From Planktothrix mougeotii LEGE 06226 (lineage in GTDB: Bacteria > Cyanobacteriota > Cyanobacteriia > Cyanobacteriales > Microcoleaceae): DNA of 64,000 nucleotides. Location of the stretch: assembly GCF_015207485.1 (NCBI RefSeq), contig NZ_JADEWU010000005.1:52508-116507 (forward strand), in the 5' to 3' direction. How positions within the stretch are numbered: position 1 is the first letter of the stretch; the number at the start of each line of letters is the position of its first letter. The translations under genes were made by a program, and so were the position numbers. Shown one piece after another: positions 1-64,000 of the stretch. Under the pieces are notes generated by a model. That model was not told where the DNA came from, searched no databases, and worked only from the letters and a program-made list of their open reading frames with translations.

Positions 1-38
1 ACCAGGTTCACGCCACACACCAGTCACACATTTCTGCA

Positions 39-1036
39 TTCCCTACTCGTTAGGGAAATTAATTGATTGGAAACCTTGCTGATAGAGATCATCAACTGAA
101 CGATATTCAAGCTCAGACCTGTTCCCTACTCGTTAGGGAAATTAATTGATTGGAAACAAGAGGAAGAAGAACCCAGAAGGGAGCCCAGAGGTTTCCCTAC
201 TCGTTAGGGAAATTAATTGATTGGAAACTAGCCACTTCTTTCTTGACTTCAGGAGCAGCCTCCATTTCCCTACTCGTTAGGGAAATTAATTGATTGGAAA
301 CTTGTTAATAATTTACTCATTCAAGCCTCCACAATTTTCCCTACTCGTTAGGGAAATTAATTGATTGGAAACAAATATAGAGAGGAACATCCACAAAGTC
401 ATTCTGATATTCCCTACTCGTTAGGGAAATTAATTGATTGGAAACTGGAAGAAGTTAAGCTTTTCATAATCGGGTCTCCTTTCCCTACTCGTTAGGGAAA
501 TTAATTGATTGGAAACTCTTTATCAAATATAATCTTATGTTCTTCTCCATCAGCACTTTCCCTACTCGTTAGGGAAATTAATTGATTGGAAACAATTTGA
601 ATTAGAAAGAGTTAAGGGTATTAAAGTAATAAATTTCCCTACTCGTTAGGGAAATTAATTGATTGGAAACCCAGCACTAGGATCATCAACAATAACAGTT
701 ACAAGGTATTCCCTACTCGTTAGGGAAATTAATTGATTGGAAACAAGGAATGAGAACTTTGATTGAATTACTAGACTCTATTCCCTACTCGTTAGGGAAA
801 TTAATTGATTGGAAACTTAATGAATATGCATAAAGCAACATTTGTATTCCTCGGCATTCCCTACTCGTTAGGGAAATTAATTGATTGGAAACCCTGCTCA
901 ATAGCAACAATCAGATTATGGCCTTGCCATTCCCTACTCGTTAGGGAAATTAATTGATTGGAAACAATGGGTTTCCCACTACTCCGCTCAGAGAGTTTAT
1001 CTCCCCACTCGCTGGGGAAATTAATTGATTGGAAAC
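39..1036 (+). CRISPR. CRISPR array with 14 direct repeats of 36 bp (TTCCCTACTCGTTAGGGAAATTAATTGATTGGAAAC; last copy at 1001-1036 is degenerate, and a further remnant lies near 1081-1101). The 13 spacers are unique and 35-47 bp long. The array continues past the 5' edge of the window.
   Basis: Exact 36-bp repeats start at 39, 122, 193, 266, 337, 410, 481, 558, 635, 709, 781, 857 and 930, with a degenerate copy at 1001. The repeat has an internal palindrome (CCCTA..TAGGG) and ends in GAAAC, which suggests the crRNA is transcribed left to right with the leader upstream of the window. Degeneracy at the right end fits that being the leader-distal end. Confidence 0.95.
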
Positions 1037-1131
1037 AGGTTTGGGAAGCGATCGCGATATTCCGACCACTTCCCAGATCTCTCTACTTGCTAGGGAAATT
1101 CTATAAAATCCTAGTTTAAATGCACAATAGC

Positions 1132-2238
1132 TTATTGCAATTGCAGTTGTCGTTGAACTTTAACTAAAATGCGATCGCCTCTAATTAATTGATATTCCGC
1201 CTTCCAATTTCCGGGGGTTAAAGGGGATTGAGGATTATTCTTTTTCCCCACATAACCAATCCAAGTTTTACTCGATTCATTCACAAAACTTTCATTATTA
1301 ACAACTTTTATTCCCTGGGAATCATAAACATTAAAAATCATTTTATCTCCCGTTAATACCCCGTAAACTTGTACCCAAAATAACAATGCTGGACTATCTT
1401 GGAGTAAAATAGTTTCATTAAATTTACCCTGCCATAATTCATCCATTGTGGGGGGTTGGGTTGAAAATCCAGCCCGAATTAACCCCGTTGGAATATAGGC
1501 TAAAGATTGTTCCCAAATGGGGTTACGAGTGACGTTACATCCGGCCGTTGCTCCTGGCCCCACAAAGGGATCAATCACTTCCCCGTTATAACGAATGGTG
1601 AGATGAACATGGGGAAAGGAGGCTAACCCAGAAGCGCCAACCGATCCTAAAATTGTCCCTTTCTCAACCGTATCCCCCGGTTTAACCCGCAGGCTTCCCT
1701 GTCGCAAATGACAATATTGAGTTTCCCACCCCGCACCATTGGGCACAGAGCGATGGTCAATAACAACCCCATTGCCACATTCTGTCCCTTCTACGGCGGT
1801 TTTATCCGCTTCCTGTGCAATGCGTTTGTCAACCACCCCATCCCGGACTCGTAACACTGTCCCCGCCGCCGACGCCACCACCGGAACCCCTCTGGCCATG
1901 GCTTGTTCGTCCGGTATGGCAAAATCTGTGCCTTGATGACCATCATAGGTTTGCCGTCCACAGCCAAAATCAACGGCCTTGGGACTCGGATCTCGATCAG
2001 GATATAACAAAATAAAGCAATCTTCACCCAATTGACAATCAATGGGTTGAGCAAAACGGGGGGTTTGGGGGGTTTGGGTGATCAGTTGTTGGGTCATCCC
2101 TTCAGCCATCGTCTGAGCCTGTTGCAGAGAAGACTCAGCCGTTTGTGTGACCTTCGGACTCCAACAACTGACTAAGACCATTAACCCCAAAGTCAGGAAG
2201 AATGCAACCCCGTATTTTTTAGCGCTTGAAAACCTCAT
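1132..2238 (-). CDS. M23 family metallopeptidase, probable lipoprotein
   Basis: N-terminal signal with a lipobox-like LVSCW. The HQGTDF (HxxxD) and HVH (HxH) zinc-binding motifs of LytM/M23 peptidases are present. Confidence 0.8.
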   Translation of the reverse strand: MRFSSAKKYGVAFFLTLGLMVLVSCWSPKVTQTAESSLQQAQTMAEGMTQQLITQTPQTPRFAQPIDCQLGEDCFILLYPDRDPSPKAVDFGCGRQTYDGHQGTDFAIPDEQAMARGVPVVASAAGTVLRVRDGVVDKRIAQEADKTAVEGTECGNGVVIDHRSVPNGAGWETQYCHLRQGSLRVKPGDTVEKGTILGSVGASGLASFPHVHLTIRYNGEVIDPFVGPGATAGCNVTRNPIWEQSLAYIPTGLIRAGFSTQPPTMDELWQGKFNETILLQDSPALLFWVQVYGVLTGDKMIFNVYDSQGIKVVNNESFVNESSKTWIGYVGKKNNPQSPLTPGNWKAEYQLIRGDRILVKVQRQLQLQ

Positions 2239-2245
2239 ATTTAAC

Positions 2246-2508
2246 CCCGTAGTAAGCCCTTTAGGGCTATCTTTCCCGTAGTAAGCCCTTTAGGGCTATC
2301 TTTCCCGTAGTAAGCCCTTTAGGGCTATCTTTCCAAGATAAAAAGATAGAGGCGTGAACGCCTCACTACAATTTGTAGTCAGCCCTTCAGGGCTGTCTTT
2401 CCAAGATAAAAAGATAGAGGCGTGAACGCCTCACTACAATTTGTAGTCAGCCCTTTAGGGCTATCTTTCCAAGATAAAAAGATAGAGGCGTGAACGCCTC
2501 ACTACAAT
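2246..2508. repeat. Nested tandem repeats: 3 copies of a 29-bp unit (CCCGTAGTAAGCCCTTTAGGGCTATCTTT) followed by about 2.6 copies of a 68-bp unit that ends in the same 29-bp-like motif
   Basis: Direct reading gives 29-bp units at 2246, 2275 and 2304, and 68-bp units at 2333, 2401 and 2469 (the last truncated). Each unit carries hairpins (AGCCCTTTAGGGCT and GAGGCGTGAACGCCTC). The block sits between the stop of the 2509-3162 gene and the start of the M23 peptidase gene. Confidence 0.9.
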
Positions 2509-3162
2509 TTAGCGGAAAAGAATATCCGATTGTAAGGTTAAATTCAGGTCTTCACTGGGACGAACTACGACAACATCGACTTTCCGACGTCCGACGAAGA
2601 CTCCGGTAATGGCACCGAGTCCCGCACCGCCTAACACTTCTTCGGTGGCGATCGCATTATCGCCAACAATAGCACCAATCGCCGTCGCCGCTGCTGCTCC
2701 AATGGCTGCTCCCCCTAGAATAGACCGGGCTGAAGCTCCTTTGCGAATGGTTTCTGTGCGAGTCACCACTTGAGAATTAGCATCTAAGCGGAATCTTTGT
2801 CCAGCACTAATAATCACTTCATTGGCGACAAATTGAGAGCCCCCGGAAGCGGGTTTTAATTGTCCGACAATTTCAGCCCCGGCGGGAATCCAAACTCGTC
2901 CTTGGCTGGTGACAACATTTTGTGCTACCGTCATCGTTAAAGGAACGGTTTCATTGGGCATGACCACAATTTTTTCAGCTTCTGGATATTCGACTGAAAT
3001 TACAGTTCCTGCTAAGATTCTATCCCGTTGTAAGGTATTGGGAAAGGATTGAGCCGTGGCTGGAATTCCGGGTAGTAAAGGGATAGCCACCGCCGTTGTT
3101 AAACCGAATGCTAGAAAAATTGATAATCCTGAACGCGAAAATTTAGAAATGAACATAAACAC
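2509..3162 (-). CDS. Secreted protein with a C-terminal glycine-zipper (Gly/Ala-rich) region
   Basis: Signal peptide, and a GGAAIGAAAATAIGAIVG...GGAGLGAITG glycine-zipper-like stretch. Confidence 0.55.
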   Translation of the reverse strand: MFMFISKFSRSGLSIFLAFGLTTAVAIPLLPGIPATAQSFPNTLQRDRILAGTVISVEYPEAEKIVVMPNETVPLTMTVAQNVVTSQGRVWIPAGAEIVGQLKPASGGSQFVANEVIISAGQRFRLDANSQVVTRTETIRKGASARSILGGAAIGAAAATAIGAIVGDNAIATEEVLGGAGLGAITGVFVGRRKVDVVVVRPSEDLNLTLQSDILFR

Positions 3163-3276
3163 AACATCCTTATTTGTTCTTGAGATTGGGTTTAATCCTT
3201 ATATAACCTAAAGTCGATAGAATTGCTGTATTGTTCCTGTGTTTATCAAGTTTGATTCTAAATTCCCCCGGCTCTA

Positions 3277-4755
3277 CTAATCTAATTCCTGTTCTAATAC
3301 ATTAGCGATCGCTCGTTTTGTATTTTCGCTAAATTCTCGAACATTTACCCGATTTAATAAGATAATTGCCAGCATCATTCCGATGGCTTGAACTGTAAAA
3401 ACCGTTCCATAAGCTAACACAGGAACCTGAAAGATCGCCCGTCCTAAATCTAAAACCGCACCGCCTAAAATTGTTGCTAATCCTCGCGCCAAAGCTTGAG
3501 CTAAACCCCAAGCTCCAATAAAAGTTCCAGCCGTTTCAGCTAAGGTTAAATCTAACATTAAATTAATCGCCCCAGCCGTTAGAATTCCTGAACATAAACC
3601 AAAGCCTAATAATGCTCCTTTTAAAAATCCTGGATTTGTGCTAAAACCTGCCAAAATAAAGAATATTAAACAAATTGCAACCCCAATACAACCGATTTTA
3701 ACTGTATTTTTTTTACCGAGACGAGGAACCATTAAAAATCCCGTTGAAGCAATGCCAATTAAGGTTCCTGTTCCAAAAAACGCATTTAATTTTGTGGTTT
3801 CAGACACACACATTCCAAAGACTTCACCCCCATAGGGTTCTAAAACCGCATCCTGCATAAATAAGCTAATCGTCATTACTAACAAAAAGGTAAAAAATAA
3901 TCCGGTTTGGGGACTAGCGGTTAAAATTTTAAGGGCACGATTTAAAGTAATTTGATCTTCGCGTTCCACAACAGTAGAGCGCAATTGGTAACGAGAAAAC
4001 CGACGTTCAATACCAATGGTTGCTGTCACGGATAATCCGATAACCATTAACGGTATTATGATAAATAACGGCGTAACAGAGGCTTGTAATTCAGGTAAAT
4101 TTGTGGTTGTTGCTATGGGGGTTTCAGTTAAAATAGCAGCCCCACACAGTTCAGGACGATGAAGAATTTTAGAACTAATAATCGCTCCAATCACAATTCC
4201 CACCATTAGCATTGACCAAACAATACTAATTAATTTAGAGCGATTATCTTCATCAGAAACATCAAATAAAAGGGCAGTAAAAGGGGTAGAACTTGCACTT
4301 AAAGCTAAACCATATCCGGCAAAAATTAAGGCTAATAAACCCGCCCATAAATAAGCGATTCCATTAAATCCATTAACTTGAATACTCGCCCCTAATTGCC
4401 AAACGATTTGTATTGCTAAAAATGAAGCACTGGTAAATAAAATTAACCCAATCCATACATAGCTACTGCGATGATATCCCCATAACGGTTTAGCATCAGA
4501 CATCTGACCAAACCACACCCTAGCAGGGGCAACAAATTGGTGCATTGCGATCGCTCCTGCTGCAATTAACGCCGGAACTTTTAACTCGTCAATCATAATT
4601 CGGTTAATCACACCCAGGGTTAGTAAAGACATAATTCCTAACCCCATTTGATACAAACCTAACCGAAACATGGTAAATAGAGGAATGGGGGGCAAGGGTT
4701 TACCTTCTAGGGGATTAGAGGTTGAGGATTGCTCTGAGGAATCACCGATTTTCAT
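3277..4755 (-). CDS. MFS transporter of the BCD/PucC family
   Basis: Polytopic membrane protein. The N-terminal RLGLYQMGLGIMSLLTLGVINRIMIDEL block resembles the PucC/LhaA family signature. Confidence 0.65.
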   Translation of the reverse strand: MKIGDSSEQSSTSNPLEGKPLPPIPLFTMFRLGLYQMGLGIMSLLTLGVINRIMIDELKVPALIAAGAIAMHQFVAPARVWFGQMSDAKPLWGYHRSSYVWIGLILFTSASFLAIQIVWQLGASIQVNGFNGIAYLWAGLLALIFAGYGLALSASSTPFTALLFDVSDEDNRSKLISIVWSMLMVGIVIGAIISSKILHRPELCGAAILTETPIATTTNLPELQASVTPLFIIIPLMVIGLSVTATIGIERRFSRYQLRSTVVEREDQITLNRALKILTASPQTGLFFTFLLVMTISLFMQDAVLEPYGGEVFGMCVSETTKLNAFFGTGTLIGIASTGFLMVPRLGKKNTVKIGCIGVAICLIFFILAGFSTNPGFLKGALLGFGLCSGILTAGAINLMLDLTLAETAGTFIGAWGLAQALARGLATILGGAVLDLGRAIFQVPVLAYGTVFTVQAIGMMLAIILLNRVNVREFSENTKRAIANVLEQELD

Positions 4756-4900
4756 GGGTTGTAAGTTAAGACAGCAAGAAGGAAAAACAACTCATTTTTA
4801 ACAATTTTATTAAAATTTAGGCTGAGTTGCATTTTCTGATTATAATAGAAGAGCTACTGAATTTCAAGTTAAACCAAATTCAAACTCTTTTTGAGCAAAA

Positions 4901-5506
4901 ATGACTAAAGTTTTATCAAATTTTATTCAAATTAAACAAGCTAAAATTCATATCTTAGAAGTAGGAAACTCTCAAAATCCATCGGTTTTATTCCTTCATG
5001 GGGCTAGTTTTAAAGCCGAGACTTGGCAAGAGATTGGAACCCTAGAATTGATGGCTCAAAACCAATATCATGCTATTGCTGTGGATCTCCCTGGATATGG
5101 CAAATCTCAATCCTTGAGCGGAAATCGAGTTGAGCTTTTATTAGAGATCATTGATCATCTGAACTTATCAAGGTGCGTGTTAGTCTCTCCTTCTATGAGT
5201 GGGAATTATAGCTTACCCTTTATCGCTCAACATTCAGACCGCTTAGGAGGATTTGTCGCTGTTGCTCCCGTGGGTATCCCTCAGATGGTAGAACATTTAC
5301 CAGGAATTTCACTGCCAACCTTAGCGATTTGGGGAAGTAATGATAGAATTGTTCCATTGGATCACGCAAAGTTACTTCAACAATTCATGCCAAATGTAGA
5401 AATTGTGATTTTGGAACAAGCCGGTCATGCTTGTTACATGAAAGCAACTCCTAAGTTTCATGAACATCTCATGGAATTTGTGAACCGTATAAACTCTCAT
5501 TCATAA
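4901..5506 (+). CDS. Alpha/beta-fold hydrolase
   Basis: LFLHGASF, a nucleophile-elbow-like SMSGN, and a C-terminal GHAC motif, at the usual alpha/beta hydrolase spacing. Confidence 0.65.
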   Translation: MTKVLSNFIQIKQAKIHILEVGNSQNPSVLFLHGASFKAETWQEIGTLELMAQNQYHAIAVDLPGYGKSQSLSGNRVELLLEIIDHLNLSRCVLVSPSMSGNYSLPFIAQHSDRLGGFVAVAPVGIPQMVEHLPGISLPTLAIWGSNDRIVPLDHAKLLQQFMPNVEIVILEQAGHACYMKATPKFHEHLMEFVNRINSHS

Positions 5507-5628
5507 CATTTTATTTATCGGTTTTTTTAGAGTTTATTATTCTTCTATTTTGTAACCGGATAAAATTATATCCTCAAGGTTAAATTCAACATTTTTTTCT
5601 TAATGACTCCTAGGATGATGATTAAAAA

Positions 5629-6186
5629 ATGACTCACAAAACAGAAAAAGCACTTTTTCTTTTAGGCGGACTCAGCGATGATGATCTCAGCTGGATTATC
5701 AATAAAGCAAAAATAGAAAAACTGCCCCCCGGCGAACGGTTAATTTATGAAGGACGCCCCATTAATGCCCTTTATTTTGTATTGAGTGGATTGTTAACGG
5801 TGGTGATAGGGTCGAAAGAAGATCGAGAATTAGCCCAAATTACGACAGGGGAAGTCGTTGGAGAAGTATCTTTTATCGATAGTCGCCCCCCTTTAGCAAC
5901 GGTTAAAGCCTTAGAAACCACTCAAGTTTTAGCCATTTCTCGTTTTGATCTCAATAGCAAACTTCACCATGATTCTAAATTTGCTGCCCGATTTTATCAT
6001 GGTTTATCCCTGTGTTTAGCCAGTCGGATGCGAGGCACAATTCGACGTTTAGGTTATGATGATCTGACAGAATATGAAATAGATGTACTAGAACCTGAAG
6101 AATTTAGTGAACAGACCAAAGAATTTTTAGTTTTAGCCCAAGCTAAATTTAATTGGTTAGTTCAAAATCTCCGAGCTAGGGAATAA
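5629..6186 (+). CDS. Stand-alone cyclic-nucleotide-binding (CAP-family) domain protein with no HTH
   Basis: cNMP-binding domain signature GEVVGEVSFIDSRPPLATVKA and an upstream beta-roll segment. Confidence 0.7.
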   Translation: MTHKTEKALFLLGGLSDDDLSWIINKAKIEKLPPGERLIYEGRPINALYFVLSGLLTVVIGSKEDRELAQITTGEVVGEVSFIDSRPPLATVKALETTQVLAISRFDLNSKLHHDSKFAARFYHGLSLCLASRMRGTIRRLGYDDLTEYEIDVLEPEEFSEQTKEFLVLAQAKFNWLVQNLRARE

Positions 6187-6212
6187 AACATCAACTATTT
6201 TTAGAGTCGCAA

Positions 6213-6668
6213 CTAGGGGTCATCCTGGGTTGAACTAATCCACTTCCAAAAGGGATGAGTTGGCCCCTGTTTCAGAATTTTAAAGACTTGCTGTTCTAAA
6301 CGGTGTTGATAGGCGGGAGAAACGCCGAATAAAATGTTGCGACTATGCCAGACTAACGTTGCTGTTGTCATACCCATACACAACCCTAACCCCAAGGCAG
6401 CAAAACGATTATAAGCTAAACCATAGCGAACCGCCGACCAAGTAAAATGGTTTTGCCAAAGGGCAATTTCTCCGCGCAACGCCCACAGACTTAAAGGCGC
6501 TACGGTAATCCACAAAATTCCAATGACTAACCATCGGGTGTAAACCGTAAGTCGATGCAATTTTTGCACTTGAGCATTAAACGTTGAATCATCTGGCGAA
6601 GGGTTTAATCCCATTTCGGCCTCCTGCTTTTTAACCCCTATCTGCTGTGGCATGAGGACTGCCCTCAT
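6213..6668 (-). CDS. Hypothetical membrane protein
   Basis: ORF with 3-4 predicted TM helices and no recognisable family. Confidence 0.45.
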   Translation of the reverse strand: MRAVLMPQQIGVKKQEAEMGLNPSPDDSTFNAQVQKLHRLTVYTRWLVIGILWITVAPLSLWALRGEIALWQNHFTWSAVRYGLAYNRFAALGLGLCMGMTTATLVWHSRNILFGVSPAYQHRLEQQVFKILKQGPTHPFWKWISSTQDDP

Positions 6669-6720
6669 GGGTCAATTTTAGAACAGCTTTCACTTATAGC
6701 AGAAGAAATTTTTAACGAAC

Positions 6721-6921
6721 TCATAATTGACCTAACTTTTTTTGAATCCAATCAATTCGAGAATTAAATTCTAGGGTTTCCATGAGCTTGCGGTTCTCAT
6801 CAGTCATGGTATTTAAGCGTTGATGAATGTCAATTAATATTTGTTCTATTTTTTCAAGGCGCTGCCGTCTTTGTTGAGATTGGCGATAGAAAGGGGAAAT
6901 TATTGGGCGTTCTTGCAGCAT
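6721..6921 (-). CDS. Small hypothetical coiled-coil protein
   Basis: 66-aa ORF with a charged heptad pattern. Weak support. Confidence 0.3.
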   Translation of the reverse strand: MLQERPIISPFYRQSQQRRQRLEKIEQILIDIHQRLNTMTDENRKLMETLEFNSRIDWIQKKLGQL

Positions 6922-7284
6922 AATTCAAATAATTGACTTAAATTTAAGTTAGCTGAGATCAACAGGTTTGACAACTCAACATGGACAGTTTAAAAGCTGG
7001 CTCTTTTGGAAAAAACACAACTTGAAACTTTTTGTTAAAGGTTGACTCCTGAAGCCTAATTGAGAAAACCCTGGTTTCCCTAATAAGATAACAAAGGACA
7101 GAAAATTTAACTGTCCTAGGTAGAAAGATTGGAAAGGATATCACTAGATTGAAAAATTTTGAGAAATTTATCCTCTATCTCAAGATAGAATTTTTACTGA
7201 AGACAGATAAAAATAGGGGATTAGGGGTTAACAAGAGGTTGAAAACTTATTTTAATCTCAAGGATTGCCGTTTAAAGGTTTAGT

Positions 7285-9132
7285 TTATGACTCAAATTGT
7301 TGAGCATAAAATAAAGCATAACGTTCGCCTTTTTCTAATAGCTCTTGATGGGTTCCTGATTCCACAATTTGACCTTGTTCTAAGACTAAAATTCGAGTTG
7401 CACGTCTAACCGTTGCTAAACGATGAGCAATAATAAAAACAGTTCGGTCTTGCATTAATCGTTCTAAAGCTTCTTGAACTAACCCTTCTGATTCCGAATC
7501 TAAAGCTGATGTAGCTTCATCTAAAATTAAGATTCTGGGGTTTAATAAAACAGCCCTAGCAATGGCAATTCGTTGTCGTTGTCCCCCAGATAAATTCACC
7601 CCCCGTTCTCCAACCAGGGTTTGATAGCCATTCGGAAACTGCATAATAAACGAATCCGCATTGGCAATTTTTGCGGCTTCTTCGATATCTTTTAAGTCAT
7701 AATAAGCTTGACCAAAGGCAATATTTTGAGCAATGGTTCCTGAAAATAAGGTAATATCTTGGGGAACAATCCCAATTTGTCGGCGCAGACTTTTTAAGGT
7801 GACATCTTGAATATCAATATCATCAATTTTAATGGTTCCTGACTGGCGATCATAAAATCGGGGTAATAAACTCACTAAGGTTGTTTTTCCGGCTCCCGAC
7901 GGCCCCACTAATGCCACCATTTCCCCCGGTTTAACACATAAATTGAGATTCTGTAAAACGGGTTTATTGTGATCTTGACTTTGAGAAAAATCCGTTTTAG
8001 GATAAGTAAAATTAACGTTATAATATTCGACTTTTCCAGTTACATGAGGTAAAATAAAAGCATCGGGTTTTTCAAGAACCGTTGGCTGCACGGCTAACAG
8101 TTCAAAAATGCGATCGCAAGAAGCTTGACCTTGCTTAAAATCACTATAATTACTCGTAGTTAAAGAGATGGGATCAATTAATAACGCCACCGCCGCAATA
8201 TAACTAATAAACCCACTTCCCGTTAAATTCCCTTGGGAGATTTGCCATCCTCCTAAAAAGAATAATAAAATGACACTCATAGCTTCTAAAAAGCCAACCA
8301 CTACAAATTGTAAGGCTTTGACTTGTTCGGCTAAATATTTGGCTTTGCGATTTTGTTCGGCTTCTAAACTAAAGCGATTAATTTCATAGTCTTCCGCCGC
8401 AAAGGCTTGGACTAAGCGAATTCCTCCGAACACTTCTGTTAATAAGGCTGCTAAATTAGAAACTCGGTTTTGGCTATGGCGAGTAAAGGTTAATAATTTT
8501 TCCCCAAACCAACCAATTAACACCGCCATAAAGGGGGCAATAATTAACGTCGCCAGGGTTAATTGCCAATTGAGATAAATCATATATCCCAAAACTACAA
8601 TTAACTGTAAAATACAAGGAATAAATTGGTGAAAAAACTTATTAATGACTTCGCCAATGCGGTCAATATCTTCCGTGAGGCGATAGGCGAGATCTCCGGT
8701 TTTTGCCGTTTCAAAATAGCCAATATTCAGCCGTTGTAAATGACGATAAACTTGTTTTCTTAATTCCAGAGAAATTGTTAAGGCAGCTTTTGCCATCAAG
8801 GTATCCTGACCATATTGTACCGTTCCCCGCACCAGGAAAACCACCGCCGCCACTCCCGCTAATTGAGCAATGGCGGAGATATTTCCTGCTCCAATATAAC
8901 CTGCCATTTGCCCCGCTAACCACGCTAATAACGGCCAAAACACAGTAAAAGCAAGGGTACAAACTAATGCTTTAGCAATGGTTTGCCATTGGGTGCGAAT
9001 ATAAGGAATTAATTCCCGGTAGCTAGAAGGTTGTTTTTGTTTCAAGTTATTAGCATCAAAACGTCTTTTATAACCTACCATATTTTTACACAAAAACCGT
9101 AGGGTGCGTAAGTGAAACGCACGCACCATCAA
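7285..9132 (-). CDS. ABC exporter with fused permease and ATPase domains (MsbA-like); the true start may be internal
   Basis: Six-TM N-terminal domain, Walker A GPSGAGKT, ABC signature LSGGQRQR, Walker B ILILDEATSALD, and an H-loop. Confidence 0.85.
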   Translation of the reverse strand: MMVRAFHLRTLRFLCKNMVGYKRRFDANNLKQKQPSSYRELIPYIRTQWQTIAKALVCTLAFTVFWPLLAWLAGQMAGYIGAGNISAIAQLAGVAAVVFLVRGTVQYGQDTLMAKAALTISLELRKQVYRHLQRLNIGYFETAKTGDLAYRLTEDIDRIGEVINKFFHQFIPCILQLIVVLGYMIYLNWQLTLATLIIAPFMAVLIGWFGEKLLTFTRHSQNRVSNLAALLTEVFGGIRLVQAFAAEDYEINRFSLEAEQNRKAKYLAEQVKALQFVVVGFLEAMSVILLFFLGGWQISQGNLTGSGFISYIAAVALLIDPISLTTSNYSDFKQGQASCDRIFELLAVQPTVLEKPDAFILPHVTGKVEYYNVNFTYPKTDFSQSQDHNKPVLQNLNLCVKPGEMVALVGPSGAGKTTLVSLLPRFYDRQSGTIKIDDIDIQDVTLKSLRRQIGIVPQDITLFSGTIAQNIAFGQAYYDLKDIEEAAKIANADSFIMQFPNGYQTLVGERGVNLSGGQRQRIAIARAVLLNPRILILDEATSALDSESEGLVQEALERLMQDRTVFIIAHRLATVRRATRILVLEQGQIVESGTHQELLEKGERYALFYAQQFES

Positions 9133-9229
9133 AATTTTGAGCAGAGAAAATGGTGCGTGATTTGATATGAAATCTTTAAATGTTTGCTACACATCTCCCC
9201 CCTTTTTTAGGGAGGTTTGGGAGATATTT

Positions 9230-10903
9230 TTAAAACGGGGCTGGAATTAATTGTAATGGCCCTAAACCCAACTCTTGAGAAGGAATTGAACGAACTTCTA
9301 ACAATGCCATCATATCCTTAAATTGAGGTTGACCCCGTGAAGCCCCGGTTAATCCCATGGCAATAATTAAACCACACCAACCTTTGGTTTTTTTACACCG
9401 TTGTTCCCATTTTTTGCGCGCTTCTTGATGAACGGGATCATCTTCGATAAACTCTCCAAATAAATGTAAATCTCCATCTTCCGTTTTCAAAATTCCTAAA
9501 TCATAATTGCGTCCCGCCATGGGGTCTTCACCGGGATTAAAACAAATGCCTTCGAGCCCTCCCGCTTCTTGTAAACTGCGAATCAACAGTTCTGCTTTGG
9601 GTTTAGAGGTTTGAATAACAACCACTGGTAAACCATCTCCAACTTCAGGAATTTCCCCCTCAGCGGCTTGATGAAATTGGGTATTACTCCGTAAATATTT
9701 GGCAGTTTCCCAAGGAACAACACCTAAACTTAAAAACGATTTAGGAGGAACTAAATCATCGCGTAACCGAGGAACTTCGACCTCTAATTCTTCATCTTCT
9801 GATTCGTCATCAGAGGTCATTGCAGCTAATTCATCGGCAATATCAGGTAAGGTTTCCACCTTCACCGATACCTGTTTTTTCTCCCCATCGGGTAAATTAA
9901 TCGGAATCCGATACCGACGGTTAAGACTGGGGAATTGATATCGAACTAATTTTTGAGTATTATCGCGTAAAAATCGATGTAGTGCTTCTAATGCCACTAA
10001 AACAACAGCCGCTTCTTCATCATACAAAATTGAACGTAATCCTTCTAAGGGATGGAGATTACCAAAATTGGGTTGAATTTCCGATAAAGGTAAGCTGGCG
10101 AGGTTAATAAAATCATCTTCATCTTCGTCTTCATCCAAATCATCTTCTCGATCAAAGGTGACAAATAAACAATCTTGAGTTAAAAAAGCTTCTTCTAAAT
10201 TATCATAGGATTTATTTTTCACAACTCGCTCTCGAAACCGTTTTAACGAGTCCAAAGAACGATACATTAATACCCCATAATCCATCCCCAGTTTACCCAA
10301 GGTAGAGATATATAAGGTATCAATTCCAAAGAGATTCAATTCAATGGAAATAATTTGATGTTCTCCTAAGCGTTCCCAAGGCGCATCTTTCCAAATCTGA
10401 TAAGCTTTTTCTGTAACAATTTCCGCATATTGCAGAGGGAGTTGAGGGGGGCGACTTTCCGCCACTTCTTGCAACCCCCGAAAAATTTCATCAATTAGAG
10501 GTAAATCCGGGACATATTCAATCACTATTTCTAAATCTTGCAGAACACCCCGCAGGAAAAATTGAATTTCGCGATCTTTAACGACTATTTTTTGAGGACG
10601 AGCCACAGGTGCGGGACTTTGGGGATGTTCCATTGCTCGTAATAACGTCCGTACAATTGCTTCTGGCCCCATATCCGTTGGAACCATATCCATTGCTCGC
10701 ACCATCCCCTGAGAACCGTCCACCCAAATAATACATTCGCCCGGTGCTTCGGAGTCTGGATCAATACTGGGATTCGTATCCGTCGCCATGGGACGTCGAT
10801 CCCCTTCCCACACACTGGGAATTTGGGGTAAATTTTGAAGCCGACGAAGGGTTGAGTGATTGAGACGTGCCATCAAATTAATCTTCTCGTTGGGTAGTTT
10901 CAC
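9230..10903 (-). CDS. Conserved hypothetical protein with poly-acidic stretches (DEDEDEDD)
   Basis: Long ORF with coding-like composition and no recognisable catalytic motifs. Confidence 0.55.
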   Translation of the reverse strand: MKLPNEKINLMARLNHSTLRRLQNLPQIPSVWEGDRRPMATDTNPSIDPDSEAPGECIIWVDGSQGMVRAMDMVPTDMGPEAIVRTLLRAMEHPQSPAPVARPQKIVVKDREIQFFLRGVLQDLEIVIEYVPDLPLIDEIFRGLQEVAESRPPQLPLQYAEIVTEKAYQIWKDAPWERLGEHQIISIELNLFGIDTLYISTLGKLGMDYGVLMYRSLDSLKRFRERVVKNKSYDNLEEAFLTQDCLFVTFDREDDLDEDEDEDDFINLASLPLSEIQPNFGNLHPLEGLRSILYDEEAAVVLVALEALHRFLRDNTQKLVRYQFPSLNRRYRIPINLPDGEKKQVSVKVETLPDIADELAAMTSDDESEDEELEVEVPRLRDDLVPPKSFLSLGVVPWETAKYLRSNTQFHQAAEGEIPEVGDGLPVVVIQTSKPKAELLIRSLQEAGGLEGICFNPGEDPMAGRNYDLGILKTEDGDLHLFGEFIEDDPVHQEARKKWEQRCKKTKGWCGLIIAMGLTGASRGQPQFKDMMALLEVRSIPSQELGLGPLQLIPAPF

Positions 10904-11037
10904 CAGTTATGATGATGCCGCACAACCAATGGCTGAACCTGCCATATTGTAATGCAATGCTTTCTCCATCTTATAAGAAAAATCCCTGAAAACTCCGTCA
11001 CTTTGGGGTAGGAGAGCCAAAATCTTACCCTCAGCCC

Positions 11038-11226
11038 TTACCAAGGACTACCAACCATCGTAAACCCAGACCAATAATAAGGATGGGAAAAATCTTGGTT
11101 GATGTTAGGTAACTGAAGCGGAGACTTTTCATCCACTTGTAGATAAGATCCTTGTAACGCCTCAAGTTCAATGTTGGCTTGACCTTGAATCATAGAAATT
11201 TGCGCCTGTCTTAAAAATTTAGGGTA
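11038..11226 (-). pseudogene. Remnant of the C-terminus of a CHAT-domain protein gene (about 62 codons)
   Basis: Manual minus-strand translation gives YPKFLRQAQISMIQGQANIELEALQGSYLQVDEKSPLQLPNINQDFSHPYYWSGFTMVGSPW*. The L(R)QAQ...HPYYW(A/S)xF...G ending is characteristic of CHAT-domain proteins, and there is no upstream body. Confidence 0.4.
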
Positions 11227-11245
11227 GATGGTAGAGTTAATATCC

Positions 11246-11443
11246 CTACCGTCTTATTGTATGGGCGACGGGTTCGGAATCGGAGAGGTTTCCTATTTTT
11301 GAAATATTTTGTTGAAGCAATGGGATAATACTATCATTTTTTTGAATAAACTCAATAATGGCATTAACGTTTTTTACAGTAAAGTTGTCTAAAAGCTTAT
11401 TAATTTTTCTTTTTAATCGGCTATCTAGCAGGGCTTCAGACAT
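11246..11443 (-). CDS. Hypothetical small protein
   Basis: ORF only. Confidence 0.2.
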   Translation of the reverse strand: MSEALLDSRLKRKINKLLDNFTVKNVNAIIEFIQKNDSIIPLLQQNISKIGNLSDSEPVAHTIRR

Positions 11444-11659
11444 ATAGAAGATTTTTATAAGTGATATTTACTATAATAACGATTCGAGAATTCAGCACAA
11501 CTGATGAGGGAAAGTCTACAAACCGATTTATCCCTAATTAGAGATCCATTACCCGGCAACGGTGGTCTGCGATAAAATATTCAGTAATACAGAAACCGGA
11601 TCAAAACGCCATTATTTTTTGATCAGTTTAAAACATTACAAAAGGAGTCAGGCCAACCC

Positions 11660-12016
11660 ATGACACAAGCGACTCAAACCCCAACGCAAGGGGTTCAGAT
11701 GACGGAATCAGCGATTAAGCAAGTTCAATTTCTGCGCGAAAAGCAAGGAAAAGATCTTTGTCTGCGCGTGGGAGTCCGCCAAGGCGGTTGTTCTGGAATG
11801 TCATATTTAATGGATTTTGCTGACCCTAGCACCATTCGCGAGGATGATGAAGTCTTTGATTATGAAGGGTTTCAGGTGGTTTGCGATCGCAAAAGTTTAC
11901 TCTACATTTACGGCCTAGTCCTCGATTATACAGATGCTTTGATTGGGGGTGGGTTCCAGTTTACCAATCCTCAAGCGACTCAAACCTGTGGTTGTGGTAA
12001 ATCCTTTGCGACATAA
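11660..12016 (+). CDS. Fe-S cluster assembly accessory protein, HesB/IscA/SufA family
   Basis: The C-terminal CGCGKSF motif plus the upstream conserved Cys are typical of A-type carriers. Confidence 0.85.
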   Translation: MTQATQTPTQGVQMTESAIKQVQFLREKQGKDLCLRVGVRQGGCSGMSYLMDFADPSTIREDDEVFDYEGFQVVCDRKSLLYIYGLVLDYTDALIGGGFQFTNPQATQTCGCGKSFAT

Positions 12017-12031
12017 CATTCTTTCAAAATT

Positions 12032-12170
12032 TTGTAGGGGCGGGGTCTTCCCGCCCATAACGAGTCAGGAATGAACCCGCATTTTTCGGGGTTGGGAGGT
12101 GAAGATTGAGAGGTTTGGGAGGAGAGGCGAAGATTGGGTGGGGAGACCCCACCCCTACGAGGGATGAATA
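12032..12170. repeat. MITE-like element or hairpin pair with TGTAGGGG...CCCCTACGA termini
   Basis: TTGTAGGGGCGGGGTCTTCCCGCCC at the left and GGGTGGGGAGACCCCACCCCTACGAGG at the right, both GC-rich hairpins with inverted ends. Confidence 0.35.
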
Positions 12171-12280
12171 ATTGTCTCTTCCTGTCTACGCCCCATTCCC
12201 TGCTACAATTAAAGATTGGCAATTTGCGATAGGTGATAAATTAGGTAAAAACACCTAAATTTATAACCTATCGCTGTATT

Positions 12281-12718
12281 TTGAATGTAGAACGACTTAT
12301 GGCAACTCCTGAAGAATTATTTAAGGACGGTTATGAACGCTATCAAGCGGGTGAAGATCCCGAAACACTAATTCCAGTGTTTAAAGAAATTTGTAATCAG
12401 GCTCCTAAAAATAGTAATGCTTGGACCAGTTTAGCGTGGTTATATTTGTTAGCCGATAAACCCAAATTAGCTTATAACGCAGCGAAATCAGCCGTTAAAC
12501 TCAATCCCCATGATCCTCAAGCCAGAGTGAATTTAGCGACGGCGATGTTGGAGTTAGGGAAACCGGGGGTGCGTTCTCACGTTGAACTCGCCAGTCAACT
12601 GGTATTAGTTGATGCAGATTGGCAAAAGGAAATCGCTAAAAATTTTCAAGAGGGATTAACCCGTAAACCCGATTGGAAATCCTTAACAAAAGTTAAGAAT
12701 TGGTTGTTTGAGGGTTAG
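12281..12718 (+). CDS. TPR-repeat protein
   Basis: W-LG-Y-A-P-like 34-residue repeats (NSNAWTSLAWLYLLADKPKLAYNAAKSAVKLNP). Confidence 0.6.
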   Translation: MNVERLMATPEELFKDGYERYQAGEDPETLIPVFKEICNQAPKNSNAWTSLAWLYLLADKPKLAYNAAKSAVKLNPHDPQARVNLATAMLELGKPGVRSHVELASQLVLVDADWQKEIAKNFQEGLTRKPDWKSLTKVKNWLFEG

Positions 12719-13001
12719 GGAATATTTACCTATTTTTGTTGATTAGATAGGATAAAATAGGTAATTGTTCACAGGCACTCAAGAGATATTTGAGTAAGTA
12801 GGGTTGCCGGGGATCGACTGAAAATGGCTGTTAATGACTGAAAATCGACGATCTCAGAGGAATTATTGAGAAGGCGTAACAAAAAATTACATAAATTAAC
12901 AAACAAATCTAAAAAATAATGATAAGATTTGGAAACTTCAGTCATTAACAATCATAATCAACCGTTCACAAAAAACTTAATCATTAAAATCAGGAGATGG
13001 G

Positions 13002-13199
13002 ATGACTATGGATAGCCAAGTTTTTGTTAAACCCGAAACCCGCAACCACAAAGGCTTTTTTGTTAAACAAGGAGCCTACAAATTGAAAACCATTGATGAA
13101 TCGGGCTGGGCTTTGATCTGCGTTGATGATACCGTTTGTTATTATGTTGATCCTGATAACTTAGATACAGAAGTTTCGGAGGAAACGGTAGAATCGTGA
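13002..13199 (+). CDS. Hypothetical small protein
   Basis: ORF with coding-like composition, followed by a hairpin plus T-tract. Confidence 0.35.
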   Translation: MTMDSQVFVKPETRNHKGFFVKQGAYKLKTIDESGWALICVDDTVCYYVDPDNLDTEVSEETVES

Positions 13200-13459
13200 T
13201 TCAAGCCATCTTAAGTGTGCTTAGAATAAAAACCCTATCTAAATTACAGCGTTCTTGACTCCCGTTACATTCACCAAGATTAGCGGGAGATAATTTTTTT
13301 AGGGTAAAAAACAGTGTTTTAATCAAAATTTAAAAAGTAGAAATTCTTATATGAAATCCTGAAATCGATGCTACAGATTATTATCCTATAGCGCTACTTG
13401 AAGAGGGAACAGGGAACACATAAATGTCAAACACCGTAATGCGTAGTGCTATAAACCTT

Positions 13460-13489
13460 TGTAGAGACGCGCCATGGCACGTCTCTACA
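13460..13489. terminator. Palindromic element TGTAGAGACGCGCCATGGCACGTCTCTACA, a probable bidirectional intrinsic terminator between convergent genes
   Basis: Perfect 11-bp stem GTAGAGACG(C/T)G around a CCATGG loop. It is a member of a dispersed family (see the other copies). Confidence 0.6.
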
Positions 13490-13607
13490 GCGACTAGATG
13501 CGTAGCAAACATTTAAGGATTTAATATTAATTTTCAAAGCTGTCCCACTTAATCGAAGACAGCTATTTTTTTAGGGGATGATGAAGAGTGGAAATGTTCT
13601 GATTTTG

Positions 13608-14483
13608 TTAACGTTGATTGCGAAGACGAGGATTAAGAAAATCATTTAATCCTTCTCCTAATAGAGATAAACCAACGACCATAATAGTTAACGCTAAACC
13701 CGGAAATAAAGTTGTCCACCAAATCCCTGTAGGTAAGGCTTCTAAGGCGATTCTTAAATCATGACCCCATTCGGGAACTTCATCCGGTAAACCTAACCCT
13801 AAAAACCCTAATCCTCCTAACGTTAAAATTGCATCCGCCGCATTCAATGTAAATAATACCGGAACACTTTGAATCACATTTAAAAATAAATAACGAGTTA
13901 AAATTGTCCAAGTATTAGCTCCTAATGCTTGGGCGGCTTCAATAAATAATTCCGTCTTAACCGAAGTTGTATGGTTACGAACCACTCGATAATATTGAGG
14001 AACATAAGCAACACTTAAAGCGATCGCAGCATTCAAAACCCCTTTGCCCACAACAAATGCTAAAGTAATGGAAAGTAATAATCCAGGTAACGTATAAATC
14101 GTATCCATTAAAAATAATAAAACCCGATCTATTTTACCTCCTAAATATCCACTCACCATTCCCAAAGGAACCCCAATTCCCACACTTAAAAGCGTTGCTA
14201 ATAACACCACTTGCCAAGCTACTTGAGTTCCAAATAACGTCCGAGAAAAGACATCATATCCTAAGCGACTGGTTCCAAACCAATGTTGAGGAGAAGGCGG
14301 TTGATGGATAGGATTAGACAGAAATTCTGTAGGACTTTGTATCCATCCCCAAGTTGAAAATAACGGGGATAATACTGCGATTAATAAAAATAAAACGGTC
14401 AGGACTAACCCACAAAAGGTCATAGCCGTTGACACAGAAGGAACCTGAAACCCCCTCAAAGGGCGAAAAGATGTAACACTCAT
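13608..14483 (-). CDS. ABC transporter permease, peptide/nickel (DppC/NikC-like) family
   Basis: Six-TM BPD-transport inner-membrane component with an EAA-like loop. Confidence 0.8.
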   Translation of the reverse strand: MSVTSFRPLRGFQVPSVSTAMTFCGLVLTVLFLLIAVLSPLFSTWGWIQSPTEFLSNPIHQPPSPQHWFGTSRLGYDVFSRTLFGTQVAWQVVLLATLLSVGIGVPLGMVSGYLGGKIDRVLLFLMDTIYTLPGLLLSITLAFVVGKGVLNAAIALSVAYVPQYYRVVRNHTTSVKTELFIEAAQALGANTWTILTRYLFLNVIQSVPVLFTLNAADAILTLGGLGFLGLGLPDEVPEWGHDLRIALEALPTGIWWTTLFPGLALTIMVVGLSLLGEGLNDFLNPRLRNQR

Positions 14484-15202
14484 TAAATTTTAAGATATTG
14501 TATTTGACATTAGATTACCAAAAACAGAGCCAGGGAAGCCCGGTGAGAACAGAACAAGCAGAGGGAGGGGAAAGCATTAACTTCTGACTCCGTACTCTTG
14601 CGTCAACCGCTAACCGATAAATAAAGGGTTTGCTGTTTAACCCACTCGGTACTTGACCCACTACGAATGACTAGACTTTCAGCCTTTGAGTCGGTTTGAG
14701 TAAGTTGCGTTGAGCGGTACAAATAATGTGATAATGCTTAGTGAGCGAAGATCGGGCTTGCCGTTGTCAAGCGGAGTCAGGAACCTCAGCCTAAAGGCAT
14801 GAGGCTTGAAAGAGAAATCTGACAAGTCATTCTGACCAGCCTAAGTCTTAACTGACTACGTTTTTTGAGTCACGACACCCAGCGAATGCGTAGCTAGTTC
14901 CTGGCTCTGTCATTTGCAGTTAAACAGTTTTAAGGTCACTGAAACAGTGCTGCAAGTCTAAAAAGCTCTTAAAACTTTGGCGTTCGCGTAGCGTGTGCGA
15001 AGCACTCAGCTAACATCACCCCGCAAGGGAGGCTCGAAAGAGCAAAATGCTATGCGTACAGGGTTGGAAGATTTGAAACAGTAATTGTCCTGTTGAAAGT
15101 GCAATTGCATTGGTACACCGAGTTAACTAGCCCCAAGGCGGTAGTATTCAAAAACAAGATAAAGCCGTTCTCAAAGAACGGGGTTTCAAACCCAAATTTT
15201 CG

Positions 15203-15745
15203 ATGACTCAAATTTCAGGAACCTCGGATGCTCCAAGCATGGGGCGTCGTCAATTCATGAACTTACTAACCTTCGGTTCAGTCACAGGCGTTGCTGTCGG
15301 TGCACTGTATCCGGTGGTCAAATATTTTCTTCCTCCCGCTAGTGGTGCCGCAGGTGGTGGCGTTACGGCTAAAGATGCTCTGGGTAACGATGTTATCGTC
15401 AGTGAATTTTTATCCACCCATAAACCCGGTGATCGCGTTTTAGCCCAAGGCTTGAAAGGCGATCCAACCTACATGGTGGTTGAAAAGGATTCCTCCTTAG
15501 CGGACTATGGAATCAATGCGGTTTGTACCCACTTAGGTTGTGTGGTGCCTTGGAACGCCAGCGAAAATAAATTTATGTGTCCCTGTCACGGATCTCAATA
15601 TAACGACACAGGTAAAGTTGTTCGTGGGCCAGCACCGTTATCCTTAGCATTGGTTCACGCCACCGTTACGGATGACGACAAATTGAACTTTACTCCTTGG
15701 ACAGAAACCGACTTCCGCACGGGTGAAAATCCCTGGTGGTCTTAA
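15203..15745 (+). CDS. petC: Cytochrome b6-f complex Rieske iron-sulfur subunit
   Basis: Rieske boxes CTHLGC and CPCHGS, and an N-terminal TM anchor. Confidence 0.95.
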
Positions 15746-15817
15746 TAAATTTTAGGCTTTAGATTTGGGCTTGGGTTTCTAAAATCTGGAATCTAAATCT
15801 AAGTATGAAACAGTAGG

Positions 15818-16831
15818 TTGACTTTGAGAGAGATAGAACAATCTTTTATGCGACAAATTGATCAAGGCCTAACTGTACGCCGTTCTAGGCTGTGGAAGTT
15901 AGTGTGGGTTGCTGTTGCTGCCGTCGCTTTCTTCTTTGGGGGTGATTTTGCTCTACCCCAGTCTGCTGCGGCATACCCCTTTTGGGCGCAAGAAACAGCA
16001 CCCCTCACCCCCCGTGAACCGACGGGACGAATTGTTTGTGCGAACTGTCATTTAGCGGCAAAGCAGACAGAAATTGAAGTCCCCCATTCTGTTTTACCGG
16101 ATACTGTTTTTAAAGCGGTTGTTAAAGTTCCTTACGATACCAATGTTCAGCAAGTGCTTGGAGATGGTAGTAAAGGGGGTTTAAACGTCGGTGCGGTGTT
16201 AATGCTGCCCGAAGGCTTTAAGATTGCTCCAGAAGATCGCATTCCTGAAGAATGGAAAGAGGAAATTGGGGATCTTTATTTCCAACCCTATCGTGAAGAT
16301 CAAGAAAATGTGGTCATTGTGGGGCCGTTACCTGGGGAAGAACATCAGGAAATTATCTTCCCGGTGTTGTCTCCTGACCCTGCAACGGATAAATCCGTTC
16401 ACTATGGTAAATTTGCGATTCATGTTGGCGGAAACCGGGGTCGCGGTCAAGTCTATCCGGCTGGAAATTCTAGCAATAATACGCTTTATAAAGCTTCCGT
16501 TGCTGGAACCGTTACCCAAGTGACCTCTGAAGAGGGATCGGGTTCTCAAGTTACCATTCAAACGGCGGACGGTCAAACCGTTGTGGATGAAATTCCTCCT
16601 GGCCCTTCTGTGATTGTTTCTGAAGGTCAAACTGTCGCCGTTGGTGATGCTTTAACCGATAACCCCAACGTGGGTGGCTTTGGTCAGCATGATACGGAAA
16701 TCGTTCTGCAAAGTTCCACTCGTGTTACTGGGTTAATTGCTTTTATCGCCTTGGTGATGTTAGCTCAAGTAATGCTGGTGATGAAGAAGAAACAGATTGA
16801 GAAAGTTCAAGCGGCTGAAATGAACTTCTAA
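15818..16831 (+). CDS. petA: Apocytochrome f precursor (the start may be the second ATG at 15848)
   Basis: The mature N-terminus YPFWAQ, the heme-binding CANCH, and a C-terminal TM anchor. Forms a petC-petA operon. Confidence 0.95.
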
Positions 16832-16861
16832 ATTTTGATTCATTTTCATGATTTCAACCTG

Positions 16862-16891
16862 TGTAGAGACGCTGGATTCAACGTCTCTACA
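16862..16891. terminator. Palindromic element TGTAGAGACGCTGGATTCAACGTCTCTACA followed by TTTTT; the petCA terminator
   Basis: Same GTAGAGACG/CGTCTCTAC stem family, about 30 bp after the petA stop, followed by a T-tract. Confidence 0.7.
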
Positions 16892-16908
16892 ACTGTTTTT
16901 AAGTGGGT

Positions 16909-17071
16909 AATTACGAATTACGAATTACGAATTACGAATTACGAATTACGAATTACGAATTACGAATTACGAATTACGAATTACGAATTACGAATTACGA
17001 ATTACGAATTACGAATTACGAATTACGAATGGGTAATATTCCCTGTTCCCTGTTCCCTGTTCCCTGTTCCC
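16909..17071. repeat. Heptanucleotide STR (AATTACG) of about 17 copies, followed by (CCCTGTT) x4
   Basis: Perfect heptad tandem array from 16909 to 17030 and CCCTGTT x4 from 17041 to 17071. The ORF-track 'protein' beginning at 16835 through this array is an artefact. Confidence 0.95.
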
Positions 17072-17080
17072 TGCTATATT

Positions 17081-17926
17081 ATGTCAATTACTAAAAACGA
17101 AATTAAAGTTGGATCTTTAGAGTGGTTTTATCGGGAAAATAACCCAGAAACAACTGATAAAATTCCTGTGGTGTTTTTGCATGGATTAGTTTCTCAGAGT
17201 TATAGTTGGTTGGTGATTATGGAGGAATTAGAAAAACAAGGATATAAAGCGATCGCACCGGATTGGATTGGATCGGGATATTCAGGAAAACCGGATAAAC
17301 GAGATTTTGCTTATACTCCTGATGGGTTTATTCAAGGATTAGAGGAATTTTTTGAACAATTAAAAGTAGAAAAATTTTCTTTAGTTGTGCAAGGATTTTT
17401 AGGTTCAATGGGGTTACAATATGCGTTGCGTCATCCTGAACAAATTGAAAAATTAATTATTCTCAATACTCCGGTTTCGACTTCAGCTAAACTTCCCTGG
17501 AAATTACAACAAATGGCGTTACCGTTTGTCGGGGATATGATGACTCAAGATCCCTTATTAGTAGATCGTACTTTGGAAGGCGGCAGTAAATATGTAATTG
17601 AGGATAAAGTTTTAGAAGTTTATAGGAGTCCCTTTTTAAAAGCGTCTGCTGCGGGGCGATCGCTCTTAGCAACCTTAAAAAATTTGCGTTTAAAAGATGC
17701 CCTAACAGAAATTGAATCTGGGTTTAAAAATTGGCATCATCCGACTCAAATTATTTGGGGATTAATCGATCCTTGGTTAGAGTTTAGCGATGTGGAAACC
17801 TTTGCAAACGGAATTTCTGGGGCTGAAATTGTGACGTTAGAAAAAGCCGGACATTATCCCCAAGAACATTGGCCTCAAGAAATTAGTGAAGCTTTAATCT
17901 TATTTTTGCGGAAAACGGTGATTTAG
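17081..17926 (+). CDS. Alpha/beta-fold hydrolase (haloalkane-dehalogenase-like); true start at 17081
   Basis: VVFLHGLVSQSYSW, the G-X-S-X-G-like VQGFLGS, and a C-terminal GHYPQ. The start was reassigned downstream of the STR. Confidence 0.8.
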   Translation: MSITKNEIKVGSLEWFYRENNPETTDKIPVVFLHGLVSQSYSWLVIMEELEKQGYKAIAPDWIGSGYSGKPDKRDFAYTPDGFIQGLEEFFEQLKVEKFSLVVQGFLGSMGLQYALRHPEQIEKLIILNTPVSTSAKLPWKLQQMALPFVGDMMTQDPLLVDRTLEGGSKYVIEDKVLEVYRSPFLKASAAGRSLLATLKNLRLKDALTEIESGFKNWHHPTQIIWGLIDPWLEFSDVETFANGISGAEIVTLEKAGHYPQEHWPQEISEALILFLRKTVI

Positions 17927-17933
17927 AACAGGG

Positions 17934-17985
17934 AATTACGAATTACGAATTACGAATTACGAACAGGGAACAGGGAACAGAAAAT
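17934..17985. repeat. Second heptad STR (GAATTAC about 4 copies) plus (CAGGGAA) repeats, the latter in inverted orientation relative to the upstream CCCTGTT array
   Basis: GAATTACGAATTACGAATTACGAATTACGAACAGGGAACAGGGAACAG, directly after the hydrolase stop. Confidence 0.9.
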
Positions 17986-18057
17986 AGGGAATAGGGATAG
18001 AATATAATTTTTTTCAGAGGAAACCAGCTTGAAATTCCCTGTTCTAGGGCCTTACCT

Positions 18058-19218
18058 TCAACTCGGAGGTTCATCGTGGGTCGAAACAGAACGGAGGCGG
18101 CTTAATCGATTAGTTGCCCATTTAGCCAGTTCTTTAACTTCAGGATCAGGATCATCCATAGCTCGCTGTAAGATTTGATTCATTTGTGTTGCTAAATCAT
18201 AAATTCGGGTTAAATCTCGAATAGCATTTTTTCTAACTTCAGCATTTTCATCTTGGAGAGACAAACTTAAGGCGCGACTCAGGGGTTTTAACGTGCGAGT
18301 TCCAATTTCTGAGAGAGCAGCTAAAACTAAACTACGTTGATTAGAATCCGAATAAATTAATAACTCTAATAACGGTTGAATAGCCCTCGAATCTCCTGCT
18401 TGCGCCAGTTCCCAAATTGCATTATTTCTAATATCAGGACTGGTCTGTTTTAAATCATTAATCCATTTGTCCTGGGGATCAAGTTTCAGTCCATAGGACT
18501 GTGGATTAAGATTGACCGTATCCGTTACGGGGATATTCACGCCTAGGGGGTTTTCAGAGGTCGTCGGTTTGTCCGATGGCGTATCGGGGGGAGAAACCTG
18601 TAATGTCGTGTCTCGATAACCATTTTGTTCTACAGGAGCCGGAGGCTGTGACCGTTGGAGAACCGTGGGAGAAACTTGCATCTGTCCCTGGGTAATGGCT
18701 TTAACCTCTACTGATGGCGGGGGGGATTGTATTTTTGGGGGTTCCGGGAGATTTTCTGGAACCGTTTGCGCCTCAATATCCACCACTGTATCTTCATCCT
18801 CATTAGGAGGACTCATCAGCCGAATTAAGATTAAAATAGCTCCGAGCGTAATCACGAAAGCTCCTACCCCTAGGATTAATATCTTTGAGGGGAAGCGGAA
18901 AGATGATTTTTTGGGTTTCGGCGGTTTTTTAGGCTCTTTGGCTGGCGGTTTTTCAGGGTTATTTTGGGCAATTTGCCGGGATACAGCAGAACGCTCTAAA
19001 TCAGACCCAGCCGTGAGGGGTCGGGTAAAGAGATGGCGGTTTGTGTCTGTGAGATGTTGGGTTTCGTTCTCAACCTTCGCAACCGCACTTCCACTGAAGC
19101 AGAACGTTCCACCGCAGTAGGCAATACAAGCGAATACAAATAAGGTCAGGCGATAAAAAGGAGCCATGAGACTCAATTGAGTTTGTGATCGACGCTTAGT
19201 GGATATCAGGTAAAACAA
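18058..19218 (-). CDS. Membrane-anchored HEAT-repeat (PBS-lyase-like) protein with a Pro-rich linker
   Basis: N-terminal TM, a Pro/Lys-rich low-complexity region, and C-terminal HEAT-like repeats (AIWELAQAGDSRAIQPLLELL..). Confidence 0.6.
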   Translation of the reverse strand: MFYLISTKRRSQTQLSLMAPFYRLTLFVFACIAYCGGTFCFSGSAVAKVENETQHLTDTNRHLFTRPLTAGSDLERSAVSRQIAQNNPEKPPAKEPKKPPKPKKSSFRFPSKILILGVGAFVITLGAILILIRLMSPPNEDEDTVVDIEAQTVPENLPEPPKIQSPPPSVEVKAITQGQMQVSPTVLQRSQPPAPVEQNGYRDTTLQVSPPDTPSDKPTTSENPLGVNIPVTDTVNLNPQSYGLKLDPQDKWINDLKQTSPDIRNNAIWELAQAGDSRAIQPLLELLIYSDSNQRSLVLAALSEIGTRTLKPLSRALSLSLQDENAEVRKNAIRDLTRIYDLATQMNQILQRAMDDPDPEVKELAKWATNRLSRLRSVSTHDEPPS

Positions 19219-19410
19219 AGTTAACAGAGGTTGAGATAAGTTGACACTCCCAGGGAGGTCAAAACCTAGATCATCAGAATGGTGTCAGAAACAATTTTAG
19301 GGTGAATAGTCAAGATGTCCTGTTGTTGCAAGAGTTTTGCTCCTAGTTATTATCTTCCAAAAATCGCTTTTTTACCCAGATTTTAAGGTAGAACTAAGGA
19401 TGGTTGACTG

Positions 19411-22341
19411 TTGTTGGTGTGGGCGAGTCGCCAGAAGTGCACCCTACTCCTTGTCTCCTCCTTTCCTCTGTTTCCCCACACCCTAAAAATAATCGGAGAA
19501 TCTTTGTCCCCAGATCGTAAATTTATTACTACTGAACCCCTGTTTATGGGGGGAGAAAAAGCCGAATCTCAAGTCTGGATGGCGATTTGTCAAAGCTTTG
19601 AGCCACGAGATTGTATTGCCTATTGGCGTTATCCGATTTTCTCGAAAAAATTGGGAACCTTTCGGAAAGAACCGGATATTTTAATCGTAGATGCAGAATT
19701 GGGATTAATTATTATTGAGGTGAAATCAATAACAATTGAGCAAATTCTAGGAATTACAGGTCATCGTTGGGAACTCCAAGACTTTTATACCACCCAGGCG
19801 AACCCCTATCAACAGGCAGAACATCAACTATTTGCCTTACTGGACTATTGCAATTTAGAAGAGATTCTGCATCATCAGGTTCCGGGTCGTGTCCTCGTCG
19901 CCTTACCTCGCATTCTTCACTCTCAATGGCAATACCGGGGATTTGATCGGTTGCCGAGTTCTCCTCCTATTGTATTTCAAGAGGATCTAGGGTTTAAGAC
20001 TGTCGAATCTTTAATTACAGCAAACACACCCTTTTTCTCGGAACCTTCACCTGTCAACGGTCAACATTCTAGTTTAATTGAAAAAATTGAGAATGCACCG
20101 TTAGTCACGCGGGGAAGTAAACTTTCTGAGGAACAATGGGCACTGTTAAAGGCGGTTATTAGTGGAACACCGTTATTTCGTCCACCGAGTCGTCGCTTTT
20201 TTTTCAGCCAAACGGAGGATTTAGAAACCGCTTTAACGCGCAGTGCAGTGTTAGCTATTGCTAGAAAACGTATTTCTGAACTGGATTTACAACAGGAACA
20301 AATTGCCAAAGTAATCCCCCCAGGGCCACAACGAATTCGGGGTATTGCAGGTTCAGGAAAAACGGTGTTACTGTGTCAAAAAGCAGCACAAATGCACCTA
20401 AAGCATCCTGAATGGGATATTGCCGTTGTATTTTTTAGTCGCAGTTTATATGATCCAATTTTACAATACATTGATCAAGGGTTAAAGCGGTTTAGTTGTA
20501 ATCAAATCAGGTATGATCCCCAGAATTCTAAATTAAAAGTTCTTCATGCTTGGGGGGCAAAGGATCAACCTGGTTTTTATCGTACTATTTGTCAAGCTGC
20601 GGGAGTTTGGAGCCAAAGTGTTCAACAAACGACTCGTTCAAACGCCAATGAAGCCTTAGCAGAAGCTTGTTATCATTTATTAGCATCGGCAACGATTCCC
20701 ACTATTTTTGATGCTATTTTAATTGATGAAGGTCAGGATTTTATTGTTGATGAAGATTTAAAATTTGAGGGAAAACAGCCTTTTTATTGGATGGCGTATC
20801 AAGCCTTACGTCCTGTTAATCGAGAAGAAGACAATAATTCTGAAATTCCTCAAAAACGATTGATTTGGGCCTATGATGAAGTTCAAAGTTTAGAAAGTTT
20901 AAAAGTACCGACGGCGAGTGAATTGTTCGGGGATGAGTGGGGACAATTGGTTACGGGAGAATATGGCAACGGAATTAAAAAAACCGAGATTATGTCTCGA
21001 TCTTATCGGATTCCAGATCCGATTTTAACGGCCGCTCACGGGATTGGTTTAGGGTTATTGCGTCCGCAAGGATTATTAACCGGAATGAAGTGGGCAGAAG
21101 ATTGGGAAATGATGGGGTATAAAGTCAAGTTAACGAATTTAAAAAAGCCAGAAAACTCTCCCTATAATTCTCCTTTAAAATCAGGTGAAACGATTACAAT
21201 TCAGCGTCCTGAAAATCATTCGCCTCATCCGGTGGCGACGTTATGGAAAAAACCTTTAATTGAATTTGAGGCCTATCGTTCTCGTTCAGAAGAATTAACC
21301 GCTTTAAGCGATCGCATTCTATACAACTTAAAAATTGATGGGTTACGTCCCAGTCGAGAAATATTAGTCATTGTGTTAGGAATAGGGTGGGAAGCGATAC
21401 AACTTGAAACCCAGATTGCTAATTGTTTAATGCAGCAAGGAATTGATATTTTCATCCCTGGAACACCAGACTGTAATATTCTCAAACCGACTTCTAATAA
21501 TACCCATGCCAATCATTTTTGGTGTGAAGGCGGGGTAACGATTTCTCGGATTCATCGAGCCAAAGGACATGAAGCAGATATGGTTTATTTGGTAGGTTTA
21601 GATCAAATTGCTAGTGCTGAAAATAACCTTAATTTCCGTAATCAATTATTTGTGGCGATGACTCGTTCACGGGGTTGGTTGAGGTTAAGCGGTTTAGGTT
21701 CCTATCCTTTTTATGAAGAATTAGCACGAGTCATTGAAAGCGGGAATACTTTAACCTTTCATTTACGGTTTCCCCCCCAACGAGATATTAGCATTACCAA
21801 TGGCGGAGAACTGCTGCGAAGATATAAGAATGGCGATCGCAATTTTCAAGGCGCAAATCTATCCGCTCTCGATTTAACGGGAGTTAATTTAAGTCATGCT
21901 AATTTAATAGGAGCCAATCTTCAACAAACCAACCTCACCCATGCTAACTTAAATTACGCTAAATTAGTAGTGGCGAATTTAAGCCAAGCTAACATGACAG
22001 GGGCTAATCTACAGCGAGTCAAATGTGTTGGGACTAATTTACAACAGACTCGATTGAATTCTTGTGATTTGAGTCGTGCAGATCTCAGTGATGCTGATTT
22101 GAGTCAGGCGCAATTGGTTCGCGCTAATCTAAAGGATGCTAATTTGAGTGGGACAAATTTAACACAGGCTGATCTTTCCGATGCTACTCTTCAGGGTGCT
22201 GTTGTCAATGAGGCCAACTGCACAGAAGTAATTCTAACAGGGACAATATTACCCGAAGGTTGGATATTTGCAGGGGCTATCGGACGACCCTCACTGAATC
22301 AATTATCATTAAAAAAAAGAGTTGAGGATGTTGAGCACTGA
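19411..22341 (+). CDS. Three-domain fusion: NERD (PD-(D/E)xK nuclease-related) domain, then UvrD-like SF1 helicase, then a C-terminal pentapeptide-repeat domain (about 26 repeats)
   Basis: EPDILIVDAELGLIIIEVKS (PD...EVK); Walker A GIAGSGKT; Walker B/motif II ILIDEGQDF; RSYRIP; motif VI VTISRIHRAKGHEADMVYLVG; VAMTRSRGWL. The C-terminal A(N/D)LSxA(N/D)L pentapeptide tandem lies at about 21810-22220. Confidence 0.8.
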   Translation: MLVWASRQKCTLLLVSSFPLFPHTLKIIGESLSPDRKFITTEPLFMGGEKAESQVWMAICQSFEPRDCIAYWRYPIFSKKLGTFRKEPDILIVDAELGLIIIEVKSITIEQILGITGHRWELQDFYTTQANPYQQAEHQLFALLDYCNLEEILHHQVPGRVLVALPRILHSQWQYRGFDRLPSSPPIVFQEDLGFKTVESLITANTPFFSEPSPVNGQHSSLIEKIENAPLVTRGSKLSEEQWALLKAVISGTPLFRPPSRRFFFSQTEDLETALTRSAVLAIARKRISELDLQQEQIAKVIPPGPQRIRGIAGSGKTVLLCQKAAQMHLKHPEWDIAVVFFSRSLYDPILQYIDQGLKRFSCNQIRYDPQNSKLKVLHAWGAKDQPGFYRTICQAAGVWSQSVQQTTRSNANEALAEACYHLLASATIPTIFDAILIDEGQDFIVDEDLKFEGKQPFYWMAYQALRPVNREEDNNSEIPQKRLIWAYDEVQSLESLKVPTASELFGDEWGQLVTGEYGNGIKKTEIMSRSYRIPDPILTAAHGIGLGLLRPQGLLTGMKWAEDWEMMGYKVKLTNLKKPENSPYNSPLKSGETITIQRPENHSPHPVATLWKKPLIEFEAYRSRSEELTALSDRILYNLKIDGLRPSREILVIVLGIGWEAIQLETQIANCLMQQGIDIFIPGTPDCNILKPTSNNTHANHFWCEGGVTISRIHRAKGHEADMVYLVGLDQIASAENNLNFRNQLFVAMTRSRGWLRLSGLGSYPFYEELARVIESGNTLTFHLRFPPQRDISITNGGELLRRYKNGDRNFQGANLSALDLTGVNLSHANLIGANLQQTNLTHANLNYAKLVVANLSQANMTGANLQRVKCVGTNLQQTRLNSCDLSRADLSDADLSQAQLVRANLKDANLSGTNLTQADLSDATLQGAVVNEANCTEVILTGTILPEGWIFAGAIGRPSLNQLSLKKRVEDVEH

Positions 22342-22509
22342 GAGTTGACCGTTGTATGTTCTGACCCCGCTACCCCCCACCCGCCACCGCGTACTCAACA
22401 AACCGCTTCGTAACTTGCCTTTCTGATGTGAAGGAGTGAGGTGTTAATCACCACACGTCCTATTTTCAGATGACACCCTTTCCCGGTTTCGATAAACAAG
22501 AACCCCGCT

Positions 22510-25500
22510 ATGATCACTTTACCTGGCTATCAGATTCTTAACCCGATTTATAATGGTTCGAGAACACTGGTTTATCGTGGGATTCGTTTGTCTGATGGTT
22601 ACCCGGTTGTGATTAAACTATTACGCAGTGAATATCCAACCGTACCCTCCCTGATTGAATTTAGAAATCAATATCGCATTGCCAAAGCTCTTAATATATC
22701 CGGTATTGTTCCGATTCTGGATTTAGAACCCTATTGTAATGGGTTTGCCTTGATTATGGCTGATCAAGGCTATATTTCACTAGCCGATTATTTAGTACAG
22801 CGAGAACTAACCTTAAGTGAATTATTAAAAATTGCCATTGAAATTACTCAAATTTTAGAACAATTGTATCAACATCGGGTCATTCATAAAGATGTTAAGC
22901 TGCAAAATATTTTAATTCACCCGGAAACTTTGAGGGTTCAACTGATTGATTTTAGTATTTCTATTCAACTCAATCATTCCCATCAAGAAGTTGTTAATTC
23001 TCAAGGATTAGAAGGAACTTTAGCTTATATGTCTCCCGAACAAACCGGACGAACCCATTGGGGTATTGATTATCGCACAGATTTGTATTCTTTAGGAGTA
23101 ACCCTTTATCAATTATTAACTCGAAAACTTCCGTTTCCATCTTCTGATCCCCTAGAGTTAATTCATGCTCATTTAGCCTTACTTCCTCAGCCTTTAAGCA
23201 AAATTAAACCAACCTTACCGATAATGCTCAATAATATTATTTTAAAATTGATGGCTAAAAATCCAGAGGAGCGTTATCAAACTCCATTAGGACTGCGCTA
23301 TGATTTAGAAAATTGTTTAGAACAATGGGAAAAGCTGGGGGATATTCCGACCTTTCCTTTGGCGACGATTGACTTAAATGATCGATTTATTATTCCGAAT
23401 AAATTTTATGGGCGAGTGCCAGAAATTGAGCGTTTAAATTCGATTTTAAACAAAGCTCAATCGGAAATTATTGTAATTACAGGTCAATCAGGAATAGGCA
23501 AGTCTGCCCTCGTTCAAGAATTCTATCAAACCGTGGCATATTGTCGAACAGGAGTTTTGCCTGTAACTCCTTGTGTCACCTTAGAGAGTTATTTTATCAC
23601 CGGAAAATTTGATCAATTTAAAACGAATACGCCTTTCTGGGGATGGGTACAAGGGATTAAACAATTAATTCAACAAGTGTTAACTGAACCTTTGGAACAG
23701 GTAGAAGCTTGGAAAAAGAAACTTTTAAATGGACTCGGAGATCAAGCCCCGGTTTTAATGGCTGTTATTCCTGAACTGAAAGTTTTATTAAATCAACAGT
23801 CTTCCCTGACTGAATTGGAGGTCAAAATTGACCTGAATCAGTTTAATCGCTTAATTCAAAAGCTAATTCAAACTTTTGCCCAACCTCATCATCCCTTAGT
23901 CATTTTTTTAGATGATTTACAATGGGCTGATGTTGAATCCTTACGATTAATTCAGGTTTTGATGAGTCCTGAACAAAATATTTATTCTACACCTCCCACC
24001 TTAGTGTTAATTTTAGCGTATCGGGATGACGAGATCGGGGAAACCCATCCTTTAATTAAAATCTTAGAAACCTTAGAAAATTCAGGAATTCCCTTACATC
24101 GAATTCCTTTAAATGCTTTAGAAGATTCTGCCATTAATCAACTGATAGCAGAAACATTAGTTTGTTCCTTAGACCGGGCTAAACCTTTGGCAGAATTAGT
24201 CAGTCAAAAAACACAAGGAAATCCTTTTTTTGTTCGTCAATTTCTCCAATCCTTATACACAGAAGAACTAATTTGGTTTAATCCGCCTCAATCTTCGTTG
24301 AAAAATCGAAATTTATTCGGAGGTTGGCAATGTAATTTAACTCAAATTAAAACCCGTTCTATTAACTCTAATATTTTAGATTTAATTCTTCATCAATTAC
24401 AACAATTACCGCCAGATACCCAAGAAATTTTAAAAATTGCGGCTTGTTTAGGAAATCAATTTAATGCAGTAGATTTAGCCACCTCAACTCAAAAAACTTA
24501 TTTAGAAACATTAAAAGCTTTAGAAATTGCTTTACAGGCTCAATTTATTGTTATTGCTAGAGATATTTATCCCTTTTATTCCTTAGAAACCGAAGTATCT
24601 TCCCCTTCACACTTTGATCCGAATGAAACCTTACCGTTGTTACAACCCGGTATTGATAAATACCAATTTATTCATGACCGGGTTCAACAAGCTGCTTATC
24701 TTTTAATTCCAACTCATCAACGACAAGCGACCCATTTGAAAATCGGAAATTCCCTTTTAAATCAAATTAAAAAACAATATTTTAATCAATCCATTAAGAT
24801 GATTTTAAATATCATTTCAACCGAAGTTTTATTAAATATTATTAATCAACTTAATTTAGGAGTCGGCTTAATTCAGGATCAAAAAGAACGAGATCAATTA
24901 GCCTTATTTAATTTAATAGCCGGACGAAAAGCGAAAATTGCCACCGCCTATCCGACAGCCATTGGACATTTAGCGATTGGTCTGGGGTTATTGGCAAGTG
25001 AAAGTTGGGAACGAGACTATCAATTAACCTTAGAATTATACACAGAAGCAGCAGAAATTGCTTATCTTAGTCAAGATTGGGAAAATTTACAGAAGTGGGG
25101 AAATATTGTTTTAGAAAATGCTAAAATATTAGGACATAAAGTAAGAATTTATGAGTTAATGATTCAAGCTTATAGAAACCAAAATCAAGATCAAAATGCG
25201 GTCAATCTTGCATTAGCTGTTTGTCAACAATTAGGGGTTACCTGGGGTGATAATTTTAGTCAAGAAAGTTGGCAAAAATTTAAGCATAATTTTATGACTG
25301 ATTTAGGGGGAAGAACACCCTTAGCGTTATTAGATTTACCCGAATTATCCGATACTAATTTAGTAAATTTATTTACAATTTTAACCTCTGCTTTTCCTTC
25401 CGCTTATCGGGTAATTCCCGAACAATTCCCATTTTGGGTTTTAAAACTCATTCATTTATCCTATCAACAAGGAAATACAACGTTATCAAGTTTTGTCTAT

Positions 25501-28500
25501 GCTGTCTTTGGATTTATTCTTTGTACCCAAGGGGAAATTGAGTTCGGGAATCAAATGGGAGAATTAGCTTTAGAATTATCGCAAAAACAAGCAAATTCCG
25601 CATTCATTATCAAAATTAAACAACTGGTTTATCGGTTTATTAAACCTTGGAAAACTTCCTTAAAGCAGGTTTTATCTCCCCTCAAAACTTGCTATTTACA
25701 AGCTCAAGAAGCTGGGAAAATTGATGAAGCTTATTGTCTCGCTCAAGCTTATCTTGAAATCGCTTATTTCACAGGAAAGGATGTCTCTGAATTGGAGCTT
25801 GAATTGAGTCAGTGTTTAAATCAATTACAAAATTTTAAATGTCCGTCAGAACTATTAATTTTTACCACCTATCATCAAAGCTTGCAAATTTTAAATGGAA
25901 AATTAGAGGGAGACACCTCATTAAATTTTACAGGTTATGCTGAAAATGGCACAATAGGAACGACTGAAATTGGATATTCGACCCAGGAAATTTCTTTTGA
26001 ACTTAGTTTAAATTTCATGGTTCTGAATTATAGATTAGATAAATTACAACAGGCGAAGGAATGGTCTCAGCAAGCTGAATACTATTTAAACCAAGACACC
26101 TATTTTGTTTTACAACCGTTTTTTTATTGTTATCAATCTTTAATTGATTTAGCAATCTACCCGGAGTTATCGCCGGAAGACCAAGTTAAAATTTTAGAAA
26201 AAGTAACTCAAAACCAAGAAAAATTAAAAGCTTTTTCTCAGGGGACTCCGATGAACTTTTCCCATCTATTTTATTTGGTGGAGGCAGAATTTAACCACAT
26301 TCAAGGAGATTATATTAAAGCCATTGAAGCCTATGAACAAGCGATTACTTTAGCTAAAACCTATCAATTTATTCAAGAAGAAGCGTTAGCAGAGGAATTA
26401 GCGGCTAAATTTTATTTAGATTGGGGGAAAGAAAAAATAGCCCGGGTTTATTTAATTGATGCCTATTATAGTTATGCTCATTGGGGTGCTTTGGCAAAAG
26501 TCAAAGATTTAGAATCTCGTTATCCTCAACTTTTACATTCTATTTTATCACAACTTGTTATTCCTACAACAGGAACAACAATCAGTAATAATGCTACAGA
26601 AACTATTATTTCTAGTAGTCATGGAGGTTCGGCTGCTCTCGATTTAGCAACGGTGACAAAAGCTTCTCAAGCTTTATCTCAAGAAATCGATTTAGAACAA
26701 CTTTTGAAACGATTAATTCAAGTGGTAATTGAAAACGCAGGAGCCGAAAAATGTTGTATTCTTTTATCTAAATCAGGAAAATTAGCGATAGAAGCAATAG
26801 CCAGTTTAAACCCGATGAACGGAGGGTCTATTGAGATTGAATCCTTATTAAAATCCGTTTCTGTAGAACAAAGTAATGCCTTACCTTTGTTAATTTTAAA
26901 TACCGTGATTCAAACCCAAGAGTTTATGATTTTAGCAGATGCTCGTCAAGAATCTCGGTATCGTAATGATCCTTATTTAATAGAACATCAATCTAAATCA
27001 ATCCTCATGACTCCCATTCAAAATCGAGGAAAATTGATTGGAATTCTATACCTTGAAAATAACTTAGCAACCGCAGTGTTTACTCCAGAACGATTAGAAG
27101 TCCTCAAAATTCTGTTTTCTCAAGCCGCGATTTCCATTGATAATGCGAAACTTTATTCTCAAGTTCGTAATAATGAACAACAGATGACGCAATTCTTAGA
27201 AGGAATTCCGGTTGGCGTTGCTGTTTTAGACCCTACGGGTAAACCCTATTTTACCAATCAAAAAGCTCAACAATTGCTCAAAACTAAAGTCACTCCTGGA
27301 TTATTTTGTGAAGCTTTATCTAATATTTATCAAGCTTATCTCAATTGGTGTCAACAGCATCAATTTGATCAATTAACACCTTATTGTGATTTATATAATC
27401 CTACACCCGATACCACGTTTATTTTAGAAGTGAATCAAGGAGAACAAACGATATTGCTTGAAAATTGGGTAACACCGACTTATGATGAAGAGGGGGATTT
27501 AATGTATGCGATTCTGGCGTTTCAAGATATCACAAAACGTCAGCAAACAGAACTGGCTTTAAGACAAGCCGAAGAAAAATATCGCAGTATATTTGAAAAT
27601 GCCAGTGAAGGCTTATTTCAAACCACCAGGGCGGGGCATTATATCAGTGCAAATCCTGCCTTAGCGAAGATTTTAGGTTATGATTCTCCTTGGGATTTAA
27701 TGTCAACGGTTATGAATGTTGAAGAACAAATTTATGTAGATTCTCAACGCCGATTAGATTTTATACAATTAATTGATCAACAAGGGGAAGTTTCAGGATT
27801 TGAATTTAAAGCCTACCGCAAAGATGGTAGCATTATTTGGATTTCAGAAAATGCACGGGCTGTCTTTAATGATCAGAATGAATTACTGTATTATGAAGGG
27901 TTTGTCGTTGATATTACAGAACGAAAAACTGCCGAAGAAGAACGCTTACAATTTATGGCAAAACTTTCAGAATTGAATCTTCATTTAGATGAAGCGTTAG
28001 ATTCGGAATTTGAACTAACGGATGCGGCGGCGCGATTTGTTCCCCATGAATTTCTATCTTTTTTAGGTTATGAAAGTATTGTAGAAGTTCAGTTAGGGGC
28101 GGCAGTTCAAAAGGAAATGTCGATTTTATTTGCTGATATTCGGGACTTTACCAGCCTTTCTGAAGGGATGACTCCTGAAGATAATTTTAAATTTATTAAT
28201 GCGTTTTTAAGTCGCATGGAACCTGCCATCGTCGAAAATTATGGTTTTATTGATAAATATATTGGGGATGAAATTATGGCATTATTTGGCGGGTCTGCTG
28301 ATGATGCAGTTCGGGCTGGGATTTCAATGATTAGCCGACTGAATGAGTATAATGAAACCCGACAACGCCCCGAACGTCCCCCGATTAAAATTGGAATTGG
28401 TATTAATACCGGAGGATTAATGTTAGGAATTGTGGGGGGTAAAAATCGACTGGATAGTACAGTGATTAGTGATTCTGTTAATGTGGCTTCTCGCATTGAG

Positions 28501-28836
28501 AATTTAACAAAAAATTATGGGGTGTCTTTATTAATTACCCATCCTACTTTTATGGCTTTAGGAAATGCCAACGAGTATGCAATTCGGATTATTGATCGAG
28601 TCAAAGTCAAAGGAAAATCTGATGCGGTAACGGTATATGAAGTATTTGATTCAGATTTGCCGGAAATAAAAGCCGGAAAACTTCGGACAAAAACCACCTT
28701 TGAATATGGATTAATGCAATATTATTTAGAATGTTACTCCGAGGCTGCTAGATTATTCCAAGAATGTCTACATTATCTTCCGATGGATAAAGTGGCTCAA
28801 ATTTATTTAGAACGCTGTTTATCTAAAATGTCCTAA
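22510..28836 (+). CDS. 2108-aa multidomain signalling protein: Ser/Thr protein kinase, P-loop NTPase (STAND/AAA_16-like), TPR-like alpha-solenoid, GAF, 2 PAS, class III adenylate/guanylate cyclase
   Basis: Kinase VVIK, HKDVKLQNIL, DFS, TLAYMSPEQ; P-loop ITGQSGIGKSAL with hhhhDD (IFLDDLQWAD); GAF (ILMTPIQNRGKLIGILYLEN); PAS; and a CHD cyclase (ILFADIRDFT, KYIGDEIMALFG, NTGGLMLGIVGG, NVASRIENL). Confidence 0.9.
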   Translation: MITLPGYQILNPIYNGSRTLVYRGIRLSDGYPVVIKLLRSEYPTVPSLIEFRNQYRIAKALNISGIVPILDLEPYCNGFALIMADQGYISLADYLVQRELTLSELLKIAIEITQILEQLYQHRVIHKDVKLQNILIHPETLRVQLIDFSISIQLNHSHQEVVNSQGLEGTLAYMSPEQTGRTHWGIDYRTDLYSLGVTLYQLLTRKLPFPSSDPLELIHAHLALLPQPLSKIKPTLPIMLNNIILKLMAKNPEERYQTPLGLRYDLENCLEQWEKLGDIPTFPLATIDLNDRFIIPNKFYGRVPEIERLNSILNKAQSEIIVITGQSGIGKSALVQEFYQTVAYCRTGVLPVTPCVTLESYFITGKFDQFKTNTPFWGWVQGIKQLIQQVLTEPLEQVEAWKKKLLNGLGDQAPVLMAVIPELKVLLNQQSSLTELEVKIDLNQFNRLIQKLIQTFAQPHHPLVIFLDDLQWADVESLRLIQVLMSPEQNIYSTPPTLVLILAYRDDEIGETHPLIKILETLENSGIPLHRIPLNALEDSAINQLIAETLVCSLDRAKPLAELVSQKTQGNPFFVRQFLQSLYTEELIWFNPPQSSLKNRNLFGGWQCNLTQIKTRSINSNILDLILHQLQQLPPDTQEILKIAACLGNQFNAVDLATSTQKTYLETLKALEIALQAQFIVIARDIYPFYSLETEVSSPSHFDPNETLPLLQPGIDKYQFIHDRVQQAAYLLIPTHQRQATHLKIGNSLLNQIKKQYFNQSIKMILNIISTEVLLNIINQLNLGVGLIQDQKERDQLALFNLIAGRKAKIATAYPTAIGHLAIGLGLLASESWERDYQLTLELYTEAAEIAYLSQDWENLQKWGNIVLENAKILGHKVRIYELMIQAYRNQNQDQNAVNLALAVCQQLGVTWGDNFSQESWQKFKHNFMTDLGGRTPLALLDLPELSDTNLVNLFTILTSAFPSAYRVIPEQFPFWVLKLIHLSYQQGNTTLSSFVYAVFGFILCTQGEIEFGNQMGELALELSQKQANSAFIIKIKQLVYRFIKPWKTSLKQVLSPLKTCYLQAQEAGKIDEAYCLAQAYLEIAYFTGKDVSELELELSQCLNQLQNFKCPSELLIFTTYHQSLQILNGKLEGDTSLNFTGYAENGTIGTTEIGYSTQEISFELSLNFMVLNYRLDKLQQAKEWSQQAEYYLNQDTYFVLQPFFYCYQSLIDLAIYPELSPEDQVKILEKVTQNQEKLKAFSQGTPMNFSHLFYLVEAEFNHIQGDYIKAIEAYEQAITLAKTYQFIQEEALAEELAAKFYLDWGKEKIARVYLIDAYYSYAHWGALAKVKDLESRYPQLLHSILSQLVIPTTGTTISNNATETIISSSHGGSAALDLATVTKASQALSQEIDLEQLLKRLIQVVIENAGAEKCCILLSKSGKLAIEAIASLNPMNGGSIEIESLLKSVSVEQSNALPLLILNTVIQTQEFMILADARQESRYRNDPYLIEHQSKSILMTPIQNRGKLIGILYLENNLATAVFTPERLEVLKILFSQAAISIDNAKLYSQVRNNEQQMTQFLEGIPVGVAVLDPTGKPYFTNQKAQQLLKTKVTPGLFCEALSNIYQAYLNWCQQHQFDQLTPYCDLYNPTPDTTFILEVNQGEQTILLENWVTPTYDEEGDLMYAILAFQDITKRQQTELALRQAEEKYRSIFENASEGLFQTTRAGHYISANPALAKILGYDSPWDLMSTVMNVEEQIYVDSQRRLDFIQLIDQQGEVSGFEFKAYRKDGSIIWISENARAVFNDQNELLYYEGFVVDITERKTAEEERLQFMAKLSELNLHLDEALDSEFELTDAAARFVPHEFLSFLGYESIVEVQLGAAVQKEMSILFADIRDFTSLSEGMTPEDNFKFINAFLSRMEPAIVENYGFIDKYIGDEIMALFGGSADDAVRAGISMISRLNEYNETRQRPERPPIKIGIGINTGGLMLGIVGGKNRLDSTVISDSVNVASRIENLTKNYGVSLLITHPTFMALGNANEYAIRIIDRVKVKGKSDAVTVYEVFDSDLPEIKAGKLRTKTTFEYGLMQYYLECYSEAARLFQECLHYLPMDKVAQIYLERCLSKMS

Positions 28837-28850
28837 GTCTTTGATATGAT

Positions 28851-29390
28851 TTGAACAATCCTTTGTGTTTTGAACCATTACCCAGTATGAGCGATTTGTA
28901 TATTTCAGCGACGGAATACCACCACAAAATTGAAACCTTAGCGGTAAAAATTTATCAGTCTCAATGGCAATTTAATCAAATTGTCTGTTTAGCGAGGGGA
29001 GGGTTACGAGTCGGGGATATTCTGTCTCGGATTTTTGAACAACCGATGGCGATTTTAGCAACATCATCCTATCATGGGCCAGGGGGAAAAGTTCGAGGCG
29101 CGATCAAAATTGCTGAACACTTAACCATGACGACGGACACCTTGGGAAGTCACGTTTTATTAGTGGATGATTTAGTGGATTCTGGGATTAGTTTACAAGA
29201 ATCTATCCGTTGGTTGCAATCTCGTTATCCTCAAATCCAAGAGATGAAAACGGCGGTTCTCTGGTATAAAAGTTGTTCAGTAATGGCTCCCGATTATTTT
29301 GTCGATTATCTAGCGGATAACCCTTGGATTCATCAACCCTTTGAATGTTATGAAAACCTGAATTTAGCCGAGTTGGAACAACAGGGTTAA
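28851..29390 (+). CDS. gpt: Xanthine-guanine phosphoribosyltransferase
   Basis: Collinear with E. coli Gpt (LARGGL..G; the PRPP loop LLVDDLVDSG; C-terminal PWIHQPFE). It starts 14 bp after the cyclase gene stop, so is probably co-transcribed. Confidence 0.8.
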   Translation: MNNPLCFEPLPSMSDLYISATEYHHKIETLAVKIYQSQWQFNQIVCLARGGLRVGDILSRIFEQPMAILATSSYHGPGGKVRGAIKIAEHLTMTTDTLGSHVLLVDDLVDSGISLQESIRWLQSRYPQIQEMKTAVLWYKSCSVMAPDYFVDYLADNPWIHQPFECYENLNLAELEQQG

Positions 29391-29599
29391 ACAAGATGAC
29401 TAATCACTTTTTCTCACCCCCTGTTCCCTACTCCCAGTAAATCGCTGTTCCCTATTCCTCTCGATAGATTGCAAAATCTTAATTTTATCGATGTAAAATA
29501 TTTGATTTTCTTAACATCTGAGGAACACACAATTTTAAAATCCTGTGTTATCTTAAAAAATGTAAACACTGAACGCATTAAACCGTTTAGGGAGCCAAG

Positions 29600-29880
29600 G
29601 AGGTGATGCCCATGATTGAAAGTAGTAAACCCATGGGTCACCGGATTGGAAAATGCCGACTGTGCGCCGGGGCTGTCATCTAGTGCAAAGTTTGTGTTCA
29701 TTTAGGACACTCGCTGACCTAGATAACCGGACTCATACTAAATGATCTTCCGGCAGTCAGGTTCTAATCCAGGAGACCCGCTAGACCGCTCTTACCCTAT
29801 TGTGAAAGCAACTGCTAACACAAACTCTGGGTGAGAGCGGATAGTTATTTTAATCCTACATTTATTATCATTTTAAAGTA
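29600..29880 (+). promoter_or_regulatory. Candidate structured cis-regulatory RNA: a B12-box-like core (CCAGGAGACC at 29769-29778) downstream of a long stem (GGTGATGCCCATG...CATGGGTCACC), followed by terminator-like stems (CCGCTCTTACCC at 29786-29797 with GGGTGAGAGCGG at 29829-29840, then a T-tract) immediately 5' of the 29885 ORF
   Basis: The 10-mer matches the cobalamin-riboswitch B12 box core, GCCGACTG resembles the conserved GCCACTG, and the expression-platform-like hairpin plus U-tract ends 5 nt before the downstream start. The other cobalamin consensus blocks are poorly matched, so the class is uncertain. Confidence 0.25.
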
Positions 29881-39396: not shown

Positions 39397-40464
39397 TTAT
39401 CGTTGCAGACTCCGAGGATCAAGGGCATCTCTTAACCCATCTCCTAATAAATTAAAAGCTAATACCGTTAAAATAATTAAAATAGCAGGGGGCCAAATTA
39501 ACCAAGGTTGTAACACTAAAATTGAGGCATTTGTTGCCGAAGATAATAAATTTCCCCAAGAGGGATCGGGTTGTTGAATTCCTAAACCCAAAAAGCTTAA
39601 AACTGATTCTGCAATGATGAAACTGGGAATTGATAATGTAGCCGAAATAATGAGATAGGTTGCGGTTTGGGGTAAAATATGACGAGTAATAATATAGAAA
39701 GAATTAGCTCCTATCGCCCGTGAAGCTTGGACAAATTGTTGTTCTTTAATCGATAAAACTTGTCCTCGAATTACTCGTGCTAACCCAGCCCAACTAATAA
39801 AGGAAATAATCACCACAATCAATAAAAAACGCTGGGTACTGGTTATTTGCGGGGGTAATATACCTACTAATGCGACCAATAAATATAACCCAGGAATTAT
39901 CATTAATACTTCAACACTTCGCATAATAAAAGTATCTAACCACCCCCCAAAATAACCAGAAATTCCTCCAAAAATCATTCCTAACGGGAACGAAATTAGA
40001 ATTCCTACTAATCCAATAGTGAGACTAATTCGACCTCCAAAAATAATCCGACTAAATTGATCTCTAGCTTGTTCATCGGTTCCCACTAGGTTAATTTGTC
40101 CGGCTCCAATTGTGCCAAATAAATGTCGATTAAACGGGATAATTCCTAATATTTTATAGGGTTCTCCCTGGACAAAAAATCGGACAGGACTCGGCTGACT
40201 TTTATCAACATTAAGTTGACGAATTCCCGTTTCAATATCCACCGGGCCTTGAGTTGTGGGGTAAACATGGGGGCCAATCCATTCCCCTTGTTGGTTATAC
40301 CAATAAATTTGAGTCGGTGGCAATAATGAAGCGTTCAGTTGCGATTCATAAGGACTATAAGGCGCAACAAAATCTGCTGCAATGACGATCACATAAAATA
40401 ACAATAAAATTCCGGCTCCAAATTGAGCTAAAGGATTAGTTTTAAGTCGTTGCCACCATTTCAT
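39397..40464 (-). CDS. ABC transporter permease, oligopeptide (OppC/DppC-like) family
   Basis: N-terminal TM, a long periplasmic loop, five further TMs, and the EAA-loop region (QASRAIGAN). Confidence 0.8.
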   Translation of the reverse strand: MKWWQRLKTNPLAQFGAGILLLFYVIVIAADFVAPYSPYESQLNASLLPPTQIYWYNQQGEWIGPHVYPTTQGPVDIETGIRQLNVDKSQPSPVRFFVQGEPYKILGIIPFNRHLFGTIGAGQINLVGTDEQARDQFSRIIFGGRISLTIGLVGILISFPLGMIFGGISGYFGGWLDTFIMRSVEVLMIIPGLYLLVALVGILPPQITSTQRFLLIVVIISFISWAGLARVIRGQVLSIKEQQFVQASRAIGANSFYIITRHILPQTATYLIISATLSIPSFIIAESVLSFLGLGIQQPDPSWGNLLSSATNASILVLQPWLIWPPAILIILTVLAFNLLGDGLRDALDPRSLQR

Positions 40465-40529
40465 AGTTCAGATTTTTCACTCAAAGAATTGTTGAAAAAC
40501 GTGTAGAGTTGCGTCTCTATTTTTTTAGT

Positions 40530-41672
40530 TTACACCTTCAAGCGTTCTTGTTCGGCTAGAGATAAAGTTTCCGTTGGCGTTAAGTTAACTTTTGAATCTA
40601 AAGGATTATAAAAGAAGGAACCGGTTTGAGGGGGTAAAGTGGGATCAACAACCACTTCAATAATACTTTTAACCACCCCAGCCATCGGAATCGCCAGAAT
40701 AAATCCTAATAATCCGGCTATTTTTCCTCCTAATAATAAAGCGCTAAAAATAATTACAGGGCTTAATCCGGTTAAATCTCCCATAATTCGAGGGGCAACA
40801 ATATTATCCTTCACTTGTTGAATTGCAATGGCAACCGCTAACACTTGTAAAGCCAGCCACCAATCAATAAAAGCGACAATAATAGTGACAGTTCCAATCC
40901 CTAATGTTGCTCCTACAAATGGAATAATTTCCAATAATCCAATCACAACGGCAAATAACAGGAAATAGGGAACTTTTAACATTAAAAAGGCAACGGTTAA
41001 GGTGGTTGCCATAAATATTCCCTGCAAGGTTTGTCCTAAGACAAATTTTTTCAAATTTCGTTCTAGTGAAAAGGTTAAAACCTCTCGAATTTGGGGGGAT
41101 AAAATAGTGATTAGGAGGTTCCATAACCGTTCCCCATCTAATAACATATAAAAGGCAATGACCAAAATAAAAATTAAGTCAAAAAACCAATTAAAGGTTC
41201 CCAGAACTAAGCCTAAACTTCCGGTCAGGATGGGTTCAATGGTTGATTGAATTCGAGACAACAGTTGCTGTTGTAAAATTCCCACATCAAAGGGTAAATT
41301 TCGTTCAGCACTCCAAACTTGAAATTCCGCTAACTGTTGCCGTCCTGATTCTATTAATTCGGGTAATCGAGTAATTAATTGTCGTCCTTGATTAAAGACA
41401 GGTGGGACAAGAGTTAAGGCAATAATTACAAAGGTTACAATTGCAATTAAATACACTAAAGCGGCGGCAATTCCTCGCGGAATAAAGCGTTCTAATTTTG
41501 CTACGGCGTAGTTCAGAAGAAAGGCAATTAATCCAGAGGTCACTAATATACTGATTAATTCGCCAACATAACCTAAAAATTGAAAGCTTAACCAACTCAC
41601 GACTAAAATCAGTAACCCCGTGAGTAAACGACTTTGTAAAGGCGAAAAAACAGAATTCGTCATGGAACTCAT
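40530..41672 (-). CDS. AI-2E (PerM/YhhT) family transporter
   Basis: About 380 aa with 7-8 TMs and the size and topology of the UPF0118/AI-2E family. Confidence 0.6.
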   Translation of the reverse strand: MSSMTNSVFSPLQSRLLTGLLILVVSWLSFQFLGYVGELISILVTSGLIAFLLNYAVAKLERFIPRGIAAALVYLIAIVTFVIIALTLVPPVFNQGRQLITRLPELIESGRQQLAEFQVWSAERNLPFDVGILQQQLLSRIQSTIEPILTGSLGLVLGTFNWFFDLIFILVIAFYMLLDGERLWNLLITILSPQIREVLTFSLERNLKKFVLGQTLQGIFMATTLTVAFLMLKVPYFLLFAVVIGLLEIIPFVGATLGIGTVTIIVAFIDWWLALQVLAVAIAIQQVKDNIVAPRIMGDLTGLSPVIIFSALLLGGKIAGLLGFILAIPMAGVVKSIIEVVVDPTLPPQTGSFFYNPLDSKVNLTPTETLSLAEQERLKV

Positions 41673-41762
41673 GAAAAATTTAAAATATAAAGTAGTTTAC
41701 CCTATTTTGGGATAGATGACCTGATGGAACATTAAAATCTTATCCTTCAACGATTAAACAGA

Positions 41763-42617
41763 TTAAACCATAACAACCTCCTTGATGGTTTCCTCATGTT
41801 CAACCAGGAAGACATTGGCGTGCAGATTGGCAATAATTTGTTGGCCTTGCTGAGTTAAAGATAAGTACCGTAGACTATCTTTAATATAGGGATAAACTTT
41901 ATGCCAATAAAATTGAGGGTAATTTCTTCGCAACTCTCCGGGATTATGATAGCCTGCTTTTTGATTAAATCCTGTTTCTTCAAACTCATAAAATAAGGCA
42001 CTAATTTTTTGAAGATATCGAGGATCACTTAATTGACCAATTAAATCGGCCGCCCGCACTAAACCGGGATAATGGATTGTATCTTGATGATCGGATTTTT
42101 GAGGAACTGGAAATCGCGTCAGTTCAATATTAGATTGAATCACATTTGACTGAATTAAAGGATGTCCCCCAAATCGTTCTTTAATAAACAATTTAGCCCG
42201 ATCAACATGATAAGGCATTAAACTCGCATCTGTACATCCAAAGGGCAAAAGTACCCTGTTTTCATCACATCCTGTGGCATAATATCCCTCTCGATCTTGG
42301 CGACAAACCCCTTTAACATAACCAATATCATGACAAACTAGAGAGATCATAAAATGCAGCCAATCTTCGCTAGAAACCCCACCTTCACGGATATGTTTTC
42401 CGCGTAAAATTTCCTGACCGACTAATGTAACGATTATGGTATGTTCAACATCATGATAGAGGGCATCGCTATTGGCAATATTTTCTAAAGCCATCCCTCC
42501 AGCCCAAGCGACAATATCCCCATAATGGGCATTAAATCTCCCATAGGTATGATGATATCCTGAGCGAAGTTGTTCAACAAAGTTATCAATTAAAAGTTGA
42601 GTTGCATTGAAAAACAT
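41763..42617 (-). CDS. HD-domain metal-dependent phosphohydrolase-like protein
   Basis: H...HD motifs (LYHDVEHT, LVCHDIGY). Confidence 0.5.
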   Translation of the reverse strand: MFFNATQLLIDNFVEQLRSGYHHTYGRFNAHYGDIVAWAGGMALENIANSDALYHDVEHTIIVTLVGQEILRGKHIREGGVSSEDWLHFMISLVCHDIGYVKGVCRQDREGYYATGCDENRVLLPFGCTDASLMPYHVDRAKLFIKERFGGHPLIQSNVIQSNIELTRFPVPQKSDHQDTIHYPGLVRAADLIGQLSDPRYLQKISALFYEFEETGFNQKAGYHNPGELRRNYPQFYWHKVYPYIKDSLRYLSLTQQGQQIIANLHANVFLVEHEETIKEVVMV

Positions 42618-42815
42618 AGGACATTTCCTGGCACAAATCGAGGTTTTGAGTTACAGAGAAAGCACGGGTCAGCTTTTTCTTCCCTTATTCATTTTTCTAG
42701 CATAATTTATCTGAATCTGCAATTTTTATTAAAAATGTCAATTTTGCCTGATCCTTGGTAGAATTTCTCTAATTGTAAATTAAAGTTGATTTTTAATTGA
42801 ATTGTAAATAAGGGC

Positions 42816-44135
42816 GTGAAAAAACAACCTATGAATTATCGGAAGGTGCTAACTCAACTTGTTGCTAAATTACTAGATTTTTTAACTAAAATTGCCACAA
42901 TTTGTCAATCTAATGGGATTATTTTTGCCTTAACAATGGGGATACTGAGTCGCAGTATTATTCTGTTGACTTTCTTCGCAAGTGCTTTATTTTCTCCCGT
43001 TTCTTCTGCGTGGGGCTGGGGAGTTTTTTCTGCTTGGGATAGTCCCCTCTATCAAATTATTGCGACTTCGGGATATGAAATCATTAACCAGACAGAACCG
43101 GGCGGAAATGTGGCATTTTTTCCCTTATTTCCGTTATTAATTCGAGGATTAATGAATTTAGGCTTACCCTTTGAAGTGGCAGGGGTTTTAATTAATAATT
43201 TTGCTTTTTTTGGGGCTTTAATTTTACTGTATCAATGGGTGGAAATCACCAATAATTCTCAAGCTGCCCGTTGGGCAACAGCTATATTAGCTTGGTGTCC
43301 ATTATCAATTTTTGGCACTGTTATTTATACGGAAGGTTTATTTTTATTCTTGAGTATTGCTGCCTTAAAAGCCTTTGATTTAGAAAAGTATCCTCAAGGG
43401 ATTTTATGGGGGAGTTTAGCAACGGCAACGCGCATTACTGGAATCGCTTTAATTCCAGCTTTTCTAATTACAGCTTGGCAAAAACGAAAACCTGCGATCG
43501 CTTATTTATCGGGTTTATTAAGTGGCTGTGGTTTATTATTTTATAGCCTCTATTGTTGGATAAAATTTAATAATCCCATTGCCTTTATTACCGTTCAACA
43601 CACCCAATGGCAACGCCAAACCGGATTTGATAGTCAAGGATGGTTGAAAATGGTGATGCAAATTTTAATCGGTTCTCAAAATTGGAAAAAAGGTACAATT
43701 GTTGATCCTTGGCATCCACTTTTAGTTATAATTATTGCTATAATCGGTTATTTTATTTGGCGATATCGTGATCAATTAGGGGAGGTAAAATTTGATTATA
43801 GTTTCTGTTTATTACTGTTTATTTTATGGTTAATTGCAGGTGATCCCTTACTCAACACAGCGATTATTTTAGGGGGTGGTTATTTACTCTGGTATTTACG
43901 TTATGAACTCAGTTTAGTCGCAGTTAATTATGGCTTCTGTGCCTTAGGTTTATTATTAGCATCTGGCGGTACAATTTCCCTCAGTCGTTTAGCTTATGGG
44001 ATTGTTTCTGTTAGTTTAGCTTTAGGGGTAATGCTATCCCATCATCGTCGTTGGGGTTATGTCACCTTGGGATTTTTTACCCTGTTACTGATTAGTTTTT
44101 CAGTTCGCTTTGCTCAACATCTTTGGGTAGCTTAA
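42816..44135 (+). CDS. Polytopic membrane protein, putative GT-C-type glycosyltransferase (mannosyltransferase-like)
   Basis: At least 10 TMs with an N-terminal loop resembling GT-C/DUF2029 proteins. Weak. Confidence 0.45.
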   Translation: MKKQPMNYRKVLTQLVAKLLDFLTKIATICQSNGIIFALTMGILSRSIILLTFFASALFSPVSSAWGWGVFSAWDSPLYQIIATSGYEIINQTEPGGNVAFFPLFPLLIRGLMNLGLPFEVAGVLINNFAFFGALILLYQWVEITNNSQAARWATAILAWCPLSIFGTVIYTEGLFLFLSIAALKAFDLEKYPQGILWGSLATATRITGIALIPAFLITAWQKRKPAIAYLSGLLSGCGLLFYSLYCWIKFNNPIAFITVQHTQWQRQTGFDSQGWLKMVMQILIGSQNWKKGTIVDPWHPLLVIIIAIIGYFIWRYRDQLGEVKFDYSFCLLLFILWLIAGDPLLNTAIILGGGYLLWYLRYELSLVAVNYGFCALGLLLASGGTISLSRLAYGIVSVSLALGVMLSHHRRWGYVTLGFFTLLLISFSVRFAQHLWVA

Positions 44136-44173
44136 GGGTTTATGCCATGAAACAATAATGATATAATATCAAT

Positions 44174-44941
44174 TTGAGCAGATTACAATGGAAAAAGATG
44201 ATCAGCACCCAAAATCAACAAAAAAGTCCATTTCTTGTCCGTTTATTCCTAACGTCTACAGTATTAACTTTAACATCAGCCCTTAATATTATTCCTCCCG
44301 TCCTCGCACAACGAGAAATAGATTTTGCGACTCAAGGTTGTCGCGGTGTTCCCCAGGAAGCATATTTTATGACAGAGAATTATCACATTAATATTTGTCA
44401 AGGACAATCGGGTTTATTCATGGCGGTCAGTTATCGTAATGGACAACTGTTTGATCGCTTTTCTGTGCAACAACAGCGAGACGGTTATGCGGGAAATTCT
44501 CAAAAAGCATCCTATCAAGTGAACTCCAGAAGCTTCACAATTCAACCGAATAATAATCAAAGACCAATTACAGAACGGGTACTCAGAACCCAAGGAAATC
44601 AACGACCCCAAGAATCAAAAGTAACTGGAACAATTACTTACCGTCAACGCATTGCATTACCTCCAAATTCAACTGTTGTTGTTACATTACAAGATACAAC
44701 CAGTCCAAATCGTGCACCTCGAAATATTGCTCAACAAACCATTCCGTTACGGGGTCAACAGGTTCCGGTTCCCTTTTCTTTGATTTATAATCCCGCCCAA
44801 ATTCAACAGAATGGGATTTATAGAATTCGGGCAGAAATTTATGTTAATGGTCGATTAACTTGGGCAAATATGGGGCAAGATCGGGTAATTACGAGAGGGT
44901 ATCCTAATAATATTGAAGTGATTGTACAACCGCTTAATTAG
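44174..44941 (+). CDS. Secreted YbaY/YscW-like protein
   Basis: Signal peptide, and a C-terminal block TGTITYRQRIALPPNSTVVVTLQD...GQQVPVPFSLIYNPAQI...YRIRAEIYVNGRLTW that matches the YbaY family pattern. Confidence 0.6.
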   Translation: MSRLQWKKMISTQNQQKSPFLVRLFLTSTVLTLTSALNIIPPVLAQREIDFATQGCRGVPQEAYFMTENYHINICQGQSGLFMAVSYRNGQLFDRFSVQQQRDGYAGNSQKASYQVNSRSFTIQPNNNQRPITERVLRTQGNQRPQESKVTGTITYRQRIALPPNSTVVVTLQDTTSPNRAPRNIAQQTIPLRGQQVPVPFSLIYNPAQIQQNGIYRIRAEIYVNGRLTWANMGQDRVITRGYPNNIEVIVQPLN

Positions 44942-44956
44942 ATGATTTAGGGTGTT

Positions 44957-45712
44957 ATGACGAAGTATATTCTCCTGAATTTTGATGTAGAAGAATTTGA
45001 TGCTCCCCTGAAATATGGGGAGAAAATTAAACCTTCTGTCCAGTTTGATATTTCTTTAATGGGATTAAGAAATATCCTATCTTTACTCGAACATTTACAC
45101 ATTAGGGCTACCTTTTTTGTCACGGCTAATTTTGCATTGAATCATCCTGAATTAATAGAAGCGATCGCGAGAACCCATGAAATCGCTTCTCACGGTTTTT
45201 ATCATTCTAAATTTTCCCCGGAAGATTTGTGGAAATCTAAACAAGTGTTAGAAGAAATTTCGGGACAAACGGTTTCTGGGTTCCGTATGGGAGAACAGCA
45301 AATCATTAATGAACAAGCGATTTTAGCATCAGGATATCAATACCATTCTTCCTTCAATTCGAATTATTATCAGGGTAAACGTCGCACAGTTCATTATTGT
45401 GATCATTTACTCAATCTTCCCCTCTCTGTAACACCCTTTGTCCCCTTTCCCCTCTTTGGGTTAAGTTTCAAAAACCTTCCCTTTCCGTTAATTCAGTTTG
45501 CTTCTAAAATGACTCTTGATAGCGATCGCTATCTTAATCTCAATTTTCATCCTTGGGAATTTACGGATATTTCTAAATTTAAACTTCCGAATTCTATGAA
45601 GCGTTTATCAGGAATTCATTTATTAAATCGACTAGAAAAGTATTTAATTTGGTTAAAAAAGCAAGCCGAATTTTCAACAATTTCCGACTGGATGAACAAA
45701 ATTAAACCCTAA
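44957..45712 (+). CDS. Polysaccharide deacetylase (NodB-homology)-like protein
   Basis: LLNFDVEEFD and ASHGFYH motifs. Confidence 0.6.
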   Translation: MTKYILLNFDVEEFDAPLKYGEKIKPSVQFDISLMGLRNILSLLEHLHIRATFFVTANFALNHPELIEAIARTHEIASHGFYHSKFSPEDLWKSKQVLEEISGQTVSGFRMGEQQIINEQAILASGYQYHSSFNSNYYQGKRRTVHYCDHLLNLPLSVTPFVPFPLFGLSFKNLPFPLIQFASKMTLDSDRYLNLNFHPWEFTDISKFKLPNSMKRLSGIHLLNRLEKYLIWLKKQAEFSTISDWMNKIKP

Positions 45713-45716
45713 TAAT

Positions 45717-47120
45717 ATGAATATTTCCTTTAAAATAATTAAAATTCATTCAGTCATAACAGCAATTATTATTAGTAGTTTTATTTTATTTATTTCTAGC
45801 AGTTTACGTCATGCTTTATTTCAATCTAATGCTTATGATTTAGGAATTTTTGATAATGGTATTTATTTAATCAGCCAAGGAAAAGAACCCTTTGTATCTT
45901 TTCGAGGATTACATATTTTAGGAGATCATGCCGCTTATATTCTGTATATTATTGCCTTATTTTATAAAATTTATCCTGATGTTCATTGGTTATTTGCGAT
46001 TCAAGCTTTTTCCCTGTCCTTGGGTGCGTTACCGACTTATCAGCTATCGTTACAAGCGGGTTTAAAGGAAACCCAAGCTCAAACCTTAGCTTTTGTGTAT
46101 TTATTATATCCATTAATTTTTAATGTTAATTTATTTGATTTTCACCCCGAAGTCATCGCTTTACCTGCAATTTTATATGCCGTTTTATTTGCTAGAAGCA
46201 ATAATATTTTAGGATTTATTTTCACAATTTTTATTATTTTAGGTTGCAAAGAAGTTTTATCTGTATTATTAATCGCAATGGGAATTTGGCTATTAATATT
46301 TGAGAAAAAATGGCGTTATGCTATGCTCTCAATAATTTTAGGACTCTTGTGGTTTTTCATCTCTACAGAATTCATTATCCCCCACTTTTCCCAAGCACCC
46401 CCCATCGCCGTTGGAGTTTATAGTTTTCTCGGTAATTCTCTCTCTGAAATTACCTTAAATATTCTATTAAAACCGGGATTAGTATTAAGTAAAATTTTAA
46501 CCTTAGCCAATTTAGAATACTTAATTTTGCTTCTAATTCCCCTAATTTGGGGCTTATGGGGGCGACATTTAACCCCCCTAATTTCTGCCACCCCGATTTT
46601 ATTTTTAAATCTGTTAGCGGAAAATCCACAAATGAAGAATTTAACGCAACAATATTCCTTAGCGATTTTACCCTTTCTGATGTTAGCAGTTATTGAAAAT
46701 TTAGCCAACGGTGAAGGATGGTTTAAACATCGAAAATGGATAATTTTATGGTCTTTAATTGCATTTTTTGCTTTAGCAAAATATGGTTATTTTACCTCTA
46801 AATATTTAACAACCCTGGATAATTGGCAAGCAACACGGGAAGCCCTCAGCTATATTAAAACTCAGGATAATGTCTTAACAACGGATAAAATCGCCCCCCA
46901 TCTCACCCATCGTCCTCGCCTAGAGTTAGCCATTGAAGGACGAGAAACACTCGATTTAGAACCCTTTCAATATGTCTTATTAAACCAACGTCACCCCGGA
47001 TGGCCGAGTTCTCCTGAATTAATCATCGGATTAGTAAAACGTTTACAAAATCATCCTCATTTTCAATTAAAATATTATCGAGATGGTGTTTGGTTGTTTA
47101 AACAATCTAATAGGAAATAA
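45717..47120 (+). CDS. Polytopic membrane protein (DUF2079-like), probably envelope glycan-related
   Basis: About 12 TMs. Co-located with the deacetylase and GT-C-like genes. Confidence 0.5.
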   Translation: MNISFKIIKIHSVITAIIISSFILFISSSLRHALFQSNAYDLGIFDNGIYLISQGKEPFVSFRGLHILGDHAAYILYIIALFYKIYPDVHWLFAIQAFSLSLGALPTYQLSLQAGLKETQAQTLAFVYLLYPLIFNVNLFDFHPEVIALPAILYAVLFARSNNILGFIFTIFIILGCKEVLSVLLIAMGIWLLIFEKKWRYAMLSIILGLLWFFISTEFIIPHFSQAPPIAVGVYSFLGNSLSEITLNILLKPGLVLSKILTLANLEYLILLLIPLIWGLWGRHLTPLISATPILFLNLLAENPQMKNLTQQYSLAILPFLMLAVIENLANGEGWFKHRKWIILWSLIAFFALAKYGYFTSKYLTTLDNWQATREALSYIKTQDNVLTTDKIAPHLTHRPRLELAIEGRETLDLEPFQYVLLNQRHPGWPSSPELIIGLVKRLQNHPHFQLKYYRDGVWLFKQSNRK

Positions 47121-47192
47121 ATAAAAATTTCTGTAGGGTGATTGGAATTAATTTTTCCTTTAAATTAAACCTTTGGCTACAAATCCCCCCCC

Positions 47193-47222
47193 TGTAGAGA
47201 CGTTGCATGCAACGTCTCTACA
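47193..47222. terminator. Palindromic element TGTAGAGACGTTGCATGCAACGTCTCTACA between convergent genes
   Basis: Same stem family with a GCATGC loop. Confidence 0.6.
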
Positions 47223-47252
47223 GGGTTAGGCGGGATCATCTGTAATGGGATT

Positions 47253-47711
47253 TCATATTAATAGCGACCACAGATGGTGGCTTTCAAAAATTAAAGCCAC
47301 TGCCCAAATTAAAATACTGATGCCAACAGCAGCAGCAGAAATGTCTTTGATAGCGCGAATTTTCTCATCATACTGTTGTTCCAAAAAATCACATAAACCT
47401 TCAATGGCACTATTGAATAATTCAGCGATTAACATTAGCCCCGTCACTAAAAAAATAAATATGAGATCCGGCCATTGGCTAAAAATCACAGCAATCACTA
47501 AGACGACGACAGATAAAATGACTTTGTAAGCAACACTAAACTCCGTTGCGATCGCAATCTGAAGACCTGCTAAGATTACTTTGAGCTTGCGAATCGGATG
47601 ATAACCAGATTTGCGGTATTTGCTTGCCATAAATTTTATCTGTAGCGCCCCTTTAAAGATTTCATCTTCAATTTTCTCAGAATTTTCACAGAAAATGTTA
47701 TCATTAATCAT
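47253..47711 (-). CDS. dgkA: Diacylglycerol kinase (prokaryotic DgkA family); the start may be internal
   Basis: ELFNSAIE...AIKDISAAAV motifs and 3 TMs. Confidence 0.75.
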   Translation of the reverse strand: MINDNIFCENSEKIEDEIFKGALQIKFMASKYRKSGYHPIRKLKVILAGLQIAIATEFSVAYKVILSVVVLVIAVIFSQWPDLIFIFLVTGLMLIAELFNSAIEGLCDFLEQQYDEKIRAIKDISAAAVGISILIWAVALIFESHHLWSLLI

Positions 47712-47750
47712 TAAGGGCGAGTGTTCCCGCCCCTATATTCTCGCTTCTAA

Positions 47751-49037
47751 TTATTTAGATTGAGCTTGGGTTCCTTGTTTTGTTTTAGCAATTTCGCCCT
47801 TGAGAATTTCTAACCCTTTAACATATTGAGGATCAGCCGTTGTTCCTACTTTTGTTCGATCTTTTCTTAACTCATCTCGTTGGGCTTCGGTGAGTTCAAC
47901 TTTAATATCCGGTTGAATGCCTTCATGGTTAATATCTCGACCACTGGGAGTAAAATATTTCGCAATGGTTACGGCTAAACCCGAACCATTTCCCACCCCT
48001 CGGACAGATTGAACTAACCCTTTCCCAAAGGTTTTTGTTCCCACTAAAACCGCCCGTTTGTTATCTTGTAATGCACCGGATAAAATTTCACTGGCGCTGG
48101 CTGAACCCCCATCTACTAAAACCACTAAAGGTTTATTGGTTAACGCCCGATTATTGGCTTTTTGACGGTCTGTTTCCCCTTGACGATCAACCGTAGAAAC
48201 AATATCGCCTTGATTTAACCACATTCGAGCAATTTCAATACTAGAATACAGTAATCCCCCCGGATTAGACCGTAAATCAAGGATATAACCTGCCACATTT
48301 TGTTTCTCTAAATCATTAATGGCTTCGCGCATTTCTTCAGACGCATTCGCGCTAAAAGTATTTAAGCGAATATAACCAATTTCTCCCGCCGAACTTGTAT
48401 TTTTAGACGCACGAACCGGATGAATTTCAATGCGATCGCGAGTAATATTAAAATCTAAAGGTTTATCTCCCCGTAATATTTTAATATTAACTTTTGTTCC
48501 CACTGGCCCGCGAATTAAACTCACCGCTTCATTAATATCCATTCCCTCGGTGCTGCGACCATCAATTTCACTAATAATATCTTGGGCTTGAACTCCGGCG
48601 GTAAATGCTGGAGAACCTTCAATGGGAGAAATCACCACTAATTTTTTCGTTTCTTCATCTTGGGTTAATTGAATCCCGACCCCGGTTAATTCCCCAGACG
48701 TATCAATTTGCATATTTTTGAATTCTTCGGGGTTCATGAAGCGCGTGTAGGGGTCATCGAGCTTCTTCAACATTTCCCGAATAGCGGTGTAGGCTTGTTC
48801 GTCGCTGGTGTAGTTGCGGTTTAAATATTCAGTGCGAACAGCCGTCCAGTCCACTTGATTAAAGGTTCCATCCACATAACTTTTATGGATCACCTGCCAA
48901 ACTTCGTCAATCAACTCCTTGGGACTTTCCCGAAAGGATGCTTGACTCGAAAGATGAATTCCCGCCCCTGCAACCGCCACAGCCGTTAACATCACTGCCG
49001 TTGCACCAAGAACAAGCCCACTTCTTGAAATAACCAT
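47751..49037 (-). CDS. ctpA: Carboxyl-terminal processing protease (S41), CtpA-like
   Basis: PDZ domain, then VVLVDGGSASASEILSGALQD..KTFGKG. Confidence 0.9.
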   Translation of the reverse strand: MVISRSGLVLGATAVMLTAVAVAGAGIHLSSQASFRESPKELIDEVWQVIHKSYVDGTFNQVDWTAVRTEYLNRNYTSDEQAYTAIREMLKKLDDPYTRFMNPEEFKNMQIDTSGELTGVGIQLTQDEETKKLVVISPIEGSPAFTAGVQAQDIISEIDGRSTEGMDINEAVSLIRGPVGTKVNIKILRGDKPLDFNITRDRIEIHPVRASKNTSSAGEIGYIRLNTFSANASEEMREAINDLEKQNVAGYILDLRSNPGGLLYSSIEIARMWLNQGDIVSTVDRQGETDRQKANNRALTNKPLVVLVDGGSASASEILSGALQDNKRAVLVGTKTFGKGLVQSVRGVGNGSGLAVTIAKYFTPSGRDINHEGIQPDIKVELTEAQRDELRKDRTKVGTTADPQYVKGLEILKGEIAKTKQGTQAQSK

Positions 49038-49162
49038 CTGTTTGCTGAACCAGAAAATATAAATTTCAATATCAATACGCCCAATGTAGCACAGGTTTCA
49101 GTTGACTGTTGACCTTTATAGCGCGTAGAGCTAGGGAACTGTGAACTGGGAACAGGATTTAG

Positions 49163-49260
49163 TAGAGACGTGCCATGGCGCGTCTCTACATGAATTAAAT
49201 TGTCTCTACATGAATTAAATTGTCTCTACATGAATTAAATTGTCTCTACATGAATTAAAT
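49163..49260. repeat. Palindromic element (GTAGAGACGTGCCATGGCGCGTCTCTAC) whose right half is amplified as 4 tandem 20-bp units (TGTCTCTACATGAATTAAAT)
   Basis: Direct reading. Tandem copies lie at 49181, 49201, 49221 and 49241, abutting the ispG stop. Confidence 0.9.
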
Positions 49261-50480
49261 TAAGGATCAACCCAACGGCCATCCGCTTTAATTAAGTTAA
49301 TTAATTCTTCTACCCCTTGAGTTTCAGGGACTTTTTTAATTTCTTCTCGACCGCGATAAAGAGAAATAAAGCCCGGTTGTTTACCAACATAACCATAGTC
49401 TGCATCCGCCATTTCTCCGGGGCCATTCACAATACATCCCATCACCGCAATATCTAAACCCGTTAAATGTTTTGTGGCTTCACGGACTTGATGTAAGACT
49501 TCTTCTAAGTTAAATAAAGTCCGACCGCAGGACGGACAAGCGACATATTCCACCATCGTTTTCCGCAGTCCTAAAGCTTGCAGAATACTATAACAAACGG
49601 GAATTTCTTTTTCAGGCGCTTCGGTTAAAGAAACTCGAATCGTATCCCCAATTCCCCCGGCTAATAACGTACCAATTCCAGCCGTTGATTTAATCCGACC
49701 ATATTCTCCATCTCCGGCTTCTGTCACCCCTAAATGTAAGGGATAATCCATGCCTAATTCATCCATCCGTTTGACCATTAAACGGTTCGCTGCTACCATC
49801 ACCGGAACCCGTGATGCTTTGAGGGAAATCACAATATTTTGAAAATCCAAAGATTCACAAATTTTAATAAATTCTAACGCCGATTCTACCATGCCTTCTG
49901 GAGTATCGCCATAGGTAAATAACATTCTTTCGGCTAAAGAACCATGATTTACGCCAATTCGCAGGGCTTTTCCTTGATCACGCAAAGAAACCACTAAAGG
50001 TTCTAAGGTTTGCCTAATTTTATCGCCAATTTCATCAAATTCAGATTGAGTATATTCGGTGCGATCGCTTTTAGGTTTTTCAAATACATATAACCCTGGA
50101 TTAATCCGCACTTTATCCACATATTTTGCCACTTCCAGGGCGATTTTCATGCCATTATGATGAACATCCGCCACTAACGGAACAGGTTGATAAGTTTCGG
50201 CTAATTTCTGTTTAATTTTACCAACAGCCGTCGCATGACCCACACTGGGAACTGTCACCCGCACAATTTCACACCCGATTTCATGTAAACGACGTACCGC
50301 AGCCGTCGCCCCATCAATATCCATCGTATCTTCATTAATCATCGATTGGACAACAACCGGATGACCCCCCCCAATGGTAACAGTTCCCACCTGGACAGGG
50401 CGAGTCTTGCGGCGGTGAATCATCGTATCCACCGGAGTTTGATCGGATGTCGGTTGAGTTGGAACAGGTAAAGTTTGCAT
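49260..50480 (-). CDS. ispG: 4-hydroxy-3-methylbut-2-en-1-yl diphosphate synthase (GcpE)
   Basis: TIM-barrel N-domain and a C-terminal 4Fe-4S CPSCGRT motif. Confidence 0.95.
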
Positions 50481-50643
50481 AGTTAATAATAGATTGATCT
50501 CAATCAGCGATCAGAATAGTGTCTCCTATTAACTAATAGATTGCCATAAAAGGGGCATTTATGGAATTCCCATTGCGGATCATCAAGTCGCTTAGGCAGC
50601 AAAGGCGGAATTTCTTCTACAATTTAAACTAGGCTTAACTTAA

Positions 50644-51309
50644 TTGATCCTGATTATTACAGAAGGTTTAACAATGTTGTTAGAACTAAAACGGATTACG
50701 GTTCCCCCCGGACAAACGGTGTTCTTGAATCATATTACTTGGCAAGAATTTGAAACCATCTTAGAAGAATTAGGCGAACATCGTTCATCCCGAATTGCTT
50801 ATGCGAATGGAACCTTAGAAATTATGACTCCTTTACCTGAACACGAATCTAGTAAAGAATTAGTGAGTGATTTAATTAAAGCGTTATTAGAAGAACTCGA
50901 TATCGAATTTTTTCCTTTGGGTTCTACGACTTTCAAAAATCAACTCATGCAGCAAGGAATAGAACCCGATAACTGTTTTTATATTCAACATGAAGCCTTA
51001 GTTAGAAATAAAAAACGATTAGATTTAACCGTTGATCCCCCTCCAGATTTAGCCTTAGAAATTGATATTACTTCCCGCACCCATCCTTATATTTATGCTG
51101 CGTTAGGGGTTCCTGAACTCTGGCGATTTGAAAACAGGATCTTAAAAATTTATATTTTGCAAAATGGAGACTATCAACAAACTCAATACAGTCCCACCTT
51201 CCCAAATTTACCCTTAACGGATATTATTCCTCAATATTTACAACAAATTCAAATATCAGGACGAAACGCTACCCTAAAACAATTTAGAACCTGGATCAAA
51301 AGTTTGTAG
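50644..51309 (+). CDS. Uma2-family (DUF820) restriction-endonuclease-fold protein
   Basis: Family pattern ...ILE..TP.P.HE... with PDLALEI and LGVPELW. Confidence 0.8.
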   Translation: MILIITEGLTMLLELKRITVPPGQTVFLNHITWQEFETILEELGEHRSSRIAYANGTLEIMTPLPEHESSKELVSDLIKALLEELDIEFFPLGSTTFKNQLMQQGIEPDNCFYIQHEALVRNKKRLDLTVDPPPDLALEIDITSRTHPYIYAALGVPELWRFENRILKIYILQNGDYQQTQYSPTFPNLPLTDIIPQYLQQIQISGRNATLKQFRTWIKSL

Positions 51310-51402
51310 CGTGCGGCTATTATATTTATTATCACTTTATCCTCCCTATCACTATAAAATGAAACCAGGGATTGCACCAATTCAGAGGGAATCACAAGAC
51401 CT

Positions 51403-53238
51403 ATGTACATGAATGATTATCTCAAAAACCAACAAAGACACTTTATTCAGCGCCTCAAAACTGGATTAAACAGTTTATACCGTTATGAAAAACTTGGATA
51501 TGGAGAAATTAAAACCCTTTCGGGTCAGGACTTAAACCCCATTCGTCAACACGCTTGGGATATGGTTAGAAAATATCGGAAAGCTGACCCTCAAGTCGTT
51601 TTCAGAAATACTCTGATGGGGAAACTGGGAGAAGAAATCGTTAAAAAATGTTTAGGGGATTCTGTAAGTTATATTAACTATGAAATTATCCCAGACAGTG
51701 GGGATGGCCGTGTTGATCTCCGTATTCATACGGATGATTCCATTGGCATTCAAGTGAAAACCCGCTATAGTTTCCCCAGCACTGCCCAATGGTGGATCAG
51801 TTGGGAAGAAATGACTCAAAATCAAGCTATTGTTTGTATTTTAATTTATTCCGATTCTCAAAATAGTATTAAATTTGATGAGTTTAAATCCGAATATTCC
51901 GCCATTATTGCTGGGTTTCTTCCCGCCCGTTTACTTCAGAAGCGTATTGAACAAAAAGAAATCAGTTTAGAATATTATCAAAATAAAAGTATTGTTAAAT
52001 TGCAGATTAATGATTTACATTACGGCGAAGGATTGGAGTTTTTTTTAAAAGGCTTAACCAATAATCCTGATTTTTACCTAGAATCTGGGTTAAATTGTGC
52101 TGAACAACAGGGAGATTATCAAACCGCCATTAAAAATTATACGAAAGCATTACAACTACAACCTACTTATGCAGATGCTTATCGTTATCGCGGAATAGCT
52201 TACTTTAAAATAGGTCAAAAACAGGCAGCTATTGATAATTTATTAGATGCTTCCGATTTATATTCTAAACAAGGGAATATTAATGCAGTTCAAGAAATTA
52301 ATTTGATGATTCGAGATGTTCAAAAAATTAATGAACCTCTCTCAACCGTCGAAAAATGGAATTGTATCCAAACTCTAAAACTCCATTCCGCTAATATTTT
52401 TTGCTGTACTATCAGCACCAACGGTCAAATTTTAGTCACCGGAAGTAAAGATAAAAGTGTTAAAGTTTTAAATCCTCAAACCGGAGAATTGTTACACACC
52501 TTTACTGGACATCACGATCATATTTATGCCGTTGCTATTAGTCCCAATTCTTCTATAATAGCCAGTGGGAGTTGTGATAATACTATAAAACTCTGGAATT
52601 TAAAAACCGGAGCATTAATCAAAACTATTAAAGTGCATTCTCATTATATTACCAGTTTAAAATTTACGCCCGATGGCGAAAACTTAATTAGTGGCTGTTG
52701 GGATTATACCGTGCAGTTATGGAAAGTCGCCACCGGAGAAAACCTCAGAACCCTTTATAAACATTCTGGGGCTGTTGATTGTGTCGATATGACTTCTAAT
52801 TGGGATTTTATTGTTAGTGGGGGAAGGGATAGAAAAGTGATGATTTGGGACTTGAGAAATATGAAAATTTGCCGAACTTTAGTTCAACGATTTTATATCC
52901 GATCTTTAGCCATTAGTCCCGATAATCAATTTATTGTCACGAGTAGCGATGATGGTAAACTGTTTATTTGGAATCTGCAAAAAGGTCAACTGATTCGCAC
53001 GTTAAATCACCATAAAAATTGCGTTTATACCGTTGCAATTAGTCCTGATGGTAATAGAATAGCCAGTGGTAGCTCTGATCAAACGATTAATATCTGGAAT
53101 TTACACACTGGAGAATTAATCGAGAGTTTAAACCCTCAAGGTGGCGCGATTTATTCCGTTACTTTTATTACCCCCGATGGTCATACTTTCGCCAGTAGTC
53201 ATGGAGATGGAAGCATTAAAATTTGGAAACAGAGTTAG
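51403..53238 (+). CDS. Multidomain protein: N-terminal uncharacterised (possibly nuclease-fold) domain, TPR, then 7-8 WD40 repeats
   Basis: TPR (YADAYRYRGIAYFKIGQ) and WD40 repeats (GHHDHIYAVAISPN..ASGSCDNTIKLWNL etc.). Confidence 0.85.
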   Translation: MYMNDYLKNQQRHFIQRLKTGLNSLYRYEKLGYGEIKTLSGQDLNPIRQHAWDMVRKYRKADPQVVFRNTLMGKLGEEIVKKCLGDSVSYINYEIIPDSGDGRVDLRIHTDDSIGIQVKTRYSFPSTAQWWISWEEMTQNQAIVCILIYSDSQNSIKFDEFKSEYSAIIAGFLPARLLQKRIEQKEISLEYYQNKSIVKLQINDLHYGEGLEFFLKGLTNNPDFYLESGLNCAEQQGDYQTAIKNYTKALQLQPTYADAYRYRGIAYFKIGQKQAAIDNLLDASDLYSKQGNINAVQEINLMIRDVQKINEPLSTVEKWNCIQTLKLHSANIFCCTISTNGQILVTGSKDKSVKVLNPQTGELLHTFTGHHDHIYAVAISPNSSIIASGSCDNTIKLWNLKTGALIKTIKVHSHYITSLKFTPDGENLISGCWDYTVQLWKVATGENLRTLYKHSGAVDCVDMTSNWDFIVSGGRDRKVMIWDLRNMKICRTLVQRFYIRSLAISPDNQFIVTSSDDGKLFIWNLQKGQLIRTLNHHKNCVYTVAISPDGNRIASGSSDQTINIWNLHTGELIESLNPQGGAIYSVTFITPDGHTFASSHGDGSIKIWKQS

Positions 53239-53279
53239 AGAATAGCTAGAGATTTCGTTATTATGATTAAAAGACAACC

Positions 53280-53663
53280 TTAAATCGCAGCACCCACCAT
53301 TGCAATTTTGCGGTATTCTTCAGCCACATTTTGGCAAGCTTTAGCACAGTTTTGACAGTGAGTGTTATTGTGTTTTTGACATTCTTTAGCGCAAGCTTCA
53401 CAAATTTCTAAACAAGTCCGACACAGAGGCGCAATAAAGCGGGAACCGCGACTCATAAACCCTGCAATTGCCCAACAGAGTTGAGAACAATCTCGGCATA
53501 AACGAGCGCATTCTGGCATATTTCCGATACATTCATCGGCACAGTGTTCACACTCAACTGCACATTGTAGGACAATTTCAAGTCCAGATTTATGATTCTG
53601 ATGAGCCATTTTTTTATTCTCCCAAAAAATAAGCATTACTAAAACTACTATTATCAAAAACAA
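53280..53663 (-). CDS. Cys-rich four-helix-bundle copper-binding protein (DUF326/Csp-like)
   Basis: About 18 Cys in CxxxC/CxxC arrays (CEHCADEC, CRDCSQLC, CEACAKEC). Confidence 0.65.
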   Translation of the reverse strand: MFLIIVVLVMLIFWENKKMAHQNHKSGLEIVLQCAVECEHCADECIGNMPECARLCRDCSQLCWAIAGFMSRGSRFIAPLCRTCLEICEACAKECQKHNNTHCQNCAKACQNVAEEYRKIAMVGAAI

Positions 53664-53820
53664 TATTGTTCTCCTCTTTCTTCAGGAATAGATTATGAAA
53701 AATATCTCGATATTTCTCCATCAGGAGGCATAAACTTAATCCGGTTCTCTACCTAAATATAGATTAACAGTTTGCTCCAATTCTATACAATATCCTCAAC
53801 CCAGACTGAGGATAATTTGA

Positions 53821-54567
53821 GTGAGTCAGAAACACGATGATTTAGGAGAACAAGCCTTAAGCAAACTAGCAGAAATGACTCTAGCTAGTCAATTAGATGA
53901 AGTTGAAGAACTGGATGTCAATGTTAATACTGATCCGATTAAGTTAGTTCAGGGTCAAGTTGACTCCGCCACAATTTCAGGAACAGGAATGGTGATGAAA
54001 AGCGACTTGAGAATGGAAAAAATGGAAATGAAAACTTCTGAAATTTCTATTAATCCCCTGAGTGTTGCTTTCGGACAAATTGAACTTAAACATCCGACCC
54101 AAGCAACGGCTGAAGTTGTGTTAACAGAAGCCGATATTAATCGGGCTTTTAATTCTGATTATATTCTCAAAAAACTGCAAGGTTTAGAAATTGCAGTTGA
54201 GGGAAATCAGAACATTATTGATACTCAAGCGGTTGAATTCAAACTCCCTGGAGAGGGTCGATTTTTTCTCCAAGCTTATCTGATTTCACACCCCAAGGGA
54301 GAATCCTCAAAAATTGCATTTACAGCCTTACCGGAGGTCAGTTCAGATCGCAAAACGATTCAACTCAAGGATATTCAATATTCTCAAGGAGGAAATGTTT
54401 CTCCTGAATTAACTCAGGCGTTAATTGATGAATCTAGCGAACTCTTAAATTTAGATAATTTTAACTTGAAAGGGGTAAATCTTCGCATTCAACGCTTAAA
54501 TTTAGAGCCTCAAAAAATCACCTTGTTAGCAGAAGCCGATGTTGAATCTTTTCCATCAGCTAGTTAG
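53821..54567 (+). CDS. Hypothetical protein
   Basis: ORF with coding-like composition; no family recognised. Confidence 0.45.
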   Translation: MSQKHDDLGEQALSKLAEMTLASQLDEVEELDVNVNTDPIKLVQGQVDSATISGTGMVMKSDLRMEKMEMKTSEISINPLSVAFGQIELKHPTQATAEVVLTEADINRAFNSDYILKKLQGLEIAVEGNQNIIDTQAVEFKLPGEGRFFLQAYLISHPKGESSKIAFTALPEVSSDRKTIQLKDIQYSQGGNVSPELTQALIDESSELLNLDNFNLKGVNLRIQRLNLEPQKITLLAEADVESFPSAS

Positions 54568-54573
54568 TTTTGG

Positions 54574-55152
54574 TTGAAGTTTATGCTCAACCTCAGACAT
54601 TTACCTACATTTACCATTGGAGATCAACTTATGACCCGCATTACTCATTTAGAACCTTTAATTGAAGGCAACGAACAGGAATATTATGATAGTGGGATTC
54701 CCAGTAGTGTTGCGATTTTAGGACATCCTCTGCATCCTTTAATTGTTACCTTTCCCGTTGCCTTTTTAACAACAGCCTTATTGACAGATATTCTATTTTT
54801 ATTCACCAATTCCTCATTTTGGGCAACCGCATCATTTTGGTTAATTGTAGGTGGAATTTTAACTGGAATTTTAGCTGGATTAACAGGAATGTTAGATTTC
54901 TTTAAAATTCATCGAGTCCGAGAACATAAAGCGGGATGGATTCACATGGTCGGTAATATTACTGCGTTAGTATTATCAGGAATTAGTTTATTTTTACGGT
55001 GGGATAATGTTATTGATAGTATTGCTCCTTGGGGAATTATTCTATCTTTAGTTGTGGCTGGACTTTTAGGAATTACAGGATGGTATGGTGGTGAATTAGT
55101 CTATCGCCATAAAATTGCTGTTATTGGGGATGGAAATCCTCACCAAGCTTAA
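54574..55152 (+). CDS. Hypothetical membrane protein (4 TMs)
   Basis: ORF; the ATG lies 7 bp after the upstream stop. Confidence 0.45.
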   Translation: MKFMLNLRHLPTFTIGDQLMTRITHLEPLIEGNEQEYYDSGIPSSVAILGHPLHPLIVTFPVAFLTTALLTDILFLFTNSSFWATASFWLIVGGILTGILAGLTGMLDFFKIHRVREHKAGWIHMVGNITALVLSGISLFLRWDNVIDSIAPWGIILSLVVAGLLGITGWYGGELVYRHKIAVIGDGNPHQA

Positions 55153-55240
55153 ATATTTTTTCGGACTAGGGGTGCATTTTTTTAGAGTCTTAATGCCCCC
55201 TATCATTCTATCAAAAAACTTCAACACAAAGATATTAATC

Positions 55241-56932
55241 ATGGAAACTTACGACGTTATTATTATTGGAGCAGGTCACAACGGTTTAACCTGTGCGTCT
55301 TATCTTTTAAAAGCCGGATACAGTGTTTTATTACTCGAAAAGCGGTCTGTTCCTGGGGGTGCTGCTACTACAGAAGAAGCCCTTCCTCAAGAAGCTCCAG
55401 GGTTTAAATTTAATCTGTGTGCCATTGATCATGAATTTATTCATTTAGGGCCAGTAGTAGAGGAATTAGAACTGCATAAATATGGATTAGAATATTTATT
55501 TTGTGATCCAGTTGTATTTTGTCCTCATCCTGATGGCAAATACTTTTTAGCCCATAGATCGATTGAAGAAACCTGTGCTGAAATTGGACGATATAATGCC
55601 AGAGATGCCGCTAAATATCGAGAGTTTGTCGGATTTTGGCAACGGTTTATTAATGCTGCAATTCCCATTTTTAGCGCTCCCCCTCAATCTGTTATTGATA
55701 TTGCTGGAAACTACAATATTAGTAAACTGAAAGATTTGTTTTCTGTTCTGGGTTCCCCGGAAAAAGCCCTCGATTTTGCCCGAACTATGTTAAGCAGTGC
55801 TGAGGACTTATTAAATGAATGGTTTGATGAGGAATTTCTCAAAGCACCTTTAGCTCGGTTAGCATCAGAATTAGGAACGCCACCGTCACAAAAAAATCTC
55901 GCCGTTGGTGCGATGATGATGACCATGCGACATCATCCAGGTATGGCTAGACCGAAAGGAGGAACAGGAGCATTAGTTCAAGCTTTATTAAATTTAATTC
56001 AAGCTCATGGCGGTGTAATTTTAACGGATCAACACGTTGAAAAAGTATTAGTTGATGATGGAAAAGCCATTGGAGTTAGGGTTGCCAATGGCAAAGAATA
56101 TCGAGCCAATAAAGGAGTAATTTCTAATATTGATGCTAAACGCTTGTTTTTGCATTTAATGGATGCTGCGGATGTCGATCATGCAGATTCTGAATTGCGA
56201 GAACGGTTAGAACGGCGAATTGTTAATAATAATGAAACGATTCTCAAAATTGATTGTGCATTATCGGAACCTTTGCGGTTTGAACATCATGATCATCGAG
56301 ATGAATATTTAATAGGTTCTGTATTAATTGCGGACTCGGTTAAACAGGTGGAAATTGCTCACCATGATACTACTTTAGGCAAAATTCCTGATGCTGATCC
56401 TTCGATGTATGTTGTGGTTCCAACAATGCTTGATCCAACCATGGCTCCTGACGGAAAACATACCCTTTGGATTGAATTTTTTGCGCCTTATCAAATTGAA
56501 GGAGCCGAAGGAACGGGGTTAAAAGGAACAGGTTGGACAGATGAATTAAAGAATAAAGTAGCGGATCGAGTTTTAGATAAATTAGCGGACTATTCTCCGA
56601 ATTTAAAACAATCGATTATTGCTCGTCGGGTGGAAAGTCCAGCAGAATTAGGAGAAAGATTAGGAGCCTTGAATGGGAATTACTATCACATTGATATGAC
56701 CTTAGAACAAATGATGTTCTTCCGTCCTTTACCAGAAATTGCTAATTACCATACCCCGATTAAAGGATTATATTTAACCGGAGCAGGAACTCATCCAGGT
56801 GGTTCAATTTCTGGCTTACCGGGTCGCAATTGTGCCAGAGTATTTTTACACCATCAACAACCCATTTCTCAAACCTTAACCGAGGCTTATCAGTCTATTA
56901 AATCCATTACCAACTCGGTCTTAGGAAGTTAA
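55241..56932 (+). CDS. CrtI-family FAD-dependent oxidoreductase (phytoene desaturase / carotenoid ketolase or isomerase-like); start reassigned to 55241
   Basis: The dinucleotide-binding motif DVIIIGAGHNGLTCASYLLKAGYSVLLLEKR..PGG sits at the N-terminus of the reassigned ORF. Confidence 0.8.
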   Translation: METYDVIIIGAGHNGLTCASYLLKAGYSVLLLEKRSVPGGAATTEEALPQEAPGFKFNLCAIDHEFIHLGPVVEELELHKYGLEYLFCDPVVFCPHPDGKYFLAHRSIEETCAEIGRYNARDAAKYREFVGFWQRFINAAIPIFSAPPQSVIDIAGNYNISKLKDLFSVLGSPEKALDFARTMLSSAEDLLNEWFDEEFLKAPLARLASELGTPPSQKNLAVGAMMMTMRHHPGMARPKGGTGALVQALLNLIQAHGGVILTDQHVEKVLVDDGKAIGVRVANGKEYRANKGVISNIDAKRLFLHLMDAADVDHADSELRERLERRIVNNNETILKIDCALSEPLRFEHHDHRDEYLIGSVLIADSVKQVEIAHHDTTLGKIPDADPSMYVVVPTMLDPTMAPDGKHTLWIEFFAPYQIEGAEGTGLKGTGWTDELKNKVADRVLDKLADYSPNLKQSIIARRVESPAELGERLGALNGNYYHIDMTLEQMMFFRPLPEIANYHTPIKGLYLTGAGTHPGGSISGLPGRNCARVFLHHQQPISQTLTEAYQSIKSITNSVLGS

Positions 56933-56949
56933 AGTCTACTGTAGAGACG

Positions 56950-56981
56950 TGCCATGGCGCGTCTCTCTACAGGGGTTTTAA
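56950..56981. terminator. Palindromic element TGTAGAGACGTGCCATGGCGCGTCTCTCTACA, 18 bp after the crtI-like stop
   Basis: Same stem family. Confidence 0.6.
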
Positions 56982-57197
56982 TGGAGCATCTGTATCATCG
57001 ATTTAAGAATTTGATATTATAAACTATTAGAAATTTTTAGATATTTTATTAATAATTAAAACACAACAAATCAAGCTCAAGTTTATAACGATAATTGTAG
57101 AACTTGTATAGGTTATTCCCCGCGAAAGATGAAGGTTAGAGGCAGAAATAATTACAGTATAAATAGTTAAAAAAGCCTTAAAATCAGGAGATTTAAA

Positions 57198-57560
57198 ATG
57201 AATCGTGATTCTGAACCTAGAGCGAATTTAAAAGAATTTGAACAACCGATGAGTCCCCAGGAAGTTGATCCTGAACAAAAACGTTGGCAAAAAGAAGAGT
57301 TAGAAAAAAATGGCAAAACACTAACTGCTAACCCTGGAGACCGGATTGATAACTCTAAAACCTTAGCAGAAAAAGCTAAACAAGTTGCGGTAGATGCTCC
57401 AGATATTACCGGAGATCATATCGTTGTTCCGACTTATTTTATGGTTGAATATCCCGATGGAGAAAGAAAAGCTCTTCATCATGTTAGAGATGCGGAAGAA
57501 ATTTCTGATGTCATTCGTCAAGCGAGGATGGATGAAAATGGAAATCGAATTTGGTGGTAA
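57198..57560 (+). CDS. Hypothetical protein
   Basis: ORF only. Confidence 0.4.
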   Translation: MNRDSEPRANLKEFEQPMSPQEVDPEQKRWQKEELEKNGKTLTANPGDRIDNSKTLAEKAKQVAVDAPDITGDHIVVPTYFMVEYPDGERKALHHVRDAEEISDVIRQARMDENGNRIWW

Positions 57561-57586
57561 ATCCTGTTTATTTTAACAATTCATCC

Positions 57587-58336
57587 CTAATACCAGTTTT
57601 GATACCATTGCTGCATTTGGTTAATTTCAGCCGTTTGGCTATCAATAATTGCTTGTGCTAATTCTCGAATCTCTGGGCGATTGCTATGGACTAACACCAT
57701 TTGTGCCATCCTGACACCCATTTGATGATGAGGAACCATTTCTTCAATAAAGGCGCGATCAAAATCTGAGGCATTTTGCAAGGCTGTGGTATTGCCTAGC
57801 ATGGTTCTCATACCGCCCATACAACCCATGCTGGCTTGCCACCCAGACGAAACCGTCCCTGGGTTATAGCCTCCCCAGTTTCCGTGCATCCCCATACCCG
57901 GTATCCCCTGCGGAACATCAGCGTTATACCATTGCCGATACCAAGTTGCCATCTTCTCGATCTCACGGGTTTGACTGTCTTTGATGGACTGGGCAAGAGT
58001 GCGAATTTCGGGATGCTGCGATCGCTGAAGTGCCAGATCTGCCATTGTGATTGCTCCTTGGTGATGGGGAATCATCATCACAATGAAGTGTTGATCCGGT
58101 TGTCCCATCATGCCCCCCATCCCAGGAACGGCTTGAGACAATCGAGTTGATGCAGCAGGAATAGGTGAGGCTTGAGAAGCCTGAGCAAACGTTTTAAAAG
58201 CTAGGACTAAGGCTAAAGTTGTGACTGTACCACCGGCTAGAAGTCCAATCATCAATGAGGAGAAAATAGACTTACGATTCATAAAGAAAGGATGGGAGTG
58301 TGGAAACTCAGCGTCTTTAGACCTGAGAGGAAACAC
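57587..58336 (-). CDS. DUF305-family periplasmic metal(copper)-binding protein (CopM-like)
   Basis: Signal peptide and two repeats with the HHQ/ A..MA..ALQ pattern (MMIPHHQGAITMADLAL; MVPHHQMGVRMAQMVL). Confidence 0.7.
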   Translation of the reverse strand: MFPLRSKDAEFPHSHPFFMNRKSIFSSLMIGLLAGGTVTTLALVLAFKTFAQASQASPIPAASTRLSQAVPGMGGMMGQPDQHFIVMMIPHHQGAITMADLALQRSQHPEIRTLAQSIKDSQTREIEKMATWYRQWYNADVPQGIPGMGMHGNWGGYNPGTVSSGWQASMGCMGGMRTMLGNTTALQNASDFDRAFIEEMVPHHQMGVRMAQMVLVHSNRPEIRELAQAIIDSQTAEINQMQQWYQNWY

Positions 58337-58769
58337 GACTCAGGGGAATTTATTCCCCGTGAATATTGGATTGGGAACCGACAAAAATTGTTGTATTTGC
58401 TGATTCCCGGTTTTTTAGGATTTCTCCCACTCTGATTTCTCAGGTAAAGTTAGCTTCGCCAATGTTATCGGTCGGTAACTATCCCAAAAGCACTGTCTTA
58501 CCCCTCGTAAAACTGTTTAACTTTCGAGTTCCAGAGCAACGGACTAGCTACGCATCCATTGGTGGGTCTTTAACACTTACCGATAACGTAGCCATTAGGC
58601 TCAGGCTGGTCAACTAACTAAAGCTAGAGGCTTGAAGCCCCGTCACTTCAGTGCGGGGTGCTGACAATTCCACCTGACAACGTTCTCTTGGGTCGAGCTT
58701 TCATGGGCTCAACGTTATTAACTTAGACGTTACTTTAATTATAGCAATCCTAAGTCAGATTCCAAACAC

Positions 58770-58870
58770 TTTGTAGGGGCAAACCCCCCGTGGTTGCCCG
58801 TAGATTGGGGTAGTAGATTGTAGGGTAGGCACGGGGGTACAACCCCTACATTGTTTACAAATCCTACAGG
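58770..58870. repeat. MITE-like long hairpin with TGTAGGGGCAAACCCCC...GGGGGTACAACCCCTACA inverted termini
   Basis: Direct reading; related by its TGTAGGGG ends to the 12032-12170 element. Confidence 0.35.
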
Positions 58871-59021
58871 TATTGCTATATATAACTATTTTCTATTATA
58901 TTTAATCCATTGACCTGAGCAGCTTAGAATGGGAATCATTATTTATTACAAAAAAACGGTTCAGATCTTTCAAGAATGTGACTACAATGCTGATCATTAA
59001 GATTGATTCAGCAAACGAGCA

Positions 59022-61148
59022 ATGACTCAGACTCCTTCTCTGAAAACTCAACAGATGCAGGTCGGTGGTATGGATTGTGGTAGCTGTGCTGCCAAGATCG
59101 AAGCAGGGGTACAGAAAATACCCGGTGTGGCACAAATATCCGTGAGTGTGGCGACGGAACGCTTAAGTGTGACCTATGACCCAAAGCAGGTGAGTGAGCA
59201 GGAAATTCGCGATCACATCATCTCTCTAGGCTACACCATCATCATTCCAGAGGCTCACGACCACGACCACAGCCATCGTCACGGTTCAGGGGAGTTTAAC
59301 CTAAAACAGGAACTGCTTCCAGTGATCGGAGTCATTGTCTTGCTGGTGCTGGGAATAGTCTTTGAACAGCCACTCCACAATACGCCCTACAACATTGGTG
59401 AGTATGCCGTGTTCATTCCCGCTTATTTGATCAGTGGCTCAATAGTATTAAAAGCGGCGGGACGGAACATTCTCAGGGGACAGGTGTTTGATGAAAACTT
59501 TTTGATGACCATTGCCACAATAGGGGCGATTGCCATTCATCAACTCCCTGAAGCCGTCGCCGTTATGCTGTTTTTCCGCATTGGAGAGTTGTTTCAAGAA
59601 TACGCGGTGGGTCGCTCTCGTCGCTCTATCAAGTCTGTGCTGGAAGTTCGTCCCGACACTGCCAATCTCAACGTTAATGGAACAATTAAACAAGTCTCCC
59701 CAGAAACCGTTAATGTGGGAGACATTATTGTTGTCAAACCTGGAGAAAAGATTCCCTTAGATGGTGAAATTCTCGAAGGTCAATCTCAAATTGATACTTC
59801 AGCATTAACCGGAGAATCAGTTCCGCGCACGGTGAAAGTTGGAGAATTGATTCTCGCAGGAATGATTAATCAAACGGGTGTGCTGACTGTGCAAGTTACC
59901 AAACCCTTTGGAGAATCTTCAATTGCTAAAATTCTTGATCTCGTCGAGAATGCTACCAGTAAAAAGGCAGAAACCGAGAAATTCATCACCCGATTTGCTC
60001 GCTACTACACCCCCGTTGTCGTTGTTCTGTCCCTGGCTGTGGCCCTTCTACCGCCTGTTTTTATTCCCGGTGCAACTCACAGCGAATGGGTTTACCGCGC
60101 CTTAATTCTGCTGGTGATTTCCTGTCCCTGCGGACTCGTGATTAGTATTCCCTTGGGTTACTTTGGGGGTATTGGAGGTGCTGCCAAACGAGGCATTCTG
60201 GTGAAAGGTTCGACGTTTTTGGATGCCCTGACCGCCGTTAAAACCGTTGTTTTTGATAAAACCGGAACCTTGACTCAAGGGGTGTTTAAAGTTGCCCAGA
60301 TTGTGACTCAAAATGGTTTTTCCGAAACAGAATTGCTGAAACTGGCTGCCCAAGCTGAATTTCATTCTAGTCACCCCATTGCACAATCCATTCGAGAAGC
60401 CTACGGTCAACCGATTGAGCAGGGCCAGATAACAGACTATGAAGAAATTGCGGGTTATGGTATTCGGGCGACGGTGAACAATCAAGTCGTTCTCGCCGGA
60501 AATGATCGGCTTTTACATCGAGAAAACATTAACCACAATACCTGCAATGTTGAGGGTACTGTGGTTCATCTGGCTGTTGAGGGACGTTATGCAGGTTACA
60601 TTTTAATTGGCGATGAAATTAAGGACGATGCCATCAAAGCGATTCAAGATCTCAAAAGCCTGGGCATTGAGCAAATCGTGATGTTGACGGGTGACAACGG
60701 CATCGTTGCTAAAAGCATTGCACAGCAGTTGGGTTTAGATTCTTACAAGGCTGAATTGTTACCTGAAGGAAAAGTAGAAGCTATTGAGGCTTTGTTGAGT
60801 CGATCTGGAAACAGCAAAGTTGCGTTTGTCGGGGATGGCATCAACGACGCTCCTGTGATTGCTAGAGCGGATATCGGTATGGCGATGGGTGGCTTGGGAT
60901 CGGATGCAGCGATTGAAACAGCAGATGTGGTGATTATGACCGATGCTCCGTCTAAAGTGGCGGAAGGGATTCAAGTTGCCAAAAAGACTCGCCAGATTGT
61001 GGTGCAGAATATTGTACTGGCAATGGGAATTAAAGGCTTGTTTATCGGTTTAGGTGTGATTGGGATAGCAACCTTGTGGGAGGCTGTCTTTGCTGATGTG
61101 GGAGTGGCACTCCTGGCAATCTTTAATGCAACTAGAGTCCTCAAGTAG
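59022..61148 (+). CDS. Heavy-metal-translocating P1B-type ATPase (Zn/Cd/Co-type)
   Basis: N-terminal HMA GMDCGSCAAKIE, the His-rich HDHDHSHRHG, the TM6 CPC motif, DKTGTLT, and GDGINDAP. Confidence 0.9.
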   Translation: MTQTPSLKTQQMQVGGMDCGSCAAKIEAGVQKIPGVAQISVSVATERLSVTYDPKQVSEQEIRDHIISLGYTIIIPEAHDHDHSHRHGSGEFNLKQELLPVIGVIVLLVLGIVFEQPLHNTPYNIGEYAVFIPAYLISGSIVLKAAGRNILRGQVFDENFLMTIATIGAIAIHQLPEAVAVMLFFRIGELFQEYAVGRSRRSIKSVLEVRPDTANLNVNGTIKQVSPETVNVGDIIVVKPGEKIPLDGEILEGQSQIDTSALTGESVPRTVKVGELILAGMINQTGVLTVQVTKPFGESSIAKILDLVENATSKKAETEKFITRFARYYTPVVVVLSLAVALLPPVFIPGATHSEWVYRALILLVISCPCGLVISIPLGYFGGIGGAAKRGILVKGSTFLDALTAVKTVVFDKTGTLTQGVFKVAQIVTQNGFSETELLKLAAQAEFHSSHPIAQSIREAYGQPIEQGQITDYEEIAGYGIRATVNNQVVLAGNDRLLHRENINHNTCNVEGTVVHLAVEGRYAGYILIGDEIKDDAIKAIQDLKSLGIEQIVMLTGDNGIVAKSIAQQLGLDSYKAELLPEGKVEAIEALLSRSGNSKVAFVGDGINDAPVIARADIGMAMGGLGSDAAIETADVVIMTDAPSKVAEGIQVAKKTRQIVVQNIVLAMGIKGLFIGLGVIGIATLWEAVFADVGVALLAIFNATRVLK

Positions 61149-61355
61149 CAAGGGAAGAGGTCATGGGCATTTATTACTTATCCGTTGGTAAATTGAGGAA
61201 ATATTGACGGATTTTATCTAAAAATCTTAAGTTAGTTATTATTTAAAACAAACTGAACAATCCATTGGTAAAAACTTGAACATTAGATCTGTCTTATGGA
61301 TGAGGAATTATTGTTTTTTCTATGCAAAATTAGAATCTATGAAAATGAAATTTAG

Positions 61356-62408
61356 ATGTTTGGAGAACACAACATGGTAACGACTTTAACGGATGCAAAA
61401 CGGGAAGCGATTGGTCAAAAACTGGCTACCATGAAAACTGTCCAAGAATTGTTGATTGAAAATGAACAGATGTTTATGCGGGAGTGTAATATCTCTGAAA
61501 TTCGTCAACAATTCCAAGAAATGTTAGATGATGATAACAAAAATCTGGGAATCATTGATACGGTGATTACCCAATATGGGATTCAATCTCAACCGAAAGA
61601 ACAAGCCACAAAAATGATTAATCTCGCTAAAGAGATGATGAATAAATCCGACTTAAGTTTTTATGAAAAAGTGGTTCAACATGAACTGCTGAAGCATGGA
61701 CAAGTCATGTCGGGTTTATTAGTTCATAAAGCGGCTCAAGTGGTCGGTGCTGATGTGGAAGCTGCTATTACACCTTTGAATACGGTTAACTTTGAAAGTC
61801 GCGCTCATCAAGAAAAACTGAAAGGGATTTTAGAATATTTAGGAACCCAAGAATTAACGGGTCAAGCTCCTGATCAAAGTATTTGGGGACGAGTTCAAGA
61901 TGCGATCGCAGCCTTATCCGGGGTGATGGGAAGTGCTGTTACTCAAAGTTCTGATAAGTCCGATATGAATATTCAAGATGTTGTTCGCATGGATCATCAG
62001 AAGGCTAAAACGTTAATTGCTGAAATTGAAAATTGCAATGATCCGCAAAAAATTCAAGAATATTTCGGACAATTATACAAAGATTTAAGTGTCCATTCGG
62101 AAGCAGAAGAACAAGTGCTTTATCCTCAAGTTCGTTCTTTCTATGATGATACTCAAAATCTGTATAATGAACAAGCTGAATTGAAAGGGGTTTTAGAAGA
62201 ACTGAAATCTCTGAGTCCGAGTTCTGCACTGTTCAAAGATAAAATTAAGCAAGTCAAAGATATGGTTAATCACCATACTCGTGAAGAAGAAAATGATGTC
62301 TTTGCGGTGATTCGGCGCAATTTCTCAACCAGTGAACAAGAGCAGTTAGCCACTCAGTTCAAAGAAGCTAAAAAACAACTGCAAACTCAAATGGCTTCTC
62401 AAAAATAA
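61356..62408 (+). CDS. Hemerythrin-like domain protein (C-terminal half); N-terminal half unassigned
   Basis: H...H...E...H..E spacing in MDHQKAK...HSEAEEQVLYP...NHHTREEENDVF. Confidence 0.55.
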   Translation: MFGEHNMVTTLTDAKREAIGQKLATMKTVQELLIENEQMFMRECNISEIRQQFQEMLDDDNKNLGIIDTVITQYGIQSQPKEQATKMINLAKEMMNKSDLSFYEKVVQHELLKHGQVMSGLLVHKAAQVVGADVEAAITPLNTVNFESRAHQEKLKGILEYLGTQELTGQAPDQSIWGRVQDAIAALSGVMGSAVTQSSDKSDMNIQDVVRMDHQKAKTLIAEIENCNDPQKIQEYFGQLYKDLSVHSEAEEQVLYPQVRSFYDDTQNLYNEQAELKGVLEELKSLSPSSALFKDKIKQVKDMVNHHTREEENDVFAVIRRNFSTSEQEQLATQFKEAKKQLQTQMASQK

Positions 62409-62477
62409 ACGCTTAAAATCCCAAGCTATTCAGCATTTTCATCTCATTTAACTCGCATTTTCACACAATAGATTCCT

Positions 62478-62510
62478 GTAGAGACGTGCCATGGCGCGTC
62501 TCTTTTTGAG
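62478..62510. terminator. Truncated palindromic element (TGTAGAGACGTGCCATGGCGCGTCTC) followed by TTTTT; terminator of the 61356-62408 gene
   Basis: Hairpin plus T-tract about 70 bp after the stop. Confidence 0.65.
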
Positions 62511-62528
62511 TTGGGTTTTGAGAATCTA

Positions 62529-63431
62529 TTAACGAACTCCAAAATCACGAGTTCCAGGATATCCTGAAACCTCTGCTAACTTTTCTAAACTTTGGACTCC
62601 TGAATACATCTGATCCTTAACTTCCCAGGTCGGATAACCTTGAATATTTTTGGCTTTACACACATCAGGTTGAGGATCTTTTCCGCCTTCTTCACATTCA
62701 ATATAAGACAGTTTCTCCACAGCTTGTTTGCCAAATAATTCTTTCTGTTCATGACAGTGAGCACACCAAAAGGCTCCATACATTTTAGCTCCAGATTGAG
62801 TTAAATATTGAGCCAGTTCAATATTGGCTGGGTTAGAAATTGTTGTGATATTAAAGGGATTTTTTTCAGCACGAGGGCTATTAATGGGGGAATAGACTGC
62901 TAAGGTTGAAATTAATGTGATCATTCCTACAACAACGGTAATAAAAAATAGTTGACCTCGATCTTCCCAATCTCGACCTAATAAAGCTAAAACGAATAAA
63001 CTGATTGAACAAACAGCAGAGGCAATACAATAAATACACAAAGATTTAATGACAAATGCCATTAAATACATGAGATAGCCACTGAAAACCATCATGGCGG
63101 ACGCTTGAGCAAATATTAACAGCCATGTCCAATCTTCAGTTTTTGTTCTTAAACTTTTGTGGGTTTCAGCGTTAATTAACCAAGGCGCAACAGCCATCCC
63201 AGCCATGATTGTATACGCTAAAAATCCAAACAAAGCCAGGGGTAAACCAAAGACAACTGCATAGGGACTTGACAGAACTTTATCACAACCTGTGATGGGA
63301 CAAGCCGCTGTTCCCCCTGTCAGTTTAACAAGGGTTAAATAAGCAGTAATCACTGCACCAAAGGCAGCGAGACTAGCAATGATAAATCTGGATTTTTGCT
63401 GAATCCAAGGGGTTGAACGTCGGCGAATCAT
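62529..63431 (-). CDS. Vitamin K epoxide reductase (VKOR) homologue fused to a periplasmic thioredoxin-like domain
   Basis: VKOR CxxC (CPITGCDKV) and CIYC, five TMs, and a C-terminal Trx-like FWCAHCHEQK. Confidence 0.85.
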   Translation of the reverse strand: MIRRRSTPWIQQKSRFIIASLAAFGAVITAYLTLVKLTGGTAACPITGCDKVLSSPYAVVFGLPLALFGFLAYTIMAGMAVAPWLINAETHKSLRTKTEDWTWLLIFAQASAMMVFSGYLMYLMAFVIKSLCIYCIASAVCSISLFVLALLGRDWEDRGQLFFITVVVGMITLISTLAVYSPINSPRAEKNPFNITTISNPANIELAQYLTQSGAKMYGAFWCAHCHEQKELFGKQAVEKLSYIECEEGGKDPQPDVCKAKNIQGYPTWEVKDQMYSGVQSLEKLAEVSGYPGTRDFGVR

Positions 63432-63491
63432 AACACTATTCTTGTGGGTTATACTGGAAAAAATTTTATATCCTTTTAGAGATTTTAACCG

Positions 63492-64000
63492 ATGAGAATT
63501 TTATTAGTGGAAGATGAACCCGATTTAGGGGAAGCCATTAAACGAATATTAACGCAGAAAGCCTACGTTGTAGATTGGGTTCAGGATGGCATAGAAGCTT
63601 GGGATTATTTAGAAAATCAATGGACACAATACACTTTAGCGATTTTTGATTGGTTATTACCAGGGTTATCAGGAATAGAACTTTGTCAAAAACTCCGACA
63701 AAAAGGGAGTTCTATTCCGATTTTAATTTTAACCGCAAAAGATACGGAAGCGGATAAAATTATGGGGCTAGATGCTGGGGCGGATGATTATTTAGTGAAA
63801 CCCTTTGGGATGGGAGAATTATTAGCTCGTTTACGCGCTTTACAACGGCGTTCTCCCCAACTTCAACCCCAGAAATTACAATTAAATCATTTTATATTAG
63901 ATTATCAATTTTATACATTTTCTGATCAAAAGAATCCTGATTATCCTTTAACAATTAGTTTAACGAATAAAGAATTTCAACTGTTAGATTATTTTATGCG
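63492..64000 (+). CDS. Two-component response regulator, OmpR family (3'-partial; runs off the window)
   Basis: REC domain (LLVEDEPDLGE, the phospho-acceptor D in LAIFDWLLPG, ILTAKD) and the start of a winged-helix (LTNKEFQLLDYFM). Confidence 0.8.
   Translation, partial: MRILLVEDEPDLGEAIKRILTQKAYVVDWVQDGIEAWDYLENQWTQYTLAIFDWLLPGLSGIELCQKLRQKGSSIPILILTAKDTEADKIMGLDAGADDYLVKPFGMGELLARLRALQRRSPQLQPQKLQLNHFILDYQFYTFSDQKNPDYPLTISLTNKEFQLLDYFM

Follow-up and report, generated by a model that had tools for sequence, protein, structure and literature searches.

The six short palindromes dispersed over the 64-kb window (the whole stretch of Planktothrix mougeotii LEGE 06226 DNA that was analysed) are very probably double-foot REPs (repetitive extragenic palindromes) of the class that belongs with TnpA_REP subclass 2.4, the copies of which would be seeded, moved or rearranged by RAYT activity. 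They follow the pattern TGTAGAGACG-(10 nt)-CGTCTCTACA and start at positions 13460, 16862, 47193, 49161, 56940 and 62477. Four match GTAGAGACG-N10-CGTCTCTAC perfectly (13461-13488, 16863-16890, 47194-47221 and 49162-49189) and two are imperfect (56940-56971 and 62477-62503); the chance expectation for the palindrome in the 64-kb window, from dinucleotide shuffles, is 0.00. The six-copy family described in an earlier sequence-only reading is thus real, with stated positions that deviate by no more than about 10 nt (56950 instead of 56940), and its REP-like character is borne out by the GTAG and CTAC feet, the hairpin and the association with a RAYT. The conserved unit in full has 30 nt, T-GTAG-AGACG-N10-CGTCT-CTAC-A, and both feet (5′ GTAG and 3′ CTAC) are kept in all copies except copy 6, which is without the 3′ foot. 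All six are intergenic and, as that reading had stated, lie downstream of stop codons, at distances of 7-120 nt.

The window copies fold as DNA hairpins with energies of −9 to −18.3 kcal/mol and z-scores of −4 to −9.5. At the inner variable stem pair the changes are compensatory, from G-C to A-T, with five double against two single changes, and in about 40% of 126 copies the two bases of the outer variable pair do not match (C.A, or G.T on the opposite strand), indicating that pairing is weakly constrained there. An asymmetry between G.T and C.A tracking the transcribed strand was also considered, and allows no inference from the window, where two copies fit, one is against and one is ambiguous. 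Rfam holds no family matching the palindrome, a plasmid search gave an unrelated ParA-like sequence as its sole match, and nothing relevant was retrieved in a literature search with the exact sequence strings. Two HEARO RNAs were found with Rfam elsewhere in the window.

Comparison with three congeners, P. tepida, P. pseudagardhii and Planktothrix sp. FACHB-1365, shows that REP copies have been gained or lost between these Planktothrix species. Copy 1 (TGTAGAGACGCGCCATGGCACGTCTCTACA, 13460-13489), which is G.T-paired on the minus strand, lies 118 nt past the stop of an ABC-permease gene (13608-14483, minus strand) and is present at the same site in P. tepida. It is enclosed by a MITE-like palindrome (13349-13530) with the terminal inverted repeats ATATGAAATCC..GCTACAGAT and complement, and a solo arm of the same MITE-like family is found at 9165-9196. 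Copy 2 (16862-16891) has the non-palindromic centre CTGGATTCAA and lies 30 nt past the petA stop (16831), followed on its 3′ side by ACTG-TTTTT and then by an (AATTACG)17 array; in P. tepida it occupies the same site with its centre inverted to TTGAATCCAG. Copy 3 (47193-47222) is a perfect palindrome with the centre TTGCATGCAA and a DNA hairpin of −18.3 kcal/mol, located between the convergent DUF2079 (stop 47120) and DAGK (stop 47253) genes, in the middle of an inserted MITE-like composite that is about 131 nt long (47126-47256). This insertion is missing at that site in all three congeners, where the two genes overlap. The published short-read contig of LEGE 06226 breaks off within copy 3, which fits a high-copy repeat.

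Copy 4 ((A)GTAGAGACGTGCCATGGCGCGTCTCTACA, 49161-49190) lies between two minus-strand genes, ispG/gcpE with its stop at 49260 and ctpA with its start at 49037. It is absent from FACHB-1365, and in P. tepida and P. pseudagardhii its loop apex has an insertion of about 25 nt. Its own right arm is the first unit of a perfect tandem array (49182-49261) of four 20-nt units, GTCTCTACATGAATTAAATT (period 20, 4.0 copies, 100% identical), which has two units in P. tepida and P. pseudagardhii. The fourfold amplification proposed previously is therefore confirmed, though what was amplified is the arm plus its flank (9 nt of right arm and 11 nt of flank, GTCTCTACA+TGAATTAAATT) and not the arm alone. Comparable duplications, arm-plus-flank or arm-only, occur at six of the loci retrieved from other genomes (L012, L020, L030, L031, L111 and L118). 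Copy 5 (56940-56971), the right arm of which carries a CT insertion, lies 7 nt past the stop (56932) of an FAD/amine-oxidase-like gene, with the right half of a MITE-like element on its 3′ side (around 56972-57020). At this site P. tepida and P. pseudagardhii have no REP, and FACHB-1365 has a GCATGC-centred REP within a full MITE. Copy 6 (62477-62503), with TTTTT in place of the right CTAC foot, separates the convergent genes for a hemerythrin-domain protein (stop 62408) and VKOR (stop 62529).

The link to an enzyme comes from 120 loci of six phyla that were fetched with the exact 30-mer and the ORFs of which were clustered all-against-all. The sole multi-phylum protein cluster located at the palindrome is a Y1 HUH enzyme, represented in four phyla by 10 ORFs that correspond to nine genes (L005 and L037 are adjoining pieces on one contig). 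Eight members of the cluster have the palindrome, or a variant form, overlapping the ORF or directly next to it, usually in frame inside the gene, and in L057 another palindrome is found at the equivalent position of the protein. RAYT genes with an in-frame REP come from Cyanobacteria, Bacteroidales, a Gammaproteobacteria MAG and a CPR MAG; 84 of the best 120 cyanobacterial homologues encode both REP arms in frame, as a peptide that lies between the HUH and Tyr motifs, and partial REP duplications inside these genes are multiples of 3 nt.

The cluster matches Y1_Tnp (PF01797) in Pfam, and its best NCBIfam match is the REP-associated tyrosine transposase NF047646, at 51-58 bits, below the equivalog cutoff of 80. 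A single RAYT sequence gave no match in the PDB, whereas a profile retrieved only TnpArep (4ER8), with an E-value of 1.4e-6 and in the motif regions only. The proteins have 180-240 aa and the aligned motifs MPNH[VI]HG, WQPRFYDHIIR and YI[IV]NNP, and the NH[IV]H, WQ and YIxNNP motifs agree with the definition of subclass 2.4 (PMC6006769); by these sequence features the associated enzyme is TnpA_REP subclass 2.4 / RAYT group 4. There is no RAYT gene in the 64-kb window. P. mougeotii LEGE 06226 does encode a RAYT outside it (P0075), with a degenerate REP within, and in FACHB-1365 the RAYT gene (L123, 4001-4567) has REPs at 3767-3795, 4291-4317 (internal) and 4610-4637. The palindromes thus have a likely partner, of the kind suggested previously, in an IS200-type Y1 RAYT of subclass 2.4, with its gene elsewhere in the species, and cleavage of the palindromes by this enzyme would be expected. 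We know of no demonstration in the literature that such a REP is cleaved or mobilised by a subclass 2.4 enzyme.

The distribution of the exact 30-mer contradicts the idea of a genome-specific family, as it is spread over many cyanobacterial orders and is also present in rumen Bacteroidales, CPR/Patescibacteria, Anaerolineae, Gammaproteobacteria MAGs and Turneriella, and the same arms had been tabulated among REPs before. Double-foot REPs were described for TnpA_REP subclass 2.4 by Quentin, Siguier, Chandler and Fichant (2018, BMC Genomics 19:475, PMC6006769), and Table S1 of that study has GTAGAGACG...CGTCTCTAC REPs in four phyla, with entries for Chloroflexus aggregans, Chlorobium chlorochromatii, Calothrix and Cytophaga hutchinsonii. 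The likeness to our palindromes extends to the REP itself (28-30 nt, with GT[AG]G as the 5′ foot and C[TC]AC as the 3′ foot of a hairpin that has a stem of 12-13 bp and a loop of 4 nt), to the enzyme (NH[IFV]H, WQ and YIxNNP motifs, about 194 aa and no C-terminal extension), to in-frame REPs between the HUH and Tyr motifs, and to the hosts, which are Cyanobacteria, Bacteroidetes and scattered members of other phyla (PMC6006769). The differences are that Planktothrix is missing from Table S1, that no CCATGG-centred entry was found in the two parts of it examined, and that the window itself is without a RAYT.

The REP/BIME elements of E. coli and their TnpA_REP (RAYT group 2, subclass 2.2; PDB 4ER8) share with the system found here the GTAG guide at the foot of an imperfect hairpin, a high copy number mostly at gene 3′ ends, clusters with duplicated flanks, and a cognate enzyme that is a single-copy Y1 HUH protein. 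The E. coli REP differs, however, in having a single foot, a bulged stem and another sequence, and its enzyme in having the motifs DHLH, WE and YIHYNP, a gene with no REP inside, and a similarity to our enzymes that is remote (E-value 1.4e-6, motif regions only). The SDR repeats of Nostoc punctiforme, which Elhai et al. are said to have presented in 2008, are reportedly 21-27 nt long, share a common hairpin structure and are variably present between relatives, and they are said to be embedded in heptamer arrays and mini-transposons and nested in one another. Likened by description, they find parallels in copy 2 beside (AATTACG)n, in copies 1, 3 and 5 within a MITE, and in the apex insertion of P. 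tepida. The GTAG-12, -15 and -16 families of the GTAG-tagged REP super-family (Di Nocera et al. 2013, PMC3733652), compared by description only, are likewise GTAG-tagged stem-loops of filamentous cyanobacteria, with G.T pairs in their stems, placed mainly between co-directional and convergent genes and sometimes within genes, in some cases inserted in long palindromic host sequences, and with clusters in which the flanking DNA is repeated as well. REPINs (Bertels and Rainey 2011, PMC3116915) resemble our palindromes in that a pair of REP halves in inverted orientation makes up one larger hairpin, which is regarded as the unit of mobilisation; in contrast, they include a spacer, measure about 70-110 nt and go with RAYT groups 2 and 3 of Proteobacteria, whereas the whole unit here is 30 nt.

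The sequence-only reading took the palindromes for gene terminators. On such an account they would be selected intrinsic terminators or 3′-end stabilisers that spread through that function, and the location of all six copies 7-120 nt past stops, with none between divergent genes, is in line with it. An intrinsic terminator was defined as a G+C-rich hairpin directly followed by a U-tract on the transcribed strand, a consensus that copy 6 fits (62480-62503) and the other five do not. The T-tract said to follow often is found in three of the six copies (T5 adjacent at 62477, T5 4 nt away at 16862, and T4 after GGGG at 56940) and not in the other three. In E. coli, REPs stabilise upstream mRNA, which lends some plausibility to a role in 3′-end stabilisation. 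However, terminator-like sites in these regions are no more frequent than expected from shuffles, and the lack of copies in divergent spacers is not significant at n = 6 (about 0.18 under a simple expectation). Moreover, many copies elsewhere are part of a long ORF and in frame with it, the RAYT gene included (13% of the cyanobacterial copies, 9 of 67, and 36% of those in Bacteroidales, 18 of 50), and the congeners without copies 3 and 5 keep the same genes with no palindrome. We thus regard the use as gene terminators as unsupported, and selection for such a function as an unlikely origin of the family.

Alternatively, the 30-mer could be the central module of a MITE (with ATATGAAATCC..GCTACA ends) that is moved by a MITE transposase, the link to the RAYT being incidental. 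Copies 1, 3 and 5 do indeed form part of a palindromic composite, 130-180 nt long, and in many Nostocales loci the 30-mer is central in larger palindromic repeats. The sole clean insertion observed is the 131-nt composite at 47126-47256 and not a bare REP, and mobility of the 30-mer alone is thus at most putative. Nevertheless, copies 2, 4 and 6 have no MITE arms, and the bare 30-mer falls short of the about 100-400 bp of a MITE, a non-autonomous element with terminal inverted repeats and presence/absence polymorphism, and lacks terminal repeats of its own. Its flanks in Bacteroidales, CPR and other phyla are unrelated, and it is found in frame inside RAYT genes of four phyla. The presence of the same core in different host MITEs is better explained by REP insertion into exposed hairpin apices than by a common origin, and we consider a MITE module an improbable account of the family as a whole.

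A third proposal, that the palindromes are recognition sites of a protein or a restriction-modification system kept by methylation or restriction selection, as in HIP1, could draw on the two inverted CGTCTC sites in the arms (GAGACG/CGTCTC), the 6-bp palindromic centres (CCATGG or GCATGC) and the C/T polymorphism frequent among copies in CpG context, which could reflect deamination of methyl-C, but it is very hard to sustain, since a perfect palindrome necessarily has a palindromic centre, the centres vary freely (CCATGG, GCATGC, GGATTC, AATT and GGCC) while the GTAG foot and the lower stem are conserved, and no restriction-modification gene co-occurs in the ORF clustering of the 120 loci. The loops had been viewed previously as restriction-like palindromic sites, for which we find no evidence: CCATGG and GCATGC are trivial and the third loop, CTGGATTCAA, is no palindrome at all. 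The BsmBI-like and NcoI/SphI-like sites were likewise rejected as a signal, given the variable centres and the conserved foot and lower stem.

Returning to double-foot REPs and their RAYT, each palindrome is a 13-bp hairpin with the guide tetranucleotide GTAG at the 5′ foot and CTAC at the 3′ foot, and therefore presents the same GTAG-plus-hairpin substrate on both strands. By analogy with E. coli TnpA_REP and the IS200/IS608 TnpA, the enzyme, a single-domain Y1 HUH protein of about 190 aa, may bind the hairpin in single-stranded DNA, for example in the lagging-strand template. The GTAG foot would position cleavage and rejoining, and these reactions would seed, move or rearrange copies. At least three of the window copies may have moved, or survive, as the central part of a larger MITE-like palindrome, and the hairpin probably promotes local rearrangement by loop inversion, apex insertion and tandem duplication of an arm plus its flank. 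Where transcribed at gene 3′ ends, it may stabilise or end transcripts as a by-product.

The in-frame REP of the RAYT gene might be a functional self-carried seed or an autoregulatory site, not a tolerated accident, a reading that we hold to be rather doubtful; in the published view, intragenic insertions are neutral peripheral loops (PMC6006769). If it were correct, a transferred RAYT gene would bring one cognate substrate wherever it landed, and this would explain why the foot and the lower stem, and in many cases the full 30 nt, have stayed identical in at least six phyla despite the divergence of the enzymes, down to 35-55% amino-acid identity.

The repeat class, the enzyme family, the in-frame intragenic copies and the multi-phylum distribution were already published in 2018, and the family is therefore of little importance as a discovery. 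For annotation, the palindromes are better labelled REPs than terminators, and they yield spurious peptides (such as VETRHGASLQ and CRDVPWRVST) and assembly breaks. The congener data provide small concrete cases of what appears to be hairpin-driven rearrangement, namely a loop flip, an apex insertion and an arm-plus-flank duplication. The palindromes themselves do not qualify as the strain marker once suggested, the exact 30-mer being widespread; what differs among Planktothrix species is which of the individual copies are present and how many units the 20-nt array has, and these differences could serve as typing loci.

The palindromes proposed in the sequence-only reading form a real family. 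A gapped search of the window with GTAGAGACG-N(4-20)-CGTCTCTAC retrieved four perfect copies, at 13461, 16863, 47194 and 49162, against 0.00 expected from dinucleotide-preserving shuffles, and the 9-mer with at most one mismatch occurred 18 times in the window, against 4.8 expected. The one-mismatch search added two half-intact copies, at 56941 and 62478, as well as three GTAGAGACA matches inside a tandem array. Reading of the sequence, together with the repeat finder (family D4), delimits a conserved unit of 30 nt, T-GTAG-AGACG-N10-CGTCT-CTAC-A, and the copies are numbered here 1 to 6 (at 13460, 16862, 47193, 49161, 56940 and 62477). Their centres are CGCCATGGCA, CTGGATTCAA, TTGCATGCAA and TGCCATGGCG, the last of which is present in three copies. 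The right arm of copy 5 carries a CT insertion, and in copy 6 the right CTACA is replaced by TTTTT. All copies form stable DNA hairpins, with energies of -9 to -18.3 kcal/mol and z-scores of -4 to -9.5. The tandem array, at 49182-49261, consists of 4.0 perfect copies of a 20-nt unit (Tandem Repeats Finder) made up of the right arm (9 nt) and 11 nt of flank.

The exact 30-mer, scanned with its two Y/R positions left free and one genome per species, was found at 120 loci or more. Among the matches listed, 66 loci are cyanobacterial (Nostocales, Coleofasciculus, Symploca, Caldora, Planktothrix and Aphanothece), 47 are from rumen or gut Bacteroidales, three from CPR/Patescibacteria, two from Gammaproteobacteria MAGs, two from Anaerolineae and one from Turneriella, and the flanks show no relation between phyla. 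The family had been taken as genome-specific and useful as a strain marker, a reading refuted by this occurrence in six phyla within unrelated flanks. In Bacteroidales MAGs the 30-mer also lies in frame within long ORFs (L117 at 3654 and 5278; L036 at 633 and L094 at 6361; L107 at 2199 and L108 at 2474), in L117 within two homologous repeated domains of one protein, and it is found in frame in homologous genes from different Bacteroidales MAGs.

Stop-to-stop ORFs of at least 100 aa from the 120 listed loci and the window were translated, compared all-against-all and clustered. Several clusters included more than one phylum, and a single one both spanned four phyla and had its genes at the palindrome. 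This cluster has ten ORFs, of which five are from Bacteroidales and three from Cyanobacteria, with one each from CPR and a Gammaproteobacteria MAG; they correspond to nine genes, since the loci L005 and L037 are neighbouring pieces of one contig. The proteins have about 180-240 aa, with the HUH motif MPNH[VI]H and the tyrosine motif WQxR[FY][YH]D.IIR, and eight of them have the palindrome, or a variant of it, overlapping or adjoining the ORF. They belong to the Y1_Tnp, IS200-like transposase family (Pfam); their best NCBIfam model is 'REP-associated tyrosine transposase', with a score under the equivalog cutoff, and the sole PDB match of a 16-member profile is 4ER8, 'TnpArep', which matches in the HUH and Tyr regions (E 1.4e-6). 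The earlier intuition of a REP-like element with a tnpA-type partner was a good one. Within the enzyme genes the palindrome is in frame, with the HUH motif on one side and the Tyr motif on the other, and encodes VETRHGASLQ on one strand and CRDVPWRVST on the other. Where part of it is duplicated in these genes, the length is a multiple of three (WRVST five times in L118, GDGAS twice in L071), and in a Bacteroidales paralogue, L057, another GTAG palindrome occupies this position of the protein. Among the best 120 homologues, 84 have both arms as peptide at that position, 25 have them partially and 10 not at all.

No RAYT (REP-associated Y1 HUH enzyme) was found in the window itself by tblastn. 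Elsewhere, P. mougeotii LEGE 06226 encodes one of 193 aa (P0075), with the motifs NHVH, WQ and YIVNNP and an internal peptide, EETRRGTSLQ, that corresponds to a degenerate REP. Its orthologue in Planktothrix sp. FACHB-1365 (P0070, L123 4001-4567) shows the classical REP arrangement: a perfect REP upstream (3767-3795) followed by two degenerate reiterations, one in frame within the gene (4291-4317), and a GCATGC-centred one downstream (4610-4637), of the same variant as copy 3 in the window.

These features are those of TnpA_REP subclass 2.4, defined by Quentin, Siguier, Chandler and Fichant in 2018 (PMC6006769) and equivalent to RAYT group 4 of Bertels et al. 2017, a group found in 17 bacterial classes (Bertels et al.). 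Subclass 2.4 proteins have the motifs NH[IFV]H, WQ and YIxNNP and a median length of 194 aa, are abundant in Cyanobacteria and Bacteroidetes, with a scattered occurrence elsewhere, and have REPs that are either canonical long or 'double foot', with 5' GT[AG]G and 3' C[TC]AC (PMC6006769). REPs inside the tnpA_REP genes, between HuH and Y and with the frame intact, were described as 'a remarkable and unique feature' (PMC6006769). Table S1 of that work includes entries for Chloroflexus aggregans (GTAGAGACGCACGGCCGTGCGTCTCTAC), Chlorobium chlorochromatii (GTAGAGACGCAATGCATTGCGTCTCTAC), Calothrix (GTAGAGACGCGA....TCGCGTCTCTC) and Cytophaga hutchinsonii (GTAGAGACGCAATTTATTGCGTCT), and Planktothrix is missing from its REP tables (PMC6006769). 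GTAG-tagged REPs are known from filamentous cyanobacteria (Di Nocera et al. 2013, PMC3733652); they show G.T pairs in the stem, can lie within genes or be inserted into long palindromes, and occur in clusters that are repeated together with DNA from the flanks. This type of element has thus been described before, as have its partner and the oddest of its properties. The palindromes of the window are very likely double-foot REPs, belonging to a Planktothrix mougeotii RAYT system of subclass 2.4.

The two variable stem pairs were counted over 126 copies. The inner pair shows compensatory change (G-C in 119, A-T in 5, single mismatches in 2), and the outer pair is weakly constrained (C-G in 50, T-A in 26, C.A or T.G in 50), its frequent C/T difference lying in a CpG context. 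The foot and the lower stem are conserved while the centres vary freely, so the suggestion that the loops are meaningful sites finds no support; by analogy with the E. coli complex, such a pattern would be predicted for recognition by a REP-type Y1 enzyme. It is improbable that the REP inside the enzyme gene is a functional, self-carried seed or regulator, a role that, if true, could account for the identity of the REPs across phyla despite enzyme identities of 35-55%.

The copies had also been regarded as gene terminators. By Pfam annotation, copy 1 lies 118 nt past an ABC-permease gene (minus strand), copy 2 30 nt past petA, copy 3 between convergent DUF2079 (WP_193868056.1) and diacylglycerol-kinase genes, copy 4 between ispG/gcpE and ctpA (minus strand), copy 5 7 nt past a FAD amine-oxidase-like gene, and copy 6 between convergent hemerythrin-domain and VKOR genes. 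None of the six is in a divergent spacer, an absence that is not significant at n=6. A public read-assembly contig, 100% identical to the window, ends within copy 3. A scan for the terminator consensus (a stem and a loop, with five or more T within 8 nt) recovered copy 6 only, and terminator-like sites in total matched the shuffle expectation in the two regions scanned. Two of the three reading frames of the palindrome are open on each strand, and among the matches listed 9 of 67 cyanobacterial and 18 of 50 Bacteroidales copies lie inside long ORFs (frame open for 90 nt or more on either side). In congeners that lack copies 3 and 5, the gene pairs are the same and no palindrome lies there. Terminator use is not supported as the reason for the existence of the copies; a role as 3' hairpin stabilisers, comparable to that of E. 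coli REPs, is possible.

The window was compared with P. tepida PCC 9214, P. pseudagardhii and FACHB-1365, whose flanking genes are 93-98% identical. Copies 1 and 2 are both conserved in P. tepida, where the non-palindromic 10-nt centre of copy 2 (window 16872-16881, CTGGATTCAA) is exactly reverse-complemented (L122 4671-4680, TTGAATCCAG) between collinear arms and flanks. A flip between the arms is one event that would give such a centre, a small natural case of inversion between hairpin arms. Copy 3 lies within a clean insertion of ~131 nt, exclusive to the window, at a site where two convergent genes overlap in all three congeners. P. tepida and P. pseudagardhii both have copy 4, with ~25 nt extra in its loop apex and an array of only two 20-nt units; FACHB-1365 has ~58 nt of unrelated sequence in place of the REP, the array and ~40 nt of the spacer upstream. 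Copy 5 is not present in P. tepida and P. pseudagardhii, and its site in FACHB-1365 holds a different REP variant in a complete MITE-like element. Tandem duplications of the arm alone, or of arm plus flank, as at 49182-49261, are found again in unrelated genomes (L012, L020, L030, L031, L111 and L118), which makes them a general property of the hairpin; they may come from hairpin-induced replication slippage, template switching, or enzyme-mediated cleavage and rejoining; no obvious junction microhomology was seen in the window array. A Uma2-family (putative restriction endonuclease-like) gene, at 50644-51309, is also found in FACHB-1365 and is missing from that site in P. tepida and P. pseudagardhii.

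Copies 1, 3 and 5 sit inside a palindromic composite whose terminal repeats are ATATGAAATCC..GCTACA. This MITE-like family (9165-9196, 13349-13378, 13496-13530, 47173-47258 and 56988-57017; terminal repeats ATATGAAATCC..(T/G)GCTACA.AT) includes a solo arm at 9165-9196. A second REP class is represented by two canonical single-foot REPs in inverted orientation, GTAGGGGCGGGGTCTTCCCGCCC at 12034-12056 (+) and GTAGGGGTGGGGTCTCCCCACCC at 12136-12158 (-), whose stem base has three G-C pairs, as in the 'canonical long' subclass 2.4 REPs that are listed for Cyanothece. Tandem units at 2246-2510 (three of 29 nt, then three of 68 nt), flanked by two minus-strand genes, hold GTAG- or CTAC-footed hairpins (GTAGTAAGCCCTTTAGGGCT, GAGGCGTGAACGCCTCACTAC) and are possibly a third REP-like family amplified along with its flanks.

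Heptamer arrays at 16909-17073 and 17933-17997, with (AATTACG)17, (TTCCCTG)5, (GAATTAC)4 and GGGAACA repeats, bracket an alpha/beta-hydrolase gene in inverted orientation and stretch the mechanical ORF 16835-17926 far upstream of the real start; at this site the heptamers of P. tepida are different. Two mutually inverted HEARO RNAs (Rfam RF02033, IscB omega-RNA type; repeat-finder pairs I20 and I25) lie at 14776-15005 (+) and 58444-58665 (-), scoring 139 and 149 bits, where the gathering score is 83. The ORF listing has no ORF of at least 80 aa next to the first, and around the second it has 57587-58336 (DUF305) and 58366-58617 (83 aa). The first copy is within a stretch missing at the P. tepida site and so looks like a mobile insertion. 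The window also contains a very long ORF of 2108 aa (22510-28836) and a CRISPR-like array at 33-1100, reaching its left edge, with 14-15 repeats of ~37 nt (TTTCCCTACTCGTTAGGGAAATTAATTGATTGGAAAC) spaced by 71-83 nt.

Follow-up and report, generated by a model that had tools for sequence, protein, structure and literature searches.

The HstK or cbSTKIII "dual protein kinases" of Anabaena and Nostoc, such as Alr2258, combine a Ser/Thr-kinase-like domain, an NTPase, a long arm and a GAF domain with a histidine kinase output. In the Arthrospira protein NIES39_A07100, which belongs to the HstK family, the histidine kinase is replaced by an adenylate cyclase (PMC2853384), and the same kinase-GAF-(PAS)-adenylate cyclase architecture was noted for Trichodesmium Tery_2857 in a genome survey (PMC2176072). 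Neither description mentions an AAA_16/STAND module or includes biochemistry, and no biochemical study of any cyclase-ending family member was found in the literature searched, including searches by locus tag and for kinase-cyclase proteins.

Parts of this design are also known from other proteins. MalT, which with PH0952 belongs to the MalT clade of STAND NTPases, has a LuxR DNA-binding output. PknK of Mycobacterium tuberculosis joins a kinase to a MalT-like region and has no cyclase, and the Rv0386-type cyclases consist of cyclase, AAA_16, TPR and LuxR domains and have no kinase; in both cases the domain order and the sensors differ from those of the protein described below. Class III cyclases with far simpler regulatory parts include the class IIIb adenylate cyclases CyaB of P. 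aeruginosa (3r5g) and OaPAC, as well as the guanylate cyclase Cya2 (2w01). The class III cyclase fold is also that of PycC, the cyclase of the Pycsar system.

Here we report the analysis of a 2108-aa protein encoded in a 64,000-nt stretch of the Planktothrix mougeotii LEGE 06226 genome (contig NZ_JADEWU010000005.1), hereafter the window. An earlier annotation made from the DNA letters, the sequence-only reading, had described it as a single polypeptide with kinase, P-loop NTPase, solenoid, GAF, PAS and cyclase domains. This description holds, as the gene is one complete open reading frame (22510..28836, + strand, ATG start) and every named domain is present in the Pfam annotation and the structure model. 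The Pfam families Pkinase, AAA_16, GAF, PAS_4, PAS and Guanylate_cyc follow one another in that order, and the full layout is kinase-like domain, STAND NTPase, helical-repeat arm, GAF, PAS, PAS and class IIIb cyclase, which is the domain order of NIES39_A07100 and Tery_2857 and thus an already known one. A 99%-identical protein (P0001) and Planktothrix orthologues at 63-87% identity exist, and over 90 proteins with this architecture align with it from end to end. We consider it very probable that it is a cytoplasmic, multi-sensor class IIIb adenylate cyclase of the HstK-like family of filamentous cyanobacteria, a family with an exchangeable output domain. The idea of a second-messenger signalling protein was correct, and the gene is an ordinary core-genome signalling enzyme with a predicted activity, from a family present in genome surveys since 2007-2010.

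The C-terminal class III cyclase homology domain (aa 1868-2041; 28111..28632, +; Pfam Guanylate_cyc, 64.6 bits) is followed by a tail of about 65 aa, helical and conserved, that reaches position 28833. Its best sequence matches among solved structures are Cya2 (2w01, 90 bits), CyaB (3r5g, 85 bits) and OaPAC (74 bits). Alignment with the solved relatives gave the metal-binding residues D1876 and D1920, the substrate-specifying pair K1916 and T1984 and the transition-state residues N1991 and R1995. The domain thus has the class III (IIIb) adenylate cyclase residue set of two Asp, Lys, Thr, Asn and Arg, and none of the 91 relatives compared departs from it at any of the six positions. All six positions, the Lys/Thr pair among them, are shared with CyaB and OaPAC; K1916 and T1984 match the aligned residues of CyaB (3r5g) and of the photoactivated adenylate cyclase (5x4t), whereas Cya2 has Glu and Gly there. 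Lys at this position is the hallmark of adenylate cyclases, and Glu that of guanylate cyclases (PMC4215837). Because all six catalytic residues, including the Lys/Thr pair of proven adenylate cyclases, are invariant across the relatives, the product predicted from the aligned residues is most likely cAMP, not cCMP or cUMP. These specificity residues, which are those of a canonical adenylate cyclase, speak against a cyclase of the cCMP/cUMP type.

The AAA_16 P-loop NTPase (aa 298-490; 23401..23979, +; Pfam AAA_16, 107.1 bits) carries the Walker A motif GQSGIGKS (325-332) and the Walker B motif VIFLDD (464-469). The hhhhDD form of Walker B noticed in the sequence-only reading is therefore real and conserved across relatives: G325, G328, G330, K331 and D468-D469 are invariant in all 121 sequences compared. 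The NTPase is followed by helical and winged-helix-like segments and then by a long superhelical arm similar to MalT domain III or to TPR arrays (about aa 491-1350; 23980..26559, +). A search of the NTPase-arm region (aa 291-1397) by sequence against all solved structures, MalT and PH0952 included, returned nothing at E <= 0.01, and its fold was therefore taken from a structure model. In the model the NTPase fold matches STAND and ORC/Cdc6 NTPases, and the fold matches include MalT, PH0952, Apaf-1 and NRC2, with MalT the closest. The Walker motifs, the helical and winged-helix segments and the repeat arm are those of a STAND NTPase of the MalT clade, so that, as modelled, NTPase and arm together make up a STAND module of the MalT type; in this protein the module is placed between the kinase-like domain and the GAF-PAS-cyclase part, in contrast to the LuxR-coupled arrangement of MalT. 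The sensor region comprises a GAF domain (aa 1394-1543; 26689..27138, +; Pfam GAF, 59.3 bits) and two PAS domains (aa 1563-1678 and 1689-1802; 27196..27915, +; Pfam PAS_4, 31.0 bits, and PAS, 43.4 bits; TIGR00229 sensory_box, 88 bits).

With the central AAA_16 module alone as query, 8969 clusters were found at E <= 1e-30, and the output domains of the 150 best representatives were classified. Among these 150, a histidine kinase was found in 103, a GGDEF domain in 11, PP2C in eight and a cyclase in five, with 23 unclassified. The expectation that cyanobacterial kinase-NTPase-GAF proteins usually end in a histidine kinase is borne out by this sample, in which the HstK/cbSTKIII architecture is the majority, and the cyclase endings are a recurrent minority in a very large HstK-like family. 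The Planktothrix protein has the features of this family, namely an N-terminal kinase-like domain, an AAA_16 module, GAF and PAS domains and a C-terminal output, here the cyclase. At least 90 cyclase-ending relatives were found in Planktothrix, Microcoleus, Nostoc, Trichormus, Coleofasciculus, Limnospira and Lyngbya, often as two copies per genome. A Limnospira homologue is 43% identical over the full length and has the same helicase and HEAT genes upstream, and the Limnospira and Lyngbya homologues group with the query in a tree built from the N-terminal region. From the comparison with this Limnospira homologue, rather than with NIES39_A07100 itself, the protein is probably the Planktothrix orthologue of the Arthrospira kinase-GAF-PAS-adenylate cyclase. 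The proteins of Planktothrix exceed their Arthrospira/Trichodesmium-type counterparts in length by about 100-150 aa.

The kinase/cyclase fusion proteins of TOMM systems (TIGR03903) also share kinase, cyclase and AAA_16 domains with the 2108-aa protein, although in a different order. We considered a TOMM link because of a match to TIGR03903 and because some paralogues lie beside YcaO clusters, and rejected it: the match scores 68 bits against a cut-off of 705.75, and there are no YcaO or precursor genes near the gene. The paralogues that adjoin NHLP precursor, YcaO and ThcOx genes, in Trichormus, Phormidium ambiguum and Anabaena catenula, are 44-45% identical to the query, and YcaO/NHLP genes occur at only three of 88 loci (L003, L005 and L015), all of them loci of paralogues.

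The N-terminal Ser/Thr-kinase-like domain (aa 8-257; 22531..23280, +; Pfam Pkinase, 104.5 bits), whose best solved relative is PknB, had been read as an apparently catalytically competent Hanks kinase, but it departs from the canonical form. On the one hand, the domain keeps K36, D128 within HKD, N133, D147 within DFS, and SPE, all of them fully or almost fully conserved in the family, and the first four of these residues are invariant in 120-121 of 121 relatives, which suggests selection for catalysis. On the other hand, two motifs are variants of the Hanks-type ones (HKD for HRD, DFS for DFG), the Gly-loop is degenerate, with only the middle glycine of GxGxxG left (Y14-x-G16-x-x-T19), and Gln54 aligns with the alphaC Glu59 of PknB. 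The activity of the domain is uncertain because of these departures in the Gly-loop, Q54, HKD and DFS. It could tentatively be regarded as an ATP-binding regulatory or dimerisation domain that performs no phosphotransfer, much like the kinase-homology domain found in receptor guanylate cyclases of animals. Such a role, which we rate as possible though rather unlikely, would suit the wider family, in which most members have Ser even at the position of G16 and 47 of 121 relatives likewise have Gln in place of the alphaC Glu. Fusions of a kinase-homology domain with a cyclase are moreover a known design (PMC4718504, where guanylate cyclase C, with its ATP-binding kinase-homology domain, and a survey of fusions between kinases and cyclases are cited). 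Against it stand the near-invariance of K36, D128, N133 and D147, by which the domain is not a pseudokinase under the usual three-residue criterion, and the retention of G16, the equivalent of PKA Gly52 and the "critical glycine" of PMC4718504.

For the multi-sensor adenylate cyclase we propose the following mode of action. The cyclase domain would pair head to tail into a homodimer whose two active sites are both complete and convert ATP to cAMP, and the GAF and PAS sensors would set its activity through the helical linker. The STAND NTPase, by binding or hydrolysing nucleotide, may control a switch from an autoinhibited to an oligomeric state, as in MalT, while the atypical kinase domain may phosphorylate itself or partner proteins or serve as an ATP-binding regulatory domain. 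The targets of the cAMP would be the cell's cNMP-binding proteins, those of the CRP type among them. The chassis of kinase, STAND NTPase and GAF is common to thousands of clusters, and a cyclase-ending member, with its easily assayed output, would offer a handle on the way in which an output domain is gated by a STAND switch of the MalT type and an atypical kinase domain.

At all 12 Planktothrix-clade loci examined, the gene is part of a single conserved block. Upstream, on the same strand, is a gene for an SF1 helicase with C-terminal pentapeptide repeats (19411..22341, +; Pfam, NCBIfam), separated from the 2108-aa gene by 168 nt in the window and by 111-350 nt across loci, and a HEAT-repeat protein gene (18058..19218, -) is divergent from it. 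Synteny extends partially to Limnospira and Lyngbya, where the HEAT, helicase and 2108-aa genes are retained. The HEAT protein, the NERD/SF1 helicase-pentapeptide protein and the 2108-aa protein might form a functional unit in which the helicase reports a nucleic-acid or DNA-stress signal to the STAND-cyclase. In its favour, the helicase gene adjoins the 2108-aa gene on the upstream side and on the same strand in every case, in Planktothrix as in Limnospira and Lyngbya CCY1209, and the orientation of the HEAT gene, divergent from that of the helicase gene, does not vary either. However, the gap leaves room for a separate promoter, the HEAT-helicase pair of Capilliphycus adjoins the downstream phosphoribosyltransferase gene with no 2108-aa gene between them, and about 70 paralogues of the 2108-aa gene are without the pair; conserved gene order among related Oscillatoriales accounts for the adjacency equally well. 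We therefore regard such a unit as improbable. The more specific proposal that the trio conserved in Planktothrix, Limnospira and Lyngbya is one module, whose helicase would feed a DNA-stress or invader signal into a STAND-gated cAMP burst, is more doubtful still; if it were true, filamentous cyanobacteria would possess in the trio a chromosomally encoded sensor of conflict or stress that works through an ordinary second messenger.

Downstream of the 2108-aa gene lies a gene for a purine-type phosphoribosyltransferase (PRTase; 28887..29390, +, 167 aa from the ATG at 28887, or 179 aa from a TTG at 28851). The sequence-only reading had named it gpt, placed it 14 bp after the cyclase gene and considered the two tightly coupled, and each of these points had to be revised. 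The 14-bp gap depends on the TTG at 28851; the Planktothrix gene calls give 167 aa and thus the ATG at 28887, so that the PRTase probably starts 50 nt after the stop of the 2108-aa gene. The protein falls well short of the XPRT/Gpt family (NF006613, 45.3 against a cut-off of 138) and of HGPRT (TIGR01203, 49.6 against 150), and matches only the general PF00156 fold (Pfam, 100.6 bits), its best solved relative being an archaeal purine PRTase (4trb, 40.9 bits). A functional operon linking cAMP synthesis to purine salvage would be in line with the shared strand, the short gap with no terminator-like site in it, and the adjacency retained at 12 of 12 Planktothrix-clade loci; we nevertheless hold it to be very unlikely on several grounds. 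The gap varies from 49 to 254 nt within the genus (11 related loci), and when 22200-32400 was scanned for promoters and terminators, the number of sites did not exceed that in shuffled sequence and the gap between the two genes yielded nothing informative. The PRTase gene is pan-cyanobacterial (65-77% identity) and far more conserved than the 2108-aa gene, and it is also found apart from it, directly after the same upstream helicase gene in Capilliphycus and elsewhere among unrelated neighbours in Trichormus. Conversely, the Limnospira and Lyngbya orthologues of the 2108-aa gene have no adjoining PRTase gene, and none of about 70 paralogue loci has one. We regard the PRTase gene, with good confidence, as a housekeeping gene that belongs to the same old syntenic block as the 2108-aa gene and is not its partner. 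Next to it, the small ORF at 29414-29701 (-) was rejected as a gene, having no family match and weak conservation by tblastn.

The sequence-only reading had also raised a signalling-type defence module, with the layout of Avs-like proteins and a cyclase domain as in Pycsar. In an anti-phage module of this kind the STAND part would sense a phage protein as in Avs, the cyclase would make an alarm nucleotide as in Pycsar, and a protein such as the cNMP-binding protein or the HD-GYP enzyme would be the effector. PADLOC did return domain-level matches, of the kinase to PD-T4-6 (156 bits) and mad6 and of the cyclase to PycC models (14-58 bits), the modelled fold of the NTPase and arm is STAND, and the flanking helicases have a defence-like flavour ("Helicase" PDLC03002, 260 bits, for the SF1 helicase; C3a187 for the NERD-UvrD helicase). 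Yet the cyclase matches the ordinary cyclases Cya2 and CyaB more strongly than PycC, and the Lys/Thr pair of its purine-type pocket does not vary among the relatives. In PADLOC the NTPase region is matched by none of the Avs, NLR or bNACHT models; the closest structures are those of MalT, and the top fold matches include no Avs structure. The 2108-aa protein further differs from PycC in its huge sensory N-terminus and in its genetic context: no Pycsar effector gene lies beside its gene, where the neighbours are the PRTase, pterin dehydratase, HD-GYP enzyme and helicase genes, and the PRTase and HD-GYP proteins gave no PADLOC match. The cNMP-binding protein is encoded 16 kb away and lacks an effector domain, and the NERD-UvrD helicase gene sits in a strain-specific insertion, four conserved genes away. 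The family itself is massively paralogous and has signalling outputs (HK, PP2C, GGDEF). As to whether the gene is patchy or conserved, its position is fixed at the 12 related loci and the block is partly kept in Limnospira and Lyngbya, which, with the canonical adenylate cyclase residues in 91 of 91 relatives, is largely the pattern that the earlier reading had named as contrary to a defence role. We thus dismiss the anti-phage module as extremely improbable. In cyanobacterial signalling proteins, domain-level PADLOC matches to PD-T4-6 or PycC models are no evidence of defence, and the value of the finding lies mostly in what it is not: a striking large open reading frame that resembles an Avs-Pycsar hybrid is a core-genome signalling enzyme.

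The two more distant genes named in the sequence-only reading are real. The cNMP-binding protein (5629-6186) is a soluble, stand-alone domain of 185 aa, and the HD-GYP enzyme is a GAF-HD-GYP phosphodiesterase (30267..31910, +) with the motif HD...HHEKLDGTGYP. The HD-GYP gene and the pterin-4a-carbinolamine dehydratase gene (29885..30166, +) are conserved neighbours of the 2108-aa gene within the genus. The NERD-UvrD helicase gene occupies 32279-34120, and its product matches C3a187 in PADLOC at 196 bits.

An ATG-initiated, single unbroken open reading frame of 2108 aa occupies positions 22510-28836 of the plus strand. Pfam places in it a Pkinase domain (aa 8-257, 104.5 bits), AAA_16 (aa 298-490, 107.1 bits), GAF (aa 1394-1543), PAS_4 (aa 1563-1678), PAS (aa 1689-1802) and Guanylate_cyc (aa 1868-2041, 64.6 bits), with TPR_2 near aa 1264 under its cut-off, and a further sensory_box (PAS) match comes from NCBIfam (88 bits); the domain list proposed from sequence alone is therefore correct. 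NCBIfam gave no equivalog-level name, and the closest named relatives come from Planktothrix species. We interpret the protein, by its predicted activity, as a multi-sensor class IIIb adenylate cyclase on an HstK-like kinase-STAND-GAF chassis, a kind that is already known, though uncharacterised.

The closest solved structure to the cyclase domain is Synechocystis Cya2 (2w01, 90 bits), followed by Pseudomonas CyaB (3r5g, 85 bits) and OaPAC, a photoactivated adenylate cyclase (about 74 bits). In alignments with these relatives, the metal-binding aspartates are D1876 (in FADIRDF) and D1920, the lysine of IDKYIGDE is K1916, where wild-type Cya2 has Glu, and T1984, seven residues ahead of the transition-state asparagine N1991, is shared with CyaB and OaPAC, whereas Cya2 has Gly; R1995 is also present. 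All six catalytic residues are invariant in 91/91 aligned family members. Lys is the mark of adenylate cyclases and Glu of guanylate cyclases (PMC4215837); the specificity residues, which the sequence-only reading had singled out for inspection, are thus Lys/Thr, as in adenylate cyclases, and cAMP is the predicted product. Because every catalytic residue sits on one chain, the domain is expected, as in established class III cyclases, to work as a homodimer with two active sites.

The kinase-like domain has PknB as its top solved relative (111 bits). K36 is invariant in 120/121 relatives, D128 (in HKD), N133 and D147 (in DFS) show no exception among the 121, and the Pro and Glu of the SPE motif are likewise invariant, which argues for kinase activity. 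On the other side, the Gly-rich loop (Y14-x-G16-x-x-T19) keeps only its middle glycine, the counterpart of PKA Gly52, called the "critical" loop glycine in a pseudokinase review (PMC4718504); Gln54 aligns with the alphaC Glu59 of PknB, a position with 73 Glu and 47 Gln across the family; and HKD replaces HRD. The altered loop and alphaC residue speak for an unusual way of handling nucleotide, so the description of this domain as apparently catalytically competent has only partial support.

The adjoining NTPase carries Walker A (GQSGIGKS) and Walker B (VIFLDD) motifs with key residues invariant in the family. Since a sequence search of the NTPase/solenoid region found no match among solved structures, aa 290-1390 were modelled with a 44-sequence alignment (mean pLDDT 81, pTM 0.75). 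The top Foldseek match is PH0952, a "STAND protein with a TPR sensor" (6mfv, E 1.5e-9), and the module is a STAND NTPase of the MalT clade that bears a superhelical arm. From this anatomy, the STAND nucleotide switch, and likewise GAF/PAS sensing, would gate the dimeric cAMP-forming domain, and the atypical kinase domain may be a second output or a regulator.

Most matches in a whole-protein search have the identical architecture, in Planktothrix, Microcoleus, Nostoc, Trichormus, Coleofasciculus, Limnospira and Lyngbya, and several genomes carry two copies. Because the query's own cyclase domain skews this search, the central module was also searched alone, matching 8969 clusters (50% identity) at E <= 1e-30. 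Among the best 150 of the 8969 representatives, 103 end in a histidine kinase, 11 in GGDEF, 8 in PP2C and 5 in a cyclase, with 23 not assignable to an output class. The cyclase ending is indeed the less usual one, as had been supposed; it is nonetheless a recurrent, well-populated variant already in the literature. Arthrospira NIES39_A07100 was described as an HstK architecture with adenylate cyclase replacing the histidine kinase (Fujisawa et al. 2010, PMC2853384), and Tery_2857 (kinase, GAF, cyclase) was placed within the HstK cluster (Zhang et al. 2007, PMC2176072). No biochemical work on the cyclase-ending subfamily was found in the literature searched.

Some paralogues occur in other settings. 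A 44%-identical one lies on a record titled Phormidium sp. plasmid pPhorR1S1_2 (CP143275.1), which places at least part of the family on plasmids. Others, at 44-45% identity, immediately precede genes for an NHLP-type precursor, YcaO and ThcOx in Trichormus, Phormidium ambiguum and Anabaena catenula (loci L003, 14103-20779; L005, 14851-17551; L015, 16109-21358), an arrangement that resembles a cyanobacterial version of the "TOMM kinase/cyclase fusion" association. At L005 another paralogue, ending in GGDEF, separates the first from the NHLP/YcaO-type genes.

Gene order around the cyclase gene is identical in 12/12 Planktothrix-clade loci, at 63-87% identity of the gene itself: HEAT (-), helicase-pentapeptide (+), cyclase gene (+), phosphoribosyltransferase (+), pterin dehydratase (+), GAF-HD-GYP (+) and, past a variable spot, OppC (-) and an AI-2E-type transporter (-). 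Limnospira and Lyngbya CCY1209, whose proteins cluster with the query in an N-terminal-region tree, retain HEAT, helicase and cyclase gene without the phosphoribosyltransferase, and none of these neighbours accompanies about 70 paralogue loci. Such a distribution is that of a core gene inherited vertically. In P. agardhii (LR882949.1, locus L002, 10001-15841), the orthologue is called at 1946 aa versus about 2092 aa and aligns piecewise to the query (best segment 82% identity over 46%), which points to a deletion or rearrangement inside the gene of this strain. The divergent pair of HEAT protein and ~900-aa SF1 helicase (18058-22341; also loci L004, L087 and L088) is kept in Planktothrix, Limnospira, Lyngbya CCY1209 and Capilliphycus; the helicase has C-terminal pentapeptide repeats, is NERD-like at its N-terminus in P. 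agardhii, and matches PADLOC PDLC03002 "Helicase" (260 bits).

The downstream gene encodes a PF00156 phosphoribosyltransferase, to which, among solved structures, an archaeal purine phosphoribosyltransferase is closest; it falls under both the Gpt and Hpt equivalog cut-offs, and its earlier name "gpt" is not retained. Nor is the proposed 14-bp spacing: Planktothrix gene calls (167 aa) fit a start codon ATG at 28887, which leaves a gap of 50 nt; across the genus this gap ranges over 49-254 nt. Homologues (65-77% identity) are spread through the Nostocales and Oscillatoriales; in Capilliphycus the gene comes directly after the same HEAT-helicase pair, with no cyclase gene between, and in Trichormus it has unrelated neighbours. 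That the two genes are neighbours most likely reflects one state of an ancient block of synteny, and they may be co-transcribed.

An Avs- or Pycsar-like defence module had also been raised as possible. PADLOC matches are confined to single domains: the kinase matches PD-T4-6 and mad6, the only match on the NTPase region is one of its P-loop to a candidate model (35 bits), and the cyclase reaches 56-58 bits against PycC, less than against ordinary cyclases. Avs structures are absent from the top fold matches of the NTPase/arm model, PADLOC matches neither the phosphoribosyltransferase nor the HD-GYP enzyme, and no cNMP-dependent effector gene adjoins the cyclase gene, the cNMP-binding protein at 5629-6186 being a stand-alone domain of 185 aa. 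The HD-GYP enzyme is genuine (HHEKLDGTGYP); the substrates known for its class are of the c-di-GMP type, not cAMP. A defence role is therefore very improbable, and the syntenic core-gene pattern is the outcome that the proposal itself had taken to speak against it.

The window also holds petC, petA and a psaB, which mark the host as a cyanobacterium. Two full-length HEARO RNAs (RF02033) lie at 14776-15005 (+) and 58444-58665 (-), with 139 and 149 bits; the next genes are petC and one for a DUF305 protein, and an IscB-type ORF follows neither RNA. Between the HD-GYP gene and OppC, a strain-specific insertion (32279-39371), absent in 12/12 Planktothrix-clade relatives, carries a NERD-UvrD helicase (PADLOC C3a187, 196 bits), the full-length, solitary psaB (TIGR01336, 1524 bits), which has no adjacent psaA, a 108-aa ORF and an FAD monooxygenase.
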